Part shown: positions 1 to 64,000 of the stretch, one piece after another | Layout: every line of letters begins with the position of its first letter | Numbering within the stretch: the first letter of the stretch is position 1 | Source: Psammoneis japonica | Taxonomy: Eukaryota | Assembly (NCBI GenBank): GCA_008632985.1 | Contig: QPGO01000090.1 | Location: 1-64,000 of the forward strand | Length of the DNA stretch: 64,000 nucleotides | Direction of reading: 5' to 3' | The notes under the pieces: generated by a model | The model's database searches: none | Seen by the model: only the letters and a program-made list of their open reading frames with translations | What the model was told of the DNA's origin: nothing | Program-made: the position numbers and the translations under genes

Positions 1-513
1 GCGATGGTTGACTCGTGGTCGCGGTAACACGTGTAGCTAATTATTGATCTTGGTTCGTTCGCGACTCTCAGTCGTGGTTCATGTCTTGTGAAATTTATTA
101 GTCGCTCACTCATTCCTTTGCACAGTCCCGAATGACTAACTTTTCAATTCAAGAATGGGACTGCCGAGAGAGATGATTGCCAAGATACTTCTCTACATAC
201 TAAGAGCACCAACCTTGAATGACGTTGAAGCAAGTAATGTACAAGAATTGGACAAGCAGCAGGCAGTGTTGCGTGTTGCTGGTGTGATGTGGTCCAGCTC
301 GAGCTCTGCGAGCTCCCTTCTCCACTTCCTGTGAGATCGCCAATCTCAAATCGCCAAAAAATGTGAGGCATTCTCAGTTCAGCTTGCTGTCGTCGACTGC
401 TGTACAGTAAAATGGCAAGAATTAATTGCTGCTGCTACGTTGAGTTGTCACTGATCTTGTTCAATGCATCATGGTGCGACACCGAATGGCTGGGGTGTTT
501 ATGATCTTAGTGC

Positions 514-1842
514 TTGTTTTTCCGATTTGTTACCTTTGTGGTAGATGTTCTTTCTACGATGAGGTTTTTGAATGCGGCAGAAACAACAACGCGTGCTAGA
601 TCAGCAGAATCCGCTTCTACTAATAAGAACAAGACAATTATACATACGCTCAACCTCTCCGATACTACTATACAAAAAGTGGATGACAAGCAGCTTGACT
701 ACGCTTCAAAGACACGTAGAGTCCGGACAAGGAACGGAATACAAATTAATCTTGGAATCGACATTGTGAATTCTACGGATGATAGTGGTCTCGATTACTG
801 GCCCGAGGTACCGCCAGAGCTGTACGAGAAATTGTCACGTGCTTTTGAGCCGTGGTCTTCCAATTATTCTTGGTGCGAAGCACAAGACAATTTCTACGAT
901 GATGCTACACCGGCCGGAATCCTTTTCGTCAAGGTGCCGAAAGCGGCGTCATCCACCTTGGCGGGTATAGTCTTGAGAATTGCGCATGGTCGATATGGAG
1001 GCGAAAATCAAATCTGCACAACCAAACATAATCATGTTTGGAACCCAAGCAAGTACAGTCGCCGTGATCCGAACAAATCATTCATGTTTGGCAATGTGCG
1101 TGACGTGGTCTCCCGAGAGCTAAGTCAGATTTCCTATCGATACGCCAGGAGCGGCCCCGATGCCGCAGGAATAACACAGCCCATGCTATTGGAAGCTTTG
1201 AAAAGTAGTCCTCATTTTGATTTGCAAAGGTTTCGGCGAGATCTTTCAGACCTAGGGTTCCAGCTTGGCTATCTCAGCATGACTCACATCAATGAGGATA
1301 GCGCGACCAACATTCAGCCTCTCCTTCCGACAACCACCATTTCCCTCCAAATGGTTCAGAGACGTGTAGAACGACTTATTCAAGACTATGATTTCATAAC
1401 TGTCACGGAACGAATGGACGAGTCGCTTGTTGCATTGCAACTCATATTGAACTTGGATGCGCACGATCTGTTGTATCTACCAACCAAAGTCTCTGGTAGC
1501 TATGCTCCTCGCAATAATGAGTGCGTCAATGTTCATAAAGTACAGCCATCACCTCAAGTGAGTGCTTACCTGCAGTCCACAGAATGGTATACAAGAAACT
1601 ACGGAGATTATTTGCTGTATAAGGCAGTCAATGCCAGTTTGGACAAGACGATTCAACAACTAGGCCAAGAACGATTCAATGTTGCACTTGCTTACTATCG
1701 GCAACTTCTTCATGAGGCACATGCACAGTGCAGTGACGAGGCAATTTTCCCGTGTTCTGCAAATGGCACCCTTCGAACTGACACCAACTGCTACTTTCGT
1801 GATTTTGGTTGTGGATACCCGTGTCTAGACCAAATTCGATGA
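514..1842 (+). CDS. Sulfotransferase, galactose-3-O-sulfotransferase-like
   Basis: 442-aa ORF with a 5'-PAPS-binding-like motif FVKVPKAASST, plus YDFITVTERMDESLVAL and DYLLYKAVN segments typical of the family. The true start may be ATG 471, whose frame gives a hydrophobic anchor (MAGVFMILVLVFPICYL); that would need a frameshift near 560-600. Confidence 0.7.
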   Translation: MFFRFVTFVVDVLSTMRFLNAAETTTRARSAESASTNKNKTIIHTLNLSDTTIQKVDDKQLDYASKTRRVRTRNGIQINLGIDIVNSTDDSGLDYWPEVPPELYEKLSRAFEPWSSNYSWCEAQDNFYDDATPAGILFVKVPKAASSTLAGIVLRIAHGRYGGENQICTTKHNHVWNPSKYSRRDPNKSFMFGNVRDVVSRELSQISYRYARSGPDAAGITQPMLLEALKSSPHFDLQRFRRDLSDLGFQLGYLSMTHINEDSATNIQPLLPTTTISLQMVQRRVERLIQDYDFITVTERMDESLVALQLILNLDAHDLLYLPTKVSGSYAPRNNECVNVHKVQPSPQVSAYLQSTEWYTRNYGDYLLYKAVNASLDKTIQQLGQERFNVALAYYRQLLHEAHAQCSDEAIFPCSANGTLRTDTNCYFRDFGCGYPCLDQIR

Positions 1843-2145
1843 ATCCCCGCGCATGGAATCTTCTAGATAATTGTCAATTTGAAATGGCGAAAGTTTCGGA
1901 GATCCCCATCCATTAAAAATTGTTTGCTTCGAGGTCAGTAGAGTGCCTCCTATTTTTTGGCGTTCTTGTGAGAAACCAGAACAGTGACGAAGTTTCCCTC
2001 GGAAGCGTGGTCTTGTCCTCCGAATTCCAGGTTGACTCATTATTTTGTCCTTTCAAACTCCGCAGCTGCGGGACGTTCAAGAATAGCTGACAAAATGACA
2101 GAAAAAGCTAGTTTTATCCAGTTATCAATTTATTTGCTCTGATCT

Positions 2146-4208
2146 CTATTGTAACTCAAAGACCTGCACATTACCAGCGTTATCCGGGGCTCCAACAGCG
2201 AGTGTTGTTCCATCTGTGGACAGTGATACAGAGGCTCCAAATGCATCGTCGGCTAGTCCCCCGAGCTCTTGGCCCAACGGCAGCCAGGTGTTTCCATCAG
2301 CATCAAATTGAAAGACCCGAACGTAGCCTTGTCGTCCTGTAGATGATTCGTCAGCCCCTATTGCAATGATGCGGCCATCATCAGATAGCGATACGGAATC
2401 TCCAAAGTCATCATTATCATCACTGCCCTCTAATTCTTGCCCAAGTCGCGTCCACGTCGAGCTGTCCCACTTGTAGGTGTGGACATATCCCGCATTTCCG
2501 TTCGCTCCGACTGCAACTACCATGCCGTCGGCAGATATATCAACTGAATAACCCAGCTGAGCACCTGACACATCGCCGTTAATCGGATTTCCCATTTGAA
2601 CCCATTGTTGCTCTTGCTCTTCCAAGCTGTACACACGAACTTGGCCGGAGTTACTGCCACCGGAGCTGCGGACACCGTCGTCATTATAGAAAGCTCCTAC
2701 CGCAACAACGCTGCCGTCAGCAGAAATGGCCACCGAAGAACCTGACCGATCACCCACATTCTGTCCCTTGATGCTGTCTCCCACCTTGACAAAATCATCT
2801 GGGCCGCCAGCGAGGATCGACGGCGAAAAACTTGAACGTGGCCCGAGTCGCTGCCGTTTTCGTCATTCCTTAACGCCCCAACGGCCAGCACGAGCCCATT
2901 CTTTGAAAGTGTCACAGCATATCCAAAGCCATCCCCAGAAGCTTGGCCATACAGGGTTTCCCCCACCTGGCTCCAGCCTTGGAGTACGTTGGAGTCTTGA
3001 TCAAAGATACGCACGTGGCCTCGGTCAGAATCGACGTCGCCGTCCGCGCCGTCATTTCGAGGGGCTCCCACAGCTACTGTTTTGCCATCACCTGATAGGG
3101 AGACAGACCATCCTGACCAATCACCTGTGATGTCACCGTCAATGTCTAGTCCCCATTGTTGCCAGATTTGACCAAAACGCCGGTAAACTCTGGTGTGTCC
3201 GGGAGAATTGCCATCTTCATCAACTGAAATGGCAGCGCCTATTGCTAGGACGGTTCCGTCACTAGAAAGAGAAACTGATCTGCCTGATCTGCCTCCTCGT
3301 GACTCGCCAGCAATGTCTTCTCCAATCTTTGTCCATGTTCCATTGAGAAGTTCGAAACTGGTGGGCTGTGGTGAAGAAGCTGGCGTTGGAGAAGGAGTGG
3401 GTTCTCCAGTGGTAGGGCTGGCGGTTGACGGAGGTGAGGGAGGAGAAGTGGGTGTCACCGATGCTGTTGAAGGTGAAGGAGTCGAAGGAGAAACGGTCGT
3501 TGGTTGAGTCGTCGTGGGTAAGCTGGGCATGGTCGGCGATGCGGTTGTTTGGTTCACAGTTGCACCCCCCGCACCACCGTCGTCGCCTTTCAAAGCAAAT
3601 CCAAGAACGCCACCAAGGACAGCCGCCATGACAACAATGGTAGCAACAAACATAAATTGATTCCTCGGTTTTGCCCAGCAGTTTTCCTTGGGAGCCTCCG
3701 TAGCAGCGACAATGGGAGCTGAAGTCTGACCTTCTTCGACCAGTTGAGCTTCTGCAACAATGTCGCCGCGCTGCTCTTCTGCTACTGATCCACCAATAAC
3801 GACTGTACTATTCTCGTGTACTTGAGGGCCGCTGGGTCCATCAACATGGAATGCCCCTGGGGCTGGCGGATCGTCGGTAACAGCGGTGTTCGTAGCGAAG
3901 TTGTGATCCAAATCAGCAGCAGGTTCAGATGAGCCCTTGGCGGTATTAACGGCATCTGATATTTCTTCATTTCCGTCGCTTTGCGTGGGAAAGGAGGCCA
4001 CTCCTGGTCTCCATTTATTATTGTATTTTTCAAAGTGAGCCGTTGGTCTTCGGGTCGATAGACCTTCGTCGGGCTGATGTACGCGTCCACTCTGTCCTGC
4101 TGTCGTACTTCCTACAGCATTCGAAGACGCTGTTGACACTCCTTCGCTACCTTGGTTGCCGCTTTTCGGCTCAGAAACCGTCGGCTTGAGAGATTGATCG
4201 ACCGGCAT
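2146..4208 (-). CDS. Single-pass membrane protein with P/T-rich stalk and FG-GAP-like beta-propeller repeats
   Basis: ORFs 2697-4208 and 2146-2784 join through a 1-nt frameshift near 2800-2820. TM helix FMFVATIVVMAAVLGGVLGFAL, PT/PS stalk, then about six repeats of G(D)xxGxSVSLSxDGxxxAVGA...GHVRVF. Confidence 0.75.
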
Positions 4209-4439
4209 ATTAGAGATGAAATGATAAGATGTTTTTGGTCTTTAGACTGTCAAGAAAGAGAGAATGGTGTGAGTGAATGGATAAGTTCTGAAGTCAAAGG
4301 AAGAAGTTGCAAAAAATGAGTTCGCATCACAAGTTCGAGTTCTCATTTTGAATATTGTATCTTGTCGAAATCTCCGAAATAAAGTCCGAAACTTGAAAGG
4401 TCTGTCGTTCATCAGGATTTCGCGACTTGGCTCGCCTGC

Positions 4440-7060
4440 TTGCATTCGTCGATGGGCCATGGAACCACGGTCATGTTTCAAGTTGTCAGAGAATTTGAAC
4501 AATGGGGACCTTGGACTTACATTTCTGTGGGACACAGGTTGTTTCAAGCCCGTTGCAAGAGTGAATCTGGCAGGCACGACCTCCAACACGCAGGTTGGTG
4601 CCTCAACTCTTGACTCAGTCACTTGCCTCAAAAACAAGTCTCTCTGCTTTGGCAAAGGCAGAGCCTTCACTCCACACTCACGCAAACATTGAAAAAGTTT
4701 CATTGCCAAGTTGGAGTGGTCTTGTCCTCTTGGTTCCAGCAGCAGCACTCTTCATCCTCTCCTGATCAAACAGGAGAGAAACACCAAGGCCAGCAAAGAG
4801 CAAAGTTCTTGTTGCGCTCTGCACAGACGAGCAAAATGATCTCCCCTCCCTTTTCTGGAGAGCCTGCCCCACATGGCTTCCCACTTGTGGGCCATCCACA
4901 CAGCATCCTCAAAGAATGTTTCAAAATGTGAACAGCAAAAATGACAGCCCAAACAAGAGATGTCGCAGAGGAAAAAGAAGAAAGCCACTGTGCCCCTGCT
5001 GCTGCCGTTGACAAACCCACATGCATCTGGCCTTGGAAAAGCCAAGATCTGGCATCCAAGAGGCACACCATGAGGCACATTCAACCCCATGTCACCTTGG
5101 TTGCTGCCAATGGAAGCTGCGCACTTGTGACGGCAATCGAACATTTTCAAAAAATCATGTGCCCACTTGCCTTGCATCTCAAATGCAACTTTTTGGCCTC
5201 ACATTTTCCTGGCAACAATCCATGAGTTTCTCTAAATTGTCCAAACATGTGTGTGCCAAGACCAGCAGAGTGGTCCAGTCAATCAATGCCGGCTGGTTGA
5301 GACATCTTGCATTGCCAAGATGCGCCACACCAGCACAAAACACTGAAAAAGGCTGGGCACTGCTCTTCTTGCTGCTCATCTGCCTTGTGCCATTGCAGTC
5401 TGTTCTGACTCAGGAGATGATGGATCATTGAACAGAAGCAGGGGATGCTGCAGCCCTCAACACTGTTTGCAGCTCACGGGTGATGAGACGTTTGTTTCTT
5501 CTGTCATCATTGAACTCTGGCTGGGTGCAGCCATGCAGAGCTTTGTTCTTGTGCTTTGCACTTTCCCTTTTGCAAAAAATGTGTGCAAAATTTTAGTTCA
5601 TCATCTCATGAGCTTCAACGTGCTCACAAAATGACAACACTTTAGAGTTGCGCATGTTGGCACACCACAAAATTGACAATGGCTGAGTCACCAGATGGCG
5701 AGTGACCACACCACTGAAAGTGGGAAGATCCGCCACCAGAGCTCCAACAAGAGCTTTAGCTGACCAGGCCCAGTTGGTCTTTCTCGTTTGACACCAGTCC
5801 CACAGACAAAGGGAGTGGAAGAAATGACATTTCTTGACAAAGATGATGAGGAAGAACAGCCATTGTCACATCGCCTGGGGGGTGGGGGTCATTTTGGGTG
5901 GCCACAACAGGGATGGTGATGGTGTGCGGCAATTCATCCCAGCTTGGAATGAGAGGCCTGGGTGGTTGGCCTTGCAGCAGAGTCTCTGAAAAATTTCAGC
6001 CAGCTGGCATCCCTCCAGCAGTGCCAACTGGCCATGTTGGCTGCAGACCTCTTCTTCTTTTTGCCTGATGTGGGTTGTTGATTTGATGAAGCAATGCATG
6101 TGCCAGAAAGCCCACTGGATCCATTCTCACACAGCGCCATTGGCCCTTCAGCAAGGACAATTGCCAGTTTGTGGGAAGATTGGGGGCTGCAGCTCTTGCC
6201 CCAGAGATGGTGTGTGCCATGCATGTGCCAGCTCCCAAGAACAACAGGATCATTTTGAGATGCAACAAGTTGTGGAGCAGTCTCAGCTGTGCTCTGCCTC
6301 ACTGCTGCAGCCCTGCTCCTTCATGGCATTTGTGATCCTTCAGCTTGCTCATGAAAATGACAAACAAAATCAACATTTCATGCCAGAGATTGGCAAACAT
6401 CAAAAATCTCAAAAATGGGCACCTCATTGTGACAGCCATGTGGCATCATAACAGCAAGAAAGACCAATGAAGAGGGGCTCTCAGGAGCCAAAGAAATGAA
6501 AGTGACAAAATTTCTCATCACACCACATGGAACAAAGAGAGAGTGTCTGCAGTGACTTGAGAATTTGGCCACAGGAGGAACAGCATCCACGGTGGTCACA
6601 TCCCATTGGCAATGACTAGTTTGACTTTGCTGTGACATCATTTTCTTTGGTTCTTGTGCCGGAGAGCACCATGAGATGCCACCATGACCTTGCTGCCATG
6701 TTGTGGAAACTCAGCTTCCTCTGTGAATCATTTGGGTGCTTCAACAAGGCTGCTGCAATGAGAGCAACTCCTGAATTTTGGCAGCAAGTGACAAACTGCT
6801 TCAGGAGATTAAAAAGTGGACTGTTCTTCTGAGCTTGTGATCTCAGAGAGTGTCAATGAATTAATTCAGTCAGAAGCAACAATGTGAGCTGTGGAGACCA
6901 TGCAGCCTTCAACGACGGTGTTGGTGCACGACTGTGGTGACCCCGCAAATGTGAAGCTGTCTTCTGCGCTGTCAGCCTTGGCCATGACTCGGACCACCGG
7001 TCACATTGGATCATCATCAACAACAAGTGAGGATGAGATGGCTCGCACTCAGCCTCCGTG
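4440..7060. other. TpA/CpG-depleted degenerate block (unidentified repeat or gene relic)
   Basis: TA and CG dinucleotides are nearly absent and many overlapping Tyr-free ORFs occur. No termini or protein family recognised. Boundaries approximate. Confidence 0.6.
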
Positions 7061-7306
7061 GCGAAGTATCATCTCAAATCTTACCAAAATCGTTGATAAC
7101 GAGCCTGCAACTAAAAAGAAAATGAAAGGATAAAGGCACCGTAGACTACGATACGACTAGTTGTAGGATTCGATTCGTGTCTCCTCTAGAGTAGTTCCAT
7201 TCTTTCTGTCCAGAAAAGTGCTCATTGCATCTATGCATTTTTCAAGTAGAGCGATTCGTCGATCGCCATTTCATTGCAATAGCACATATTATCACCCCAA
7301 CATCAT

Positions 7307-10300
7307 TCACCGACCCCCATCTTCAATTGACTCTGTTAACAACTCAAGCATACGGTCAAAACCAATGTTATGCCACATTTGTTGCCACGCATTGTCGAGA
7401 TCCGGTGCGCCTTCTGGCCGGCGTGCTACTGTATGCATCTGTTCAGGACTTGCGCCATATGGAAACATGCCCGCCTTTTCTGCTCGTCCGTGCATTGCTT
7501 GGAGTTCTTCTTCTGACATGTTTGGATCACGGCTCATAAAGTTTATCCCCTCAAAGACACGAACACCCCCGCGCTCCAGGCATTGGAACTGAATAGCCTC
7601 CTTGTATTCGCCTACCATTGCCCGAACAAAACATGATTAACAATAATTATTGATCACTTTCAAAACGAGTGCTTTCAACATCGGATGCATGGGCGACACA
7701 AGACGTACCTGTCACTGGGTCTTTCTTAACATCAACAATGTAGTTTGGGAACTCAACACCGAAGCCGCTCTCTCGCAACACTCCGGGAGGGTCTTTCTCG
7801 TCCACACGTCCGAAGAGGAAATAGTGAGCACCATTGGCTACTGGAGATTTGTCCCATGAAAGGGGGGCTGCGTCCGGAGCGGGGCCCTTTACTGCGAAAT
7901 CATCTATCCAACCTTTTCCATCAGGAGTAAGCTGAAAAGCAAGGCGAGAACCCCGGTTCAGAGTTCCTTCTCATACGCGACATTGCTACATTAAACAATC
8001 AGACTCTCACCTTTATTCCGAGAGTAGTGTCGTACACCTCCTTGAATTGAGTCCAATCATGGAATTTGTGCTCATACCATTTGCCTTGGTATTTTTGAAT
8101 ATCAAAGTTGTCCATTGAAGGTTGTCGCACCTCATCGTAGGCTGGGCAGCCCTTTACAACTTGACCTTTATAGCTATCGTCAAGTGCAAGGTTAAAGTCG
8201 CCAAGCCCAGCCTGCCCATCAAGGCCAGCTCCAATGTAAGTGAAAAAAGCGGCGACCGCTGCAATGTTTACAGCATTTCGAATCTGACCAAGTCCGGTTA
8301 AAGCAGAAGATAAGGGAATTAGGAATCAGCATGTGAACCAATGATCGATGACAAATCGTTGACCTACCTGCTTTGACGTCGCAACAGCATATATCACAGC
8401 GGCGTTCCCGGCAAGGAATGTAGCCGGAACCAAATCCGCAATCTTTGGCCCGGGGCTTCCGTGAAGTACATCGCTAAGCGCTAAGATGGGCTGCAGGATC
8501 GGATGCCCGACCGCGAAAAATATCCAAAAGTTGAGCGCCGCCCAGAAATCATGGGGATCCGAAACATTTTCTTTCATTTGCATTACTTTCTGGAAAAAGT
8601 CCACCCAAGCACCACCATGTGAGGCAACGGCTGCGAGACCAATAAAAGACGCCGCAATAGTAAGCGTATTCTCAGGAAGAGCTGATAGTGCGCTTGAAAT
8701 AGCCCCATTCTCAGTCACTTCAACCTTCTTGGTTCCTGACACTATCTCCAGCACATCCATGAACGCATCTGCAAATTCCTTATTCGTTTCTTCGCTCACA
8801 ATTGGATAAGCTGGATGGAATGTACACTTCATCTCTCCATCTACGGTCATTGTAGAAGCTTGATACAGGCACCCCGAGCGTGCATGCGACACGGCAAAGA
8901 ACACATCTTCGACTTTATACTTTCCATGCTTGTTCTGTACAGGTCCGAAAAAAAGCAGAATAATTAGATGACGAAATGAAAGCTCCTTTATCCTGCATTA
9001 CACGTTTCAATTGATTACCTTGATAGTATCCCTTTCATCGTCACCTTGGCGACGAACCGCGCGTTGCCTCTCATATACACCGACATTGGAGATTCCAGCA
9101 CTGTAAGCCCGGCCTTGGCTATCTTTGGATTGTGCGGTAAGGTAAACCAAATTGTTCATGTCACTGATAGTCATGGCAAAGTCAAAGACACGGACAGCAT
9201 TCTGTGGACCCTCAGATTCAACAAATGCTTTCGTTTGTTTCTTTCCATCCCTTGCTAGGTCCCAGAAGCTCTTGAGCTTTTCACTCGACGGGTTCGATCG
9301 AAGGCTCTTTCCCGATCTATCGGGGAGTGGACCATGCATCAGGTCCATGCTGCCTGCCATACACGCGACCGTTTCGCCATCATCCAATTTCTCACCAAAT
9401 CGTCTCATGTCTAGAGCTTGAAGGATTTTGTAATTGCGCTTGTTTCCTTTCTTCTCCTTGCCATTGTCAATAAAGTCGGTTGAGGTCAATGTCATGGCAG
9501 CAGTTAGTGCGTTCGTAATTGTCACTCCATTTTCTCGACACTTCTCCAACAACGCCGATGTCGCTTCTTTAGGCAAGGTTCGGAACTCAAGGATAGACCT
9601 GCGTGCTTGGCTGCTTTGGTCCTCTCCCCCGGCAGCGTTTCCAGATATCGTGGAGAGTGCACCAAGAATGCCACCGCCGCTCTTTTTGTCGGAATCGGGA
9701 AGAATTACAGGACTCTTGAAGCCTTCAGCTGCCTTACCAGCAACATAAGAGATCGTTTTCAAAGACATGTCAGACGTCTGAACGTCACTGAAACGGTGAT
9801 TCAAGCCAAGTACAGCATCTTCAAGCGCCATTGGCATGTCCTGCTTCACTGCCCTCTTCTCGATACTGTTGGCAGTGTCAAGCGCAGCAAGATTAGCAAT
9901 TATTTGATCAGTTAGCATATTCACCGTAGCTTGGTCAGAAATGGCATGGTTAAAGGAGAATAGCAACGCGCAAGGAGAGTCGGCGCCATTGACAGCCTTG
10001 AGTTTATGTAGTTCCATTTTCCACATTGGGCCTGATTCAGGGTCGCACCAACTACCATCGTCAAGATCCCGATTAAAAGCTTTTTCCCAGCTTTTGTACA
10101 AGTCATCACGATCATCTCCATCAACTTCCACGACTCTCAAAATATCCTCGCCTGAAAACTTAGCCTTGCCAGACACAAATGTACAAGGATTAGGTTCGCC
10201 ACTACGGACCATATTGAAGAGATCGATGCGTTTGTCAGGTTCGCCGTCACCTTCGACATGACAGGCCAAAAGAGGGTGACTATCCATGGCTTCCTCGATT

Positions 10301-10650
10301 GCTTTCTTTAACGCTGTCTCCGACGGTGTTGCGGATAAGATTGTGCAACTAACGTGATTCATCTGTGGAAATGTCACGTCGGCGTTCGGAGCATACTGGC
10401 GCGGAAGCATGAGGTTTTCTTGTGATCCCAAAACGCGGCGTTGCTCCACCTGATCCTTGGATGTCGTTTCATCAAGAGTTGCAAAGAACAAATCCTTTTC
10501 CGTCTTCTCAACCGTCGCATCTATTCGTGTTCCATCTGGCCTCGACATTGATTTTCTTCCAAGCATCGACGCAGGGCTAGAGAACGCCGACGCCACGGAC
10601 ACATTCTCGCAGATCAATAAAATGGCGGGAAAAACACCTCGTCGCTTCAT
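7307..10650 (-). CDS. Plastid-targeted fusion protein (~999 aa): condensation/alcohol-acetyltransferase-like domain, membrane segment, chloroplast-lipocalin-like domain
   Basis: Five exons: 10650-9019, 8934-8368, 8283-8011, 7931-7709, 7611-7307. All introns are GT-AG and the frame is preserved. Signal peptide followed by ASAF; HxxxD motif FNHAISDQ; lipocalin SCR1 motif FDIQKYQGKWYE. Confidence 0.75.
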
Positions 10651-11058
10651 TTTTATTTTTTTCACTTTGTCAAGCTGATCAGATCTTTCTGACGAGGCTC
10701 CCGCACTCGTATAATGATCAACCTTTCACCTTGAGCGTTCTGACACGCCAGTGAGAAACAACAACCGTTGTTGAAGTGCCAATCACTCAAATCTGCCTCC
10801 AACATCATCATCAGCTCATGTTGAAGTTCCAAGCTAAGCGGACGCGCGGTGGGGGCACACCGAAGATGATGACGAAAATGGGGTATGAGCGCAAAATGAA
10901 AAATGCTCGCTTGCGAATCTATCTAATAACTCTGTCTCTCTACTCTAGCTAGCTAGTAGTAGCTAGCTAGCTCTAGAGAGTACAGTAGAGAGAGGAACCT
11001 ATGACATTCTCCAAGAAATTGTTAGCAAAAGGTAGAGATAGTACGGAGCTTAGTTTGC

Positions 11059-11176
11059 ATGAAGCGATGCTGCTTGCTCCTCGCTGATTGCCTGCAGCTA
11101 CTCCTGTTGCAAGTGTGCGCTTCAACTCATCTGAACTGGAGCTGTTCCCCGAAACCTTTTCTTGCAAGCTGAGCTC
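11059..11176 (-). pseudogene. Duplicated 3' tail fragment of the INO1 gene
   Basis: Aligns by eye with 13889-14014. Translates as VSGNSSSSDELKRTLATGVAAG versus INO1 [23 protein letters not shown], with indels. Confidence 0.8.
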
Positions 11177-11423
11177 GCAAAACGGGAATCGAGGAGCATT
11201 GGAACTAAACATTGGTAACAAGTATATGGAATGCACTATTGCTAAAGACACCACGTGTCAAACTACAACATGAACCTAATATGTTTTACACTTTCACACA
11301 GAAGCAACAGCCGTTGCGCCACATCACGACAAGAAGGCATTGGCTGCACGTTCCGAAAGTGCAACATGCTCACACGGTATCCTAAAGGGTCACACAAAAT
11401 CTCCAGCAGTCTCAAGACCGCAC

Positions 11424-12743
11424 TTAATAGTAAGGCTTCTTGGGGCACGTGTTTGGTTCGCAATATCCGCCCTTGAACTTTCCTCCCTTCTTCCAGCACT
11501 TGGACTTGGAAAGCAACTTACACTTGCCAAACTTGAAGCAGCAGGCTCCAACCGGCTCGAGGGGACAGGTGTCCGGTTCGCAGACTGTCTTAAAACCAGC
11601 AAAGTCTCCTTTAACCTTGTTGCAGAACCTCTTCCTGACCTCGACACAAGAGTTGTCGTTCTTACAGCAAGCTCCATATGCTGCTGGGCACGTCGTCTTG
11701 CTACAAAGGTTGCCTTTACCACCATAGACACCTCCTTTCCGGAAGCAGGTTCCTTGCTTGAGGTTAAGGCAGTTGCCCTCTTCTTCAAAGCAACAAGATC
11801 CACGAAGTTCTTTTGGCTTCGGAGTAGGATAGTACGGCTTTGGATCAGGAGGATAGTACGGCTTTGGAGCAGGAGGATAGTGCGGCTCGGGCTTGTGAGC
11901 AGGAGGATAGTGCGGCTCGTAAGGCTTTGGAGCAGGAGGAGGATAGTACGGCTTGTAAGGCTTCGGGGTAGGGTAGGGAGTCGGCTTCGGGGTAGGGTAG
12001 GGAGTCGGCTTTGGCGTAGGGTAGGGAGTCGGCTTCGGCGTAGGGTAGGGAGTCGGCTTCGGCGTAGGGTAGGGAGTCGGCTTCGGCGTAGGGTAGGGAG
12101 TCGGCTTCGGGGTCGGGTAGGGAGTCGGCTTCGGGGTCGGGTAGGGCGTCGGCTTCGGGGTGGGGTAGGGCGTCGGCTTCGGGGTGGGGTAGGGCGTCGG
12201 CTTCGGGGTGGGGTAGGGCGTCGGCTTCGGCGTGGGGTAGGGCGTCGGCTTCGGCGTCGGGTAGGGCGTCGGCTTCGGGGTGGGGTAATACGTCGGCTTC
12301 GGCGTCGGTTTGTAATACGGGGTGTGAGGCTTGTGAGGCTTCGGCGTCGGTTTGTAATACGGGGTGGGAGGCTTGTGAGGCTTCGGCGTCGGTTTGTAAT
12401 ACGGGGTGTCAGGCTTGTGAGGCTTCGGCGTCGGTTTGTAATACGGGGTGGGAGGCTTGTGAGGCTTTTTCTTAGAATGGTCCTGTGTTGGGCACTTGTT
12501 GTAGGGCAAACATTCGGAGCCATTTCCTAAGTAGTAGCCACCCTGTCTCGCGCAATTTCCAGGCCTGAGGTCGAGACAATCTTTAGGTCCATACGTGAAG
12601 CAGCACGCTCCACGTAGTACATATCCCGCAAGCTCTCTGTCGACGACAGCTTCCTGCGAATCGTTGTACTTTGGGCTGTCCTCATGTCCGTTGACAGACA
12701 CCAAGTACCAAAGACTCACGATGGAGACGAAGGAGAACTTCAT
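11424..12743 (-). CDS. Secreted extensin-like Pro/Tyr/Lys/Thr-rich protein with Cys-rich GACC modules
   Basis: ATG 12743 gives signal peptide [19 protein letters not shown]. One GACC module, then ([14 protein letters not shown])n and (YPTPKPTP)n, then three G[A/S]CC modules. 439 aa. Confidence 0.8.
11960..12465 (-). repeat. Coding tandem repeats, 24-bp (YPTPKPTP) and 42-bp units
   Basis: Visible tandem units such as ggcttcggcgtagggtagggagtc. Confidence 0.9.
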
Positions 12744-13879
12744 CTTTTTCTTGCACCGTTGGATTGCGCTGTGCAAAAAAAAGTGAGAAGTTGTGTTTGT
12801 GTCCAGCGTTGCGCGACAATCTTGTCCAATTCTCCAGATTTTTCTGGTACAAATCGTACACCCACGGCCACGTGAAAAAGACAATTGAGTGCGAGCTGGA
12901 TTGATCGTGACAAAATTTGTTGTCCACTTCACTCCTAAATGTCAAACAGTGTGATACTAAAATGCATTATACGGCCGGAAAGGGGGTGGTCGACCGTCGA
13001 AATGCAACATTTAATGTGATTACGTGACTTTCCTTGATAAATGTTGTAATACCAGATTAATTGTAGGAAAGACAAAAAAGATTTTATCACTCGTTAGCTT
13101 AGCGTAATGAGCATGCCGTTGCAAATGGTCATTTAAGAAGCTTTGGTTTTTGTGCTGTTGTTTTAATACAGCCCATGGACAATCAAATAAGTAATTCGTT
13201 GTTAAATGTTATCTTTTTTTCGCTTCCGAATTTCTCACATCGATTTGTCTTAGCTTGTTTCGCGCGGCCAAACGCACAATGGACAAGGACAGATCGATCT
13301 TATCTGTGCCCCGGAGGAAAATCCATTTCACGTGTTTTCTCCAATGATTCTTTCGACATTGCAACATGTCGCTTGCTTGCGGGTGAATCAGCTGTTGTCG
13401 AGGGAGTGCATCCATTGGAGTTTCTTCCGCGAGGTCTGAGGTGCTATCCTGCCGGCGATGTCAATTGGAATGCAAGCCTTAGCAGTTCCAGCTGGTGCCG
13501 CAGGGATGGATTGTCAACACCGGTATGTTCAACCGGCCTGTCCTCCCACCTTCCCCATTCCAGAGAGACTCGTCAAATTGACACAAAGTGAACCAGGCAG
13601 AATCACGGAGCTTCGAAAGACCATCAAAACCCCTGAAGCAAGAAAAAAAAGAGATTTAAGCGCAGCGAAATCGGCAAAAGCCTCATGCTGACAATGAGAC
13701 GGAGAAGAACGAGTCAAAATTCACCCCCCCCCAACCCCCTGCTCACAAAACACCAAAAGGAGATAGCTTTAAAATCGCGTAGAACGCATCACTTGTTAAT
13801 GATATCGGGGAGCGATAATGCCACGCGAGACTCCAGAAATCTACGATTGATTTTAAAGTAATAGTACAAGAGTAGCTAC

Positions 13880-15325
13880 TCAGATCGATTGAAGTGACGC
13901 TGCTTGTTCCTCACTGATAATGCCTGCAGCTACTCCTCTTGTAAGCGTCCGCTTCAACTCATCATTCGAACTTGTTTCGTTCCCCGAAACTTCTTGCAAA
14001 GCTGACTCGAGCTCTTGCATTTGCCTATGAAAGCCCGGATCTACCCCCTTGGCTCCCCCTTCTGGTACTTTAAAAAGATAAGCAGTCGCTCGCGCCGCTG
14101 TGCTCGAGGACGTGTCAAAGCGGGCAAAGTAGTCACACCAAACCGCAGCGTCCACCATGAGTGGCACACACAAAATGGAATCCATGCATCGGGTATACGT
14201 CAACATTGTGTGAGGACATGATAGAAACCCAAGAGATGTGTATTCTACCACATCACGTTTCTCGTCCAGCATCATGGGCGTATACATGACCCTCACTTGA
14301 TGATCGAGATCCTTCTCTTGCCATGGGCCAAAGATGCTGGACTTGACGCGCATTTTGGCACCGACCGTTTTCTTGGAGGTCAGATTCAGCATGTCATTGT
14401 TTCCCAAGTGGTTGGAGCTGGCAATGACGCGTGGCGTGAGTCCCAAGGCCCGTATGTATTCGACCGCAGCCGTCTTGAACTTAGTCTGTCCAGCCTTAAA
14501 GTCGGTTCCAAGTAAATAGGCTGGATCAGTCGAAACGTCTTGAAACCTTTGTAATTGGACACTGCCCTTGGCTCTGTACGATGATTCATACAGCTCACTC
14601 ATGGCTGGCGAAAGCGTGTTTTGAGACCCACCATTTACAAAAGAACATCCTTCGAGCGCAGACGCAACCGCGTAAAGCATGGAAGGCGAAATGTCGCAAT
14701 CCTCTGGATTTTTCGTACAAATCGCATCCAAGAGCTCGTCTGCCTTTTCAAACTCTGCCTCTGCTGGACGTTCCACACTAGCGGACCAAATGACAGTCGT
14801 GTGGCCGTCAACCTGGTTGTCGCGGATAAATGTACGAATATCGTTTCGCAGATGCTCCACTCTCGAAAGAAACGATGGTGTGTCGGATACAATGTGCGTG
14901 GCCGTATCGTGCTGACTCTCTCCGAGAAACGAAGCATCGTATACGCCCTTGAGAATAGTCATGTTGTTCATGTCGTCTCGTACTTGTCGGACCAAGTCGT
15001 AGTCCAACACTCGCGACTCGTACAGCGCATCACCCAACCGTGTAGGACGAATATCCCAACCACCAACGGCCGCCTCTGCTGCATCCGCAAGATCAAAACG
15101 CCCCTTGAACCCTACACCACCGTGTAAACCTCGAGGAGGTATTTGGGTAATGCATCCATTCCAATTGGGTGCTTGGACGCGGCCGGCAGCAGAAGTTTCC
15201 CAAGCCAACGATTGGTTGTTTGCCAAGTGGCCTGCTACCAGCGTTACTCCGTTGTTTCCTCCCAAACCAACAATCAAGATACCAATCTTTTTTGGAGCAG
15301 CTGTTTTGGTGGCGTCGGTGTTCAT
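13880..15325 (-). CDS. INO1: myo-inositol-1-phosphate synthase
   Basis: Motifs [49 protein letters not shown] and [10 protein letters not shown]. Confidence 0.93.
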
Positions 15326-15429
15326 GGTGCTTCGTAATCAACGCCGATCGCTCTAATGCAACTCTCCTCGCCGCATTGTTGTGTCGCGGCAACCGTCTCT
15401 CCACAAGTACGTACGTACGCTGACGTACG

Positions 15430-16343
15430 GGAGGCACAAACGCCTCTCCTGCATCGTCCCGGGCGCTTGCTCATCTCTTCGCTCAGTGCCACCAGCCGCA
15501 TTGAGGAAGCCCACTGAAAGATGGCGCCGCATCCTCCTGCAGACCTGGATCATTTGTCTCATTAGCTGGGAGCTGCTCGCAGGAGTTGTCAGGAGAGTCT
15601 GGGAAAGGGGAGATCCCCTTGTGTCATCATCACATCCCCAAGATCTCTCAAAGAACTTCTTCTTCCTGAGTTGAGGAGGACGCTCTTCCTGTTTTGGCGC
15701 GTGCCAACCTGACTCCAGCTCCACTTGGCTTGCTTGTTGGAAAGCTGTTGGCACTTGCTGACCAGTCTTGCAGCTCTCTGCTCACATGACAAAGCCGCCA
15801 GCTTTGACAAAGCAGCAGCAGTTGAAAAATCAACACACGAAGTGTGCAGGCCAGCAAATGACTTTCTTTTCCAGAGCAGGCACTGATGCGTGGCGCCAGC
15901 CATCTGAAAAATGTGGCCAGCACATGATGTGTCTGCACAAACTGCACACCTGAATCTGGGTCATGCACCCAAAAGGCAAATCTTGGCAGCTTTGTTGTCA
16001 CATTTGTCTGATCTTTGCAGCAGCACAGGTCAAGGTGTCAATGTGCAGAGCTCTCATGACATTGAGAGCAAAGAACAAACACTGCGCTGTGGTGGTGAGA
16101 GAGCGTGGCAAGAGTGCTGCTGGCGTTGTAGAGCGAGCTTGTGACGCGAGCAAAAAGATGGGGTCAGAGGTTGTCATGGGTCTCTCATTGTCATGTTGAA
16201 CTGGCCATGTCACACTCAAATTGCAGCACTCAAAATTTTCCCAACAACTCTCTCAACAAGATTTATCTCTCATCTCAAAACAGCATGATGAGCAGCAGCA
16301 CGCCATGGCTCCAGCATGCATGTGCACGCACGCACGCACGAAC
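15430..16343. other. TpA-depleted degenerate block next to the LTR element
   Basis: Almost no TA. Ends in catgcatgtg(cacg)4 immediately before the LTR. Confidence 0.55.
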
Positions 16344-17576
16344 TGACAGGATTTGAACAGGATTTAGGTGCGCGCGAAATGTCGCGCGCTGTTTAGTTTA
16401 CCGCGCACAGTTTTGTGTGCTTTAGTTCCGCGCGTTCGCGCGCGATGTAGTTTGCTTTCAAGCCACAAGGCTCACAAGAATAACAACAGCAGCCCGATTG
16501 TACCGACTCACACGTCTTTCGGCTCCTGCAACGGTCTCTGAGCGGAGACTCATCTGCCATTTAGACAGCAGCAAGGAGTTGTTGTTTGAATTCTTGCCAT
16601 TTGCCTCCAATTTCTGTCAGATTGACAGTCTTGCTCATTGTCAACCCATTGAGCAACCGCCATCGTCGTTGTTGATTTGCCAATGACGCCATTTCAATTC
16701 TACGTGGACCTCCGTGTGTGTTCTACATACATCGGCAAGTCTACGCGCATTCAACACCAGGGCATCGGCAGGAAGTTAACGTCACCGTCAAGTCTCCTTG
16801 CCGCTGGATGTCTGGATTGATCACACTGCCTTTGATCGCTGAAGACACACATTCAACGGGTCATGTCCAAGTCTGTCCTTGATCCTCATCCCTTGACATG
16901 CCTGTTCATCGGTCAACGGTCAAGAACCCTGTGTGTTCAAGGATCTTCGTCGCTGAAGACACACACATGTGCACACATCTTCACGGCCAAGAACCTGCAC
17001 CCACTCTTCGGACTGCGGTTTTGCTGCCACTCTACAAGCACACCGAGTCCATTGTGCCTGATCCACCCCGGACTGCTGGTGCTCTGCAGTTCTGCTGGGT
17101 CCACGAGGACGACTGTGAGAGCAAGCAGCCGTGATTGCAGCCTGCGTTGGGGCGAGGGTGCTTTCCCGCGTTTGTTCGTTCGTCCACAGCGCCCAATGCC
17201 TGCGTCAACTGGCCAGCCTGATCGGGAAATCCAACCGATGTAAAATGAGAACGGTTCGGGGGTCTTGTCCACCTCCAGTCAGCTTGCCTGCAGGGGTTTA
17301 CAACCCGCCACTCCGCTCGCAAGCAACCCAAAGCGCCGCCAGCTGCGGGTTCGGACGTGCCGGCACAACTCTACGGACCGGACAGGAAGTTTAGCACTCA
17401 ACAACGAACGGGATAGCACAGCCCGGCGACTTCTGATTTTAAGATGGTCCAAGATTTCAAGTCAAGTCTAGCTCAAGTCAAGTCTTTTTCAAGCCAAGTT
17501 CCAAGTCAAAACTCCGAGTCAAGATCGCGCTCTAGATTGGTTCCTGTCTTTCGTTTCTACTGCACCGTCCTCCGTC

Positions 17577-19717
17577 ATGGTTCTCACGCGACAGCAACAA
17601 ACCGAAAGCTTCAAATGCATTCTAGGCACTGTGCTCAATCAAGACGATGACAGCCCTCTTCATTCTGCCCTCTCCATCAACGGGATTGAATCGTGCGAGG
17701 AATTGTTCACGTTCTTGCCCACCCAAATTGACGCCCTCACTTACAGAGACGGCGCCAATGTGGTGCCTTTGCCACGGACCCACAGAAACCTCCTAGCAGC
17801 TTTGATCAGCTTCTACTTTGTCAAAGTTTGCAATGGTGATGATGTGACCAATGAACCCCAGTTGCTCACACCCGAGGAATTTCGCAACTGCCGCCTTGGT
17901 CCGGACTGCTTGACCTCTCTAGCCACTGGCGCAGCACCCTCCGCACCTGTGCCGAGTCCCTTGCCATCCAAACCAGATGAACCCAGTGCCATTTTGACAC
18001 CAGCCTTGCACTGTGCCGCCACTCAGGTGTCCCCTGGAAGTGGTGTCAGTCGCGCCCCGCATGTCTTGACCAACCCGCCTGCAAGCAACCTCGGCCCAGT
18101 GCAGGATTGCAGCCCTTGCACAGGCCCGCACTTCGAGACCAGTTGGGACACTCCACCCATGGCTTCCAAAGCTGCAGTCTTTGCACCCCGCAAACCACGT
18201 GCTGCCAACCTCCACGTGTCGACTTCTGTCGCTGTCACCCTTCACAGTCTTCGTTTGGGAAGTGATGGAGGTGACAACTTGCTTCTTGCATCTCCTGATG
18301 GGGAGCCTCCTTTTCCCGTCATTGAATCTGTTCACAACAGTTCAACCGGTTCATCAGATGGGGAGTTCAGGACATCCAAGCAGCTTTGTTGTCTTCGGAT
18401 CCTCCAAGCATCGCACCATGAGACCAGGCCTCCTGATTGGATGCCCCAAGTCTCGCACCTCGAGACTGGGCCTCCTGATTGGATGCCCCAAGTCTCGTAC
18501 CTCGAGACTGGGCCTCCTGATTGGATGCCCCAAGTCTCGTACCTTGAGACTGGGCCTCCTGATTGGATGCCCCTGATTGGATGCCCCAAGTCTCGTGCCT
18601 CGAGACCAGGTCTCCTGATTGGATGCCTCAAGTCTCGTACCTCGAGACTGGGCCTCCTGATTGGATGCCTCAAGTCTCGTACCTCGAGACCAGGCCTCCT
18701 GGTTGGATGCCCCAAGTCTCGCACCTCGAGACTGGGCCTCCTGATTGGATGCCCCAAGTCTCATACCTCGAGACTGGGCCTCCTGATTGGATGCCTCAAG
18801 TCTCACACCTCGAGACTGGGCCTCCTGATTGGATGCCCCAAGTCTCGTACCTTGAGACCAGGTCTCCTGATTGGATGTCCCAAGTCTCGCACCTCGAGAC
18901 TGGGCCTCCTGATTGGATGCCTCAAGTCTCGTGCCTCGAGACTGGGCCTCCTGATTGGATGCCCCAAGTGTCGTACATCGAGACTGGGCCTCCTGATCGG
19001 ATGACCCAAGTCTCGTGCCTTGAGGCCAGGCCTCCCAACTGGACTCTCCACGTCTCATGCCTCAAGACCGGGCCTCCCAATTGGATCCTCCACGTCTCAT
19101 GCCTCAAGACTCGGCCTCCGGATTGGATCCCTCAAGTCTTGCGCCACGAGACTCGGCCTCCTGATTGGATCCCCCAAGTCTCGCACCTCAAGACTTGGCC
19201 TCCTGGTTGGATCCCCGAAGACTCGTGTCACAACACTGGCAAGTCCTTTTGGATCCCAGAAGTCTTGCAGCACGGGACTGGTTGCCCCAATCAGACATCT
19301 GCAGCCTTGCACCACAAGATGTCTTGCTCCAATCCGATCCCCGAAGGCTTGCACCTTGAGACTCGTTTCTCCAATTGGATCAGTCTCTCAGGAGATGCAG
19401 TCGGACTGGTGGAACACAAGACCACTGCTTGTGCCTTTGAACTGATGCTTGCTCTGTTCCCCGAGTCGTGCAAACGCCATGCCGCCTGCAATGTTGCCCC
19501 ACCGTTCAACATTGTCAACCAGACCAAGCTTTGCTCCTTCCATTGCAAGCGCGGATGTGGAATCCCACAAGATCCCAAGTGTGCCTTGAGCTTTGAAAAG
19601 CACAATGGCATCTGCAATTGGGGAGATGCAGCTCATCTCAAGATGACCCACTTGGAGAATGCAACGTTGCTCTCGGATCTTGATCCTTTCTTGTCTCCTC
19701 ATGTTTTGGTGCTTTGA
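17577..19717 (+). pseudogene. Gag-like ORF with 14-aa repeats and a short pol remnant, frameshifted near 18570
   Basis: N-terminus MVLTRQQQTESFKCILGTVLNQDDDSPLHSAL resembles diatom Copia Gag N-termini (from memory). C-terminal IVNQTKLCSF..GIPQDPKCALSFEKHNGICNWGDA resembles the Copia segment just before RT. Confidence 0.6.
18420..19230 (+). repeat. 42-bp tandem repeat, about 20 units (ETGPPDWMPQVSYL)
   Basis: Consensus gagactgggcctcctgattggatgccccaagtctcgtacctc, with no spacers between units. Confidence 0.92.
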
Positions 19718-19951
19718 CTCCAAAGTTCTTTGGTCAATCCGAAGTCGAATCTGTTTCTGTGGCTCCTCAAGCAAACTGGGGAGTGACAGGATTTGAACAG
19801 GATTTGGGTGCGCGCGAAATGTTGTGTGCTGTTTAGTTTGCCGCGCACAGTTTTGTGTGCTTTGGTTCCGCGCGTTCGCGTGCGATGCAGTTTGCTTTCG
19901 AGCCACAAGGCTCACAAGAACAATGACAGCAGCCCGATCACACCGACTTGC

Positions 19952-20506
19952 GACGTGTTCCAGCTGCACGTGAACCAAATCGTGCACAAAAACGACATTT
20001 GCGCGATTTTTGCGCGGTCCCTAACTTGCGATCGAACTTTCACCACCAAAAGTGTAGATTCACACAAATGCAAATGTTTTGCAACACCAACAAGACTCGT
20101 GTGAGTGTTGCAATGTCATTGTCATTGTGCTGTCTGTGTTTTTCATTGCGCCAAAAGATTCGCAACACAACGGATGATTTTCGGTGAAAACATTGCCGTT
20201 GTTTGGATGTTGCCCAAACACATCTTTCTACGATGCCACTTGGCAGGTTTTCCACCTGCAAAAAAATCTCAGCATGAATCTGCTGACGTGCAATCAGTGT
20301 TGAGTCCACTGAGGAAGTTCATGATGCATGTCCCATGAGGATTTGAACACACCTCAAAAAACCATTTAAATGTTCACACTCTAGAAGCCCATGAAAGTCA
20401 ATCCGTCTGAGTGTTTTTGCCAAAATGCTGTGCACACTAAAATGTGCACAAATTACACTCAAAATCCGATTGTCGTTTTGTGCGTCACCTGGGACTGGAA
20501 CACGTC
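19952..20506. mobile_element. 555-bp MITE inserted in the 3' LTR
   Basis: 12-bp TIR gacgtgttccag / ctggaacacgtc. 4-bp TSD TTGC at 19948-19951 and 20507-20510. Removing it restores the 276-bp LTR. Confidence 0.88.
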
Positions 20507-20635
20507 TTGCACGTCTTTCAGCTCCTGCAACGGTCTCTGAGCGGAGACTCATCTGCCACTTAGACAGCAGTGAGGAGTTGTTGTTTGAATTCTTGCCATT
20601 TGCCTCCAATTTCTGTCACGAACTACAGCAACTAC

Positions 20636-20949
20636 CTGATTGTCATAGAAAATCTGTACGAAAATCAAAATCTGTACCTATTTTTGAGGGGCTTGAAAAA
20701 ATCTGTACCCATTCTGAACGGAAATCTGGAATCTGTACTCCAGTACAAATTTACGTAGGATGTACGTAGAACGCGCCAGGCCTACCTGGAAGGGGTTCTT
20801 CAAATCTGAGAAAATCCAAAGCCAGTTTTAGCAAAATCAATGAAAATCTATACTTTTTGAGAATCTGTACCTATTTCTCCGGAAGCCTTGAAAATCTGTA
20901 GCTATTTTTTAAACCAAAATCTGGAGTACAGATTTTCTATGATAATCAG
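20636..20949. mobile_element. 314-bp MITE with 24-bp TIRs and internal AAAATCTGTAC repeats
   Basis: Left end ctgattgtcatagaaaatctgtac; right end reverse-complemented ctgattatcatagaaaatctgtac. Flanked by TAC on both sides. About eight copies or variants of aaaatctgtac. Confidence 0.8.
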
Positions 20950-21368
20950 TACGGTAACTTGAAACTTCTACGGTAAAAGCACAGCACCCTAAATACAAAA
21001 AGGTTGACACATCAAACGTGTGCACGACCGCTTTGCTCTTTTTATGCGATAGTAACCGTTTTTAAATGTATAAAATATTTAATATTTATATGTTGTTGTG
21101 GCTATTGCAACGGTACTGTGTATATATTCATACATTTATACATGACTGACTTGCACATTTTCGGTGCGCATTGCTGTTTCTCATCAAATTTCGCGTCCGT
21201 CATTTTCAGAAGAAGTGGTCCATGAGCAATCACGCCGGGCGGGGCGGCGGTGCAACGGGACGACGGAGCATACTGCAGTCTGGCGGTTCCAAACAGTAGT
21301 TGTTTGTAGTTGAAAGAGAAAGCACCACATTGTGTGTGTATGTGAATATTGCGTACTACTGAAGCATC

Positions 21369-22656
21369 ATGTGTTGTTGCTGTTGTCCACCGGCCATTTC
21401 AGCACTTTTCTGTTTATGGGTTCAAAGTGGCTTTAGCAAGGGCAGTGTCGCGGGTGCCTTGACCTTTTTTCCACCCGAACCACCCCTTTATAAATTTGAA
21501 CGAGTCGATAAGGATGGAAACGTTATACAAGACGAGGATGATGATGATTCGTCGTGTTGTTCTTCGGACAGTGATGAGGATGAATTGGAATTGGTCGAAC
21601 GGACCGATGGTGACAATGACAATGACTTTGTTCAATCCGGCATGGCCCCCAATGCCGAAGAACCCATTTCACCCAAACCGAGCAAGGGTGGTAAAAAACC
21701 AAAATCGGCAGCCCAGCAATTGACGGAACGTGCGGCCAAGCTACGAAAACGTGCCAAACGTCGCGAGGCACAGTGTCAGTGGGATGCTCAGCACGGTGTG
21801 AGTTATGTGTTTTTGATTGATCCACGCTTTTCCGTCCCACCCACCAATGGTGCTACCGTACAAGCCTTGAAATTGCCCAGCAAGAATGCACACATTGCCA
21901 CTCTTATTTATAGAGTTCCCGAAAGCCGCGTCACGTCCAAAACCAAAACCATCATTTACAGTCACGGCAATGCGACGGACATTGGTGCCATGCACGTGTT
22001 GCAATCCATTTTGGTTCATAGTTTGGATGCCCATGTGGTGCTGTATGATTATTCCGGTTATGGTGAAAGCAGTGGTATTCCCATGGAAAAGGCCACCTAT
22101 CAAGATGTCGCAACCGTCTATCAACACGTTCTACAACACGTGGCGGGTGGGAATGCCTCCAGTATTGTGTTGTACGGACAATCGGTTGGCAGTGGACCGA
22201 GTTGTCATCTTTGTACTACCAAAGCAACCAATGTGGGTGGTTTGATTCTACACAGTCCCTTTACGAGTGGGATGCGTGTCTTGACGCCAAGCAGGTATGT
22301 GTGATATTGTTGTGATGCTGAATGATATTTGATATGATTTTCCCATCTTACACTATACGGTATTCGTTTCCATCCCCACTACTACTCTTTCTAGAGCATT
22401 GGCGTGTTTGGACATTTATCCCAATATCAATCGCATCAAAAAAGTCCAATGTCCCGTCATGGTGATTCATGGCAAACTCGATGAAGAAGTCGATGTCAGT
22501 CACGGTATGGCCATGCACAATGCGGTCCCACATCCTTTGCAACGGGAACCATGGTGGGTACCCGATCGTGGTCACAATGACATTACCGAAGGTCCCGGGA
22601 AAATGGCGGAATATGTCCGACGACTACGACGATTTCTCAATTCGATGGATGAATGA
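21369..22656 (+). CDS. ABHD17-like alpha/beta hydrolase (depalmitoylase)
   Basis: N-terminal Cys cluster; motifs LTFFPPEPPLY, SHGNATDIG, YDYSGYG, GQSVG, IHGKLDEEV and GHND. Intron 22295-22394. Confidence 0.88.
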
Positions 22657-22814
22657 ATATGAATAATAATAATGATGTGTATGTATGTAGTGTTTGTTTT
22701 GTTGACTAATAGTATGGTTGTGTTTCAACATGATTGATATGATATTATGACTACCCTCTAGCTACAGTACCCTACTGCACATGTTGTAATCAATCGAAGC
22801 TGATACGTCGGTAG

Positions 22815-23540
22815 CTAATAATGTTTCTTTTTTCGTCTCGATTCTTTCTTTTGTTTCTTGACCACTTGTTTAAAATCCCGATCCTTCCAATCACTTCGTT
22901 TGACCCGAATGGGTCGACTCGACAACCACGTTTGATCCATTTCTCGTAAGGCCGCCGCACATTCCATGGGTTCCAAAAAGGACACAAATCCAAATCCCTT
23001 ACTAGTGTCAGTGGAAGAATCCCGAATCACTCGGGCCATGGCGACACTGGGATATTTGGCCTTGAAATGGTCATGTAGAGATTCGTTGGTGACATCCTTG
23101 GCAAGATTGCCACAAAAAATGCGATAATCATTGGCGGGCCATTCGTCCAAGGTGGGATCGACCCAGGCTTTGCCTGCGGCAAAGCGACGTGTAAAACTTG
23201 ATTGTTGTTGTTGTTGTTGTTTATCGGGTACTTGTTGTTTTTTGGGCTGTTGTTGAGTAGTTGAAGTTTGTGGTGGTTGTAATGCTTTTGTTACTGCAAT
23301 ACTGGAACGAATGACATTCCCATTCGTACTACTACTCGCTGCATCATGAGAATTTGTCTCTTCTTGTTGTTGTTTGGCAGCCACGACTTTTGATCCCGCT
23401 GCTGCAACCACTACACCCAGGGGACGTTTGAGTTTCTTTCTAGGTGGTTCTTCTTGTTGTTCTTCTTTTGCCTTGGCTTCCACCTCGGAAACCTCATCAA
23501 AAAACGCATCCAAATCGTCGGCGGCGGCGGAGGTGGCCAT
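22815..23540 (-). CDS. RRM protein, RBM42-like
   Basis: AAGKAWVDPTLDEWPANDYRIFCGNL, KGFGFVSF and RPIRVKRSDWK. Confidence 0.85.
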   Translation of the reverse strand: MATSAAADDLDAFFDEVSEVEAKAKEEQQEEPPRKKLKRPLGVVVAAAGSKVVAAKQQQEETNSHDAASSSTNGNVIRSSIAVTKALQPPQTSTTQQQPKKQQVPDKQQQQQQSSFTRRFAAGKAWVDPTLDEWPANDYRIFCGNLAKDVTNESLHDHFKAKYPSVAMARVIRDSSTDTSKGFGFVSFLEPMECAAALREMDQTWLSSRPIRVKRSDWKDRDFKQVVKKQKKESRRKKKHY

Positions 23541-23906
23541 GGTGGTGTTTGGATGTGAGTGTGATGTGCTGAAAAGCTGAGAAGAAAGTGACGACGAGCA
23601 GACTGCGAGCCATGCAAGCGGGCGGATGGATGGACGGACATGTGATCAATGCCGGGTGGCAGCAAGATTGAAGGGAAATGAATACCAAAATTAATTATAT
23701 TTTCATAGACTTTTGTTATAATATTTCCATATAATTGCTTATTGACTGTATGTAATTACCTATTTTGGTGTCTCTTTCGCTGAGCTTCGTTGCTCTTCGC
23801 GAAAAAACACACGGCGCATCACGTTGACATTGTTACAGCAACATAACAGCAACAAACCGTATCCATACACTTCTCCATACAACAACAACAACAATATTAT
23901 ACAATC

Positions 23907-25284
23907 ATGTCTGCCGGTGAATGCCAAACGACCAATCGCGGCAATTACGATGACGATGAGGAAAAGGATGACGCTGCTCCTCCTCCGCTGGACGAGGGAG
24001 ACATTGCCCTGCTCAAGAGTTATGGATTGGGTCCCTACACCACGGCCATTAAAACCCTCGAGGAAGAAATCAAGACGCATCAACAGACTGTCAAGGATTT
24101 GATTGGCATTAAAGAGAGTGATACGGGCTTGTCTCAACCGTCTCAATGGGATTTGGTGGGCGATAAGCAAATGATGCAAGAAGAAGCACCACTTCAAGTG
24201 GCACGGTGTACCAAGATTATTGCCGGAGAAGCTTCGGCAGCAGCTGGCAATGAAAATAACGAACAGCCGTCCGCCATGAATAATCCATCCAACGCTGGTC
24301 AGGGCAATAAGTATGTGATTAATGTCAAACAGATTGCAAAATTTGTTGTGGGTTTGGGTGAAAAGGTAGCCCCGACCGACATTGAAGAAGGTATGCGTGT
24401 CGGTGTCGATCGGAGCAAATATTCCATTCAAATTCCCTTGCCACCCAAAATTGATCCCACGGTCAGTCTCATGACGGTGGAAGACAAACCCGATGTGACA
24501 TACGACGATGTCGGTGGTGCCAAGGATGCCATGGAAAAGTTACGGGAAGTCTTGGAATTGCCCCTATTGCATCCGGAACGCTTTGTCACACTCGGCATTG
24601 ACCCACCCAAGGGGGTCTTGTTGTACGGTCCACCGGGAACGGGCAAGACGCTGTCGGCCCGTGCCGTGGCGAATCGGACGGATGCATGCTTTATCCGTGT
24701 GATTGGTTCCGAATTGGTTCAAAAATACGTCGGTGAGGGTGCTCGCATGGTTCGAGAGCTCTTTACCATGGCCCGTTCGAAACGTGCGTGTATTGTCTTT
24801 TTTGATGAAATCGATGCCATTGGCGGGGCCCGTACGGGATCGGATGAAAACGGAAGTGACAATGAAGTCCAACGGACCATGCTTCAGATTGTTACCGAAT
24901 TGGATGGATTTGATTCACGTGGTAACATCAAGGTCCTCATGGCTACGAACCGTCCCGATACGCTCGATCCGGCCTTGCTTCGTCCCGGACGGTTGGATCG
25001 GAAAGTGGAATTTGGATTGCCCGATTTGGAAGGGCGTGGACATATTTTGAGATTCATTCCAAACGCATGAATTGTGATCGGGATATTCGGTTTGAATTGG
25101 TGGCAAGGCTTTGTCCCAATACGACGGGTGCCGAGTTGCACAGTGTCTGTACCGAAGCGGGATGTTTGCCATTCGAGCGAGGCGCAAGTCCGTGTCGGAA
25201 AAGGATTTTTTGGATTCGGTCAATAAGGTGGTCAAGGGATACAAGAAATTTAGTTCGACTCCGAAATATATGGTTTACAACTAG
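23907..25284 (+). CDS. RPT1: 26S proteasome AAA-ATPase subunit 7 (two apparent 1-bp deletions)
   Basis: GIKESDTGL, Walker [19 protein letters not shown]. The conserved C-terminus ([16 protein letters not shown]...[11 protein letters not shown]) is recovered with frameshifts near 25050 and 25160. Confidence 0.93.
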
Positions 25285-25402
25285 ACAGTGAGTGTTGGAG
25301 AGTTGAGAGATGTTGGAGATGTTGATTGGTTTTAGTATAAGAGCGTTCAAACTATAAGTGTAGTTTAGAACTCTATTTTTGTTTTGTACTCGTTTCATTT
25401 AT

Positions 25403-26023
25403 TCAAAACATATCATCCTCAAGTCCCCTCAAATAATCCCCAATATCCGCTTGATGCAATACGACATTGCCGGTTGGATCGAGTTGTTGGGCAAATTCCG
25501 TGGATTGTGCCGCAACTCCAAAGCCCAACGCCACATCGCCCGACATGGAATACACCACGACACCGGCGTATTGGGGTGTCGATTCCGTCATGCGTGCCAA
25601 TCCATTCTTGGTTACGTGATTTCCATACAAAAAGGACATTTCCGCAGACGGTTTGACCCAAACCTTGTACTGAATATATATTATAATGTGATCGATTAGA
25701 CTTGGTGAACAACACAAGCAAAACAACACTAGAATTGTTACCTTTGCATATTGCGACAGATACTCCAATGCCGTCACGTGCAATCGAAATTTACCCGATT
25801 TTGTAAATTTACCAAAACACGTTCCGACCGAAAGCAACGAGTCCTTGGGAATGCTGGTGGCTGCCTTGAGGGAGGTTTCACTCACATAGTATACTCGGTC
25901 CTTAATGAGTCGAAAGCAATGTCGTTCGTCCTTGCGATTAATCAATTGTTCAATGGACCGGCCAATGTATTCGGATAATTTTAAAAAGAGTGTTTTCGTT
26001 TCGTCTTCTGTGAGTGGTCTCAT
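25403..26023 (-). CDS. NIP7: 60S ribosome biogenesis protein NIP7
   Basis: [30 protein letters not shown] and [10 protein letters not shown]. In-frame 72-bp intron 25670-25741. Confidence 0.93.
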
Positions 26024-26407
26024 GATTTTGTATTGTTGTTGTTGTGTGGCGGTTTTGTGTGGTTGTCTCGTTCAAAAAGCTGTTGTTTTGTATAGAACGA
26101 ATAGGACAGCTCTAGGAAATAGTAGTTCAACTAAAAGGAAGCTTCTGGTAAGATGTTTGATTGCTCTTACTACTGTACGTCGAAAACAACAGCAGTCTGC
26201 GATACAGAAAAAAAGTGAGCGAAAATTTCGTGGTGATGGAAATGAACCGATAACCTGTTAGTTTTTAGTCGAATGATTCAAAGACCTGCATCCAACGGAA
26301 CGTCTGTCCTTGCGCTCCCGACGCCGACGCACAATGATGATCCGACGACGACGGTGGAGTTATTGGTTCGTTTTGACGACCATGGCGCCCCCCTTCCAAC
26401 CTTCACG

Positions 26408-29051
26408 ATGAACGCATTCAGATTGAGGTTTTGTGCTATCCTGAGTTTTTGTTTCTTTTCCTGTTTTATTCCAGACAAGATCCGCTCTGGCTTCTTGTTT
26501 GTCTCTGCTTTTTGCCGCACACAACCATCAAGAAGCTTCTCTGTTATTGCGAAAGAGCATCTTTCGTACAGAAAATTCACCCGCCCTCGAAACATCTACT
26601 TGTATTCTTACAATGACAATGGCGGAGGATTTTCATTGGAAGTGATGAAGATGATGAATTGAACGATTTGTGGTTTTCGGTAGACAACGATGACATTGAC
26701 GAAGACGATTCTCTCGAGACGCAACCGCCGCCGCAGTGGATAAAGGCACCGCAAGAAAGAATGTTTCAAGAAATGGAGGATGAAACTGCCGAGAAGAAGC
26801 AGAGTAAACAAAGAATGGGTCGAAAGTATGGTGCCGTACCACGACCACCCGAGTATTGGGAATTTCGAATACGCCTCTTGCGCGACTATTACGAACAACA
26901 CGGTCACATTGACGTGCCCTATCTATACGTTTGCCTACTACTGTAGAGGAATTGGTGGCGGCACAAAACATGACGTGTGAACAAGTGGTTTCGTCAACGG
27001 GACGTCCGCCCAAACAAAACAAAAATCAATTTCGATTGGGCCACGTGGTGTTTGCGCTCCGCGACATGGGACAAGAACGGGTTCCGGCACAGCTTGTAAA
27101 AGAATTGAATCAAATGGGCATGACATGGTCACCCGTGGGACGGGGACGACAGCCTGCCAAATTCCGGCAACGATTGGCCATGTGGAATAATTCGACACGA
27201 CGAGACGAGGAGGTGGATAGTTGGATGTGGCAACAACGGTACAACTACAATCGACAAGAAACGCACAGTCTGCCGGGACCGGTGACACCCGAACGAGTAG
27301 AACAATTGACCGAGGTTGGTATTTTACCCTACAAACGACCGCGAACTATACTGCGGGACTATTTTGATACAGCGTGGCAAGAGTCTTTGCAATCATGGAA
27401 ACACGAGTCCGCACAACAGAGTGAGACCATGGACGTTTGGGTCTGGGAACAACTACGAATGCATCATGCACTTGTTGGTGGAGAATCTGCCAAAGGGAGT
27501 GTCACCGACTACTTACCCAAGCTATTGACGGCACCAAGGCTTCAGAACTTGACAGAATGCAACTTTTTACAGCAAGCTACGGTTGCGTTGCGAGGGCAAA
27601 ACGCCATTTCTCCGGAACAAGATGTCTTGGCGTTAAACTTGGACTGGGACAAGGTTTGGTCGGCATTGACGGCATTCAAGAAGCAACACCAGCACCTGCG
27701 CATTACACCACTGCTCGCTTTTTACGACAACATGGATCTCTATTCTGTATCCCGTCGTCTAATGTTGGAATACAAAAACATCCAAAGAGGTTCAAATGTT
27801 AATGTAGACGTGAAACAACATCTTTTGTTGAATAACAAAAGAATCCAATCCCTAAAGGACCTTGGGTTCTTTAAGGACGACAAGAGAAGGAAAAAGGATG
27901 GGCCTCTGGCAGCTGAATATCAATGGTGGGAATACTACCATGAGCTTCGGCGATATCGGGACCGCTATGGAACCGTACAAGCATCTGCCAAAGCCAACCC
28001 TGAACTGAATGAGTGGATCAAGCAACAACAAGAGCAGTTTCGAAAGATTATGGATAGCGTCAATACGAGTCACGACAAGAAGGGACCGCTGTCCGAGACT
28101 CACTATGTCGCATTGGTTAATTTGGGTATGGCTTTCGAATCGCCATTGCTCGATACCATGCCCGAGCAACCACCAGCGCTGTTTGCAGCCAAGAGCACCC
28201 GCGTGGGTCGACCACCGGCCCTGTTAGCCTTGAATCCTGATGTCGCAGCAACTAAAAATACCTCCAAGAATAAACTTGGTGAAAAGCACAAGGCGGTCGT
28301 GGAGGAGTCTGTTTGGATGACTCGTTACCGAGAAATGAAACTGTTTATGGAAAAGCATGGTCATTGTAGCATCCCGAGCGGTGGTGACGGACAACTCGCA
28401 CTGTGGGCTTTCTTTCAACGGGTGCAATACGAGCGACTCTTGTCGGGCAGAAAAAGTCGAAGCTTGACTCCAAAACGTATTCAACTGCTTAAGGATATTG
28501 GATTTGATTTCCATCAAGGCGACATCACCACCACAAGTTATCACCATGAAGGACAAGACGAGAAGGAGGAGTGGACATTCATGGTGCAGGAGCTCGTGCG
28601 ATTCAAGCAAGAGAACGGTCATTGTTTCATTCCCGCAAGTCTGCCAAGTAACCCGAGTTTAGGACAATGGGTCCATACACAGCGTCAACTCGTTCGACAG
28701 CAGCCAAAGCAAAAGAAACTGTCCAACAAGCAAAGAAAGCAACTCATGGAGGCAGGCCTTGATTTGGAAATGGGCAATATAGAGTATGCTCGCAGAGCTT
28801 TCCAGACGCAATGGGACGCGAGAGTTGCCGAGTTGAAAGCATTCAAAGCTCATCATGGACATTGTCGAGTGGAGGCTTTTGTGCATAATCACGATAATAT
28901 CGGTGATTGGAACAAATACAAACAGTTACAGAAATGGGTGCAGGACCAGCGGCGTTTCTACAAGTTGTGGCAGGAGAACGAAATCCCGTCTCACGTAAAT
29001 GGCGAGAGAATAAAAGAGTTGGAATCGTTAGGGTTTCAGTGGGAAGAGTGA
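26408..29051 (+). CDS. Multi helicase-associated (HA) domain protein
   Basis: Repeated WxxxxxELxxFKxxHGHC...LxxWVxxQR...RIxxLxxxGF motifs in 26931-29051. The N-terminal part (26408-26940, signal-like) joins through apparent frameshifts near 26640 and 26930, so the start is uncertain. Confidence 0.75.
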
Positions 29052-29313
29052 GTCAGCATAACAGAGAGATAATCTCATACTCCAAGCTATGATAGGGCCT
29101 TACTCTAGTTGTCGCCATACATAGAGTATGGTAGTATGTGGGAACAAAAAAGGCCTTCGATTTATTCGTCGGCATGAGCTTCGTAGAGCTTCAGTAGTTT
29201 CTTTACATACGCAGAATGCACGTTTCGTTCAATACAAAGAGTAATGTACTACATACTGTGAGGTAAACCAGTGGGATGTGTGTAGATTAGACAAAACGTT
29301 TCCCGCGCAATCT

Positions 29314-32300
29314 GGTAAAGATTTCATGCTCGTGGCTGGTTAACGACAAGCCCATAGCCCAATCTCTTTGTCTGACTTCGAGCCAAAGTAAGCTAAATGG
29401 TTAGTGTAAATCGTTAAGTGTCATTTCCACTTCGACACAAAGAAAGCTAAATGGTTAGTGTAAATCGTTAAGTGTCATTTCCACTTCCATACAAAGACAG
29501 CTAAATGCTTAACGGTAGTGGTCAGATTTCAAAATCTGAGCAATACAGAAATGTCAATGATGAATAAGGATTTTAGATTGCTTCTGCCGTAAATATCATT
29601 ACGCCAATGCCACTAATGAATTCACAAATGAATTTGTATTCCATCCTTTTCCTGAACTTTGATCTATCGGCATTTTCGATACGAGTGCTCGACGCGATGA
29701 CAATGAGGCATGCTTGTATGTGTCATGGCCATAAGCTGTGAGGCGTACCGTCACATTTGGATTGAACTCGGGGATCTTGATGTCGAAAGTAGCCATTTGT
29801 TTGACATTCGTGATTTTTCATCGCCCACAAACTGGGATTTCAACTGAGTCGAGTTGATGTTGGACGTGTTTCAAAGCACTGCGTTTGATGAAACAATTGA
29901 GGGCTCTGGAATTATGGCATTTTATGCCATGGAGACTTAAAACAGCAAATGGGTTGACAATCAAGCAGTGATCGGGTTTGCCAACATTTCCAAAAATGTG
30001 ACAACAAAAGTTGCATCACTCAACAACCAACAACATCTCAAGAGATGGAAACAAGAAAAGTGACTCCTCTTTGCACTTGAATTAAAAGAGACAACAATGC
30101 ACAACAAACATTTGAGAAGGACAAGAAGCTCTTGAATGCATGGAACCAGAAGAGAGTCAATGAATCGCTCTTGTTTTGAACCTCTTGACCTGTTCTGTCC
30201 ATGATGGTGGTTGGCTGAAAGGTTGGTGGTGGTTTTTTTGTGTGACTTGCAGCTTGAGGCATGTTGATGCATGAACACATGGCCCATGTGTGGTGTCACC
30301 TTTGGAAAGTGCCACTTGTGGAGCTTGCGTGGACAACTCTCTGTGCTCAAGCTTTGTCCGCCAAATGCTCCATCAAAGTCCAGATGATGCTGCCACATCC
30401 CACCCGACCATTGACACAAAACAGTTCTTGCAAAATGTTGTTGCCCATTTCCCTCTTCCTCTGCAGAGCAGCCCTCTTGGTGACAGTGCTGCCCACATGC
30501 CAGAATGTGCTCAAGAATGCTTTCCATTTTGCCAGCAAAGATGCCCAACGTGGGGCTGTGTGGGCTCGAATCTCTCTCAAGACAAGCTGACATTTGTGCC
30601 TGGCACTGGCGGCAATGCTCAGCCCTCCTTCCTGTTTGACTTCCCAGGAGTGTGCCCAGATCTCCTGCGTGCTGAGTGGCTCAACCACAAGAGTCGCTGT
30701 CTTTGTCAGTTTTGTCAGCAGGATGTGCCAAGGCTGCTCTGGCCATGTGTGCGCAAGGACAGCTGCGACAGTGCTTTCTGCTGTCAGCAAAGAGTGTGAG
30801 CTGGCTGGACTGCCCAACCCCACACTTCACAGCTCCTTGGCAGTCACTCCAAATCAAGTGCCAACTTGGGGTCAACCGCACCTGGCTGGCTGCAATGCAA
30901 AGACAGCTGTGGCAGCACTTTGTGACAACAAAGAGAGTGCGAGCTGGCTGGGCTCCCAACCCCACACTTCACAGCCCCTCAGCACTGGATCCCAATCAAA
31001 TGCCAACTTGGGGCCAATGGCTGTGAAGCCATCATTGCAAATCCCTGTGCCTGCCCCCTCACACAGCTTTGCACAGGGTCAACATTTGTGGCCTTTGCAA
31101 GATGGGCCCTGGCTGGCTGCTGGCTCTTCAGCCACACGGCTTGCACAACAAGCCACCACAACACAGAGCACTGTGGGGTGAGTGCAGCACAGCCCAAACA
31201 AGCACACCATGCTGAGATCACCCAGAGTTGGCTGCTGTCCTGGGGCTCCATTCAAAGCTGGGCTGGGCTGCTTGGCTCCTTGGTGTGCAGCACATGCTTG
31301 GCATCACACTCTTGTTGCCAAGCAGCCACATGGCATGTGCCCACCATTTGTGCCTGCAACAGTGACCCCAGCCACAAAGAAGCCAACAAAAAGTTGAACC
31401 TGGTTTTGTGGTTGAAGAGTGAAGAAACTGTGAGTGAAGTTTGGTTCAAGATTTGTTGGCAATGCCAAGTGGGCAACCAAAGAGAGGCGCCAAAAATGGC
31501 CATTCTCGCTCATTTCTCAAGAGGAGCTTGCGCTCATGATGCAGGGTCTGAAGCAAGCACCAGCCAAGACAACAGTTTTTTCTCTCTGCCCCACTTAAAA
31601 CACAGCCTTTGAGTCAATGTGGTGCTCCTTCAACAACTCACGCACACTGGGAAGAGCAGCTGGAGCCAGGGCAGCTGGCCTGGCAGGGCTTGGCTGACAC
31701 CCAAGCTGGGCTGCTCAGCCTGGTGGCACACACTCAGTGCCACATTGTCACCCTCCTGCAACTGCAATGTGCCCCACTCTTTGCACCTGCAGCAACCACC
31801 CTGGATCAAAAGAAGCCAGTGCAACTCTGGCCATGGTTGCATGGTCAATTGTGTGTGTGTGTTCAACGGTTGATTCCCCTCTTTTTTTCTCTTTTCCTTT
31901 AACCGGCCACGAACATGAAAAAATTGCCCAATCTGGTAAAGATTTCATGCTCGTGGCTGGTTAACGACAAGCCCATAGCCCAATCTCTTTGTCTGACTTC
32001 GAGCCAAAGTAAGCTAAATGGTTAGTGTAAATCGTTAAGTGTCATTTCCACTTCGACACAAAGAAAGCTAAATGGTTAGTGTAAATCGTTAAGTGTCATT
32101 TCCACTTCCATACAAAGACAGCTAAATGCTTAACGGTAGTGGTCAGATTTCAAAATCTGAGCAATACAGAAATGTCAATGATGAATAAGGATTTTAGATT
32201 GCTTCTGCCGTAAATATCATTACGCCAATGCCACTAATGAATTCACAAATGAATTTGTATTCCATCCTTTTCCTGAACTTTGATCTATCGGCATTTTCGA

Positions 32301-35300
32301 TACGAGTGCTCGACGCGATGACAATGAGGCATGCTTGTATGTGTCATGGCCATAAGCTGTGAGGCGTACCGTCACATTTGGATTGAACTCGGGGATCTTG
32401 ATGTCGAAAGTAGCCATTTGTTTGACATTCGTGATTTTTCATCGCCCACAAACTGGGATTTCAACTGAGTCGAGTTGATGTTGGACGTGTTTCAAAGCAC
32501 TGCGTTTGATGAAACAATTGAGGGCTCTGGAATTATGGCATTTTATGCCATGGAGACTTAAAACAGCAAATGGGTTGACAATCAAGCAGTGATCGGGTTT
32601 GCCAACATTTCCAAAAATGTGACAACAAAAGTTGCATCACTCAACAACCAACAACATCTCAAGAGATGGAAACAAGAAAAGTGACTCCTCTTTGCACTTG
32701 AATTAAAAGAGACAACAATGCACAACAAACATTTGAGAAGGACAAGAAGCTCTTGAATGCATGGAACCAGAAGAGAGTCAATGAATCGCTCTTGTTTTGA
32801 ACCTCTTGACCTGTTCTGTCCATGATGGTGGTTGGCTGAAAGGTTGGTGGTGGTTTTTTTGTGTGACTTGCAGCTTGAGGCATGTTGATGCATGAACACA
32901 TGGCCCATGTGTGGTGTCACCTTTGGAAAGTGCCACTTGTGGAGCTTGCGTGGACAACTCTCTGTGCTCAAGCTTTGTCCGCCAAATGCTCCATCAAAGT
33001 CCAGATGATGCTGCCACATCCCACCCGACCATTGACACAAAACAGTTCTTGCAAAATGTTGTTGCCCATTTCCCTCTTCCTCTGCAGAGCAGCCCTCTTG
33101 GTGACAGTGCTGCCCACATGCCAGAATGTGCTCAAGAATGCTTTCCATTTTGCCAGCAAAGATGCCCAACGTGGGGCTGTGTGGGCTCGAATCTCTCTCA
33201 AGACAAGCTGACATTTGTGCCTGGCACTGGCGGCAATGCTCAGCCCTCCTTCCTGTTTGACTTCCCAGGAGTGTGCCCAGATCTCCTGCGTGCTGAGTGG
33301 CTCAACCACAAGAGTCGCTGTCTTTGTCAGTTTTGTCAGCAGGATGTGCCAAGGCTGCTCTGGCCATGTGTGCGCAAGGACAGCTGCGACAGTGCTTTCT
33401 GCTGTCAGCAAAGAGTGTGAGCTGGCTGGACTGCCCAACCCCACACTTCACAGCTCCTTGGCAGTCACTCCAAATCAAGTGCCAACTTGGGGTCAACCGC
33501 ACCTGGCTGGCTGCAATGCAAAGACAGCTGTGGCAGCACTTTGTGACAACAAAGAGAGTGCGAGCTGGCTGGGCTCCCAACCCCACACTTCACAGCCCCT
33601 CAGCACTGGATCCCAATCAAATGCCAACTTGGGGCCAATGGCTGTGAAGCCATCATTGCAAATCCCTGTGCCTGCCCCCTCACACAGCTTTGCACAGGGT
33701 CAACATTTGTGGCCTTTGCAAGATGGGCCCTGGCTGGCTGCTGGCTCTTCAGCCACACGGCTTGCACAACAAGCCACCACAACACAGAGCACTGTGGGGT
33801 GAGTGCAGCACAGCCCAAACAAGCACACCATGCTGAGATCACCCAGAGTTGGCTGCTGTCCTGGGGCTCCATTCAAAGCTGGGCTGGGCTGCTTGGCTCC
33901 TTGGTGTGCAGCACATGCTTGGCATCACACTCTTGTTGCCAAGCAGCCACATGGCATGTGCCCACCATTTGTGCCTGCAACAGTGACCCCAGCCACAAAG
34001 AAGCCAACAAAAAGTTGAACCTGGTTTTGTGGTTGAAGAGTGAAGAAACTGTGAGTGAAGTTTGGTTCAAGATTTGTTGGCAATGCCAAGTGGGCAACCA
34101 AAGAGAGGCGCCAAAAATGGCCATTCTCGCTCATTTCTCAAGAGGAGCTTGCGCTCATGATGCAGGGTCTGAAGCAAGCACCAGCCAAGACAACAGTTTT
34201 TTCTCTCTGCCCCACTTAAAACACAGCCTTTGAGTCAATGTGGTGCTCCTTCAACAACTCACGCACACTGGGAAGAGCAGCTGGAGCCAGGGCAGCTGGC
34301 CTGGCAGGGCTTGGCTGACACCCAAGCTGGGCTGCTCAGCCTGGTGGCACACACTCAGTGCCACATTGTCACCCTCCTGCAACTGCAATGTGCCCCACTC
34401 TTTGCACCTGCAGCAACCACCCTGGATCAAAAGAAGCCAGTGCAACTCTGGCCATGGTTGCATGGTCAATTGTGTGTGTGTGTTCAACGGTTGATTCCCC
34501 TCTTTTTTTCTCTTTTCCTTTAACCGGCCACGAACATGAAAAAATTGCCCAATCTGGTAAAGATTTCATGCTCGTGGCTGGTTAACGACAAGCCCATAGC
34601 CCAATCTCTTTGTCTGACTTCGAGCCAAAGTAAGCTAAATGGTTAGTGTAAATCGTTAAGTGTCATTTCCACTTCGACACAAAGAAAGCTAAATGGTTAG
34701 TGTAAATCGTTAAGTGTCATTTCCACTTCCATACAAAGACAGCTAAATGCTTAACGGTAGTGGTCAGATTTCAAAATCTGAGCAATACAGAAATGTCAAT
34801 GATGAATAAGGATTTTAGATTGCTTCTGCCGTAAATATCATTACGCCAATGCCACTAATGAATTCACAAATGAATTTGTATTCCATCCTTTTCCTGAACT
34901 TTGATCTATCGGCATTTTCGATACGAGTGCTCGACGCGATGACAATGAGGCATGCTTGTATGTGTCATGGCCATAAGCTGTGAGGCGTACCGTCACATTT
35001 GGATTGAACTCGGGGATCTTGATGTCGAAAGTAGCCATTTGTTTGACATTCGTGATTTTTCATCGCCCACAAACTGGGATTTCAACTGAGTCGAGTTGAT
35101 GTTGGACGTGTTTCAAAGCACTGCGTTTGATGAAACAATTGAGGGCTCTGGAATTATGGCATTTTATGCCATGGAGACTTAAAACAGCAAATGGGTTGAC
35201 AATCAAGCAGTGATCGGGTTTGCCAACATTTCCAAAAATGTGACAACAAAAGTTGCATCACTCAACAACCAACAACATCTCAAGAGATGGAAACAAGAAA

Positions 35301-38300
35301 AGTGACTCCTCTTTGCACTTGAATTAAAAGAGACAACAATGCACAACAAACATTTGAGAAGGACAAGAAGCTCTTGAATGCATGGAACCAGAAGAGAGTC
35401 AATGAATCGCTCTTGTTTTGAACCTCTTGACCTGTTCTGTCCATGATGGTGGTTGGCTGAAAGGTTGGTGGTGGTTTTTTTGTGTGACTTGCAGCTTGAG
35501 GCATGTTGATGCATGAACACATGGCCCATGTGTGGTGTCACCTTTGGAAAGTGCCACTTGTGGAGCTTGAGTGGACAACTCTCTGTGCTCAAGCTTTGTC
35601 CGCCAAATGCTCCATCAAAGTCCAGATGATGCTGCCACATCCCACCCGACCATTGACACAAAACAGTTCTTGCAAAATGTTGTTGCCCATTTCCCTCTTC
35701 CTCTGCAGAGCAGCCCTCTTGGTGACAGTGCTGCCCACATGCCAGAATGTGCTCAAGAATGCTTTCCATTTTGCCAGCAAAGATGCCCAACGCGGGGCTG
35801 TGTGGGCTCGAATCTCTCTCAAGACAAGCTGACATTTGTGCCTGGCACTGGCGGCAATGCTCAGCCCTCCTTCCTGTTTGACTTCCCAGGAGTGTGCCCA
35901 GATCTCCTGCGTGCTGAGTGGCTCAACCACAAGAGTCGCTGTCTTTGTCAGTTTTGTCAGCAGGATGTGCCAAGGCTGCTCTGGCCATGTGTGCGCAAGG
36001 ACAGCTGCGACAGTGCTTTCTGCTGTCAGCAAAGAGTGTGAGCTGGCTGGACTGCCCAACCCCACACTTCACAGCTCCTTGGCAGTCACTCCAAATCAAG
36101 TGCCAACTTGGGGTCAACCGCACCTGGCTGGCTGCAATGCAAAGACAGCTGTGGCAGCACTTTGTGACAACAAAGAGAGTGCGAGCTGGCTGGGCTCCCA
36201 ACCCCACACTTCACAGCCCCTCAGCACTGGATCCCAATCAAATGCCAACTTGGGGCCAATGGCTGTGAAGCCATCATTGCAAATCCCTGTGCCTGCCCCC
36301 TCACACAGCTTTGCACAGGGTCAACATTTGTGGCCTTTGCAAGATGGGCCCTGGCTGGCTGCTGGCTCTTCAGCCACACGGCTTGCACAACAAGCCACCA
36401 CAACACAGAGCACTGTGGGGTGAGTGCAGCACAGCCCAAACAAGCACACCATGCTGAGATCACCCAGAGTTGGCTGCTGTCCTGGGGCTCCATTCAAAGC
36501 TGGGCTGGGCTGCTTGGCTCCTTGGTGTGCAGCACATGCTTGGCATCACACTCTTGTTGCCAAGCAGCCACATGGCATGTGCCCACCATTTGTGCCTGCA
36601 ACAGTGACCCCAGCCACAAAGAAGCCAACAAAAAGTTGAACCTGGTTTTGTGGTTGAAGAGTGAAGAAACTGTGAGTGAAGTTTGGTTCAAGATTTGTTG
36701 GCAATGCCAAGTGGGCAACCAAAGAGAGGCGCCAAAAATGGCCATTCTCGCTCATTTCTCAAGAGGAGCTTGCGCTCATGATGCAGGGTCTGAAGCAAGC
36801 ACCAGCCAAGACAACAGTTTTTTCTCTCTGCCCCACTTAAAACACAGCCTTTGAGTCAATGTGGTGCTCCTTCAACAACTCACGCACACTGGGAAGAGCA
36901 GCTGGAGCCAGGGCAGCTGGCCTGGCAGGGCTTGGCTGATGCCCAAGCTGGGCTGCTCAGCCTGGTGGCACACACTCAGTGCCACATTGTCACCCTCCTG
37001 CAACTGCAATGTGCCCCACTCTTTGCACCTGCAGCAACCACCCTGGATCAAAAGAAGCCAGTGCAACTCTGGCCATGGTTGCATGGTCAATTGTGTGTGT
37101 GTGTTCAACGGTTGATTCCCCTCTTTTTTTCTCTTTTCCTTTAACCGGCCACGAACATGAAAAAATTGCCCAATCTGGTAAAGATTTCATGCTCGTGGCT
37201 GGTTAACGACAAGCCCATAGCCCAATCTCTTTGTCTGACTTCGAGCCAAAGTAAGCTAAATGGTTAGTGTAAATCGTTAAGTGTCATTTCCACTTCGACA
37301 CAAAGAAAGCTAAATGGTTAGTGTAAATCGTTAAGTGTCATTTCCACTTCCATACAAAGACAGCTAAATGCTTAACGGTAGTGGTCAGATTTCAAAATCT
37401 GAGCAATACAGAAATGTCAATGATGAATAAGGATTTTAGATTGCTTCTGCCGTAAATATCATTACGCCAATGCCACTAATGAATTCACAAATGAATTTGT
37501 ATTCCATCCTTTTCCTGAACTTTGATCTATCGGCATTTTCGATACGAGTGCTCGACGCGATGACAATGAGGCATGCTTGTATGTGTCATGGCCATAAGCT
37601 GTGAGGCGTACCGTCACATTTGGATTGAACTCGGGATCTTGATGTCGAAAGTAGCCATTTGTTTGACATTCGTGATTTTTCATCGCCCACAAACTGGGAT
37701 TTCAACTGAGTCGAGTTGATGTTGGACGTGTTTCAAAGCACTGCGTTTGATGAAACAATTGAGGGCTCTGGAATTATGGCATTTTATGCCATGGAGACTT
37801 AAAACAGCAAATGGGTTGACAATCAAGCAGTGATCGGGTTTGCCAACATTTCCAAAAATGTGACAACAAAAGTTGCATCACTCAACAACCAACAACATCT
37901 CAAGAGATGGAAACAAGAAAAGTGACTCCTCTTTGCACTTGAATTAAAAGAGACAACAATGCACAACAAACATTTGAGAAGGACAAGAAGCTCTTGAATG
38001 CATGGAACCAGAAGAGAGTCAATGAATCGCTCTTGTTTTGAACCTCTTGACCTGTTCTGTCCATGATGGTGGTTGGCTGAAAGGTTGGTGGTGGTTTTTT
38101 TGTGTGACTTGCAGCTTGAGGCATGTTGATGCATGAACACATGGCCCATGTGTGGTGTCACCTTTGGAAAGTGCCACTTGTGGAGCTTGAGTGGACAACT
38201 CTCTGTGCTCAAGCTTTGTCCGCCAAATGCTCCATCAAAGTCCAGATGATGCTGCCACATCCCACCCGACCATTGACACAAAACAGTTCTTGCAAAATGT

Positions 38301-41300
38301 TGTTGCCCATTTCCCTCTTCCTCTGCAGAGCAGCCCTCTTGGTGACAGTGCTGCCCACATGCCAGAATGTGCTCAAGATGCTTTCCATTTTGCCAGCAAA
38401 GATGCCCAACGCGGGGCTGTGTGGGCTCGAATCTCTCTCAAGACAAGCTGACATTTGTGCCTGGCACTGGCGGCAATGCTCAGCCCTCCTTCCTGTTTGA
38501 CTTCCCAGGAGTGTGCCCAGATCTCCTGCGTGCTGAGTGGCTCAACCACAAGAGTCGCTGTCTTTGTCAGTTTTGTCAGCAGGATGTGCCAAGGCTGCTC
38601 TGGCCATGTGTGCGCAAGGACAGCTGCGACAGTGCTTTCTGCTGTCAGCAAAGAGTGTGAGCTGGCTGGACTGCCCAACCCCACACTTCACAGCTCCTTG
38701 GCAGTCACTCCAAATCAAGTGCCAACTTGGGGTCAACCGCACCTGGCTGGCTGCAATGCAAAGACAGCTGTGGCAGCACTTTGTGACAACAAAGAGAGTG
38801 CGAGCTGGCTGGGCTCCCAACCCCACACTTCACAGCCCCTCAGCACTGGATCCCAATCAAATGCCAACTTGGGGCCAATGGCTGTGAAGCCATCATTGCA
38901 AATCCCTGTGCCTGCCCCCTCACACAGCTTTGCACAGGGTCAACATTTGTGGCCTTTGCAAGATGGGCCCTGGCTGGCTGCTGGCTCTTCAGCCACACGG
39001 CTTGCACAACAAGCCACCACAACACAGAGCACTGTGGGGTGAGTGCAGCACAGCCCAAACAAGCACACCATGCTGAGATCACCCAGAGTTGGCTGCTGTC
39101 CTGGGGCTCCATTCAAAGCTGGGCTGGGCTGCTTGGCTCCTTGGTGTGCAGCACATGCTTGGCATCACACTCTTGTTGCCAAGCAGCCACATGGCATGTG
39201 CCCACCATTTGTGCCTGCAACAGTGACCCCAGCCACAAAGAAGCCAACAAAAAGTTGAACCTGGTTTGTGGTTGAAGAGTGAAGAAACTGTGAGTGAAGT
39301 TTGGTTCAAGATTTGTTGGCAATGCCAAGTGGGCAACCAAAGAGAGGCGCCAAAAATGGCCATTCTCGCTCATTTCTCAAGAGGAGCTTGCGCTCATGAT
39401 GCAGGGTCTGAAGCAAGCACCAGCCAAGACAACAGTTTTTTCTCTCTGCCCCACTTAAAACACAGCCTTTGAGTCAATGTGGTGCTCCTTCAACAACTCA
39501 CGCACACTGGGAAGAGCAGCTGGAGCCAGGGCAGCTGGCCTGGCAGGGCTTGGCTGATGCCCAAGCTGGGCTGCTCAGCCTGGTGGCACACACTCAGTGC
39601 CACATTGTCACCCTCCTGCAACTGCAATGTGCCCCACTCTTTGCACCTGCAGCAACCACCCTGGATCAAAGAAGCCAGTGCAACTCTGGCCATGGTTGCA
39701 TGGTCAATTGTGTGTGTGTGTTCAACGGTTGATTCCCCTCTTTTTTTCTCTTTTCCTTTAACCGGCCACGAACATGAAAAAATTGCCCAATCTGGTAAAG
39801 ATTTCATGCTCGTGGCTGGTTAACGACAAGCCCATAGCCCAATCTCTTTGTCTGACTTCGAGCCAAAGTAAGCTAAATGGTTAGTGTAAATCGTTAAGTG
39901 TCATTTCCACTTCGACACAAAGAAAGCTAAATGGTTAGTGTAAATCGTTAAGTGTCATTTCCACTTCCATACAAAGACAGCTAAATGCTTAACGGTAGTG
40001 GTCAGATTTCAAAATCTGAGCAATACAGAAATGTCAATGATGAATAAGGATTTTAGATTGCTTCTGCCGTAAATATCATTACGCCAATGCCACTAATGAA
40101 TTCACAAATGAATTTGTATTCCATCCTTTTCCTGAACTTTGATCTATCGGCATTTTCGATACGAGTGCTCGACGCGATGACAATGAGGCATGCTTGTATG
40201 TGTCATGGCCATAAGCTGTGAGGCGTACCGTCACATTTGGATTGAACTCGGGGATCTTGATGTCGAAAGTAGCCATTTGTTTGACATTCGTGATTTTTCA
40301 TCGCCCACAAACTGGGATTTCAACTGAGTCGAGTTGATGTTGGACGTGTTTCAAAGCACTGCGTTTGATGAAACAATTGAGGGCTCTGGAATTATGGCAT
40401 TTTATGCCATGGAGACTTAAAACAGCAAATGGGTTGACAATCAAGCAGTGATCGGGTTTGCCAACATTTCCAAAAATGTGACAACAAAAGTTGCATCACT
40501 CAACAACCAACAACATCTCAAGAGATGGAAACAAGAAAAGTGACTCCTCTTTGCACTTGAATTAAAAGAGACAACAATGCACAACAAACATTTGAGAAGG
40601 ACAAGAAGCTCTTGAATGCATGGAACCAGAAGAGAGTCAATGAATCGCTCTTGTTTTGAACCTCTTGACCTGTTCTGTCCATGATGGTGGTTGGCTGAAA
40701 GGTTGGTGGTGGTTTTTTTGTGTGACTTGCAGCTTGAGGCATGTTGATGCATGAACACATGGCCCATGTGTGGTGTCACCTTTGGAAAGTGCCACTTGTG
40801 GAGCTTGAGTGGACAACTCTCTGTGCTCAAGCTTTGTCCGCCAAATGCTCCATCAAAGTCCAGATGATGCTGCCACATCCCACCCGACCATTGACACAAA
40901 ACAGTTCTTGCAAAATGTTGTTGCCCATTTCCCTCTTCCTCTGCAGAGCAGCCCTCTTGGTGACAGTGCTGCCCACATGCCAGAATGTGCTCAAGAATGC
41001 TTTCCATTTTGCCAGCAAAGATGCCCAACGCGGGGCTGTGTGGGCTCGAATCTCTCTCAAGACAAGCTGACATTTGTGCCTGGCACTGGCGGCAATGCTC
41101 AGCCCTCCTTCCTGTTTGACTTCCCAGGAGTGTGCCCAGATCTCCTGCGTGCTGAGTGGCTCAACCACAAGAGTCGCTGTCTTTGTCAGTTTTGTCAGCA
41201 GGATGTGCCAAGGCTGCTCTGGCCATGTGTGCGCAAGGACAGCTGCGACAGTGCTTTCTGCTGTCAGCAAAGAGTGTGAGCTGGCTGGACTGCCCAACCC

Positions 41301-42408
41301 CACACTTCACAGCTCCTTGGCAGTTACTCCAAATCAAGTGCCAACTTGGGGTCAACCGCACCTGGCTGGCTGCAATGCAAAGACAGCTGTGGCAGCACTT
41401 TGTGACAACAAAGAGAGTGCGAGCTGGCTGGGCTCCCAACCCCACACTTCACAGCCCCTCAGCACTGGATCCCAATCAAATGCCAACTTGGGGCCAATGG
41501 CTGTGAAGCCATCATTGCAAATCCCTGTGCCTGCCCCCTCACACAGCTTTGCACAGGGTCAACATTTGTGGCCTTTGCAAGATGGGCCCTGGCTGGCTGC
41601 TGGCTCTTCAGCCACACGGCTTGCACAACAAGCCACCACAACACAGAGCACTGTGGGGTGAGTGCAGCACAGCCCAAACAAGCACACCATGCTGAGATCA
41701 CCCAGAGTTGGCTGCTGTCCTGGGGCTCCATTCAAAGCTGGGCTGGGCTGCTTGGCTCCTTGGTGTGCAGCACATGCTTGGCATCACACTCTTGTTGCCA
41801 AGCAGCCACATGGCATGTGCCCACCATTTGTGCCTGCAACAGTGACCCCAGCCACAAAGAAGCCAACAAAAAGTTGAACCTGGTTTTGTGGTTGAAGAGT
41901 GAAGAAACTGTGAGTGAAGTTTGGTTCAAGATTTGTTGGCAATGCCAAGTGGGCAACCAAAGAGAGGCGCCAAAAATGGCCATTCTCGCTCATTTCTCAA
42001 GAGGAGCTTGCGCTCATGATGCAGGGTCTGAAGCAAGCACCAGCCAAGACAACAGTTTTTTCTCTCTGCCCCACTTAAAACACAGCCTTTGAGTCAATGT
42101 GGTGCTCCTTCAACAACTCACGCACACTGGGAAGAGCAGCTGGAGCCAGGGCAGCTGGCCTGGCAGGGCTTGGCTGACACCCAAGCTGGGCTGCTCAGCC
42201 TGGTGGCACACACTCAGTGCCACATTGTCACCCTCCTGCAACTGCAATGTGCCCCACTCTTTGCACCTGCAGCAACCACCCTGGATCAAAAGAAGCCAGT
42301 GCAACTCTGGCCATGGTTGCATGGTCAATTGTGTGTGTGTGTTCAACGGTTGATTCCCCTCTTTTTTTCTCTTTTCCTTTAACCGGCCACGAACATGAAA
42401 AAATTGCC
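29314..42408. mobile_element. Head-to-tail array of five 2.6-kb non-autonomous TIR elements (MULE/IS256-like or Merlin-like ends)
   Basis: Copies at 29314-31928, 31935-34549, 34556-37170, 37177-39787 and 39794-42408. Imperfect 30-bp TIRs: ggtaaagatttcatgctcgtggctggttaa versus ggcaattttttcatgttcgtggccggttaa. One 8-bp TSD CGCAATCT at 29306-29313 and 42409-42416. CAATCT spacer at all four junctions. Confidence 0.9.
29390..29510 (+). repeat. Subterminal direct repeats near the left TIR (present in every unit)
   Basis: aagctaaatggttagtgtaaatcgttaagtgtcatttccactt occurs twice, plus a partial third copy. Confidence 0.85.
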
Positions 42409-42568
42409 CGCAATCTTGCCCGTGAATGAACACGCATGTGAGCTTCGAAAGATCTCGAAGATGACGCCGAACACAAACGAATCTCGCTCGACGGCCATTT
42501 CATTCATAAAATACTCCGGGGAACCGCATCTATCCAATCTTGCTTGAAACAACAGCAACAGCATCGAC

Positions 42569-43633
42569 ATGTCTAATCCTCCTGAAGCCAAAAAGCAAAA
42601 GACCGAGTCCGAGTTGGATCAACTCAAAGCCTTTACGATTTGTGTGGCTGACACGGGTGATATCAACGCAATCAACAAGTTCAAGCCGCAGGATGCAACG
42701 ACAAATCCGTCCCTGATCTACAAGGCTGCCACCATGCCTGACTATGCTCACCTAGTTGATGACGCGGTAAAACACGGTGGAGATGACTTGAGCCTCGTCA
42801 TGGTAAGCCGACTTGAGCACATAGCACATGCAGGGCATTCCTCGGCTCAGCGGTATGTTTAACATCTTATGCTGCTCTCATCTCTTTCGTAGGACAAACT
42901 CGCAGTCAGCTTTGGAACGGAGATTACCAAGATTGTTCCAGGATATGTATCGACCGAAGTGGATGCCCGCCTCTCCTTTGATACAGAAGCCACCATTGCC
43001 AAGGCGCGCCAAATCATTCAGCTCTACAAGGAGGCGGGCATTGACAAGTCTCGAATCCTCATCAAGATTGCCGCCACGTGGGAGGGTATTCGAGCCGCCG
43101 AAGTTCTCGAAAAGGAGGGCATTACTTGCAATTTGACTCTCATTTTTAGTCTTGCTCAAGCCATTGCATGTGCCGAGGCGGGTGCCACCTTGATTTCGCC
43201 CTTTGTGGGGCGCATCATGGATTGGTACAAAAAGGAAGAGGGAGTGGATGGATACAGTCCAGCAGACGATCCCGGTGTCAAGTCGGTCACTCAAATCTAC
43301 AATTACTACAAGAAGCACGGTCACGACACGATTGTCATGGGTGCTTCCTTTCGCAACAAGGGCGAGATTTTGGAGCTGGCTGGATGCGATCGTCTCACCA
43401 TTTCTCCCGCTCTGCTGGACGAGCTCACTTCTGGCGACAGCGAGGTGGATCGCAAGTTGGACGCCGCAAATGTGGCGGATATGGATATTGCAAAGATCAG
43501 CATGGATGAGAAGACCTTTCGATGGATGCTCAATGAAGATCCAATGGCCACGGTGAAGCTCGCAGAGGGGATTCGTAACTTTTCTGCCGATATCGTCAAG
43601 CTCGAAAAGATTGTGAAAGAAAAGATGGGTTAA
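42569..43633 (+). CDS. TAL: Transaldolase
   Basis: [37 protein letters not shown] and TIVMGASFR. Intron 42803-42892. Confidence 0.95.
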
Positions 43634-44225
43634 GCAAGGGCTTGCATGAAAGTTGGAGATGTTATGCAATTAATTATGAAGGTATCGTACGTGATGTGGA
43701 GTGTGGAGGGATGATGTGCGAGATATATAAGTTCATTCAATAGTGTTTAAGATTTGAGTTTGCTTTTCAATGATGCGAGTTCTACGAATCATAAGCTTCA
43801 GAAGTTCAGAGGAAAGGTGGCAAAAGAGGAGAACTGTGCAAAAATTTTGAGAGAGATGTCGGAGAGGAAGTAAGTGATAGTCTAAAAGGGATGGTCAGCG
43901 TTACTTTTCCATCCAGCAACAGGATCTTTCCTGCGTACCTCCAGACATTAGAAAGACCATAGACAAAAAATCATACTGTTGAGGGCTTATTTCTGTTGTT
44001 CAAAAAGATGTCCGACGTCACGAAATAACTTATGAAGTGGAATGTCCTATGAATAGGGCACAGTTATTGTAATCGTAAGAATGACCCTCCCCCCTCCACT
44101 TTTTCTCGGGCGTCACAAAAACTCTTTGTGACAACTAACTGTGGACGAATAATCCACTTGACAAAAACGGAGGAAGCACCTCTCGAAAGAACCGAGCATT
44201 AGCGAAGAATCAAAACCATTGTACG

Positions 44226-47200
44226 ATGCACAATACAGAGTTCAAGGTCAGTTTGTTCCTGTTGGGCTGCCTGGTAATGTTGATTTCAATTGTCGTCTCG
44301 GCCGGAGAAGATACTGAAGGAATTGCCGTTTGGGCAACACCACCGGGTTATGCTGAGTGGAATGGCACTGGATTCTCGGGAAAAGATTATGTGAAAGCAA
44401 CTGGGGATAGATGGCTAGGGACTCGGGGCGCCTTCGCACCGACGCGTGATGAAGCCATCGTTGTTGGTATCACTACAGAATTGGTAGTCACGGCTCAAAT
44501 GTACTCTGGCGGAAGCTGGAGTGCTCTCCCCTTCTCACCTCTGGATGAAAGTGCAACCCAACGTTATCAACATGGATTTGATGTTGCATACGAATCTGAA
44601 AGTGGAAACGCCGTTTTGGTGTACACTAAAGGAGTGGAAGATGTGATATATTTTCGAACATGGAATGGCGCTGAATGGAGCCCAGAATCTCGAATGGATT
44701 CTCCAGTCAAAAGTGGCACTAAAGATCAACTTCGACTGTTTTTGGTGGCCAGCCCTAAATCAGACGAAATGATTTTAGCTGGCGCCGCGTCGGGGCTCTC
44801 TGACTTTTGCATGGTGTGGAATGGGAAAGCATTTGACGATGTGCTAGTTCTTGGAACGAAGACTGCCGGCACCAAAACGATTAATGTAGCTTATGAGCAA
44901 ACCAGTGGCAGAGCAGTTGCTACTTATGCCTTGAGACGATCATTGAGCCTAGGATATCGAATGTGGACTGGTTCCAGGTGGAGTAACGAGTATTCTCTCA
45001 CGCCGCCAAAAGCAATCTCTGGGGACCGCATCCTGCAATTGCTCGTGAACTCGGATGCATCTTCAGGTCGTCTTGTGTTAGGTGTGATAACTGTCCCAGA
45101 CAATTCTATCTGGGTGGCCATCTGGGACGGAAACCGTAGTTGGGGATCGACAGAAGTGGTTAGTTCTGGCTTCGATGGCAAATATGTCGATGGCATGGAC
45201 GTCGCGTTTGAAAGTGTATCAGGAAAGGCTCTTGTGACATACAGAAAAGAACAAGGAAACAACATGTATTATAGAGTTTGGTCAAACAATTATTGGTCGA
45301 ATGAAATGACTGGACCAGACGTTGGAGAACAACCGAAGAAGGCTTGGTTATTCTCTTCGCAGATCGGAAATAGCGTAATGCTTTCAGTCCAACACGACAA
45401 CGAACAAGCCAGTTTCTGTCTATGGAATGGGGCTAGTTGGGAGAAAGTCTACAAAATGACAAACAACGGAAACAGTGGTAGTCCGCTTTTTCTGTGGAAA
45501 ACGGCAAGTGTGACGAGCAAACTAACCGCTTCGTCTTCAATACAGTCGACTTCGTCCCCGACATTGCATCCTACCCGAATTCCGACGTCAGCACCAACCC
45601 GTGCTGTAACAAAGGACCCGACTGTAAAGCCCACGATATCCCCAACACTTCATCCATCTCAGTCGCCAATAAAGACGCCAACAAAGACACCAACGGGCAG
45701 CCCATTTCCACCCACCACTCTCCCGTCTTCTTCGCCTACAGTGAGGCCAGCGCTTGCTCCAACAAAACTCCCACAGCGAAACCCAGTCTGTCGCCTACTC
45801 TCGCCTCCAGTCCAATGCCCACGAGATTTCCAACATCATCTCCAACAGATTCCGTCACACAAGAGACGGTGCTAAAGCAAATTGCTCCTCCCAATTCCTC
45901 CCCAATGGGCCCGTCAGCACCTCGACCTACTCCTCATGAATCAGCGCAAAAAATTACAGGAATGACCTGCTCATCAAATAATGAATGCATTTCAAGAACA
46001 TGTCGAAACGGAGCATGCATGGCTTCTCGTGATTGTTACCCAATCAAGCACAACTACGGGACACCGTTTCACACCAACGCGGTTAACCTTGTATTTGTCG
46101 GTTCGGGGTTCGACTCGAGCACTCATGATGCCTGGCGTGAACAGGTTACGAGGACAAGTTACTTCTTTGGTAATTACAACATGCTTGGAAGAGATGTTGA
46201 TCAGCTGAATGTCTTTTATGTTGACCCCCCGGAAATCAGCGGATCGTTCTGTGATTTTGGATGCACCGGTATCGATCGTCTTCTGTAAGTTTTATGTAGC
46301 GCTATATGTTTGAGGACCAAGCGCCAACTTACCGAACTCTTTTCTCTTTTTTGATATCCAGGTGCTGTGACATCGAGACTACTGAAACCCTTGCGAGCAA
46401 GTGTTTTTCAGTAGGTGCCAACTTGCAAAGTATTGTAATCCATAATAATGAAACGTACGGAGGAGCTGGGTATCCTAACAAGAACATTGCCACTATTTCT
46501 ACCCATCCAAATGGAGCTCTCGTTGCAGTACATGAGCTCGGTCACTCGATGTTCGAATTGAATGATGAATACTCCTACGGAGATGGAGGTAGCGATGATC
46601 CTAACTGCTCTGTCACGAGCTCATGTGAGAAATGGTCCGACCTTATCGGAAACAAACCCTCGGGCTACAACAAGGTCAAGTGCGTTCCAGGATGTCAAGG
46701 AAACAATTACTTTGTGTCAGGATCATCGTTCATGAAGGGTTTGGGGGGGTCTGTTGGAGCAGTGAACGAAAGGTTTGCTTGTTGCACTTATCTTTCGCTC
46801 ACAAAAACCTTTCCTAAGTACTGTGAAGTGTTCAATGTTTCTCCCAACTATCTCCACGACTACTGCAAGAACAATGATTATCAACGATATGGCACTGCAA
46901 ACTACGAGAATGACACGGCCCTTCAGATCAAGTCATCTTCAATGCCTTTCGATGCCATCGTCGACACCACCAAATACATGTATCTTCAAGATCCATTGCT
47001 TGTAAAAGTGAGGTTGAGGCGAAACGGTAAAGCGGTAGTAAGAGATGAGCCGGTTCCTTTGCCGCAAGGAATGTATTTCAGGGCCAATGTTCAAGGAGAC
47101 TTTCGGCGCATAAGGGACGCCAAAAAAGAAGGTGTCGAAACTTTGGTAAAGGTGAAAGTGTTCTATGACTCTGGGAGAGAAATGTACTTTCTCTCTCGAA

Positions 47201-47364
47201 ACACAACAATTGATGTCCCCATGTTGCCACCTGGAGACGACGATAATGCAAAAGATGGTACTCATCGACGAGTTTTCAAAGCTTCGAAAGTAGTGGACCT
47301 GGTTTTGGATAAAAAAGGTAGAAGGATCAAAAGATTCCGTGGACAGATTGTCAAAACAACATAA
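44226..47364 (+). CDS. Secreted multidomain protein: Trp-rich repeat domain, P/T linker, M64-like zinc metallopeptidase
   Basis: Signal peptide; repeats of the type YRxWxGxxWSxE; VNLVFVGSGF, YGGAG and HELGHSMFELNDEY. Frameshift near 45770 and intron 46285-46361. Confidence 0.7.
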
Positions 47365-47763
47365 TTGAGTTGTGGATAGCGGACGAAGTGATGTTCCAAT
47401 TAAGATCAATCGGATCTAGTCCAATGTCACCCAGGCCGGGCCCTTCTTACAAATGGTCTTGCGACTAGTAACCTCACCCCTCAGCCGATACGACAAAGAC
47501 CCTTAGATCCACGGCCAAAAGGCGTTCTTAGACCTCACCTTGGCCTAAAACATCTCATGATTTAAAAAAAATTCTGTATCCTTTCATTGAGTGAGCAGCG
47601 ACACGAGCTCAGATTTTTAAACGATAAAAGGTTTTGACAGCGCATTACGTCCTATTACTGTGTATCATAAGGCCCGATTGGCCCCTGCTGACGTCCAACG
47701 CAATCCGCCACAATCTATTATTCGATCGAAAGCGTAAGAAAGTTGGGCATATTCAGTGCACAT

Positions 47764-49024
<1,261 letters not shown>

Positions 49025-49289
49025 CTACCGACACAGAAACGGAATAAAAGTAGATAATGGGATGTTCAATCAATGCGCCGTCGGCATCTGGTGACAGGTT
49101 TGAAGGTGATGGTGTCAAAGTTCCACAAAAATAAAGGCGGGAACACGTACTTCAGTAACCCGGATGACGGGCAAACAATTTCGCACTCAACTCCATCCCA
49201 AGCCACCGCACTCTATCTGCCGGTGCTGCCACCACTCTACTCTCTAGCTAGCTAGAGTAGAGCTAGCCACTGGTGGCTAGAGTTCCGTC

Positions 49290-52200
49290 CCTGCCCTGTT
49301 CCCACGGTGCGTTCTCTCGCCAGCCTGCAACCACTCTAGCCAGAGGGTCATCCATTTCCTCAGGGAATTCCTTCTTGTTTGGCCCTGAATTTCCTTGGAC
49401 AAGGAAAGAAAAGGAATTGTCGTGATTTGCCGTGTGGTTTGTTTTGATGTGGTCCTTTCACCCAGTGGTGGCAGATTTGTCTGGAGCCTGTGGCTGCCAA
49501 AACACTTTGTGCATTGCACTTGACGGGTGAGGCAGACGCCGATGGGGGGCATGTTGCCAGATGAGAAAAAATTGGTTGTTGTGATGTGCTGCATGCGAGC
49601 AAGTTGCAAGCAACACACGGTGCTTTCGTCCAGCAGTTGACTCATCTGGTCACAGGTGGGAAGAGCCCACAGCTGCCAAAACAGTTTGAACACTGCAGCA
49701 ACTGCACTCAATGAGCAAGGTGGGTGCCATTGGGGGGCATGTTCTTGAGGACAAAGAGGCGAGCTTCCAGGGTCTCTTCCAGCATGTTCTCTCCAACCAA
49801 GCAACCAAGTCCACAACAAGCTTGAGCTGGGAGAAAAGACATTCAACAGGAGATGCACTTGAGACTTGAGCCAGAGCAACAAGACAAACAGCACTTTGCA
49901 AAATCTTCAAAGTGTGGCTTGTGGCCCCACCACAAGCATCAAGCTCACCTTGCCTTCTCAGACAGATCCTCCTCCCAGGTCCCAGGACTTGCACTTCACT
50001 TCATGAGCCAATGCTTTTCTTCAGCTTTCTTCTGGTTCATTTCTGCCAGATTCTTGTTGTGAGATGTGCTGCTCCTTCAACAGAGCCCCAAAATCACATG
50101 TTTGGAGCATTTGCTGCTTGAGTCAACCTGCCTGCTTGATTGCACAGTCCTCCAATGAATTCATTGGCAAAGTGACAGAGCCTGGTGGGTTGAGCATGCT
50201 TGCCACTTCAATTGCCTTTCAAACCTCACAAATTTTGCCATTGTTGGTGCCAAAACACATCTCCTTGTGATGCTCATGAACTGGCCCAATGACGGTTTTG
50301 CCATGGTTGATGAAATTTGCCTTGCTCTCACCTCCTCCTGCTTCATTTTGAAACATTTTTGTCTTGAACTGCCACCTTCTCAAGAAGCTCTTTTTCTGTG
50401 TCTTCCACCTCCTTGTCAAGATTCTCCAGTGCATCTGCTTCTTCAACAACAGGGTGTGGTGGTGCTGCCACAGGAGTGGCAACTTCTTTGTGACAGCAAG
50501 CATGAGCACCCAATGCTGATGGTGACCACAGCCCCTGCCACCTGTCTCAGCCTCACAGACCTCTGCAGATGCTCCATTTGCTGCTGCTGCTGTGGCAGCA
50601 TCTCTTGCTTCTTCTTTTTGCTCAAGTTTGTTGGCGAGTTCCACAATCTGCAAATCAAACTCACCACAGGGGCAACAAGCTCTTCCACCCTTTCTGCCAA
50701 CTTTTTGAGAAAAGGATGTGGGGTCCTGTTTTCAACAGTGGACGCCTTGAGTTTCAGCAACTCCTCATGAGCAACAAAGGTTGGGGTGTCACCTTCAAGA
50801 ACACGTGCAGCCAATGCAAAAAATGACACCCAGCATCCACTGCAGCGGCGGTTTCAATGATTGCCCTTGCCACGGTTGTGTCATTGGTGCTTTGGTGCTT
50901 GATTGCCTTTTTTGTGACTTGGTGGAACAATCTCTTGCAGCTCATTTCACTTCTGCTGCAAGGATCTTCTCAAGAAACAATTTGGCATGCTGATGGGCCA
51001 TCTCCCACTCAACCCACCAACAAATGCCACCCTCTTCACCAATGGCTTGACACCAAACTCCTTCAGGAATGACAGATGAGCATTTCCTTGGTGAGGCTGA
51101 AAGACTTTGGTTGGAAGCTGTCTTGCTTTTTTTCCAACGTGTGGTCCATTGGAGCTCTTCCAGTTGCTGCAGACAGAGTGGAGACTTTCTCAATGCTGCT
51201 TGTTTTTGCACTTCTTGAGTTTTGCATGGTGATCTGTTTTGTTTTGCCTTTTTTTTGATCCATGAACATGCCATGACATGTTGCAGAAAGCTTGTTTGGG
51301 AAGTCTTCCTCCATCAATTGTTTCTGGCAGTTGGCTTTCTTTTTAGTGCTGCCATTCTTGCAGCATTTCTTCTTCAGCTGAATGCCGCCAGCAGTGGAAG
51401 AGGAGCCTTGGGGAAGCTTTCTTGTCTTGCGTTTCTGACCAGCTTTGTGCTTCATTGATCCAGGGCACACATGCAGGGTCATCTTTGTCCTCATTGTTGC
51501 TGCCATCAACACTGCTGTGACAGTCCTTTCCCATGCCAGTGCGGGTGCCAGCAGCAAGGTCAAGAGCTGAAGAAACTGCCACTGCACACTTCTGGTGCAA
51601 TTTTTCCTTGATCCAGGCACACATGCAGGGTCATCTTTGTCCTCATTGTGTTGCTGTCATCAACCCTGCTGTGAGAGTCCTTTCTCCCATGCCAGTGCCC
51701 ATGCCAGTGCAAGTGCCAGCAGCAAGGTCAAGAGCTGAAAAACTGCCACTGCACACTTCTGGTGCAATTGCTCCTTGTCAAGGTGTGGCTGCAGCACATG
51801 AGCAGCTGCTTCAACAACTGCAGTCCATTTTCCCAACAATGAAAATCTTGCATGTTTTGGTCACATGTTTTCAGTTCTCTCTTCGAGTGCTCAACAACAT
51901 TTCTCAAGGTCTGAACAGCTCTCTTCGAGTTGTTGTTCACACCAAGGAGCTTCTTGTTGTGGCGTGAATCTGCTGCTGCTGCTTGAGCATCTTCAAAATT
52001 TTCCTCCTCCTGCAAGGAAACCCAAGGCCATTGAGACTTCAGCTTTTGGCTTCTTCTTCTGGGTCCTTGGGGCAGACAACCACAATGTTTTCATCAGCAC
52101 AACATGTCATGACTGTGGCAAAAATGCCTTTGTTGGGAGCAACAGACACCATGCCTTTTGTCATCACCGCTCCTCCCAACATTGACTTGTGACTTCCTGT

Positions 52201-53750
52201 TGAACTTGCACTGTCAACAAAGAGCTCCTTGAGCTTCCTTTGGCTGGACTCCCGCATTGTCCATTGTTGACAGTGGATGTCACTGTGAGTTGTGAGTGAT
52301 GTGCATGATGATTGATGTTGTGAGGTTGCCAAAGTGGTGTGCAAAAAAGTGTCATGCTAAAAAGCTGCACAACTGCTGATGTCACAATCTGCACAAGATC
52401 TGTGCAGGATCTCACTGCAAAGATTTTTCCTTGTCTTCTTCCTTGTCTTGGGCTGACCACTTCTTTGTGACAGAAAACCCAACCCACAACTGATGCAGTG
52501 CTGTCTTGTGATGGAAAAGTGAGAACAAATCTGAAAACAGCTGCACGCATGTCAAAGGGCATTTTTTGTTTTTCTCTCTCATTTCCTCTTTTTGTTTGTT
52601 GCTGACAATGACCAGGGGTGTGTTTGGCCATGAGAAGGAGATTTACACAGACATGACCACACACTCTCAAAATGGGCAGTGTCTTTGCTTTGCACAAATG
52701 GCTTGAGTTGGTGCAGATTTTGCAAGGAGTTGTGTTTGTCTCTGACTCTGGCTTGACACGCAGCTGCTTCATGGGGCACCAAGTTTGAGGGGGCAGCACA
52801 AATGCTGGGGCAGCTGAGTGTGCCTGCATGCTGAGGCACTTTGAGATTTGCAAAATTTCATGTCACAGAGTTCAACACTGAGATGTGGTCCACCCAAAGA
52901 TCTGGTTGCTGCAGCCATGCCAACCATCTCTGGCTGCAATGCCAGCGTCTTCTTGGCTGGCAAGAAGCTCCTCTGCACACTGGTGCTGCCAACTCAGCCA
53001 CCTCACAGCTTCAGCATCATCCAGCCCATGACCACAAGGGTGCAAACACTCTGTCACTCCAAGAGCACCTGGCGCCATTGCAGAAAGCAGCTTGCAAGCT
53101 CCAAGGACCCCAAATGTGTGCTGCATGACAGAACCATGGTTGCTTGGCCACATCACTTTTTTCAGCTGGGTTGCTGTTTTGGCTGATTCCAGTTTGGTTT
53201 TTCTGCTCAGGAAGCTTCCATCTGTGCCATGCCTCAGTGTTTGTGTTTTAGCCACACACAAGCCAAAATCCCACTTGATTGTGGCCACTTGTTTTGCTCC
53301 CATCAGGGAACAACCATTTGTTCTGGTTGTCTCTGCATTGTTCTCCATTGAGAGTGCTTTTTGCAACTTCGCTTGGTGGTGCATGTAAAATGCTGTTGGA
53401 GATTTGCTGTCAGATTGTTGGACAAGCATGGCTTTTAAGACAAGAGAGACCTCATGTTGTCACACCATTCATGGCAATCTTCAGTGTCATGGGTCAACAA
53501 TGTTTTTTTGACGTTTGGGGTGAAAATCAAGATTTCCCACAAAGCAATGTGTGGTTGGCACTGCCACAAATCATGTTCAATTACAATTACAGGCTCAGAT
53601 TACTTCTAGGGGATGGGCCAGTCAACATGTTGCATGTTGCAAAGGACAGGCACCAACTCATGTCTGCTGATTCAAATGTGTGGTGTCACCATTCCTGTCG
53701 AGGTCAGTGTGAATTGACACAAGAGGGGGCTTCCTTGCATGGCAAAAACT
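49290..53750. mobile_element. Degenerate TpA/CpG-depleted transposon block
   Basis: By eye, 50041-50340 has no TA and one CG. Contains a hAT relic and an internal ~145-bp direct repeat (about 51456-51600 and 51607-51770). Confidence 0.65.
49700..51070 (-). pseudogene. hAT transposase remnant
   Basis: Fragments in different frames: GGICWWVEWEM (RW motif region), ETAAAVDAG..LEGDTP, and a dimerisation-domain-like AVCLVALAQVSSASPVECLFSQLKLVVD. Confidence 0.6.
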
Positions 53751-53965
53751 AACGATTTCCTGGCTGAAGAGAGTCCATGATGAACCAGTCTTTAGGTAAA
53801 ACTGCTAAAGTCGAGTCATCTGTGTTTTGTTTCATGGATTGTACATGCAATGGAAAAGACCAGTGATTGAAGCAACTGTAGAAATGGCACGAGCGAGTGA
53901 GTCCCTGACGGTGGGTCCGGCTACCTACTGAAACATCCACCAGAGAGCCTATGACTGTAGCCTGG

Positions 53966-55364
53966 TCACTTTTCACTTGACGATAGATTCCAATAATATG
54001 AAGCTGTAATTGATGGAATTCCGAAAACAAGGGCCAAGGCCGCCAAGGATGAAGACAATACCGACGAATCCAAGTCCAGCAAGCCACTTGTAGCGAGCTC
54101 GGCACTGCCATACTTTGTAGCATAGGAACAAATCAAGACCAACATTGCAAACTTGGCTACCAATAAGCTGTTGCTCTCATCTATTATATCCCGTGTCTGC
54201 AACAATGGCTGCGTCGCAATGGCGTCGGCGACAAGTCCTGCTGGATCCGTGTTGGATTTTGGTGACGACGAAAGAGCCAATCCTGGCGTCCATCCATTGC
54301 TCTGTGCAATTCGCCATGCCGCCAATGCACACGTTGTATTGCCAATGAGTGTCAACCATCCCTGCAGCAATACCAAAAAGGGTTGTGAATTGTAAAATAA
54401 GTGATTGGTACAAGCGCAAATTCCGCCCGCATGTAGCGGCAACATGCCCCACACCAAGCCCTTCCAGCTAGAATTGCCAGTCGTTTTGCTGTAGTTCCAT
54501 ACAAGCCACATGGCCGCAATGTATTCCCACATGCTCGAATAGTGTATAATCCAAGTGGGAATGGACAAGGCATTGGCTGGTTCTGAATTGGTAGTAGTAG
54601 GTAGATTGCCAAGACCAAGCAAGAATGCGGCGTGCGCGTCGGTACCAAGTAAAGGTGAGGTTCCAACGGCACACATAATGGCAAAAGCCACAACCGCCCC
54701 AAAGGCAAATGGCTTTAGTACACTCCAATCGAATGGTTTGGTGGGATTATTGATTGTCTCCTTCAAGCCCAGTACCTTTCGTGCAAGAGGTGAGAGGATG
54801 AGGAGTGTTCTATCGTTCAACTGGACATTTATTCATCGCATCCATGGGCGTTCAACTTACAATCAGTACATTGGCAATCGTCAGCAACGACTCGGCTCCA
54901 CCATGAATCCAATCGACATTGGATAGCGACAAACCATACTTGGATTGGCACAGACTGCCCGCTGGAATGGCTGCAAACACAAATACGAGCACAAACTGAA
55001 ACCCAAAATTGGCCAAATCCGGTAATCGATTAGCCCGAAAGCCCAAAAAGTAGAGAAAGGCCAAGTATGGAAGTAGCGATACTTGAAACAGAGTACCCGA
55101 AAAGCTGGTGGTACTAGTGCCGGCAGCAAGTAACGTGTTGGACGCCAAGGAGAGGTCTGTGGGCGGGTCGAGGAGAATCGGAGTAATGCTCGTCGTTATC
55201 GTAGCAGACAATAACTCATGATGCAGTTGGCATACTAAAGCATTCTCCTTTCTTGGAATAGCAATCGAGACGGGTGTCACAAAAGCCAAGGTAGGAGGGC
55301 ACACGACGGGAAAAAGAAACAAGAAAAACATCGGAATTGATGACACATTATGGGTTTTCGGCAT
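53966..55364 (-). CDS. Plastid membrane protein, DUF3593 plus DUF2499 (Ycf49-like)
   Basis: LFQVSLLPYLAFLYFL...LSNVDWIHGGAESLLT, then ALSIPTWIIHYSSMWEY...WGMLP. Intron 54776-54860. Signal peptide followed by LAF. Confidence 0.8.
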
Positions 55365-55566
55365 CTTTTCTCACAGAATTTTTTTCTTTCAGTCAAACCG
55401 TCTATTTTAGAACCAACAAGAACTGTCTCCTTGATGGCACACTGGTTACAGTAGTAATAGCAAATAGGAGTGGTAGCAATAAGCAAGAAAGAGCTTGATG
55501 CTTGATAGCCACATCACACATCACATCCAGCATCCAGATCTGAGTTCTGAGTTCGCGGTGTTGGCG

Positions 55567-56896
55567 TCAGCAGTTGCCAGAGCTCAGAGCTCGTAAAATA
55601 GATAGGAAGGTTGCTGGAATTTGGAACTGGAACACTGGACGTACTGTCTTCCATTCATCTTCAATCTCAAGCGTCAAAAAGAATGAATGCTCATGGCGAC
55701 AAGCTTCAAACTGCTGCACCAGCTGCTCGCTCTGTCGAAAAGTCAGAGATGGCCGGTGGCGCTGGGTTGAAGTTTGCAGTGGCGCACAGGAAGATGAATT
55801 CCACAATTGGTTTCACCAACTGATGTCACTGCCAATCGCAACCCCATGAAGTTTTGTTTGCCAGTCACGACCATCATCTTCGGGGTCCCATTTGTCTATC
55901 GCACGCTGCGCAGCAACAGCATCAAAGACTTCAAGTCCCTCCGGCAGCTGAATTTCGCCATCGTGCTGCCATTCCAAAAGAGGGCAACTGAGAATGACAC
56001 GAGATGCCAATGTCGGACCAGGCAAAGCAAGAGTGTCAGTAGAAGAAAGGATGCATTGAGTGAATTCCATCAACTTCTTGTTGCTGAAAGGAAGCATCTC
56101 TTCCACGTTCGAACACATCGCTGAGCCAAAACCAGGTCCAGATGGATCAACATCACCGCGGCCGAGAAAGCCTCATTGAAGTGCAAATCGTCCCCTGATG
56201 CCATGGCACCTTCTGCAAATGCCACGAGAGCCATGTTGAAAGCCAAAGCCGTGCGTTTTGGCATTGGAGGAAGGATTCCATTACCCGGATGACCAAGACC
56301 GAGTGACCAATTGCCTTGGATTGCACCAGCTGCACTTGGCATGTTGCAAGGATTAGCAGCATCAGCAAAGTTCAGGTGTGGGCACATGTTTGTGACCATG
56401 GCAGACAGGAACTGAACCATTTTCACACACTTGACATGAGTTGGAAGGGTCTTGTACGTTTCCTGGTGGCAAGGATCCAATTCGGCAAGATCTTGATTGG
56501 CAGGGTGATGACAGTCCTCCAGATCGGGTTTCTCGGCACATGTGCAAATCCGCTTGGAAGTGGGCACGTGGACTTTGCCACAATGCGAGTGGACGTGAGA
56601 TGACAGAGTTGCTCCAATGCATCAAGCAATGGTTGCAAAAGGCTGTCACCACAACCAATGCAGCTTGCATGACATCCCTTGTTGATGGCTCCCAGTGCCC
56701 CTGCATCTTCCCAGCTCAAAAAACTTGCAATGTTTTCAAACAATCCGTGCTCCAATGGGACAAGAACCACAGCTGCAGCATCAGCACCATGAGCCGCCTT
56801 GTTGTTGTGTTTGATGCTGGTGCTGAGGCAGACGTCCTTCTTCTGCTGCTTTTTCCTGCGGTTCTTGCAGAGACTCATGGGGCGGGAACGCTTCAT
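55567..56896 (-). pseudogene. Degraded F-box-like host gene
   Basis: LEHGLFENIASFLSWEDAGALGAINKGC resembles an F-box. The frame continues through frameshifts and a stop. TpA-depleted. Confidence 0.45.
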
Positions 56897-57362
56897 CTTT
56901 CAATGCAACAAAGGTGACAATGAAGAGCGCAGTGATGGATGCAACCAATCACCAAGAAGGCCGCAAGGCAAAGACTCTGTCAACAGCAACACACACCGCA
57001 ACCGGCAAGATCATGGATCATGGTCGCAACTCGCACAATGACCATGGACAACAGGACACATGGACAGACGTCACAGGTGGGAAAAAATCCATCCACGGGG
57101 GCATCATCGACTGCCAGTCTGGTCTGCGGAAAAAATCCTTTTGAACCCAGCATTCATTTTGCTTCATCAAAACGAAGCCATTGCGATCGTTGTCTTGTTC
57201 TTCCAAACCTCAAGAGTGCAATAAATGGCACAAGCAGTTGGCCGAAGCAACAACCACCCTTCGCGCACGCATTGTGTGGCAAATGGTCTGTCTTGGAAGC
57301 AAAGGGCGAGAGATGAGCAGTGCATCACCATTTCCTCAGCAGTGCACATGACAACTGCCTCA

Positions 57363-60300
57363 TGACAGAAATTGAAGGCAAATGGCAAGAACTCAAACAA
57401 CAACTCCTTGCTGCTGTCTAAATGGCAGATGAGTCTCCGCTCAGATTTGTCACAGGAGCCGAAAGACGTGCAAGTCGGCACAATCGGGCCACTGTTGTTG
57501 TTCTTGTGAGCCTTGTGGCTCGAAAGCAAACTGCATCGCGCGCGAACGCGCGGAACCAAAGCACACAAAACTGTGCGCGGCAAACTGAACAGCGTGCGAC
57601 ATGTCGCACGCACCCAAATCCTGTTCAAATCCTGTCACTCCCCAGTTTGCTTGAGGAGTCACAGAAACAGATTTGACTTCGGATTGACCAAAGAACTTTG
57701 GAGTCAAAGCACCAAAACATGAGGAGACAAGAAAGGATCAGGATCCAAGAGCAACGTTGCATTCTCCAAGTGGGTCATCTTGAGATGAGCTGCGTCTCCC
57801 CAATTGTAGATGCCGTTGTGCTTTTCAAAGCTCAAGGCACACTTGGAATCTTGTGGGATTCCACATCCGCACTTGCAATGGAAGGAGCAAAGCTTGGTCT
57901 GGTTGACAATGTTGAACGGTGGGGCAACATTGCAGGACAATGCAAACAAGTTGACATCGCCTTCACTTCCTGAGCGAAGGTCATAAAGACTGATGGCCGT
58001 CTGTTGGTTCTTGGGATGGTTGCCACACTGGGCTGCTGCCAGAAAAACAGAGCAGTGCTCGTGCAGGGTGGCATGGCGTTTGCACGACTCGGGGAACAGA
58101 GCAAGCATGAGTTCAAAGGCACAAGCGGTGGTCTTGTGTTCCACCAATCCGATTGCAAGCTCAGCTGCATCTCCTGAGAGACTGATCCAATTGGAGAAAC
58201 GAGTCTCAAGGTGCAAGCCTTCGGGGATTGGATTGGAGCAAGACATCTTGTGGTGCAAGGCTGCAGATGTCTGACTGGGGCAACCAGTCCCATGCTGCAA
58301 CACTTCTGGGATCCAACAGGACTTGCCAGTCTTGTGACATGAGTCTTCGGGGATCCAATCAGGAGGCCAAGTCTTGAGGTGCGAGACTTGGGGGATCCAA
58401 TCCGGAGGCCCGGTCTCGAGGCGTGAGACGTGTAGGATCTGATTGGGAGGCCCGGTCTCGAGGCACGAGATGTGGAGAGTCCAGTTGGGAGGCCTGGTCT
58501 CAAGGCACGAGACTTGGGGCATCCGATCAGGAGGCCCAGTCTCGATGTGCGACACTTGGGGCATCCAATCAGGAGGCCCAGTCTCGAGGCACGAGACTTG
58601 AGGCATCCAATCAGGAGGCCCAGTCTCGAGGTGCGAGACTTGAGGCATCCAACCAGGAGGCCCAGTCTCGAGGTGCGAGACTTGGAGCATCCAGTCAGGA
58701 GGCCTGGTCTCATGGTGCGATGCTTGGAGGATCCGAAGACAACGAAGCTGCTTGGATGTCCTGAACTCCCCATCTGATGAACCGGTTGAACTGTTGTGAA
58801 CAGATTCAATGACGGGAAAAGGAGGCTCCCCATCAGGAGATGTGAGAAGCAAGTTGTCATCTCCATCACTTCCCAAACGAAGACTGTGAAGGGTGACAGC
58901 GGTCGACATGTGGAGGTTGGCAGCACGTGGTTTGTGGGGTGCAAAGACTGCAGCTTTGGAAGCCATGGGTGGAGTGTCCCAACTGGTCTTGAAGTGCGGG
59001 CCTGTGCAAGGGCTGCAATCCTGCACTGGGCCGAGGTTGCTTGCAGGCGGGTTGGTCAAGACATGCGGGGCGCGACTGACACCACTTCCAGGGGACACCT
59101 GAGTGGCGGCACAGTGCAAGGCTGGTGTCAAAATGGCACTGGGTTCACCTGGTTTGGATGGCAAGGGACTCGGCACAGGTGCGGAGGGTGCTGCGCCAGT
59201 GGCTAGAGAGGTCAAGTGGTCCGGACCAAGGCGGCAGTTGCGAAATTCGTCGGGTGTGAGCAACTGGGGTTCATTGGTCACATCATCACCATTGCAAACT
59301 TTGACAAAGCAGAAGCTGATCAAAGCTGCCAGGAGGTTTCTGTGGGTCCGTGGCAAAGGCACTGCATTGGCGCCATCTCTGCAAGTGAGGGCGTCAATTT
59401 GGGTGGGTGAGAACGTGAACAATTCCTCGCACGATTCAATCCCATTGATGGACAGGGCAGAACAAAGAGGGCTGTCATCGTCTTGATTGAGCACAGTGCC
59501 TAGAATGTATTTGAAGCTTTCGGTTTGTTGCTGTTGCGTGAGAACCATGACGGAGGACGGTGCAGTAGAAACAAAAGACAGGAACCAATCTAGAGCGCGA
59601 TCTTGACTCGGAGTTTTGACTTGGAACTTGGCCTGAAAAAGACTTGACTTGAGCCAGACTTGACTTGAAATCTTGGACTGTCTTAAAATCAGAAGTTGCC
59701 GGGTTGTGCTGTCCCATTCGTTGTCAAGTGCTAAACTTCCCATCCAGTCCGTAGAGTTGTGCCGGCACGTCCGAACCCGCAGCTGGTGGCGCTTTGGGTT
59801 GCTTGCGAGCGGAGCAGCAGGTTGTAAACCCCTGCAGGTGAGCTGACTGGAGGTGGACAAGACCCCCGAACCGTTCTCATTTTATGTCGGTTGGATTTCC
59901 CGATCAGGCTGGCCAGTTGATGCAGGCGTCAGGCGCTGTGGACGAACGAACAAACGCAGGAAAAACACCCTCGCCCCAACGCAGGCTGCAATCACGGCTG
60001 CTTGCTCTCACAGTCGTCCTCGTGGACCTGGTGGAGCTGTGGAGTGCCAGCAGTCCGGGGCAGATCAGGTGCAATGGACTCGGCCTGCTTGTAGAGTGGC
60101 AGCAAAGCCGCAGTCCAAAGAGTGGGTACAAGTTCTTGGCCGTGAAGACGTGCACATGTGTGTGTGTCTTCAGCGACGAAGATCCTTGAATGTGCAGGGT
60201 TCTTGACCGTTGACCAATGAATGGGTGTGTCAAGGGATGAGGATCAAGGGCAGACTTGGACATGACCGTTCAACGCATGTCTTCAGCGACAAAAGGCAAT

Positions 60301-60780
60301 GTGTTCAATCCAGATGTCCAGCGACAAGTGGATTTGACGGTGATGTTAACTTCCTGCCGATGCCTGGCATTGAATGCGCGCAGACTTGCCGATGTACATA
60401 GAACACATGCGGAGATCCACGCAGAATTGAAATGGCATTGTCGGTAAATCAACGACGACCATGGCGGTTGCTCAATGGGTTGACAATGAGCAAGACTGTT
60501 AATCTGACAGAAATTGAAGGCAAATGGCAAGAATTCAAACAATGACTCCTTGCTGCTGTCTAAATGGCAGATGAGTCTCCGCTCAGAGACCGTCACAGGA
60601 GCCGAAAGACGTGTAAGTCGGTATAATCGGGCTACTGTCATTGTTCTTGTGCTCCTTGTGGCTCGAAAGCAAACTGCATCGCGCGCGAACGCGCGGAACC
60701 AAAGCACACAAAACTGTGCGCGGTAAACTAAACAGCGCGCGACATGTCGCGCGCACCTAAATCCTGTTCAAATCCTGTCA
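57363..60780 (-). mobile_element. Non-autonomous Copia (CoDi-like) LTR retroelement, copy 2
   Basis: LTRs at 60505-60780 and 57363-57637. 5-bp TSD CCTCA at 57358-57362 and 60781-60785. PPT at 57638-57648. Colinear with copy 1. Confidence 0.92.
57704..59548 (-). CDS. Gag-like ORF (614 aa) of LTR copy 2 with about nine 14-aa repeats
   Basis: Open from ATG 59548 and homologous to 17577-19717. Openness is partly expected because TpA loss removes TAA/TAG stops. Confidence 0.5.
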   Translation of the reverse strand: MVLTQQQQTESFKYILGTVLNQDDDSPLCSALSINGIESCEELFTFSPTQIDALTCRDGANAVPLPRTHRNLLAALISFCFVKVCNGDDVTNEPQLLTPDEFRNCRLGPDHLTSLATGAAPSAPVPSPLPSKPGEPSAILTPALHCAATQVSPGSGVSRAPHVLTNPPASNLGPVQDCSPCTGPHFKTSWDTPPMASKAAVFAPHKPRAANLHMSTAVTLHSLRLGSDGDDNLLLTSPDGEPPFPVIESVHNSSTGSSDGEFRTSKQLRCLRILQASHHETRPPDWMLQVSHLETGPPGWMPQVSHLETGPPDWMPQVSCLETGPPDWMPQVSHIETGPPDRMPQVSCLETRPPNWTLHISCLETGPPNQILHVSRLETGPPDWIPQVSHLKTWPPDWIPEDSCHKTGKSCWIPEVLQHGTGCPSQTSAALHHKMSCSNPIPEGLHLETRFSNWISLSGDAAELAIGLVEHKTTACAFELMLALFPESCKRHATLHEHCSVFLAAAQCGNHPKNQQTAISLYDLRSGSEGDVNLFALSCNVAPPFNIVNQTKLCSFHCKCGCGIPQDSKCALSFEKHNGIYNWGDAAHLKMTHLENATLLLDPDPFLSPHVLVL

Positions 60781-61599
60781 CCTCACATTGTTGATTGGTG
60801 CCACTTGCTCAGTCATGAAGGTCAGAGAAGTTGTCAAAAACAACCACACACCACGACCATGGTGACTTGTGCAAAAAACAAAAAACCTCACTCCTGTCAA
60901 CCCAAAACACCAATCAGCTCCAGACTGGGATGAGGCTGACCTGGAACTGTGGCACACAAACTCCAGACTTTGACAAAAACATTCCCAAGTGTCAGCACAC
61001 TGTCCAAACAGCGTGGACCACCCATGACAGCCAGCAGCAGTTTTGAGCTGACGAGGATGGGGTTCTGGGTTCTGTGCTGGGGCAATCTGGAGCTGAGCAG
61101 CTCTGGCCCGTTGGGACAAACTGGCTCTGGTGCAGCTGCTGGAAGCAGCAGAGCTGACCTTGGTGGGGCCCTGCTTGCAGCTCTCAATTGAACCAAAAAC
61201 AATGTTCAAGCCGAGGGTGCGATCTCAGGAATGCCCTGCATGTTGGTTGAGCAACAAGCGGCAGCTGCTGCAAAGAGACTTGGGGAGAGAAATGACAAAG
61301 GAAGGAGCACAAGAGCTCTCTGAGTTGAAGTCAAAGTTGTGCACTGCACATGCTCTTTTGCAATTAGAGGCAATTGTTGAAAAAGCCCTGTGTCAACTGT
61401 GAGGCCAAATTTGAGCACTCTGATCTTGAAAACACAAATGTGGCTCAGCCGCACGATGATGGCAGCAATGCTCACACTAAAAGTGCCTGTGCTTTGACAG
61501 CACTCATGGCATTCTTGAAGCACCTTTTTGTTCATTGAGGATCACTTTTGCAACATTGCTGGTTGGAGTTTTGTTTCTTGGTGGTGCTGAAAAAGCGCT

Positions 61600-62115
61600 G
61601 GCCACTTGTGCAATGTTTTCAAACAATGTGCTCCGACAGGACAAGAACCACGGCTGCATCAGCACCGTGAGCTGTCCCATTGTGTTTGATGCTGCTGCTG
61701 ATGCAGAGGTCCTTCTTCTGCTTCTTTTCCCCACGGTTCTTGTGGAGACTTGTGGAGCTGGAACGCTTCGTCTTTCAACACAACAACAAAGGTGTGACAA
61801 TGAAGAGCGCAACGATGGATGCAACCAATCACCACGAAGGCCGCAAGACAAAGACTCTACAGTGTCAACAGCAACACACAGGCAAGATAGGAAGAAGAAA
61901 CACAACGCGAACAAATGGATCATCCAATCATCATGTTATCATGAGTCGTCACTCGTACTGACCATGGACAATGAGGCACATGGACAGACAACATCGATTA
62001 CGGAAAAGATCTTTTTGGAACAATTCATTTTGCTTCATCAAAACGAAGCTGCTGCGATCGTTGTTTTGTTCTTCCAAAACTCAAGAGTACAGTGAATGGC
62101 GCAAGCAGTCGGCAT
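61600..62115 (-). repeat. Diverged duplicate of 56720-57260 (5' part and upstream region of the F-box-like gene)
   Basis: Shared blocks such as gtgacaatgaagagcgc..gatggatgcaaccaatcacc and ttcattttgcttcatcaaaacgaagc. Confidence 0.85.
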
Positions 62116-63649
62116 ATGGCGCAAGCAGTCGGCATTATCAAGCGTCACAACAAAGAATGACTGCCATGGCGACAAAGCTTCCAAAGTTGCGCAAGCTGCT
62201 ACAACCAAAAGATAGAGCTAGCCGGTGGCGCTTGGTCGAAAGTAACATAGGCACTAAGTGCTAAGCGCTTATCTTTGGTTTGACCTTTATTTTGTAATAG
62301 CCATGCACTAAATTGATAGGTCCTCTTGATAATACTGAATGGATCCACTGCAGACAGTCTGCATTGTGATGTTTTCAATGGATAGCAACACTATCTAACT
62401 CTTTCCAGCCTCTTGCTCCTTCAAAAGCTTCCTGTATTCATAAACTCTCAGGTCTCGCCGTTCCATGGCGAACTTCCATTCGTCACGAAGGATTTGACGT
62501 TCCTAGTAATGAAGAGAAGCAATGTGAAAGTAGACAGGAGGTTAGATTCAATCGAGAAATTAAGAACTCTCTCCACAGTATCCAACGAATGACACTAACT
62601 TCAAAACGACGGTGAATCCGTTGGCTCGGTCGACTACAACGCAACTGTCCCTTGACTGCAAATAAAAACGACAACTAACATCAAAGATACCGCGTCTTTT
62701 GCTTGACAACCCCACTGATGAAGTTCACTTCCGTAGGTGGCACAGGTTATGATTCCCAGTCATCACCGACGCACGCGAAAAGAACATACCGTTCCATATG
62801 CGACTCTGTGGACTCCCCACATCAATCCAGCTACCGCATTGAAGGCTCCTGCGATAATAAGCAGCGATGGGACTGGTTGCCACGGCATGGTTGTTTGTTT
62901 CAGCAAGCAGCGGCGACGACGCAAACAATCACAACGTCAAGAGCGCGATGTTGTGGTGCTTTGCGCGTTCCTTCGCTCAATGCAAATCAACGCGCGAGTG
63001 AACGCGCGAAATAGGAATCGCAAAATTTTCTTTCGATGACGAATGCTTGATGACGCATCATGACGTCGGAACAGCTGCCACGTCGAGGCTAAATTATTCG
63101 CAATAAATTCTGATTCCGCGGAACTCCCTTCGTAGATTTCTACAGGAAGTACTAGAATACTGAAAAATGAAGTGAAAAATGACGTATGTAGAATCTAGTG
63201 GATGCAGTAGATTTGAAGACCCCACGTCCGAATTATACTGAATCCTACGAACCGCGTGAAACACAGTAATTTCTCTACATGCGTGATTTTAGTATGTTTT
63301 GCACGGGCGACCGTACCACCTCTACGTGAATTTTCCCGTAGAAGGGTACCAATTCCAAAACCGCCTTCTCACCTCCGACTCAGCTCGGACGACTGCCATT
63401 TTCCCACTTCCACACCCTTGCAAACAGCCGAATTTGCATTGAAAACCATCACTTTGCTATCAAACCACACAATCCTTCTGTTGCTTTTGCTCATTCGACA
63501 GCTAATAGTATCTGCTGCAACGTCTCAATTCTCCGCATCATCTATTCTTCATTCCAAAGACTGGTTTTCGCAAAAGTCACCGAAACACACTAGTATTTCC
63601 TCATCGCTCATCGCGCATTGCCATCAAACAACTTGATACAACTACCACA

Positions 63650-64000
63650 ATGATTATTGACTCTAACCCTCAAAACAGTGCTGAACAGCACGAAAAGGTC
63701 TGCATCATCGGAAGCGGTAACTGGGGTTCTGCAATCGCTACCCTCGTGGGTCCGAATTGTGAGAAACTTCCAAACTGCGAAGACCGAGTAAACATGTGGG
63801 TCTTTGAAGAAACAGTCCAACTCGAAGACGGCTCATCCCACAAGCTCACAGAAGTCATCAACACACGGCACGAGAACGTCAAGTACTTGCCAGGCATTAC
63901 GCTCCCCGAGAACGTTATTGCCGTCCCCGATCTGAAGGAAGCATGCGAGGGCGCCACGTTGCTAATCTTTGTCCTTCCTCACCAATTCCTACCAAAACTC
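63650..64000 (+). CDS. GPD1: Glycerol-3-phosphate dehydrogenase (NAD+), partial
   Basis: My translation: [15 protein letters not shown]...VNMWVFEE...[13 protein letters not shown]...LIFVLPHQF. Runs off the end of the window and is absent from the ORF track. Confidence 0.92.

Follow-up and report, generated by a model that had tools for sequence, protein, structure and literature searches.

The first 64,000 nucleotides of contig QPGO01000090.1 from the diatom Psammoneis japonica (hereafter, the window) carry four copies of a long terminal repeat (LTR) in which the same sites read TA in one copy, TG in another and CA in a third. This raises the question of which state is being lost, by what process, and whether the change took place in the chromosome or before the element arrived there.

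Two insertions of one LTR element

The four LTRs belong to separate insertions, A and B, of one ~3.4-kb element. Each has paired LTRs and its own 5-bp target-site duplication (TSD), which differs between them:

16344..20618, + strand: LTR element A; TA observed/expected (o/e) 0.19
16344-16619, + strand: 5' LTR of A
19784-19951 plus 20506-20618, + strand: 3' LTR of A, in two pieces around a 554-bp terminal-inverted-repeat (TIR) element
16339-16343 and 20619-20623: TSD of A, CGAAC
18397..19226, + strand: 42-bp (14-aa) tandem repeats in A; counterpart in B at 58341-58734
19952..20505, no strand assigned: MITE-like element of 554 bp in A's 3' LTR; TA o/e 0.16
57363..60780, - strand: LTR element B; TA o/e 0.16
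60780-60506, - strand: 5' LTR of B
57637-57363, - strand: 3' LTR of B
60785-60781 and 57362-57358: TSD of B, TGAGG

The hallmarks of an LTR retrotransposon are present: direct LTRs with TG...CA ends (TGACAG...CTGTCA in both A and B), a 5-bp TSD and a polypurine tract before the 3' LTR (in B, a purine-rich ctggggag immediately precedes it). We found no Pfam domain in the internal ORFs, hence no reverse transcriptase or integrase, and no TGG-type tRNA primer-binding site after the 5' LTR; on these two sequence criteria the carrier element is classed as non-autonomous. Its ORF has an N-terminal domain of ~130 aa common to 66 unnamed protein clusters. The MITE-like element has 12-bp terminal inverted repeats (GACGTGTTCCAG) and a 5-bp TSD, CTTGC.

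A first-pass annotation of the window had singled out one LTR segment, which we compared across the four copies:

16487..16516, + strand: 5' LTR of A; states CA, TGTA, CA
19927..19951, + strand: 3' LTR of A; states CA, CACA, TG; interrupted by the inserted TIR element
60608..60637, - strand: 5' LTR of B; states TA, TATA, TA
57465..57494, - strand: 3' LTR of B; states TG, TGTG, TG

All four strings quoted by the annotation were found at these positions, shared sites do take TA, TG and CA states across the copies, and four-way LTR alignments recovered the further sites it had listed (gattTAggtg/gattTGggtg and gttTAgttTAccg/gttCAgttTGccg). Its statement that the CpGs are intact, by contrast, does not hold: these same LTRs contain eight CpG>TpG/CpA changes, each specific to a lineage, among them TCGCGCGC > TTGTGTGC in the 3' LTR of A, and CpG decay accompanies TA loss, mostly in the 3' LTRs (7 losses vs 1) and strongly in older domains.

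Differences between the copies concentrate at TpA

Alignment of A with B gave 190 mismatches, 171 of them transitions, and 39 adjacent CA/TG doubles. Counted as unpolarised differences between the copies rather than as observed mutations, A/G differences fell at 20 of 56 purine sites after T (36%), compared with 12/378 after A and 13/426 after G (3% after either; Fisher p = 5e-14), and 8% after C. The expectation that A-to-G change would be enriched at TpA over other A contexts is borne out in this comparison, whose basis is two elements in one 64-kb window; two scans of metagenomes found nothing. Single differences were TA/TG at 12 sites and TA/CA at 8, and A and B have 136 CpGs in common. 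From the single differences and conserved sites, a uniform TA-loss model predicts ~3 doubles and a uniform CG-loss model ~2; both fall short of the 39 seen, and strong heterogeneity between sites or regions must therefore be assumed. Within the 42-bp repeats, TAC, TGC, CAC and CGC alternate at one codon from unit to unit. Units at corresponding positions in A and B mostly agree in state, indicating that these states were inherited.

These patterns bear on whether the sequence itself can be trusted. Dense modification (5mC at CpG, with TpA modified in some way) could have been read as TG/CA by a long-read caller or polisher, with the true TA and CG intact. The dinucleotides affected are the two palindromic YpR steps, miscalls would be transitions, and four 1-bp homopolymer deletions confined to one unit of a tandem array (unit 4, described below) suggest a long-read assembly with residual errors. 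However, opposite outcomes lie 4 bp apart in one copy pair (16968 TG/CA, 16972 CA/TG), and the directions of the doubles are interleaved (17 runs vs 19.5 expected, by hand calculation), whereas long stretches of a single direction would be expected from a strand-majority artefact. A context-determined miscall would match in A and B, which differ at the 39 doubles. The inherited states of the 42-bp units also speak against an artefact. Islands present once in the window are as depleted as the repeats, and Illumina sequencing of Bigelowiella natans gave the same signature, according to the available text of that report (bioRxiv 10.64898/2026.01.13.699255). We consider such an artefact quite unlikely.

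TA and CG are depleted in sharply bounded domains

Depletion extends well beyond the LTRs. Sharply bounded domains comprise both LTR elements, the MITE-like element, ~2 kb of each tandem-array unit and two unannotated islands, with further TA-poor stretches beside the LTR elements:

4390..7060, no strand assigned: TA- and CG-depleted island; 1-3 TA and 1-9 CG per 500 bp; no Pfam match
15430..16343, no strand assigned: TA-depleted stretch between an inositol-phosphate synthase gene and element A
29940..42409, no strand assigned: tandem array of five 2621-bp units; ~2 kb per unit TA- and CG-free (as at 29940-31899), ~0.6 kb normal (as at 31900-32560)
49340..53580, no strand assigned: largest TA- and CG-free island; 6 TA and 28 CG from 49501 to 53500 (4 kb)
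55650..57362, no strand assigned: older TA-poor repeat, 3' flank of element B
60786..62080, no strand assigned: older TA-poor repeat, 5' flank of element B

The two flanks of B match each other (61609-62113 vs 56726-57242, 76% identity), from which B appears to be nested in an older element. Among 25 ORFs of the depleted islands, none gave a credible Pfam match.

Outside the domains (33,399 bp), TA, CG and CA+TG occur at 40.9, 53.1 and 148.6 per kb; in the non-LTR domains (12,424 bp) the corresponding values are 3.4, 15.8 and 219.6. TA is thus down 12-fold (TA o/e 0.05, CG o/e 0.26, CA/TG o/e 1.76), while the sum of the four YpR dinucleotides is unchanged at 243 per kb outside and 239 inside, which argues that TA and CG were converted into CA/TG rather than that the domains differ in origin. 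Apparent equilibrium ratios are 32.5 for (CA+TG)/(2 x TA) and 7.0 for (CA+TG)/(2 x CG). The LTR elements stand at TA o/e 0.17 while their CG o/e is still 0.68. Applying the footprint thresholds given in the available text of the B. natans preprint with the usual observed/expected Rho (Rho TpA <= 0.43, Rho CpA+TpG >= 1.52, at least three consecutive 1-kb windows), we found 21 of 64 1-kb windows within them and three clusters of at least three consecutive windows.

Domain edges are sharp to within tens of base pairs and coincide with element ends. At the end of A's 3' LTR, for example, there is one TA within 20455-20618, and immediately outside TAs occur at 20624, 20633, 20646 and 20657. CA and TG occur in nearly equal numbers in every domain (e.g., 435/465 and 279/265), showing strand symmetry. 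The distribution does not bear out the initial description of the process as repeat-targeted: TA and CG are at normal levels in 0.6 kb of the five-fold tandem unit, the two islands are single-copy within the window and yet equally depleted, and the B. natans target is described as single-copy in the available text. The tandem units are ~99.9% identical and possibly recent; CA/TG flips nonetheless occur among them.

Loss of TA differs between the LTRs of one element

TA counts in the 5' and 3' LTRs are 8 and 2 in element A and 8 and 1 in element B. Across the 11 columns with TA in any LTR, TA is retained at 16/22 positions in the 5' LTRs and at 3/22 in the 3' LTRs (p = 1.7e-4). The 3' LTRs have 13 TA losses and 7 CpG losses, compared with a single CpG loss in the 5' LTRs. 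Per ~275-bp LTR pair, 6-7 of 8 TAs were lost in the 3' LTR, against one other, non-YpR substitution in A and five in B (two transitions and three transversions). Since the 3' LTR has lost TAs that the 5' LTR of the same element keeps, at least part of the loss is post-insertion; for that part, the proposal that the change arose in the chromosome after insertion stands.

Changes before integration could take one of two forms: avoidance of UpA and CpG driven by dinucleotide-sensing RNA defences, or ADAR/APOBEC-like editing of RNA or cDNA during retrotransposition. Retroelement editing of that kind also produces clustered transitions, and ADAR is reported to prefer a 5' U (bioRxiv 10.64898/2026.01.13.699255, available text). 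Low TA arriving with the insertion would explain why depletion halts exactly at element ends, and the 3' internal 2 kb, which lacks TA in A as well as in B and holds only 8 of the 39 doubles, looks as if a common source had already been depleted. Editing of pre-integration RNA or cDNA should, however, leave the two LTRs alike, and here they differ by 6 and 7 TA sites with the 3' LTR always the loser. The DNA-transposon-like MITE and the tandem array are depleted equally, the changes are strand-symmetric, and 0-1 TA per 500 bp is well past known selective avoidance. To our knowledge, moreover, ADAR is confined to animals. We regard a pre-integration origin as very unlikely.

TA as the state being lost

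Distant homologues of the element ORF give a view of ancestry. A codon read as TAC in A but as TGC in B is Tyr in 48/66 homologues, and a CAC/TGC double codon is Tyr in 25/64 and Phe in 14/64; at both of these variable codons, the second being a CA/TG double, the alignments indicate Tyr, and with it TA, as the ancestral state. A TGC codon shared by A and B is Phe in 47/65 homologues and Tyr in 16/65. Tyr makes up 0.2-0.9% of the element ORFs and 0.6-5.3% of the homologues. At the eight CA/TG-dimorphic LTR columns, another LTR has TA at four and CG at none. The Tyr consensus at two codons, the 5'/3' LTR counts and the near-TA-free old domains together uphold the earlier claim that TA is the state being lost, to both TG and CA. 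TA can also be created, as shown by three TAs unique to A's 5' LTR that are derived under simple parsimony (TG>TA once, CA>TA twice) and by a variable TAC/TGC codon that is His in 53/65 homologues.

Those derived TAs are what would be expected if cytosine alone were mutating, with sites that began as CpG passing to TG/CA by methyl-cytosine deamination and then to TA by RIP-like C>T change at CpA. The eight CpG changes in the LTRs and the low CG of the old domains fit this scheme, as does one CA/TG-dimorphic position of the 42-bp repeats at which the third state is CG, not TA. But C>T change makes TA and cannot delete it, so that with TA down 12-fold RIP indices run the wrong way. The 136 conserved CpGs stand alongside 39 doubles, CG in the LTR elements is barely down when TA is already at 0.17, CG is missing from all eight dimorphic LTR columns, and at the sole informative double the homologues give Tyr, not Arg. 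A cytosine-only history is, in our judgement, extremely unlikely.

Comparison with known systems

The first-pass annotation had concluded that no described system does this. An April 2026 preprint does report de novo TpA>TpG/CpA hypermutation, in the rhizarian chlorarachniophyte B. natans (bioRxiv 10.64898/2026.01.13.699255). According to its available text, of the 231 mutations that Illumina-sequenced mutation-accumulation lines gave in two integrated viral regions, 230 were A>G or T>C, all at TpA, at ~1000-fold the background rate, episodic between lines and with GC>AT nearly absent in targets; long-term clusters show depletion of TpA together with enrichment of CpA+TpG, and low-TpA coding sequences are enriched for reverse-transcriptase and DDE domains. 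Our literature search found TpA hypermutation reported for B. natans and no report for a diatom.

The two cases share TpA>TpG/CpA change on both strands in sharply delimited foreign or silent regions, lasting TpA-depleted, CpA+TpG-enriched clusters, and effects on transposon-type sequences. They differ in that P. japonica, a stramenopile, preserves a fossil footprint, whereas B. natans provides de novo mutations; the targets here are an LTR element, a MITE-like element, a tandem array and unannotated islands rather than integrated viral DNA, and depletion here is near-saturated (TA o/e 0.05, vs 0.45 in the B. natans NCLDV region). The near-absence of GC>AT does not extend to the window, where CpG>TpG/CpA is frequent in LTRs and domains; these CpG changes may be a separate, superimposed process. 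CpG is co-depleted here, and the word CpG is absent from the main text of the preprint. The 5'/3' LTR asymmetry is also visible here, unlike in the B. natans report as available.

Fungal RIP, which acts as C>T at CpA, is likewise a dinucleotide-biased transition hypermutation of transposons that leaves a compositional scar and inactivated elements. RIP enriches TpA and depletes CpA/TpG, however, whereas in the window TpA is erased and CpA/TpG enriched. E. coli very-short-patch repair, which depletes CTAG, is a precedent for methylation-linked repair driving T>C at a TA-containing word as a side effect, but it is bacterial, tetranucleotide-specific and genome-wide, and depletion here is confined to domains. 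Diatom transposons are reported to be CG-methylated through DNMT5 (PMC9998398, available text), and 5mC deamination would account for the CG>TG/CA part of the pattern, namely the CG o/e of the old domains, the polarised CG>TG/CA changes in the LTRs, CA>CG>TG flips and a CAA/CGA codon that is Arg in 41/65 homologues (Arg>Gln). It cannot take away TpA, whose loss here outpaces that of CpG.

A probable TpA-directed mutator

We think it likely that a real, TpA-directed mutational process acted after integration and was regionally confined. In this model the adenine of 5'-TA, on whichever strand, would undergo an A:T>G:C transition, which leaves TpG or CpA in place of TpA. DNA derived from transposons, along with other nuclear DNA that is silenced or looks foreign, would be hit after integration, until almost every TA had gone and YpR steps were nearly all CA/TG. 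CpG in the same domains would decay to TpG/CpA more slowly than TA, by ordinary 5-methylcytosine deamination in methylated transposons or possibly by a second activity of the same enzyme. By analogy, this would be the same kind of process as the de novo hypermutation of B. natans.

As to the chemistry, a DNA deaminase, ADAT2/TadA-like or otherwise, may turn the adenine of 5'-TA into inosine and may be guided by chromatin state or small RNA; adenine deamination seems to us perhaps half as likely as the process itself. DNA activity is reported for amphioxus BjADAT2, of the ADAT2/ADAT3 family (PMC10354150), and for Trypanosoma ADAT2, as cited in bioRxiv 10.64898/2026.01.13.699255. According to the available text of these sources, members of the family can act on A as well as on C in DNA, and in the natural tRNA substrate the edited A follows a U; a natural role in genome defence is not among the functions demonstrated there. 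In principle such an enzyme could yield both TA>TG and CG>TG.

A real TpA mutator need not be a deaminase, an alternative that concerns chemistry only and so overlaps with the process we favour. Candidates are error-prone patch repair of polymerase-eta type (WA>WG), triggered by T:G or U:G mismatches in methylated DNA, and oxidised thymine (5hmU/5fU) at TpA mispairing with G. TA and CpG losses coincide in the same LTRs and domains, as they should if A:T mutations are driven by the processing of deaminated 5mC; thymine, like 5mC, is also a 5-methylpyrimidine in a palindromic YpR step. The polymerase-eta signature is WA>WG, however, and ApA sites are spared here to the same degree as GpA. TA is lost ahead of CpG within the LTR elements, no account of 5hmU in diatoms turned up in our literature search, and the B. 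natans authors prefer an ADAT2-like deaminase, on sequence and structure prediction only according to the available text. We view a non-deaminase chemistry as possible but doubtful.

A broader scenario would make this an old genome defence of diatoms and chlorarachniophytes. A single chromatin- or RNA-guided ADAT2/TadA-type DNA deaminase, acting on A at 5'-TA and C at CpG, would erase both palindromic YpR steps from invading DNA until CA/TG remain, with an active 5' LTR temporarily protected: a SAR-wide mirror image of fungal RIP. Taken as a whole, we hold this scenario to be unlikely.

Implications

Transposons treated in this way would lose Tyr, Ile and stop codons and so escape profile searches, as the 25 ORFs above warn for annotation. 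In genomes of this kind, dating by LTR divergence would go badly astray if it took no account of TpA and CpG hypermutability. If the sequence is correct, the window preserves, to saturation, the fossil trace of an A:T>G:C mutator specific to TpA and directed at diatom mobile DNA, in a second, distant lineage after the sole 2026 Bigelowiella report. If true, what looked like a peculiarity of one species would become a candidate for a widespread eukaryotic genome defence running in the opposite direction to RIP, and there would be a natural DNA adenine-editing activity to seek. Transformable model species exist among diatoms, which would make both the enzyme and its targeting genetically testable.

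Two LTR retroelement insertions carry the variable segments

The four segments in which the first-pass annotation saw TpA→TpG/CpA hypermutation were found as written, all within copies of a ~3.4-kb element that occurs twice in the window in opposite orientation. In both copies, A and B, terminal direct repeats of ~276 bp start with TGACAG and finish with CTGTCA, and a purine-rich tract (ctggggag) lies immediately 5' of the 3' repeat. The 5-bp target-site duplication (TSD) differs between the copies, which together with the LTR structure identifies them as two independent LTR retroelement insertions. Tandem repeats of 42 bp lie in the interior, along with a long open frame in which no Pfam domain was found, and the element is therefore non-autonomous.

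Elements A and B and associated features
16344-20618, + strand: element A, TSD CGAAC
60780-57363, - strand: element B, TSD TGAGG
17545-18015 (+) in A, 58800-59881 (-) in B: open frame of the element, beginning with a ~130-aa domain
18397-19226 in A, 58341-58734 in B: 14-aa (42-bp) repeats, …SxLETGPPDWMPQV
19952-20505: MITE-like element, 554 bp, perfect 12-bp TIRs GACGTGTTCCAG and 5-bp duplication CTTGC
56726-57242 and 61609-62113: direct repeats flanking B, ~510 bp, 76% identity

The MITE-like element interrupts the 3' LTR of A, and because both copies of its CTTGC duplication have the TG state, that TA>TG change is older than the insertion. The ~510-bp direct repeats suggest that B is nested in an older element, which seems to have been TA-poor before B landed there; this repeat pair aligns too poorly to be used.

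An exhaustive protein search found the ~130-aa domain (pattern MVLT.QQ...SPL...ID.LTY...PLP...RNLL) in 66 distant protein clusters, all unnamed and derived from environmental assemblies; the best match has E 2e-13. There too it is mostly N-terminal, and it may be a Gag-like domain belonging to diatom LTR elements. Searches with the element ORF yielded no near-length homologue, only sub-threshold Atlas matches (0.81-0.82) and, in a protein-guided metagenome scan, 96 pattern matches with none confirmed, and an exact 22-mer from the LTR start hit no locus in the metagenome contigs. No Pfam family was found among 12 homologues scanned and no name among 8 looked up. Tyrosine accounts for 0.2-0.9% of residues in the element frames versus 0.6-5.3% in the homologues.

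TpA-dependent substitution between the two copies

Over 3,166 aligned positions, A and B differ at 190, and 171 of these mismatches are transitions. We tabulated the pairs by YpR step (TA, CG, CA or TG) and the A/G differences by 5' neighbour.

Differences between A and B
CG in both: 136
CG versus TG or CA: 44
TA in both: 18
TA versus TG or CA: 20
CA versus TG, both bases different: 39
CG versus TA: 0
A/G differences after T: 20/56 sites
A/G differences after C: 44/529 sites
A/G differences after A: 12/378 sites
A/G differences after G: 13/426 sites

The pair counts and the dependence on the 5' neighbour (T versus A and G combined, Fisher p = 5e-14) establish that the TpA effect claimed in the first-pass annotation is real and that CpG decay is also present. 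Its further statement that interleaved CpGs are intact is true of the quoted 30-nt stretch alone: eight lineage-specific CpG>TpG/CpA changes lie in the same LTRs, three of them adjacent in the 3' LTR of A.

Direction and timing of TA loss

The LTR elements, whose LTR pairs are still recognisable, have observed/expected ratios of 0.17 for TA and 0.68 for CG, compared with 0.05 and 0.26 in islands that are no longer recognisable, indicating that TA vanishes over time and does so more quickly than CG. A RIP-type C>T process would give the opposite trend.

The LTR pairs provide a second line of evidence. Both LTRs of one insertion are identical at the start, and the 5' and 3' LTRs now contain 8 and 2 TAs in A and 8 and 1 in B, so at least these losses occurred after insertion. 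Across the 11 columns with TA in any LTR, retention is 16/22 in 5' LTRs versus 3/22 in 3' LTRs (p = 1.7e-4). CpG losses are likewise biased, with seven in 3' LTRs and one in 5' LTRs; whatever marks the 3' LTR promotes loss of both TA and CpG. Eight LTR columns are CA/TG-dimorphic, and TA appears as a third state in four of them and CG in none.

To polarize changes with a protein outgroup, we aligned the 66 distant homologues to the element frame, where six codons show YpR-type differences between A and B.

Codon states in A and B and residues in the homologues
A TAC, B TGC: Tyr 48/66; TA ancestral
A TGC, B CAC: Tyr 25 and Phe 14 of 64; CA/TG double from TA
A CGA, B CAA: Arg 41/65; CpG decay
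A TGC, B TAC: His 53/65; may reflect a CA→TA→TG route
Two remaining codons: homologue consensus uninformative

At a TGC codon common to A and B, the homologues have Phe (47/65) or Tyr (16/65). The central proposal of the first-pass annotation, loss of TA to TG or CA in chromosomal DNA, is supported by composition, LTR pairs and protein outgroups. The 42-bp repeats were rejected as a polarity test, since all four states are present and such arrays expand via block duplication: one codon varies among units between His, Cys, Tyr and Arg (CAC/TGC/TAC/CGC), and a second position alternates between TGG, CAG and CGG.

Sharply bounded depleted domains across the window

A 500-bp composition profile showed that TA-depleted domains extend far beyond the LTRs, and their edges are sharp on a scale of tens of bases. 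At the end of the 3' LTR of A, a single TA is left in the final 160 bp, and in the adjoining flank TAs follow at 20624, 20633, 20646 and 20657.

Depleted domains
~4390-7060
15430-20618: takes in element A with its TIR-element insertion
29188-42409: tandem array of five 2621-bp units, ~99.9% identical, ~2 kb depleted per unit
49340-53580
55650-62080: takes in B nested in the older repeat

Dinucleotide content inside and outside the domains
TA per 500 bp: 0-3 in domains, ~20 outside
CG per 500 bp: 1-10 in domains (LTR elements ~20-25), ~25 outside
CA+TG per 500 bp: 110-125 in domains, ~75 outside
Pooled per kb, outside (33,399 bp): TA 40.9, CG 53.1, CA+TG 148.6
Pooled per kb, non-LTR domains (12,424 bp): TA 3.4, CG 15.8, CA+TG 219.6

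Summed over the four YpR steps, density is nearly constant (243 per kb outside versus 239 in non-LTR domains), as predicted if TA and CG are converted into CA/TG through transitions. CA and TG counts are nearly equal in every domain, pointing to a strand-symmetric process. The surviving TAs are less often in an ATA/TAT context within domains (0.11) than outside (0.27), which hints at a wider motif. Translations of the islands are rich in His, Cys, Gln and Trp, unlike proteins, and a Pfam search of 25 domain ORFs at E <= 1 returned only weak matches below cut-offs, none credible; the whole window gave no Rfam or tRNA match.

Judging from its genes, which are intron-poor, we take the window to be diatom nuclear genome DNA; it does not come from Bigelowiella.

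Genes
13880-15337, - strand: inositol-3-phosphate synthase, diatom-like; closest named relatives are pennate diatoms (Cylindrotheca 76%, Nitzschia 75%, Seminavis 67%)
26913-29051, + strand: HA-domain protein, 712-aa frame with five helicase-associated domains (HA, PF03457)
53966-54832, - strand: DUF2499 protein

Separately, 11826-12467 contains 24-, 30- and 42-bp tandem repeats within long open frames that overlap on the two strands, neither with a Pfam match, and composition at 12001-12500 is the reverse of the depleted domains (TA o/e 2.08, CA/TG o/e 0.43).

Each tandem-array unit combines ~2 kb free of TA and CG with ~0.6 kb of normal composition (for example 31900-32560, which has 54-bp repeats); the array has no Rfam, tRNA or Pfam match. 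A CA/TG flip distinguishes otherwise ~99.9% identical units, one unit shows CA>TA, and some differ by TG versus CG. Four 1-bp homopolymer deletions confined to unit 4 suggest a long-read assembly, and transition miscalls can arise from modified bases, so the depletion might be an assembly artefact of modified bases miscalled in long reads. We consider this improbable: opposite outcomes are intermixed within a few bases in the same A/B pair, A and B differ in state where the local context is identical, matching 42-bp units in the two elements are mostly in the same state, and a preprint reports the same signature in Illumina data from another alga, Bigelowiella natans (bioRxiv 10.64898/2026.01.13.699255).

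Excess CA/TG double differences

By hand arithmetic from the conserved and singly different A/B sites, the number of visible CA/TG doubles expected under a uniform model is ~3 if they come from TA or ~2 if they come from CG, versus 39 observed. They are unevenly placed, with 31 of the 39 in the 5' 1.5 kb, where TAs persist, and few in the 3' 2 kb, which is TA-free in A and B alike; rates must therefore vary strongly by region and time. Hand calculations gave no significant strand-coordinated clustering of the doubles (17 runs versus 19.5 expected) and, for the 3' LTR of B, six TG versus one CA (two-sided binomial ~0.13), a skew on which we base nothing.

Flips also occur within single LTRs: a CA>TG change is private to the 3' LTR of A, and a TG>CA change is private to the 5' LTR of B, together with CT>AG. 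The latter, at 60650-60651 (alignment columns 129-130), reads GGAGCA versus GGCTCA in the three other LTRs, an adjacent double transversion in which the dinucleotide is reverse-complemented, as in CA/TG flips. We considered a concerted event, such as a 2-bp inversion, behind the flips, including this CT>AG. Our preferred reading of the CA/TG flips is two steps via a short-lived TA or CG; the CG-intermediate route is known from human adjacent double substitutions. Three TAs unique to the 5' LTR of A are derived under simple parsimony, but parallel loss elsewhere is likelier than TA gain, as TA loss is ~30-fold faster than gain, estimated as (CA+TG)/(2 x TA) = 32.5 in saturated domains with equilibrium assumed.

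Relation to known systems

Together, these observations confirm the hypermutation signature and extend it beyond the LTRs, and a real TpA-directed mutational process acting after integration probably made the pattern. That the responsible agent is an adenine deaminase we rate perhaps half as likely as the process itself; the deaminase and the targeting of repeats proposed in the first-pass annotation are both still inferences. In diatoms, transposons are reported to carry CG methylation through DNMT5 (PMC9998398), and an amphioxus ADAT2 is reported to act on A as well as C in DNA, deaminating either base (PMC10354150).

The first-pass annotation knew of no described system, a statement overtaken by the preprint, dated 14 April 2026, on TpA hypermutation in B. 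natans mutation-accumulation lines (bioRxiv 10.64898/2026.01.13.699255), the sole description that we found in the literature; we found none on diatoms. Among diatom papers, the consulted portions of PMC2806351 hold no relevant passage on substitutions or dinucleotides, and on dinucleotides those of PMC4504042 hold only a note about nucleosome positioning. In those lines, 231 of 302 nuclear mutations lay in two regions, one of an integrated giant virus and one of a virophage. Nearly all of them (230 of 231) were A>G or T>C changes, every one at TpA, and arose at a rate of ~6e-7 per site per generation, with only 11 of 15 lines affected (bioRxiv 10.64898/2026.01.13.699255). The B. natans genome contains 124 TpA-depleted, CpA+TpG-enriched clusters, its low-TpA coding sequences are enriched in reverse-transcriptase and DDE domains, and an ADAT2-like DNA adenine deaminase is proposed from sequence and predicted structure only (same preprint). 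By the preprint's footprint criteria, 21 of 64 1-kb windows pass here, with three clusters, each made up of three or more windows. That text, in the portion available, mentions neither CpG, LTRs nor diatoms; relative to it, our window adds near-saturation, CpG co-depletion and sparing of the 5' LTR. On the present analysis, we would file the process in this window as the same kind as B. natans TpA hypermutation, in a different eukaryotic supergroup lineage.

Follow-up and report, generated by a model that had tools for sequence, protein, structure and literature searches.

Mobile elements are known to turn into satellite DNA by way of tandem arrays of entire DNA transposons, and several systems have been described that resemble the array reported here. 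As described in PMC5932611, the Drosophila P and hobo elements form head-to-tail dimers of full-length TIR elements with 8-bp TSDs and local TSD spacers, and such dimers expand into arrays; the hobo array of strain I03, which is euchromatic and lies near a gene, grew from one dimer with a local-target spacer, and all of its junctions are identical. These junctions hold the full 8-nt TSD, which is the signature of double insertion. Intact P junctions are mostly 8 nt, with a minority of other lengths, and junction deletions were found in 24 of 36 hobo dimers. The same article describes the heterochromatic Bari1 arrays of Drosophila, whose junctions all share one lesion and hold neither TIR sequence nor a TSD, and which have been explained either by a circle and rolling-circle replication or by a dimer that underwent junction deletion and then expansion. 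In bacteria, PMC7780238 describes the insertion sequences ISCth4 and IS256, which have a known DDE transposase, make 8-bp TSDs, and form circles and (IS)2 dimers whose transient and highly reactive junctions hold a short stretch of flank from next to the recipient end (6-8 bp for ISCth4; 5, 6, 7 and 19 bp for IS256); a spacer of 6 bp is the typical length or the one optimal for integration. KolobokP, a eukaryotic DDE transposon, forms TSD-flanked multimers whose units share long terminal direct repeats and carry TTAA duplications, and provides no TIR-spacer-TIR junction for comparison (PMC9587614).

Here we analyse an array of a non-coding, cut-and-paste-type transposon on a chromosome of the diatom Psammoneis japonica, a host that the analysis placed among the raphid pennates; the window is the whole stretch of 64,000 nucleotides of contig QPGO01000090.1 that was examined. 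Like the P and hobo dimers and the I03 array, it consists of full-length TIR elements with 8-bp TSDs arranged head to tail, its spacer comes from the local target, its junctions are identical, and it occupies a euchromatic position near a gene; unlike them, it has junctions of 6 nt instead of the full 8-nt TSD. It shares with the IS256 and ISCth4 junctions the 8-bp TSD and the short spacer of flank bases with the typical length of 6 bp, but it is a stable array in a diatom chromosome that appears to derive from a single founding event. As in Bari1, a DNA-transposon array shows the same lesion at every junction; however, complete TIRs and a partial TSD are present here, and whereas the hobo and Bari1 junction deletions take TIR sequence, the TIRs of this array are untouched. 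With KolobokP it has in common that a eukaryotic transposon forms a TSD-flanked multimer, but the long terminal direct repeats of KolobokP have no counterpart here.

Results

As assembled, positions 29306-42416 of the window hold five head-to-tail copies of a 2615-bp element (2611 bp in copy 4), all on the forward strand, and independent repeat finders likewise counted five, at a period of 2617-2621; the unit measures 2621 bp. Occurrences of the left-end motif begin at 29314, 31935, 34556, 37177 and 39794 and the right-end motif ends at 31928, 34549, 37170, 39787 and 42408, which delimits copy 1 (29314-31928), copy 2 (31935-34549), copy 3 (34556-37170), copy 4 (37177-39787) and copy 5 (39794-42408), with lengths of 2615, 2615, 2615, 2611 and 2615 bp, respectively. 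The element begins with GGTAA and has the termini GG..CC; in copy 1, the left TIR occupies 29314-29343 and the right TIR 31899-31928. The outer flanks at 29306-29313 and 42409-42416 both read CGCAATCT (8/8 match at this single locus), and the two flanks disagree at the first base beyond the duplication in either direction. The inner spacers at 31929-31934, 34550-34555, 37171-37176 and 39788-39793 all read CAATCT (4/4), the six bases adjoining the left end. Thus, the anatomy is as the earlier note had described it, namely a five-copy array bounded by an 8-bp TSD and with CAATCT alone at its inner junctions. Both TIRs are whole at every junction, the CG that is absent belongs to the flank beside the right end, and neither outer TSD carries a scar. 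The position of the joint is ambiguous by 1 nt, as the right end followed by the C of the right flank and then AATCT reads equally well, which amounts to a 1-nt microhomology (C) at the joint. A subterminal tandem repeat of 54 bp (29375-29511 in copy 1; 2.5 copies, 91% matches), visible in the self-comparison, was found in all five units. The array forms a 13-kb insertion between two genes and lies 152 bp upstream of a transaldolase gene.

The TIRs match at 24 of 30 terminal positions (binomial P about 4e-10), and the similarity fades beyond about 30 bp (26/35, 30/50). Because the longest exact run within the TIRs is only 7, the repeat finder returned no inverted pairs at a seed of 12. A 21-nt TIR core pattern occurs ten times in the window, five times per strand and only within the array, where 0.02 occurrences were expected and ten were reached in 0 of 100 shuffles. 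The scan for this core found no occurrence in metagenome contigs or prokaryotic genomes and one in viral contigs; the viral match was rejected as chance, having the core alone in common and no similar terminus. None of the 11 element ORFs had a Pfam match at the cut-off, and the codon score was at most 0.004 in all 13 element ORFs scored, compared with 0.115-0.362 for eight window genes. No transposase domain was found in the 64 window ORFs outside the element (18 + 46) or in the 11 element ORFs, the sole weak domain match of this search being DUF5134 (E 0.011), below its cut-off. Between the element and the rest of the window there are only chance matches of 15-19 nt, and a captured gene fragment is therefore absent from the element. 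With its TIRs, an outer TSD, dispersed copies and no transposase gene of its own, the element is a non-autonomous class II (TIR) DNA transposon.

The superfamily was compared on TSD length and termini. Merlin elements have GG termini, and hAT elements combine an 8-bp TSD with termini of the YARNG type. For hAT, the TSD length fits, but the GGTAA start is unlike the YARNG motif. The 8-bp TSD also lies within the MULE range of 8-11 bp (PMC6446971). Long TIRs are absent here, where the similarity extends over about 30 bp, but this does not exclude a MULE because some MULEs have no long TIRs. Merlin fits in TSD length as well, since both Merlin and IS1016 make 8-bp TSDs (PMC10045372), as the earlier note had said of Merlin.

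The inner spacer equals the last six of the eight TSD bases and matches the local flank at 6/6 positions, for which the chance is about 1 in 4096; the junction was therefore formed at this locus, and transposition of a pre-formed dimer into the site is ruled out by the same match. Recombination between the two TSDs fails as well, as it leaves an 8-bp spacer, just as had been claimed, and a spacer of 6 bp is seen. A second insertion into exactly the same target predicts an 8-bp spacer too, against 6 bp at 4/4 junctions. An insertion into the offset target CAATCTGG would give the right spacer but also an extra GG before copy 1, which is absent, the left outer flank being CGCAATCT followed directly by the element, while a second insertion offset on the right predicts the spacer CGCAAT, which is not seen. 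Exact and offset targets thus fail on either the spacer or the outer flank, which upholds the earlier argument against independent insertions, and the double-insertion model (McGurk and Barbash) fails on both of its tests, the full-TSD spacer and the shifted outer duplication.

The same comparison bears on duplication without any transposase, whether by a replication template switch or microhomology or by TSD exchange plus a spontaneous 2-bp deletion, followed in each case by amplification. The TSD pair is an 8-bp direct repeat of a kind able to prime duplication (PMC13167724), and the joint shows a 1-nt microhomology. However, TSD-primed microhomology duplication predicts a unit of 2623 bp with an 8-bp spacer, 2 bp longer than the unit observed, and a template switch to the internal GCCCAATCT site would run into element position 53, not the left terminus. 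A random duplication would not place one breakpoint precisely on the right terminus and the other 6 nt away from the left one. Slippage is not favoured because the lost CG lies outside any dinucleotide repeat within the 8-bp junction, and a spontaneous indel falling within 8 bp of a 5-kb dimer, over a span that brought about 5 substitutions in 13 kb, would be improbable. We therefore regard an origin of this kind as very improbable.

Public reads comprised four runs (X1-X4) from a single sample and study, from which the assembly may also derive, and contigs of the four runs were aligned to a permuted unit centred on junction 1. In X1, 496 contigs align to the unit, 229 of them with an identity of at least 99%. 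A 152-nt unitig with a depth of 2400 stops exactly at 31928 and another contig starts at 31935; the depth of terminal unitigs is 2400-3043, whereas 12 contigs with unique deletion joints have a median depth of about 61, a ratio that suggests, very roughly, some 40-50 near-identical copies. The family is thus high-copy, dispersed and very active, and its copies diverge exactly at the termini found in the array. None of the contigs listed for the four runs crosses the junction at 31928-31935, and the bin depths of X2, X3 and X4 show 31888-31934 as uncovered. A joint from 30833 to 32877, which leads from element position 1520 back to 943, has a depth of 44.8 and a side of 22, below the reliability hint; this low-reliability joint might represent another tandem in which a deletion spans the junction. 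In the open literature (subscription journals being outside the coverage), we found no account of this diatom TIR family or of a junction holding six of eight TSD bases.

Copies 1 and 2 do not differ from each other and have two variants of their own, a C at column 1015 and a T at column 1238; at the positions 32949 and 33172, all X1 contigs carry the other letter (4795/4795 and 3231/3231 of the depth). Columns 1015, 1238, 2385 and 2386 distinguish copy 3 from copies 1 and 2; copy 3 shares the TG at columns 2385-2386 with copy 4, which has the substitutions of copy 3 and, in addition, four 1-bp homopolymer deletions (columns 457, 1203, 2091 and 2495). Copy 5 has a private T at column 1532. Among copies 1, 2, 3 and 5 there are no homopolymer discrepancies, and the four confined to copy 4 look like residual long-read errors. 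Because variants are common to neighbouring copies, the array grew stepwise, through unequal exchange. Given such growth, the four junctions would most simply be copies of one founding event, that is, one observation (n=1) and not four.

These data also bear on whether the short spacer might be an assembly artefact, in which the inner spacers are really 8 bp long, their CG was lost through a systematic error of the long-read consensus, and the copy number is perhaps wrong too. The error would persist at the inner junctions because short reads map ambiguously there, while the outer junction, to which reads map uniquely, would have been corrected. Residual long-read error typically produces deletions such as those in copy 4, the CG that is missing is a CpG and possibly methylated, and the absence of bridging contigs among those listed, together with the uncovered interval in X2-X4, would agree with such an error. 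The right outer junction, however, keeps its CG although its context is the same for more than 30 nt on the upstream side and for 8 nt downstream, and the agreement of copies 1, 2, 3 and 5 in their homopolymers speaks against a systematic problem. Moreover, no indel is common to all contigs among the rows listed, two long unitigs agree with the window at every position (0 differences), and a 2-nt deletion outside a repeat would be unusual for a consensus error. Hence, we consider an artefact distinctly unlikely.

Discussion

The reading that we tentatively prefer, and to which we give slightly less than even confidence, is that host end joining made the junction after transposase cleavage and that unequal exchange then amplified it. 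One copy of the active, non-coding TIR transposon would have inserted between two diatom genes and generated the CGCAATCT duplication, and a single head-to-tail junction would have arisen later at the same locus. For this, the right end, cut by the transposase exactly at its terminus, would have been joined by the host to the flank 6 nt outside the left end (5 nt if the 1-nt microhomology was used), and unequal sister-chromatid exchange would then have copied the junction until five units were reached. Both the maker of the joint and its substrate are what we infer here: the substrate may have been a pre-existing dimer with a full 8-bp spacer that received a 2-nt scar, sister chromatids joined to one another, or an excised copy that circularised with a few flank bases and recombined into the resident copy. 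If the flank lost 2 nt next to a cleaved right end and the host rejoined the ends, the observed sequence would result, in keeping with known eukaryotic behaviour. In addition to the P and hobo junctions described above, the MULE Muta1 leaves flank deletions of 1-4 bp, which its authors read as cutting outside the TIR (PMC5225508). The C microhomology lends weak support to end joining, and chance alone gives it in 25% of cases. On the other side, exactly 2 nt of the spacer were lost with the TIRs untouched, which a random scar would only sometimes yield, and neither outer TSD is scarred. Starting from a dimer would take two events, both rare: another insertion into the same 8 bp in the same orientation, and after it a scar. 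The length of 6 nt, by analogy, corresponds to the IS256-family optimum, which end joining would not predict.

The IS256 analogy leads to an asymmetric strand transfer, in which the transposase would nick the right end and the 3'-OH would attack the same strand 6 nt outside the left end, with amplification again by unequal exchange. With the same element as the target, a figure-eight and then a circle would form, which would later recombine into the resident copy; with the sister chromatid as the target, a tandem dimer would form directly, as for the bacterial (IS)2 dimers. The junction has the TIR-spacer-TIR geometry of the IS256 type, its spacer being six of the eight bases, those beside the left end, compared with 5-8 bp in the family, and both the TIRs and the outer TSDs are intact; in this respect, the match to ISCth4 and IS256 is exact, and PMC7780238 supports the earlier note in that IS256-family circles hold a few flank bases between their ends. 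Furthermore, IS30 makes minicircles or tandem IS dimers by joining of its inverted repeats (PMC9333248), and the excision of the eukaryotic KolobokP involves a one-sided loss of 1-5 bp of flank that its authors likened to IS3 and IS256 circles (PMC9587614). This route would also require just one founding event. Nevertheless, the four junctions count as one event (n=1), neither the 64 window ORFs outside the element nor the element itself holds a transposase, and TIRs of 30 bp are short for MULEs, in which they commonly reach hundreds of bp. The eukaryotic MULE tested in yeast excises and reinserts, according to PMC5225508, and in the open literature, with subscription journals outside the coverage, we found no eukaryotic copy-out reaction. 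Bacterial junctions of the IS256 type are highly reactive, and yet the four junctions of this array have lasted long enough for substitutions to accumulate. On balance, we see asymmetric strand transfer as a rather unlikely origin. The earlier note had proposed bacterial-IS-like joining of an end to the flank, followed by amplification in place. This proposal is supported in part: the geometry and the local origin agree with it, but the stepwise growth weakens it by making the four junctions most simply one event, and a 2-nt end-joining scar beside a cleaved right end fits the geometry equally well as IS256. The 6-nt junction could thus be a repair scar or the product of a bacterial-style end-joining reaction, seen at one locus.

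Intact ends with a spacer 2 nt short depart from the full-TSD rule of the documented P and hobo double-insertion cases. Had a transposase made the junction, the sequence would show that a eukaryotic TIR element can undergo asymmetric end-to-flank joining, the strand transfer by which bacterial copy-out/paste-in elements of the IS256 family are defined, and the array would be a fossil left by the junction of a circle or an inter-sister dimer, chromosomally fixed and then amplified. Such a junction would also bear on maize Mutator, since the mode of action of the Mutator proteins has not been elucidated and possible replicative transposition has been mentioned (PMC10401008). Should the junction instead be a repair scar, the array would be an ordinary example of a dimer that acquired a scar and then expanded; even so, it documents a diatom family of very active non-autonomous transposons, together with a 13-kb insertion near a transaldolase gene.

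Structure of the array and its unit

Tandem Repeats Finder detected five occurrences of one 54-bp subterminal repeat about 2621 bp apart, and the repeat finder gave five copies with a start-to-start spacing of 2617-2621. Anchoring on the terminal motifs placed copies 1 to 5 at 29314-31928, 31935-34549, 34556-37170, 37177-39787, and 39794-42408, with lengths of 2615, 2615, 2615, 2611, and 2615 bp. The outer flanks are CGCAATCT on both sides and the inner spacers are CAATCT at all four junctions, so that the anatomy described in the earlier note (five copies, an 8-bp outer duplication, and CAATCT inner spacers) is confirmed by these coordinates. The array exists in the assembled sequence, from which its copy number and 6-bp spacer are also taken. 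Each junction has a 1-nt ambiguity, as it can be read as the right end plus CAATCT or as the right end plus the right-flank C and AATCT. The 9-mer GCCCAATCT, created at every junction (e.g., 31925-31933), recurs once inside the element at 29357-29365, positions 44-52 of its left end; such a recurrence has a chance of roughly 0.05-0.1, and it could be a coincidence or a hint of a target resembling a subterminal motif.

The unit is a TIR element of the non-autonomous kind; its ends are GG..CC and its duplication measures 8 bp. Its termini form an imperfect inverted repeat (24/30 matches, P about 4e-10) whose similarity fades past 30 bp; as no exact run in it is longer than 7, the repeat finder did not report it as an inverted pair. 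A 21-nt core of this repeat has 10 occurrences, all within the array, against 0.02 expected. None of the 11 ORFs of the unit reached the Pfam cut-off, and codon scores were non-coding (≤0.004) in all 13 scored element ORFs, compared with 0.115-0.362 for eight window genes. No transposase was found among the 64 other window ORFs scanned, and the unit shares only chance matches of 15-19 nt with the rest of the window. Every copy also carries a pair of internal direct repeats of about 125 bp and 80% identity (element positions 1440-1562 and 1584-1704; window 30753-30875 and 30897-31017 in copy 1), besides the 54-bp subterminal repeats, and its GC content, about 0.40 at the left end, reaches 0.52-0.58 in the middle.

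The 8-bp duplication is compatible with IS256/Mutator, Merlin, and hAT. The terminus, GGTAA, appears not to match the terminal motif of hAT elements. Inverted repeats of 30 bp are atypically short for Mutator-like elements (PMC6446971). One match to the 21-nt core in a contig of a viral collection (L001 2960-3060) shares nothing around the core and is a chance match.

The window holds many closely spaced genes, among them plastid-type DUF2499 and DUF3593 genes and ORFs with helicase-associated-domain repeats. The inositol-3-phosphate synthase encoded in it shares 76-79% identity with the proteins of Cylindrotheca, Nitzschia, and other relatives, so that the host is a raphid pennate diatom. The 13.1-kb array interrupts what was an intergenic stretch of about 415 bp; it starts 254 bp past an ORF of helicase-associated-domain repeats (26913-29051) and ends 152 bp upstream of the ATG (42569) of a transaldolase gene (exon 1 to about 42860; the ORF resumes at 42893-43630), whose promoter may be affected by the array.

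The family in read data and the history of the array

Four public runs, the only ones found, were compared with one permuted unit; they come from one sample of one study, possibly the source of the assembly. In run X1, 496 contigs matched the unit (229 at ≥99% identity, 118 at 95-99%, 97 at 90-95%, and 52 below 90%). A unitig of depth 2400 stops exactly at the right terminus 31928, one contig starts exactly at the left terminus 31935, and 12 contigs have unique internal-deletion or rearrangement joints (median depth about 61). These data support a family that is dispersed, has been very active recently, and ends exactly at these termini, with very roughly 40-50 near-identical copies, a figure derived from contig depths, which are no copy number. 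The source sample has many internally deleted derivatives, whose skips measure 31-262 bp or about 520-620 bp and whose depths are each close to single copy. A weak signal comes from one joint that connects element position 1520 back to 943; it might mark a second tandem in which a deletion spans the junction.

The five-copy alignment has nine variable columns, namely four 1-bp homopolymer deletions and five substitutions. All four deletions are in copy 4 (columns 457, 1203, 2091, and 2495); they look like residual errors of an unpolished long-read consensus, and suggest that the assembly of the array, copy number included, is least secure there. Copies 1 and 2 are identical, both with C at column 1015 and T at column 1238; columns 2385-2386 are TG in copies 3 and 4 and CA in copies 1, 2, and 5; and a T at column 1532 is found in copy 5 only. 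At the copy-2 equivalents of columns 1015 and 1238, the X1 contigs have the other letter throughout (4795/4795 and 3231/3231 in depth); thus, these variants are private to the array or rare. A G at 32631 is common to all five copies, where all contigs have A. From the pattern of substitutions, the array therefore had one founder and then grew stepwise by unequal exchange or conversion. Most simply, the four junctions are copies of one founding junction, which leaves a single event to be explained.

The CA versus TG difference recurs at the same dinucleotide among copies and family members (31698-31699 and the same columns in other copies); run contigs also differ in this way at 31501-31502 and 33067-33068, and a C/T difference at column 1238 falls in a CpG. 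Such a pattern is what deamination of methylated CpG would produce on one strand or the other, and it suggests present or past methylation of the family.

Origin of the founding junction

The spacer matches the local flank at 6/6 positions, so the junction arose at this locus, and a pre-formed dimer transposing in is ruled out. Exchange or microhomology duplication between the 8-bp duplications predicts an 8-bp spacer and a 2623-bp unit, where 2621 bp is observed. A second insertion into the same 8 bp also predicts an 8-bp spacer; one at CAATCTGG gives the correct spacer, but the extra GG it predicts at the left outer flank is absent; and a right-offset one predicts CGCAAT. Random tandem duplication would not put one breakpoint precisely on the right terminus and its partner 6 nt away from the left one. 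With these simple routes excluded, the joint therefore includes a right end severed precisely at the tip, which points to transposase cleavage; transposase-independent routes seem very improbable to us. An error of the unpolished consensus at the inner junctions is a distinctly doubtful explanation, which we keep because the missing dinucleotide is a CpG, residual errors are present in copy 4, and no junction-spanning read or contig is among those listed from the runs.

Since a single event is to be explained and no transposase was found among the ORFs scanned, we tentatively prefer host end joining following cleavage, and consider strand transfer by a transposase of the IS256 type possible but rather unlikely. 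End joining might have acted on a dimer with an initially full spacer, leaving a 2-nt scar in the flank next to the right end; it might have joined the right end to the sister chromatid; or it might have closed an excised copy into a circle together with a few bases of flank, the circle later recombining into the resident copy. These reactions are known, but they involve more steps than strand transfer and do not predict the number 6. In P and hobo, dimers with 8-nt spacers of local origin grow into arrays, the spacer being 8 nt in only the majority of intact P junctions and 24 of 36 hobo dimers having junction deletions; Bari1 arrays repeat one lesion at each junction (PMC5932611). Muta1 shows flank deletions of 1-4 bp, which its authors read as cuts outside the TIR (PMC5225508).

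For strand transfer, a single event suffices. In the bacterial elements ISCth4 and IS256, the duplication is likewise 8 bp long, and the junction spacers, of 6-8 bp (ISCth4) or 5, 6, 7, and 19 bp (IS256), derive from flank sequence next to the recipient end, with 6 bp optimal (PMC7780238). The array has exactly this geometry. One-sided flank loss in a eukaryotic element has already been likened to such circles by the authors of the KolobokP study (PMC9587614). However, the papers reached by our searches show no such strand-transfer event in eukaryotes. The proposal that the array is a footprint of a bacterial-IS-like mechanism is thus partly supported: it stands as to geometry, which is exactly that of IS256/ISCth4, and is weakened as to mechanism, as the junctions most simply go back to one founding event and end joining also fits. 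Arrays of whole transposons are already known; the variant here is one in which both inverted repeats are intact and the spacer consists of only the 6 bases beside one end.
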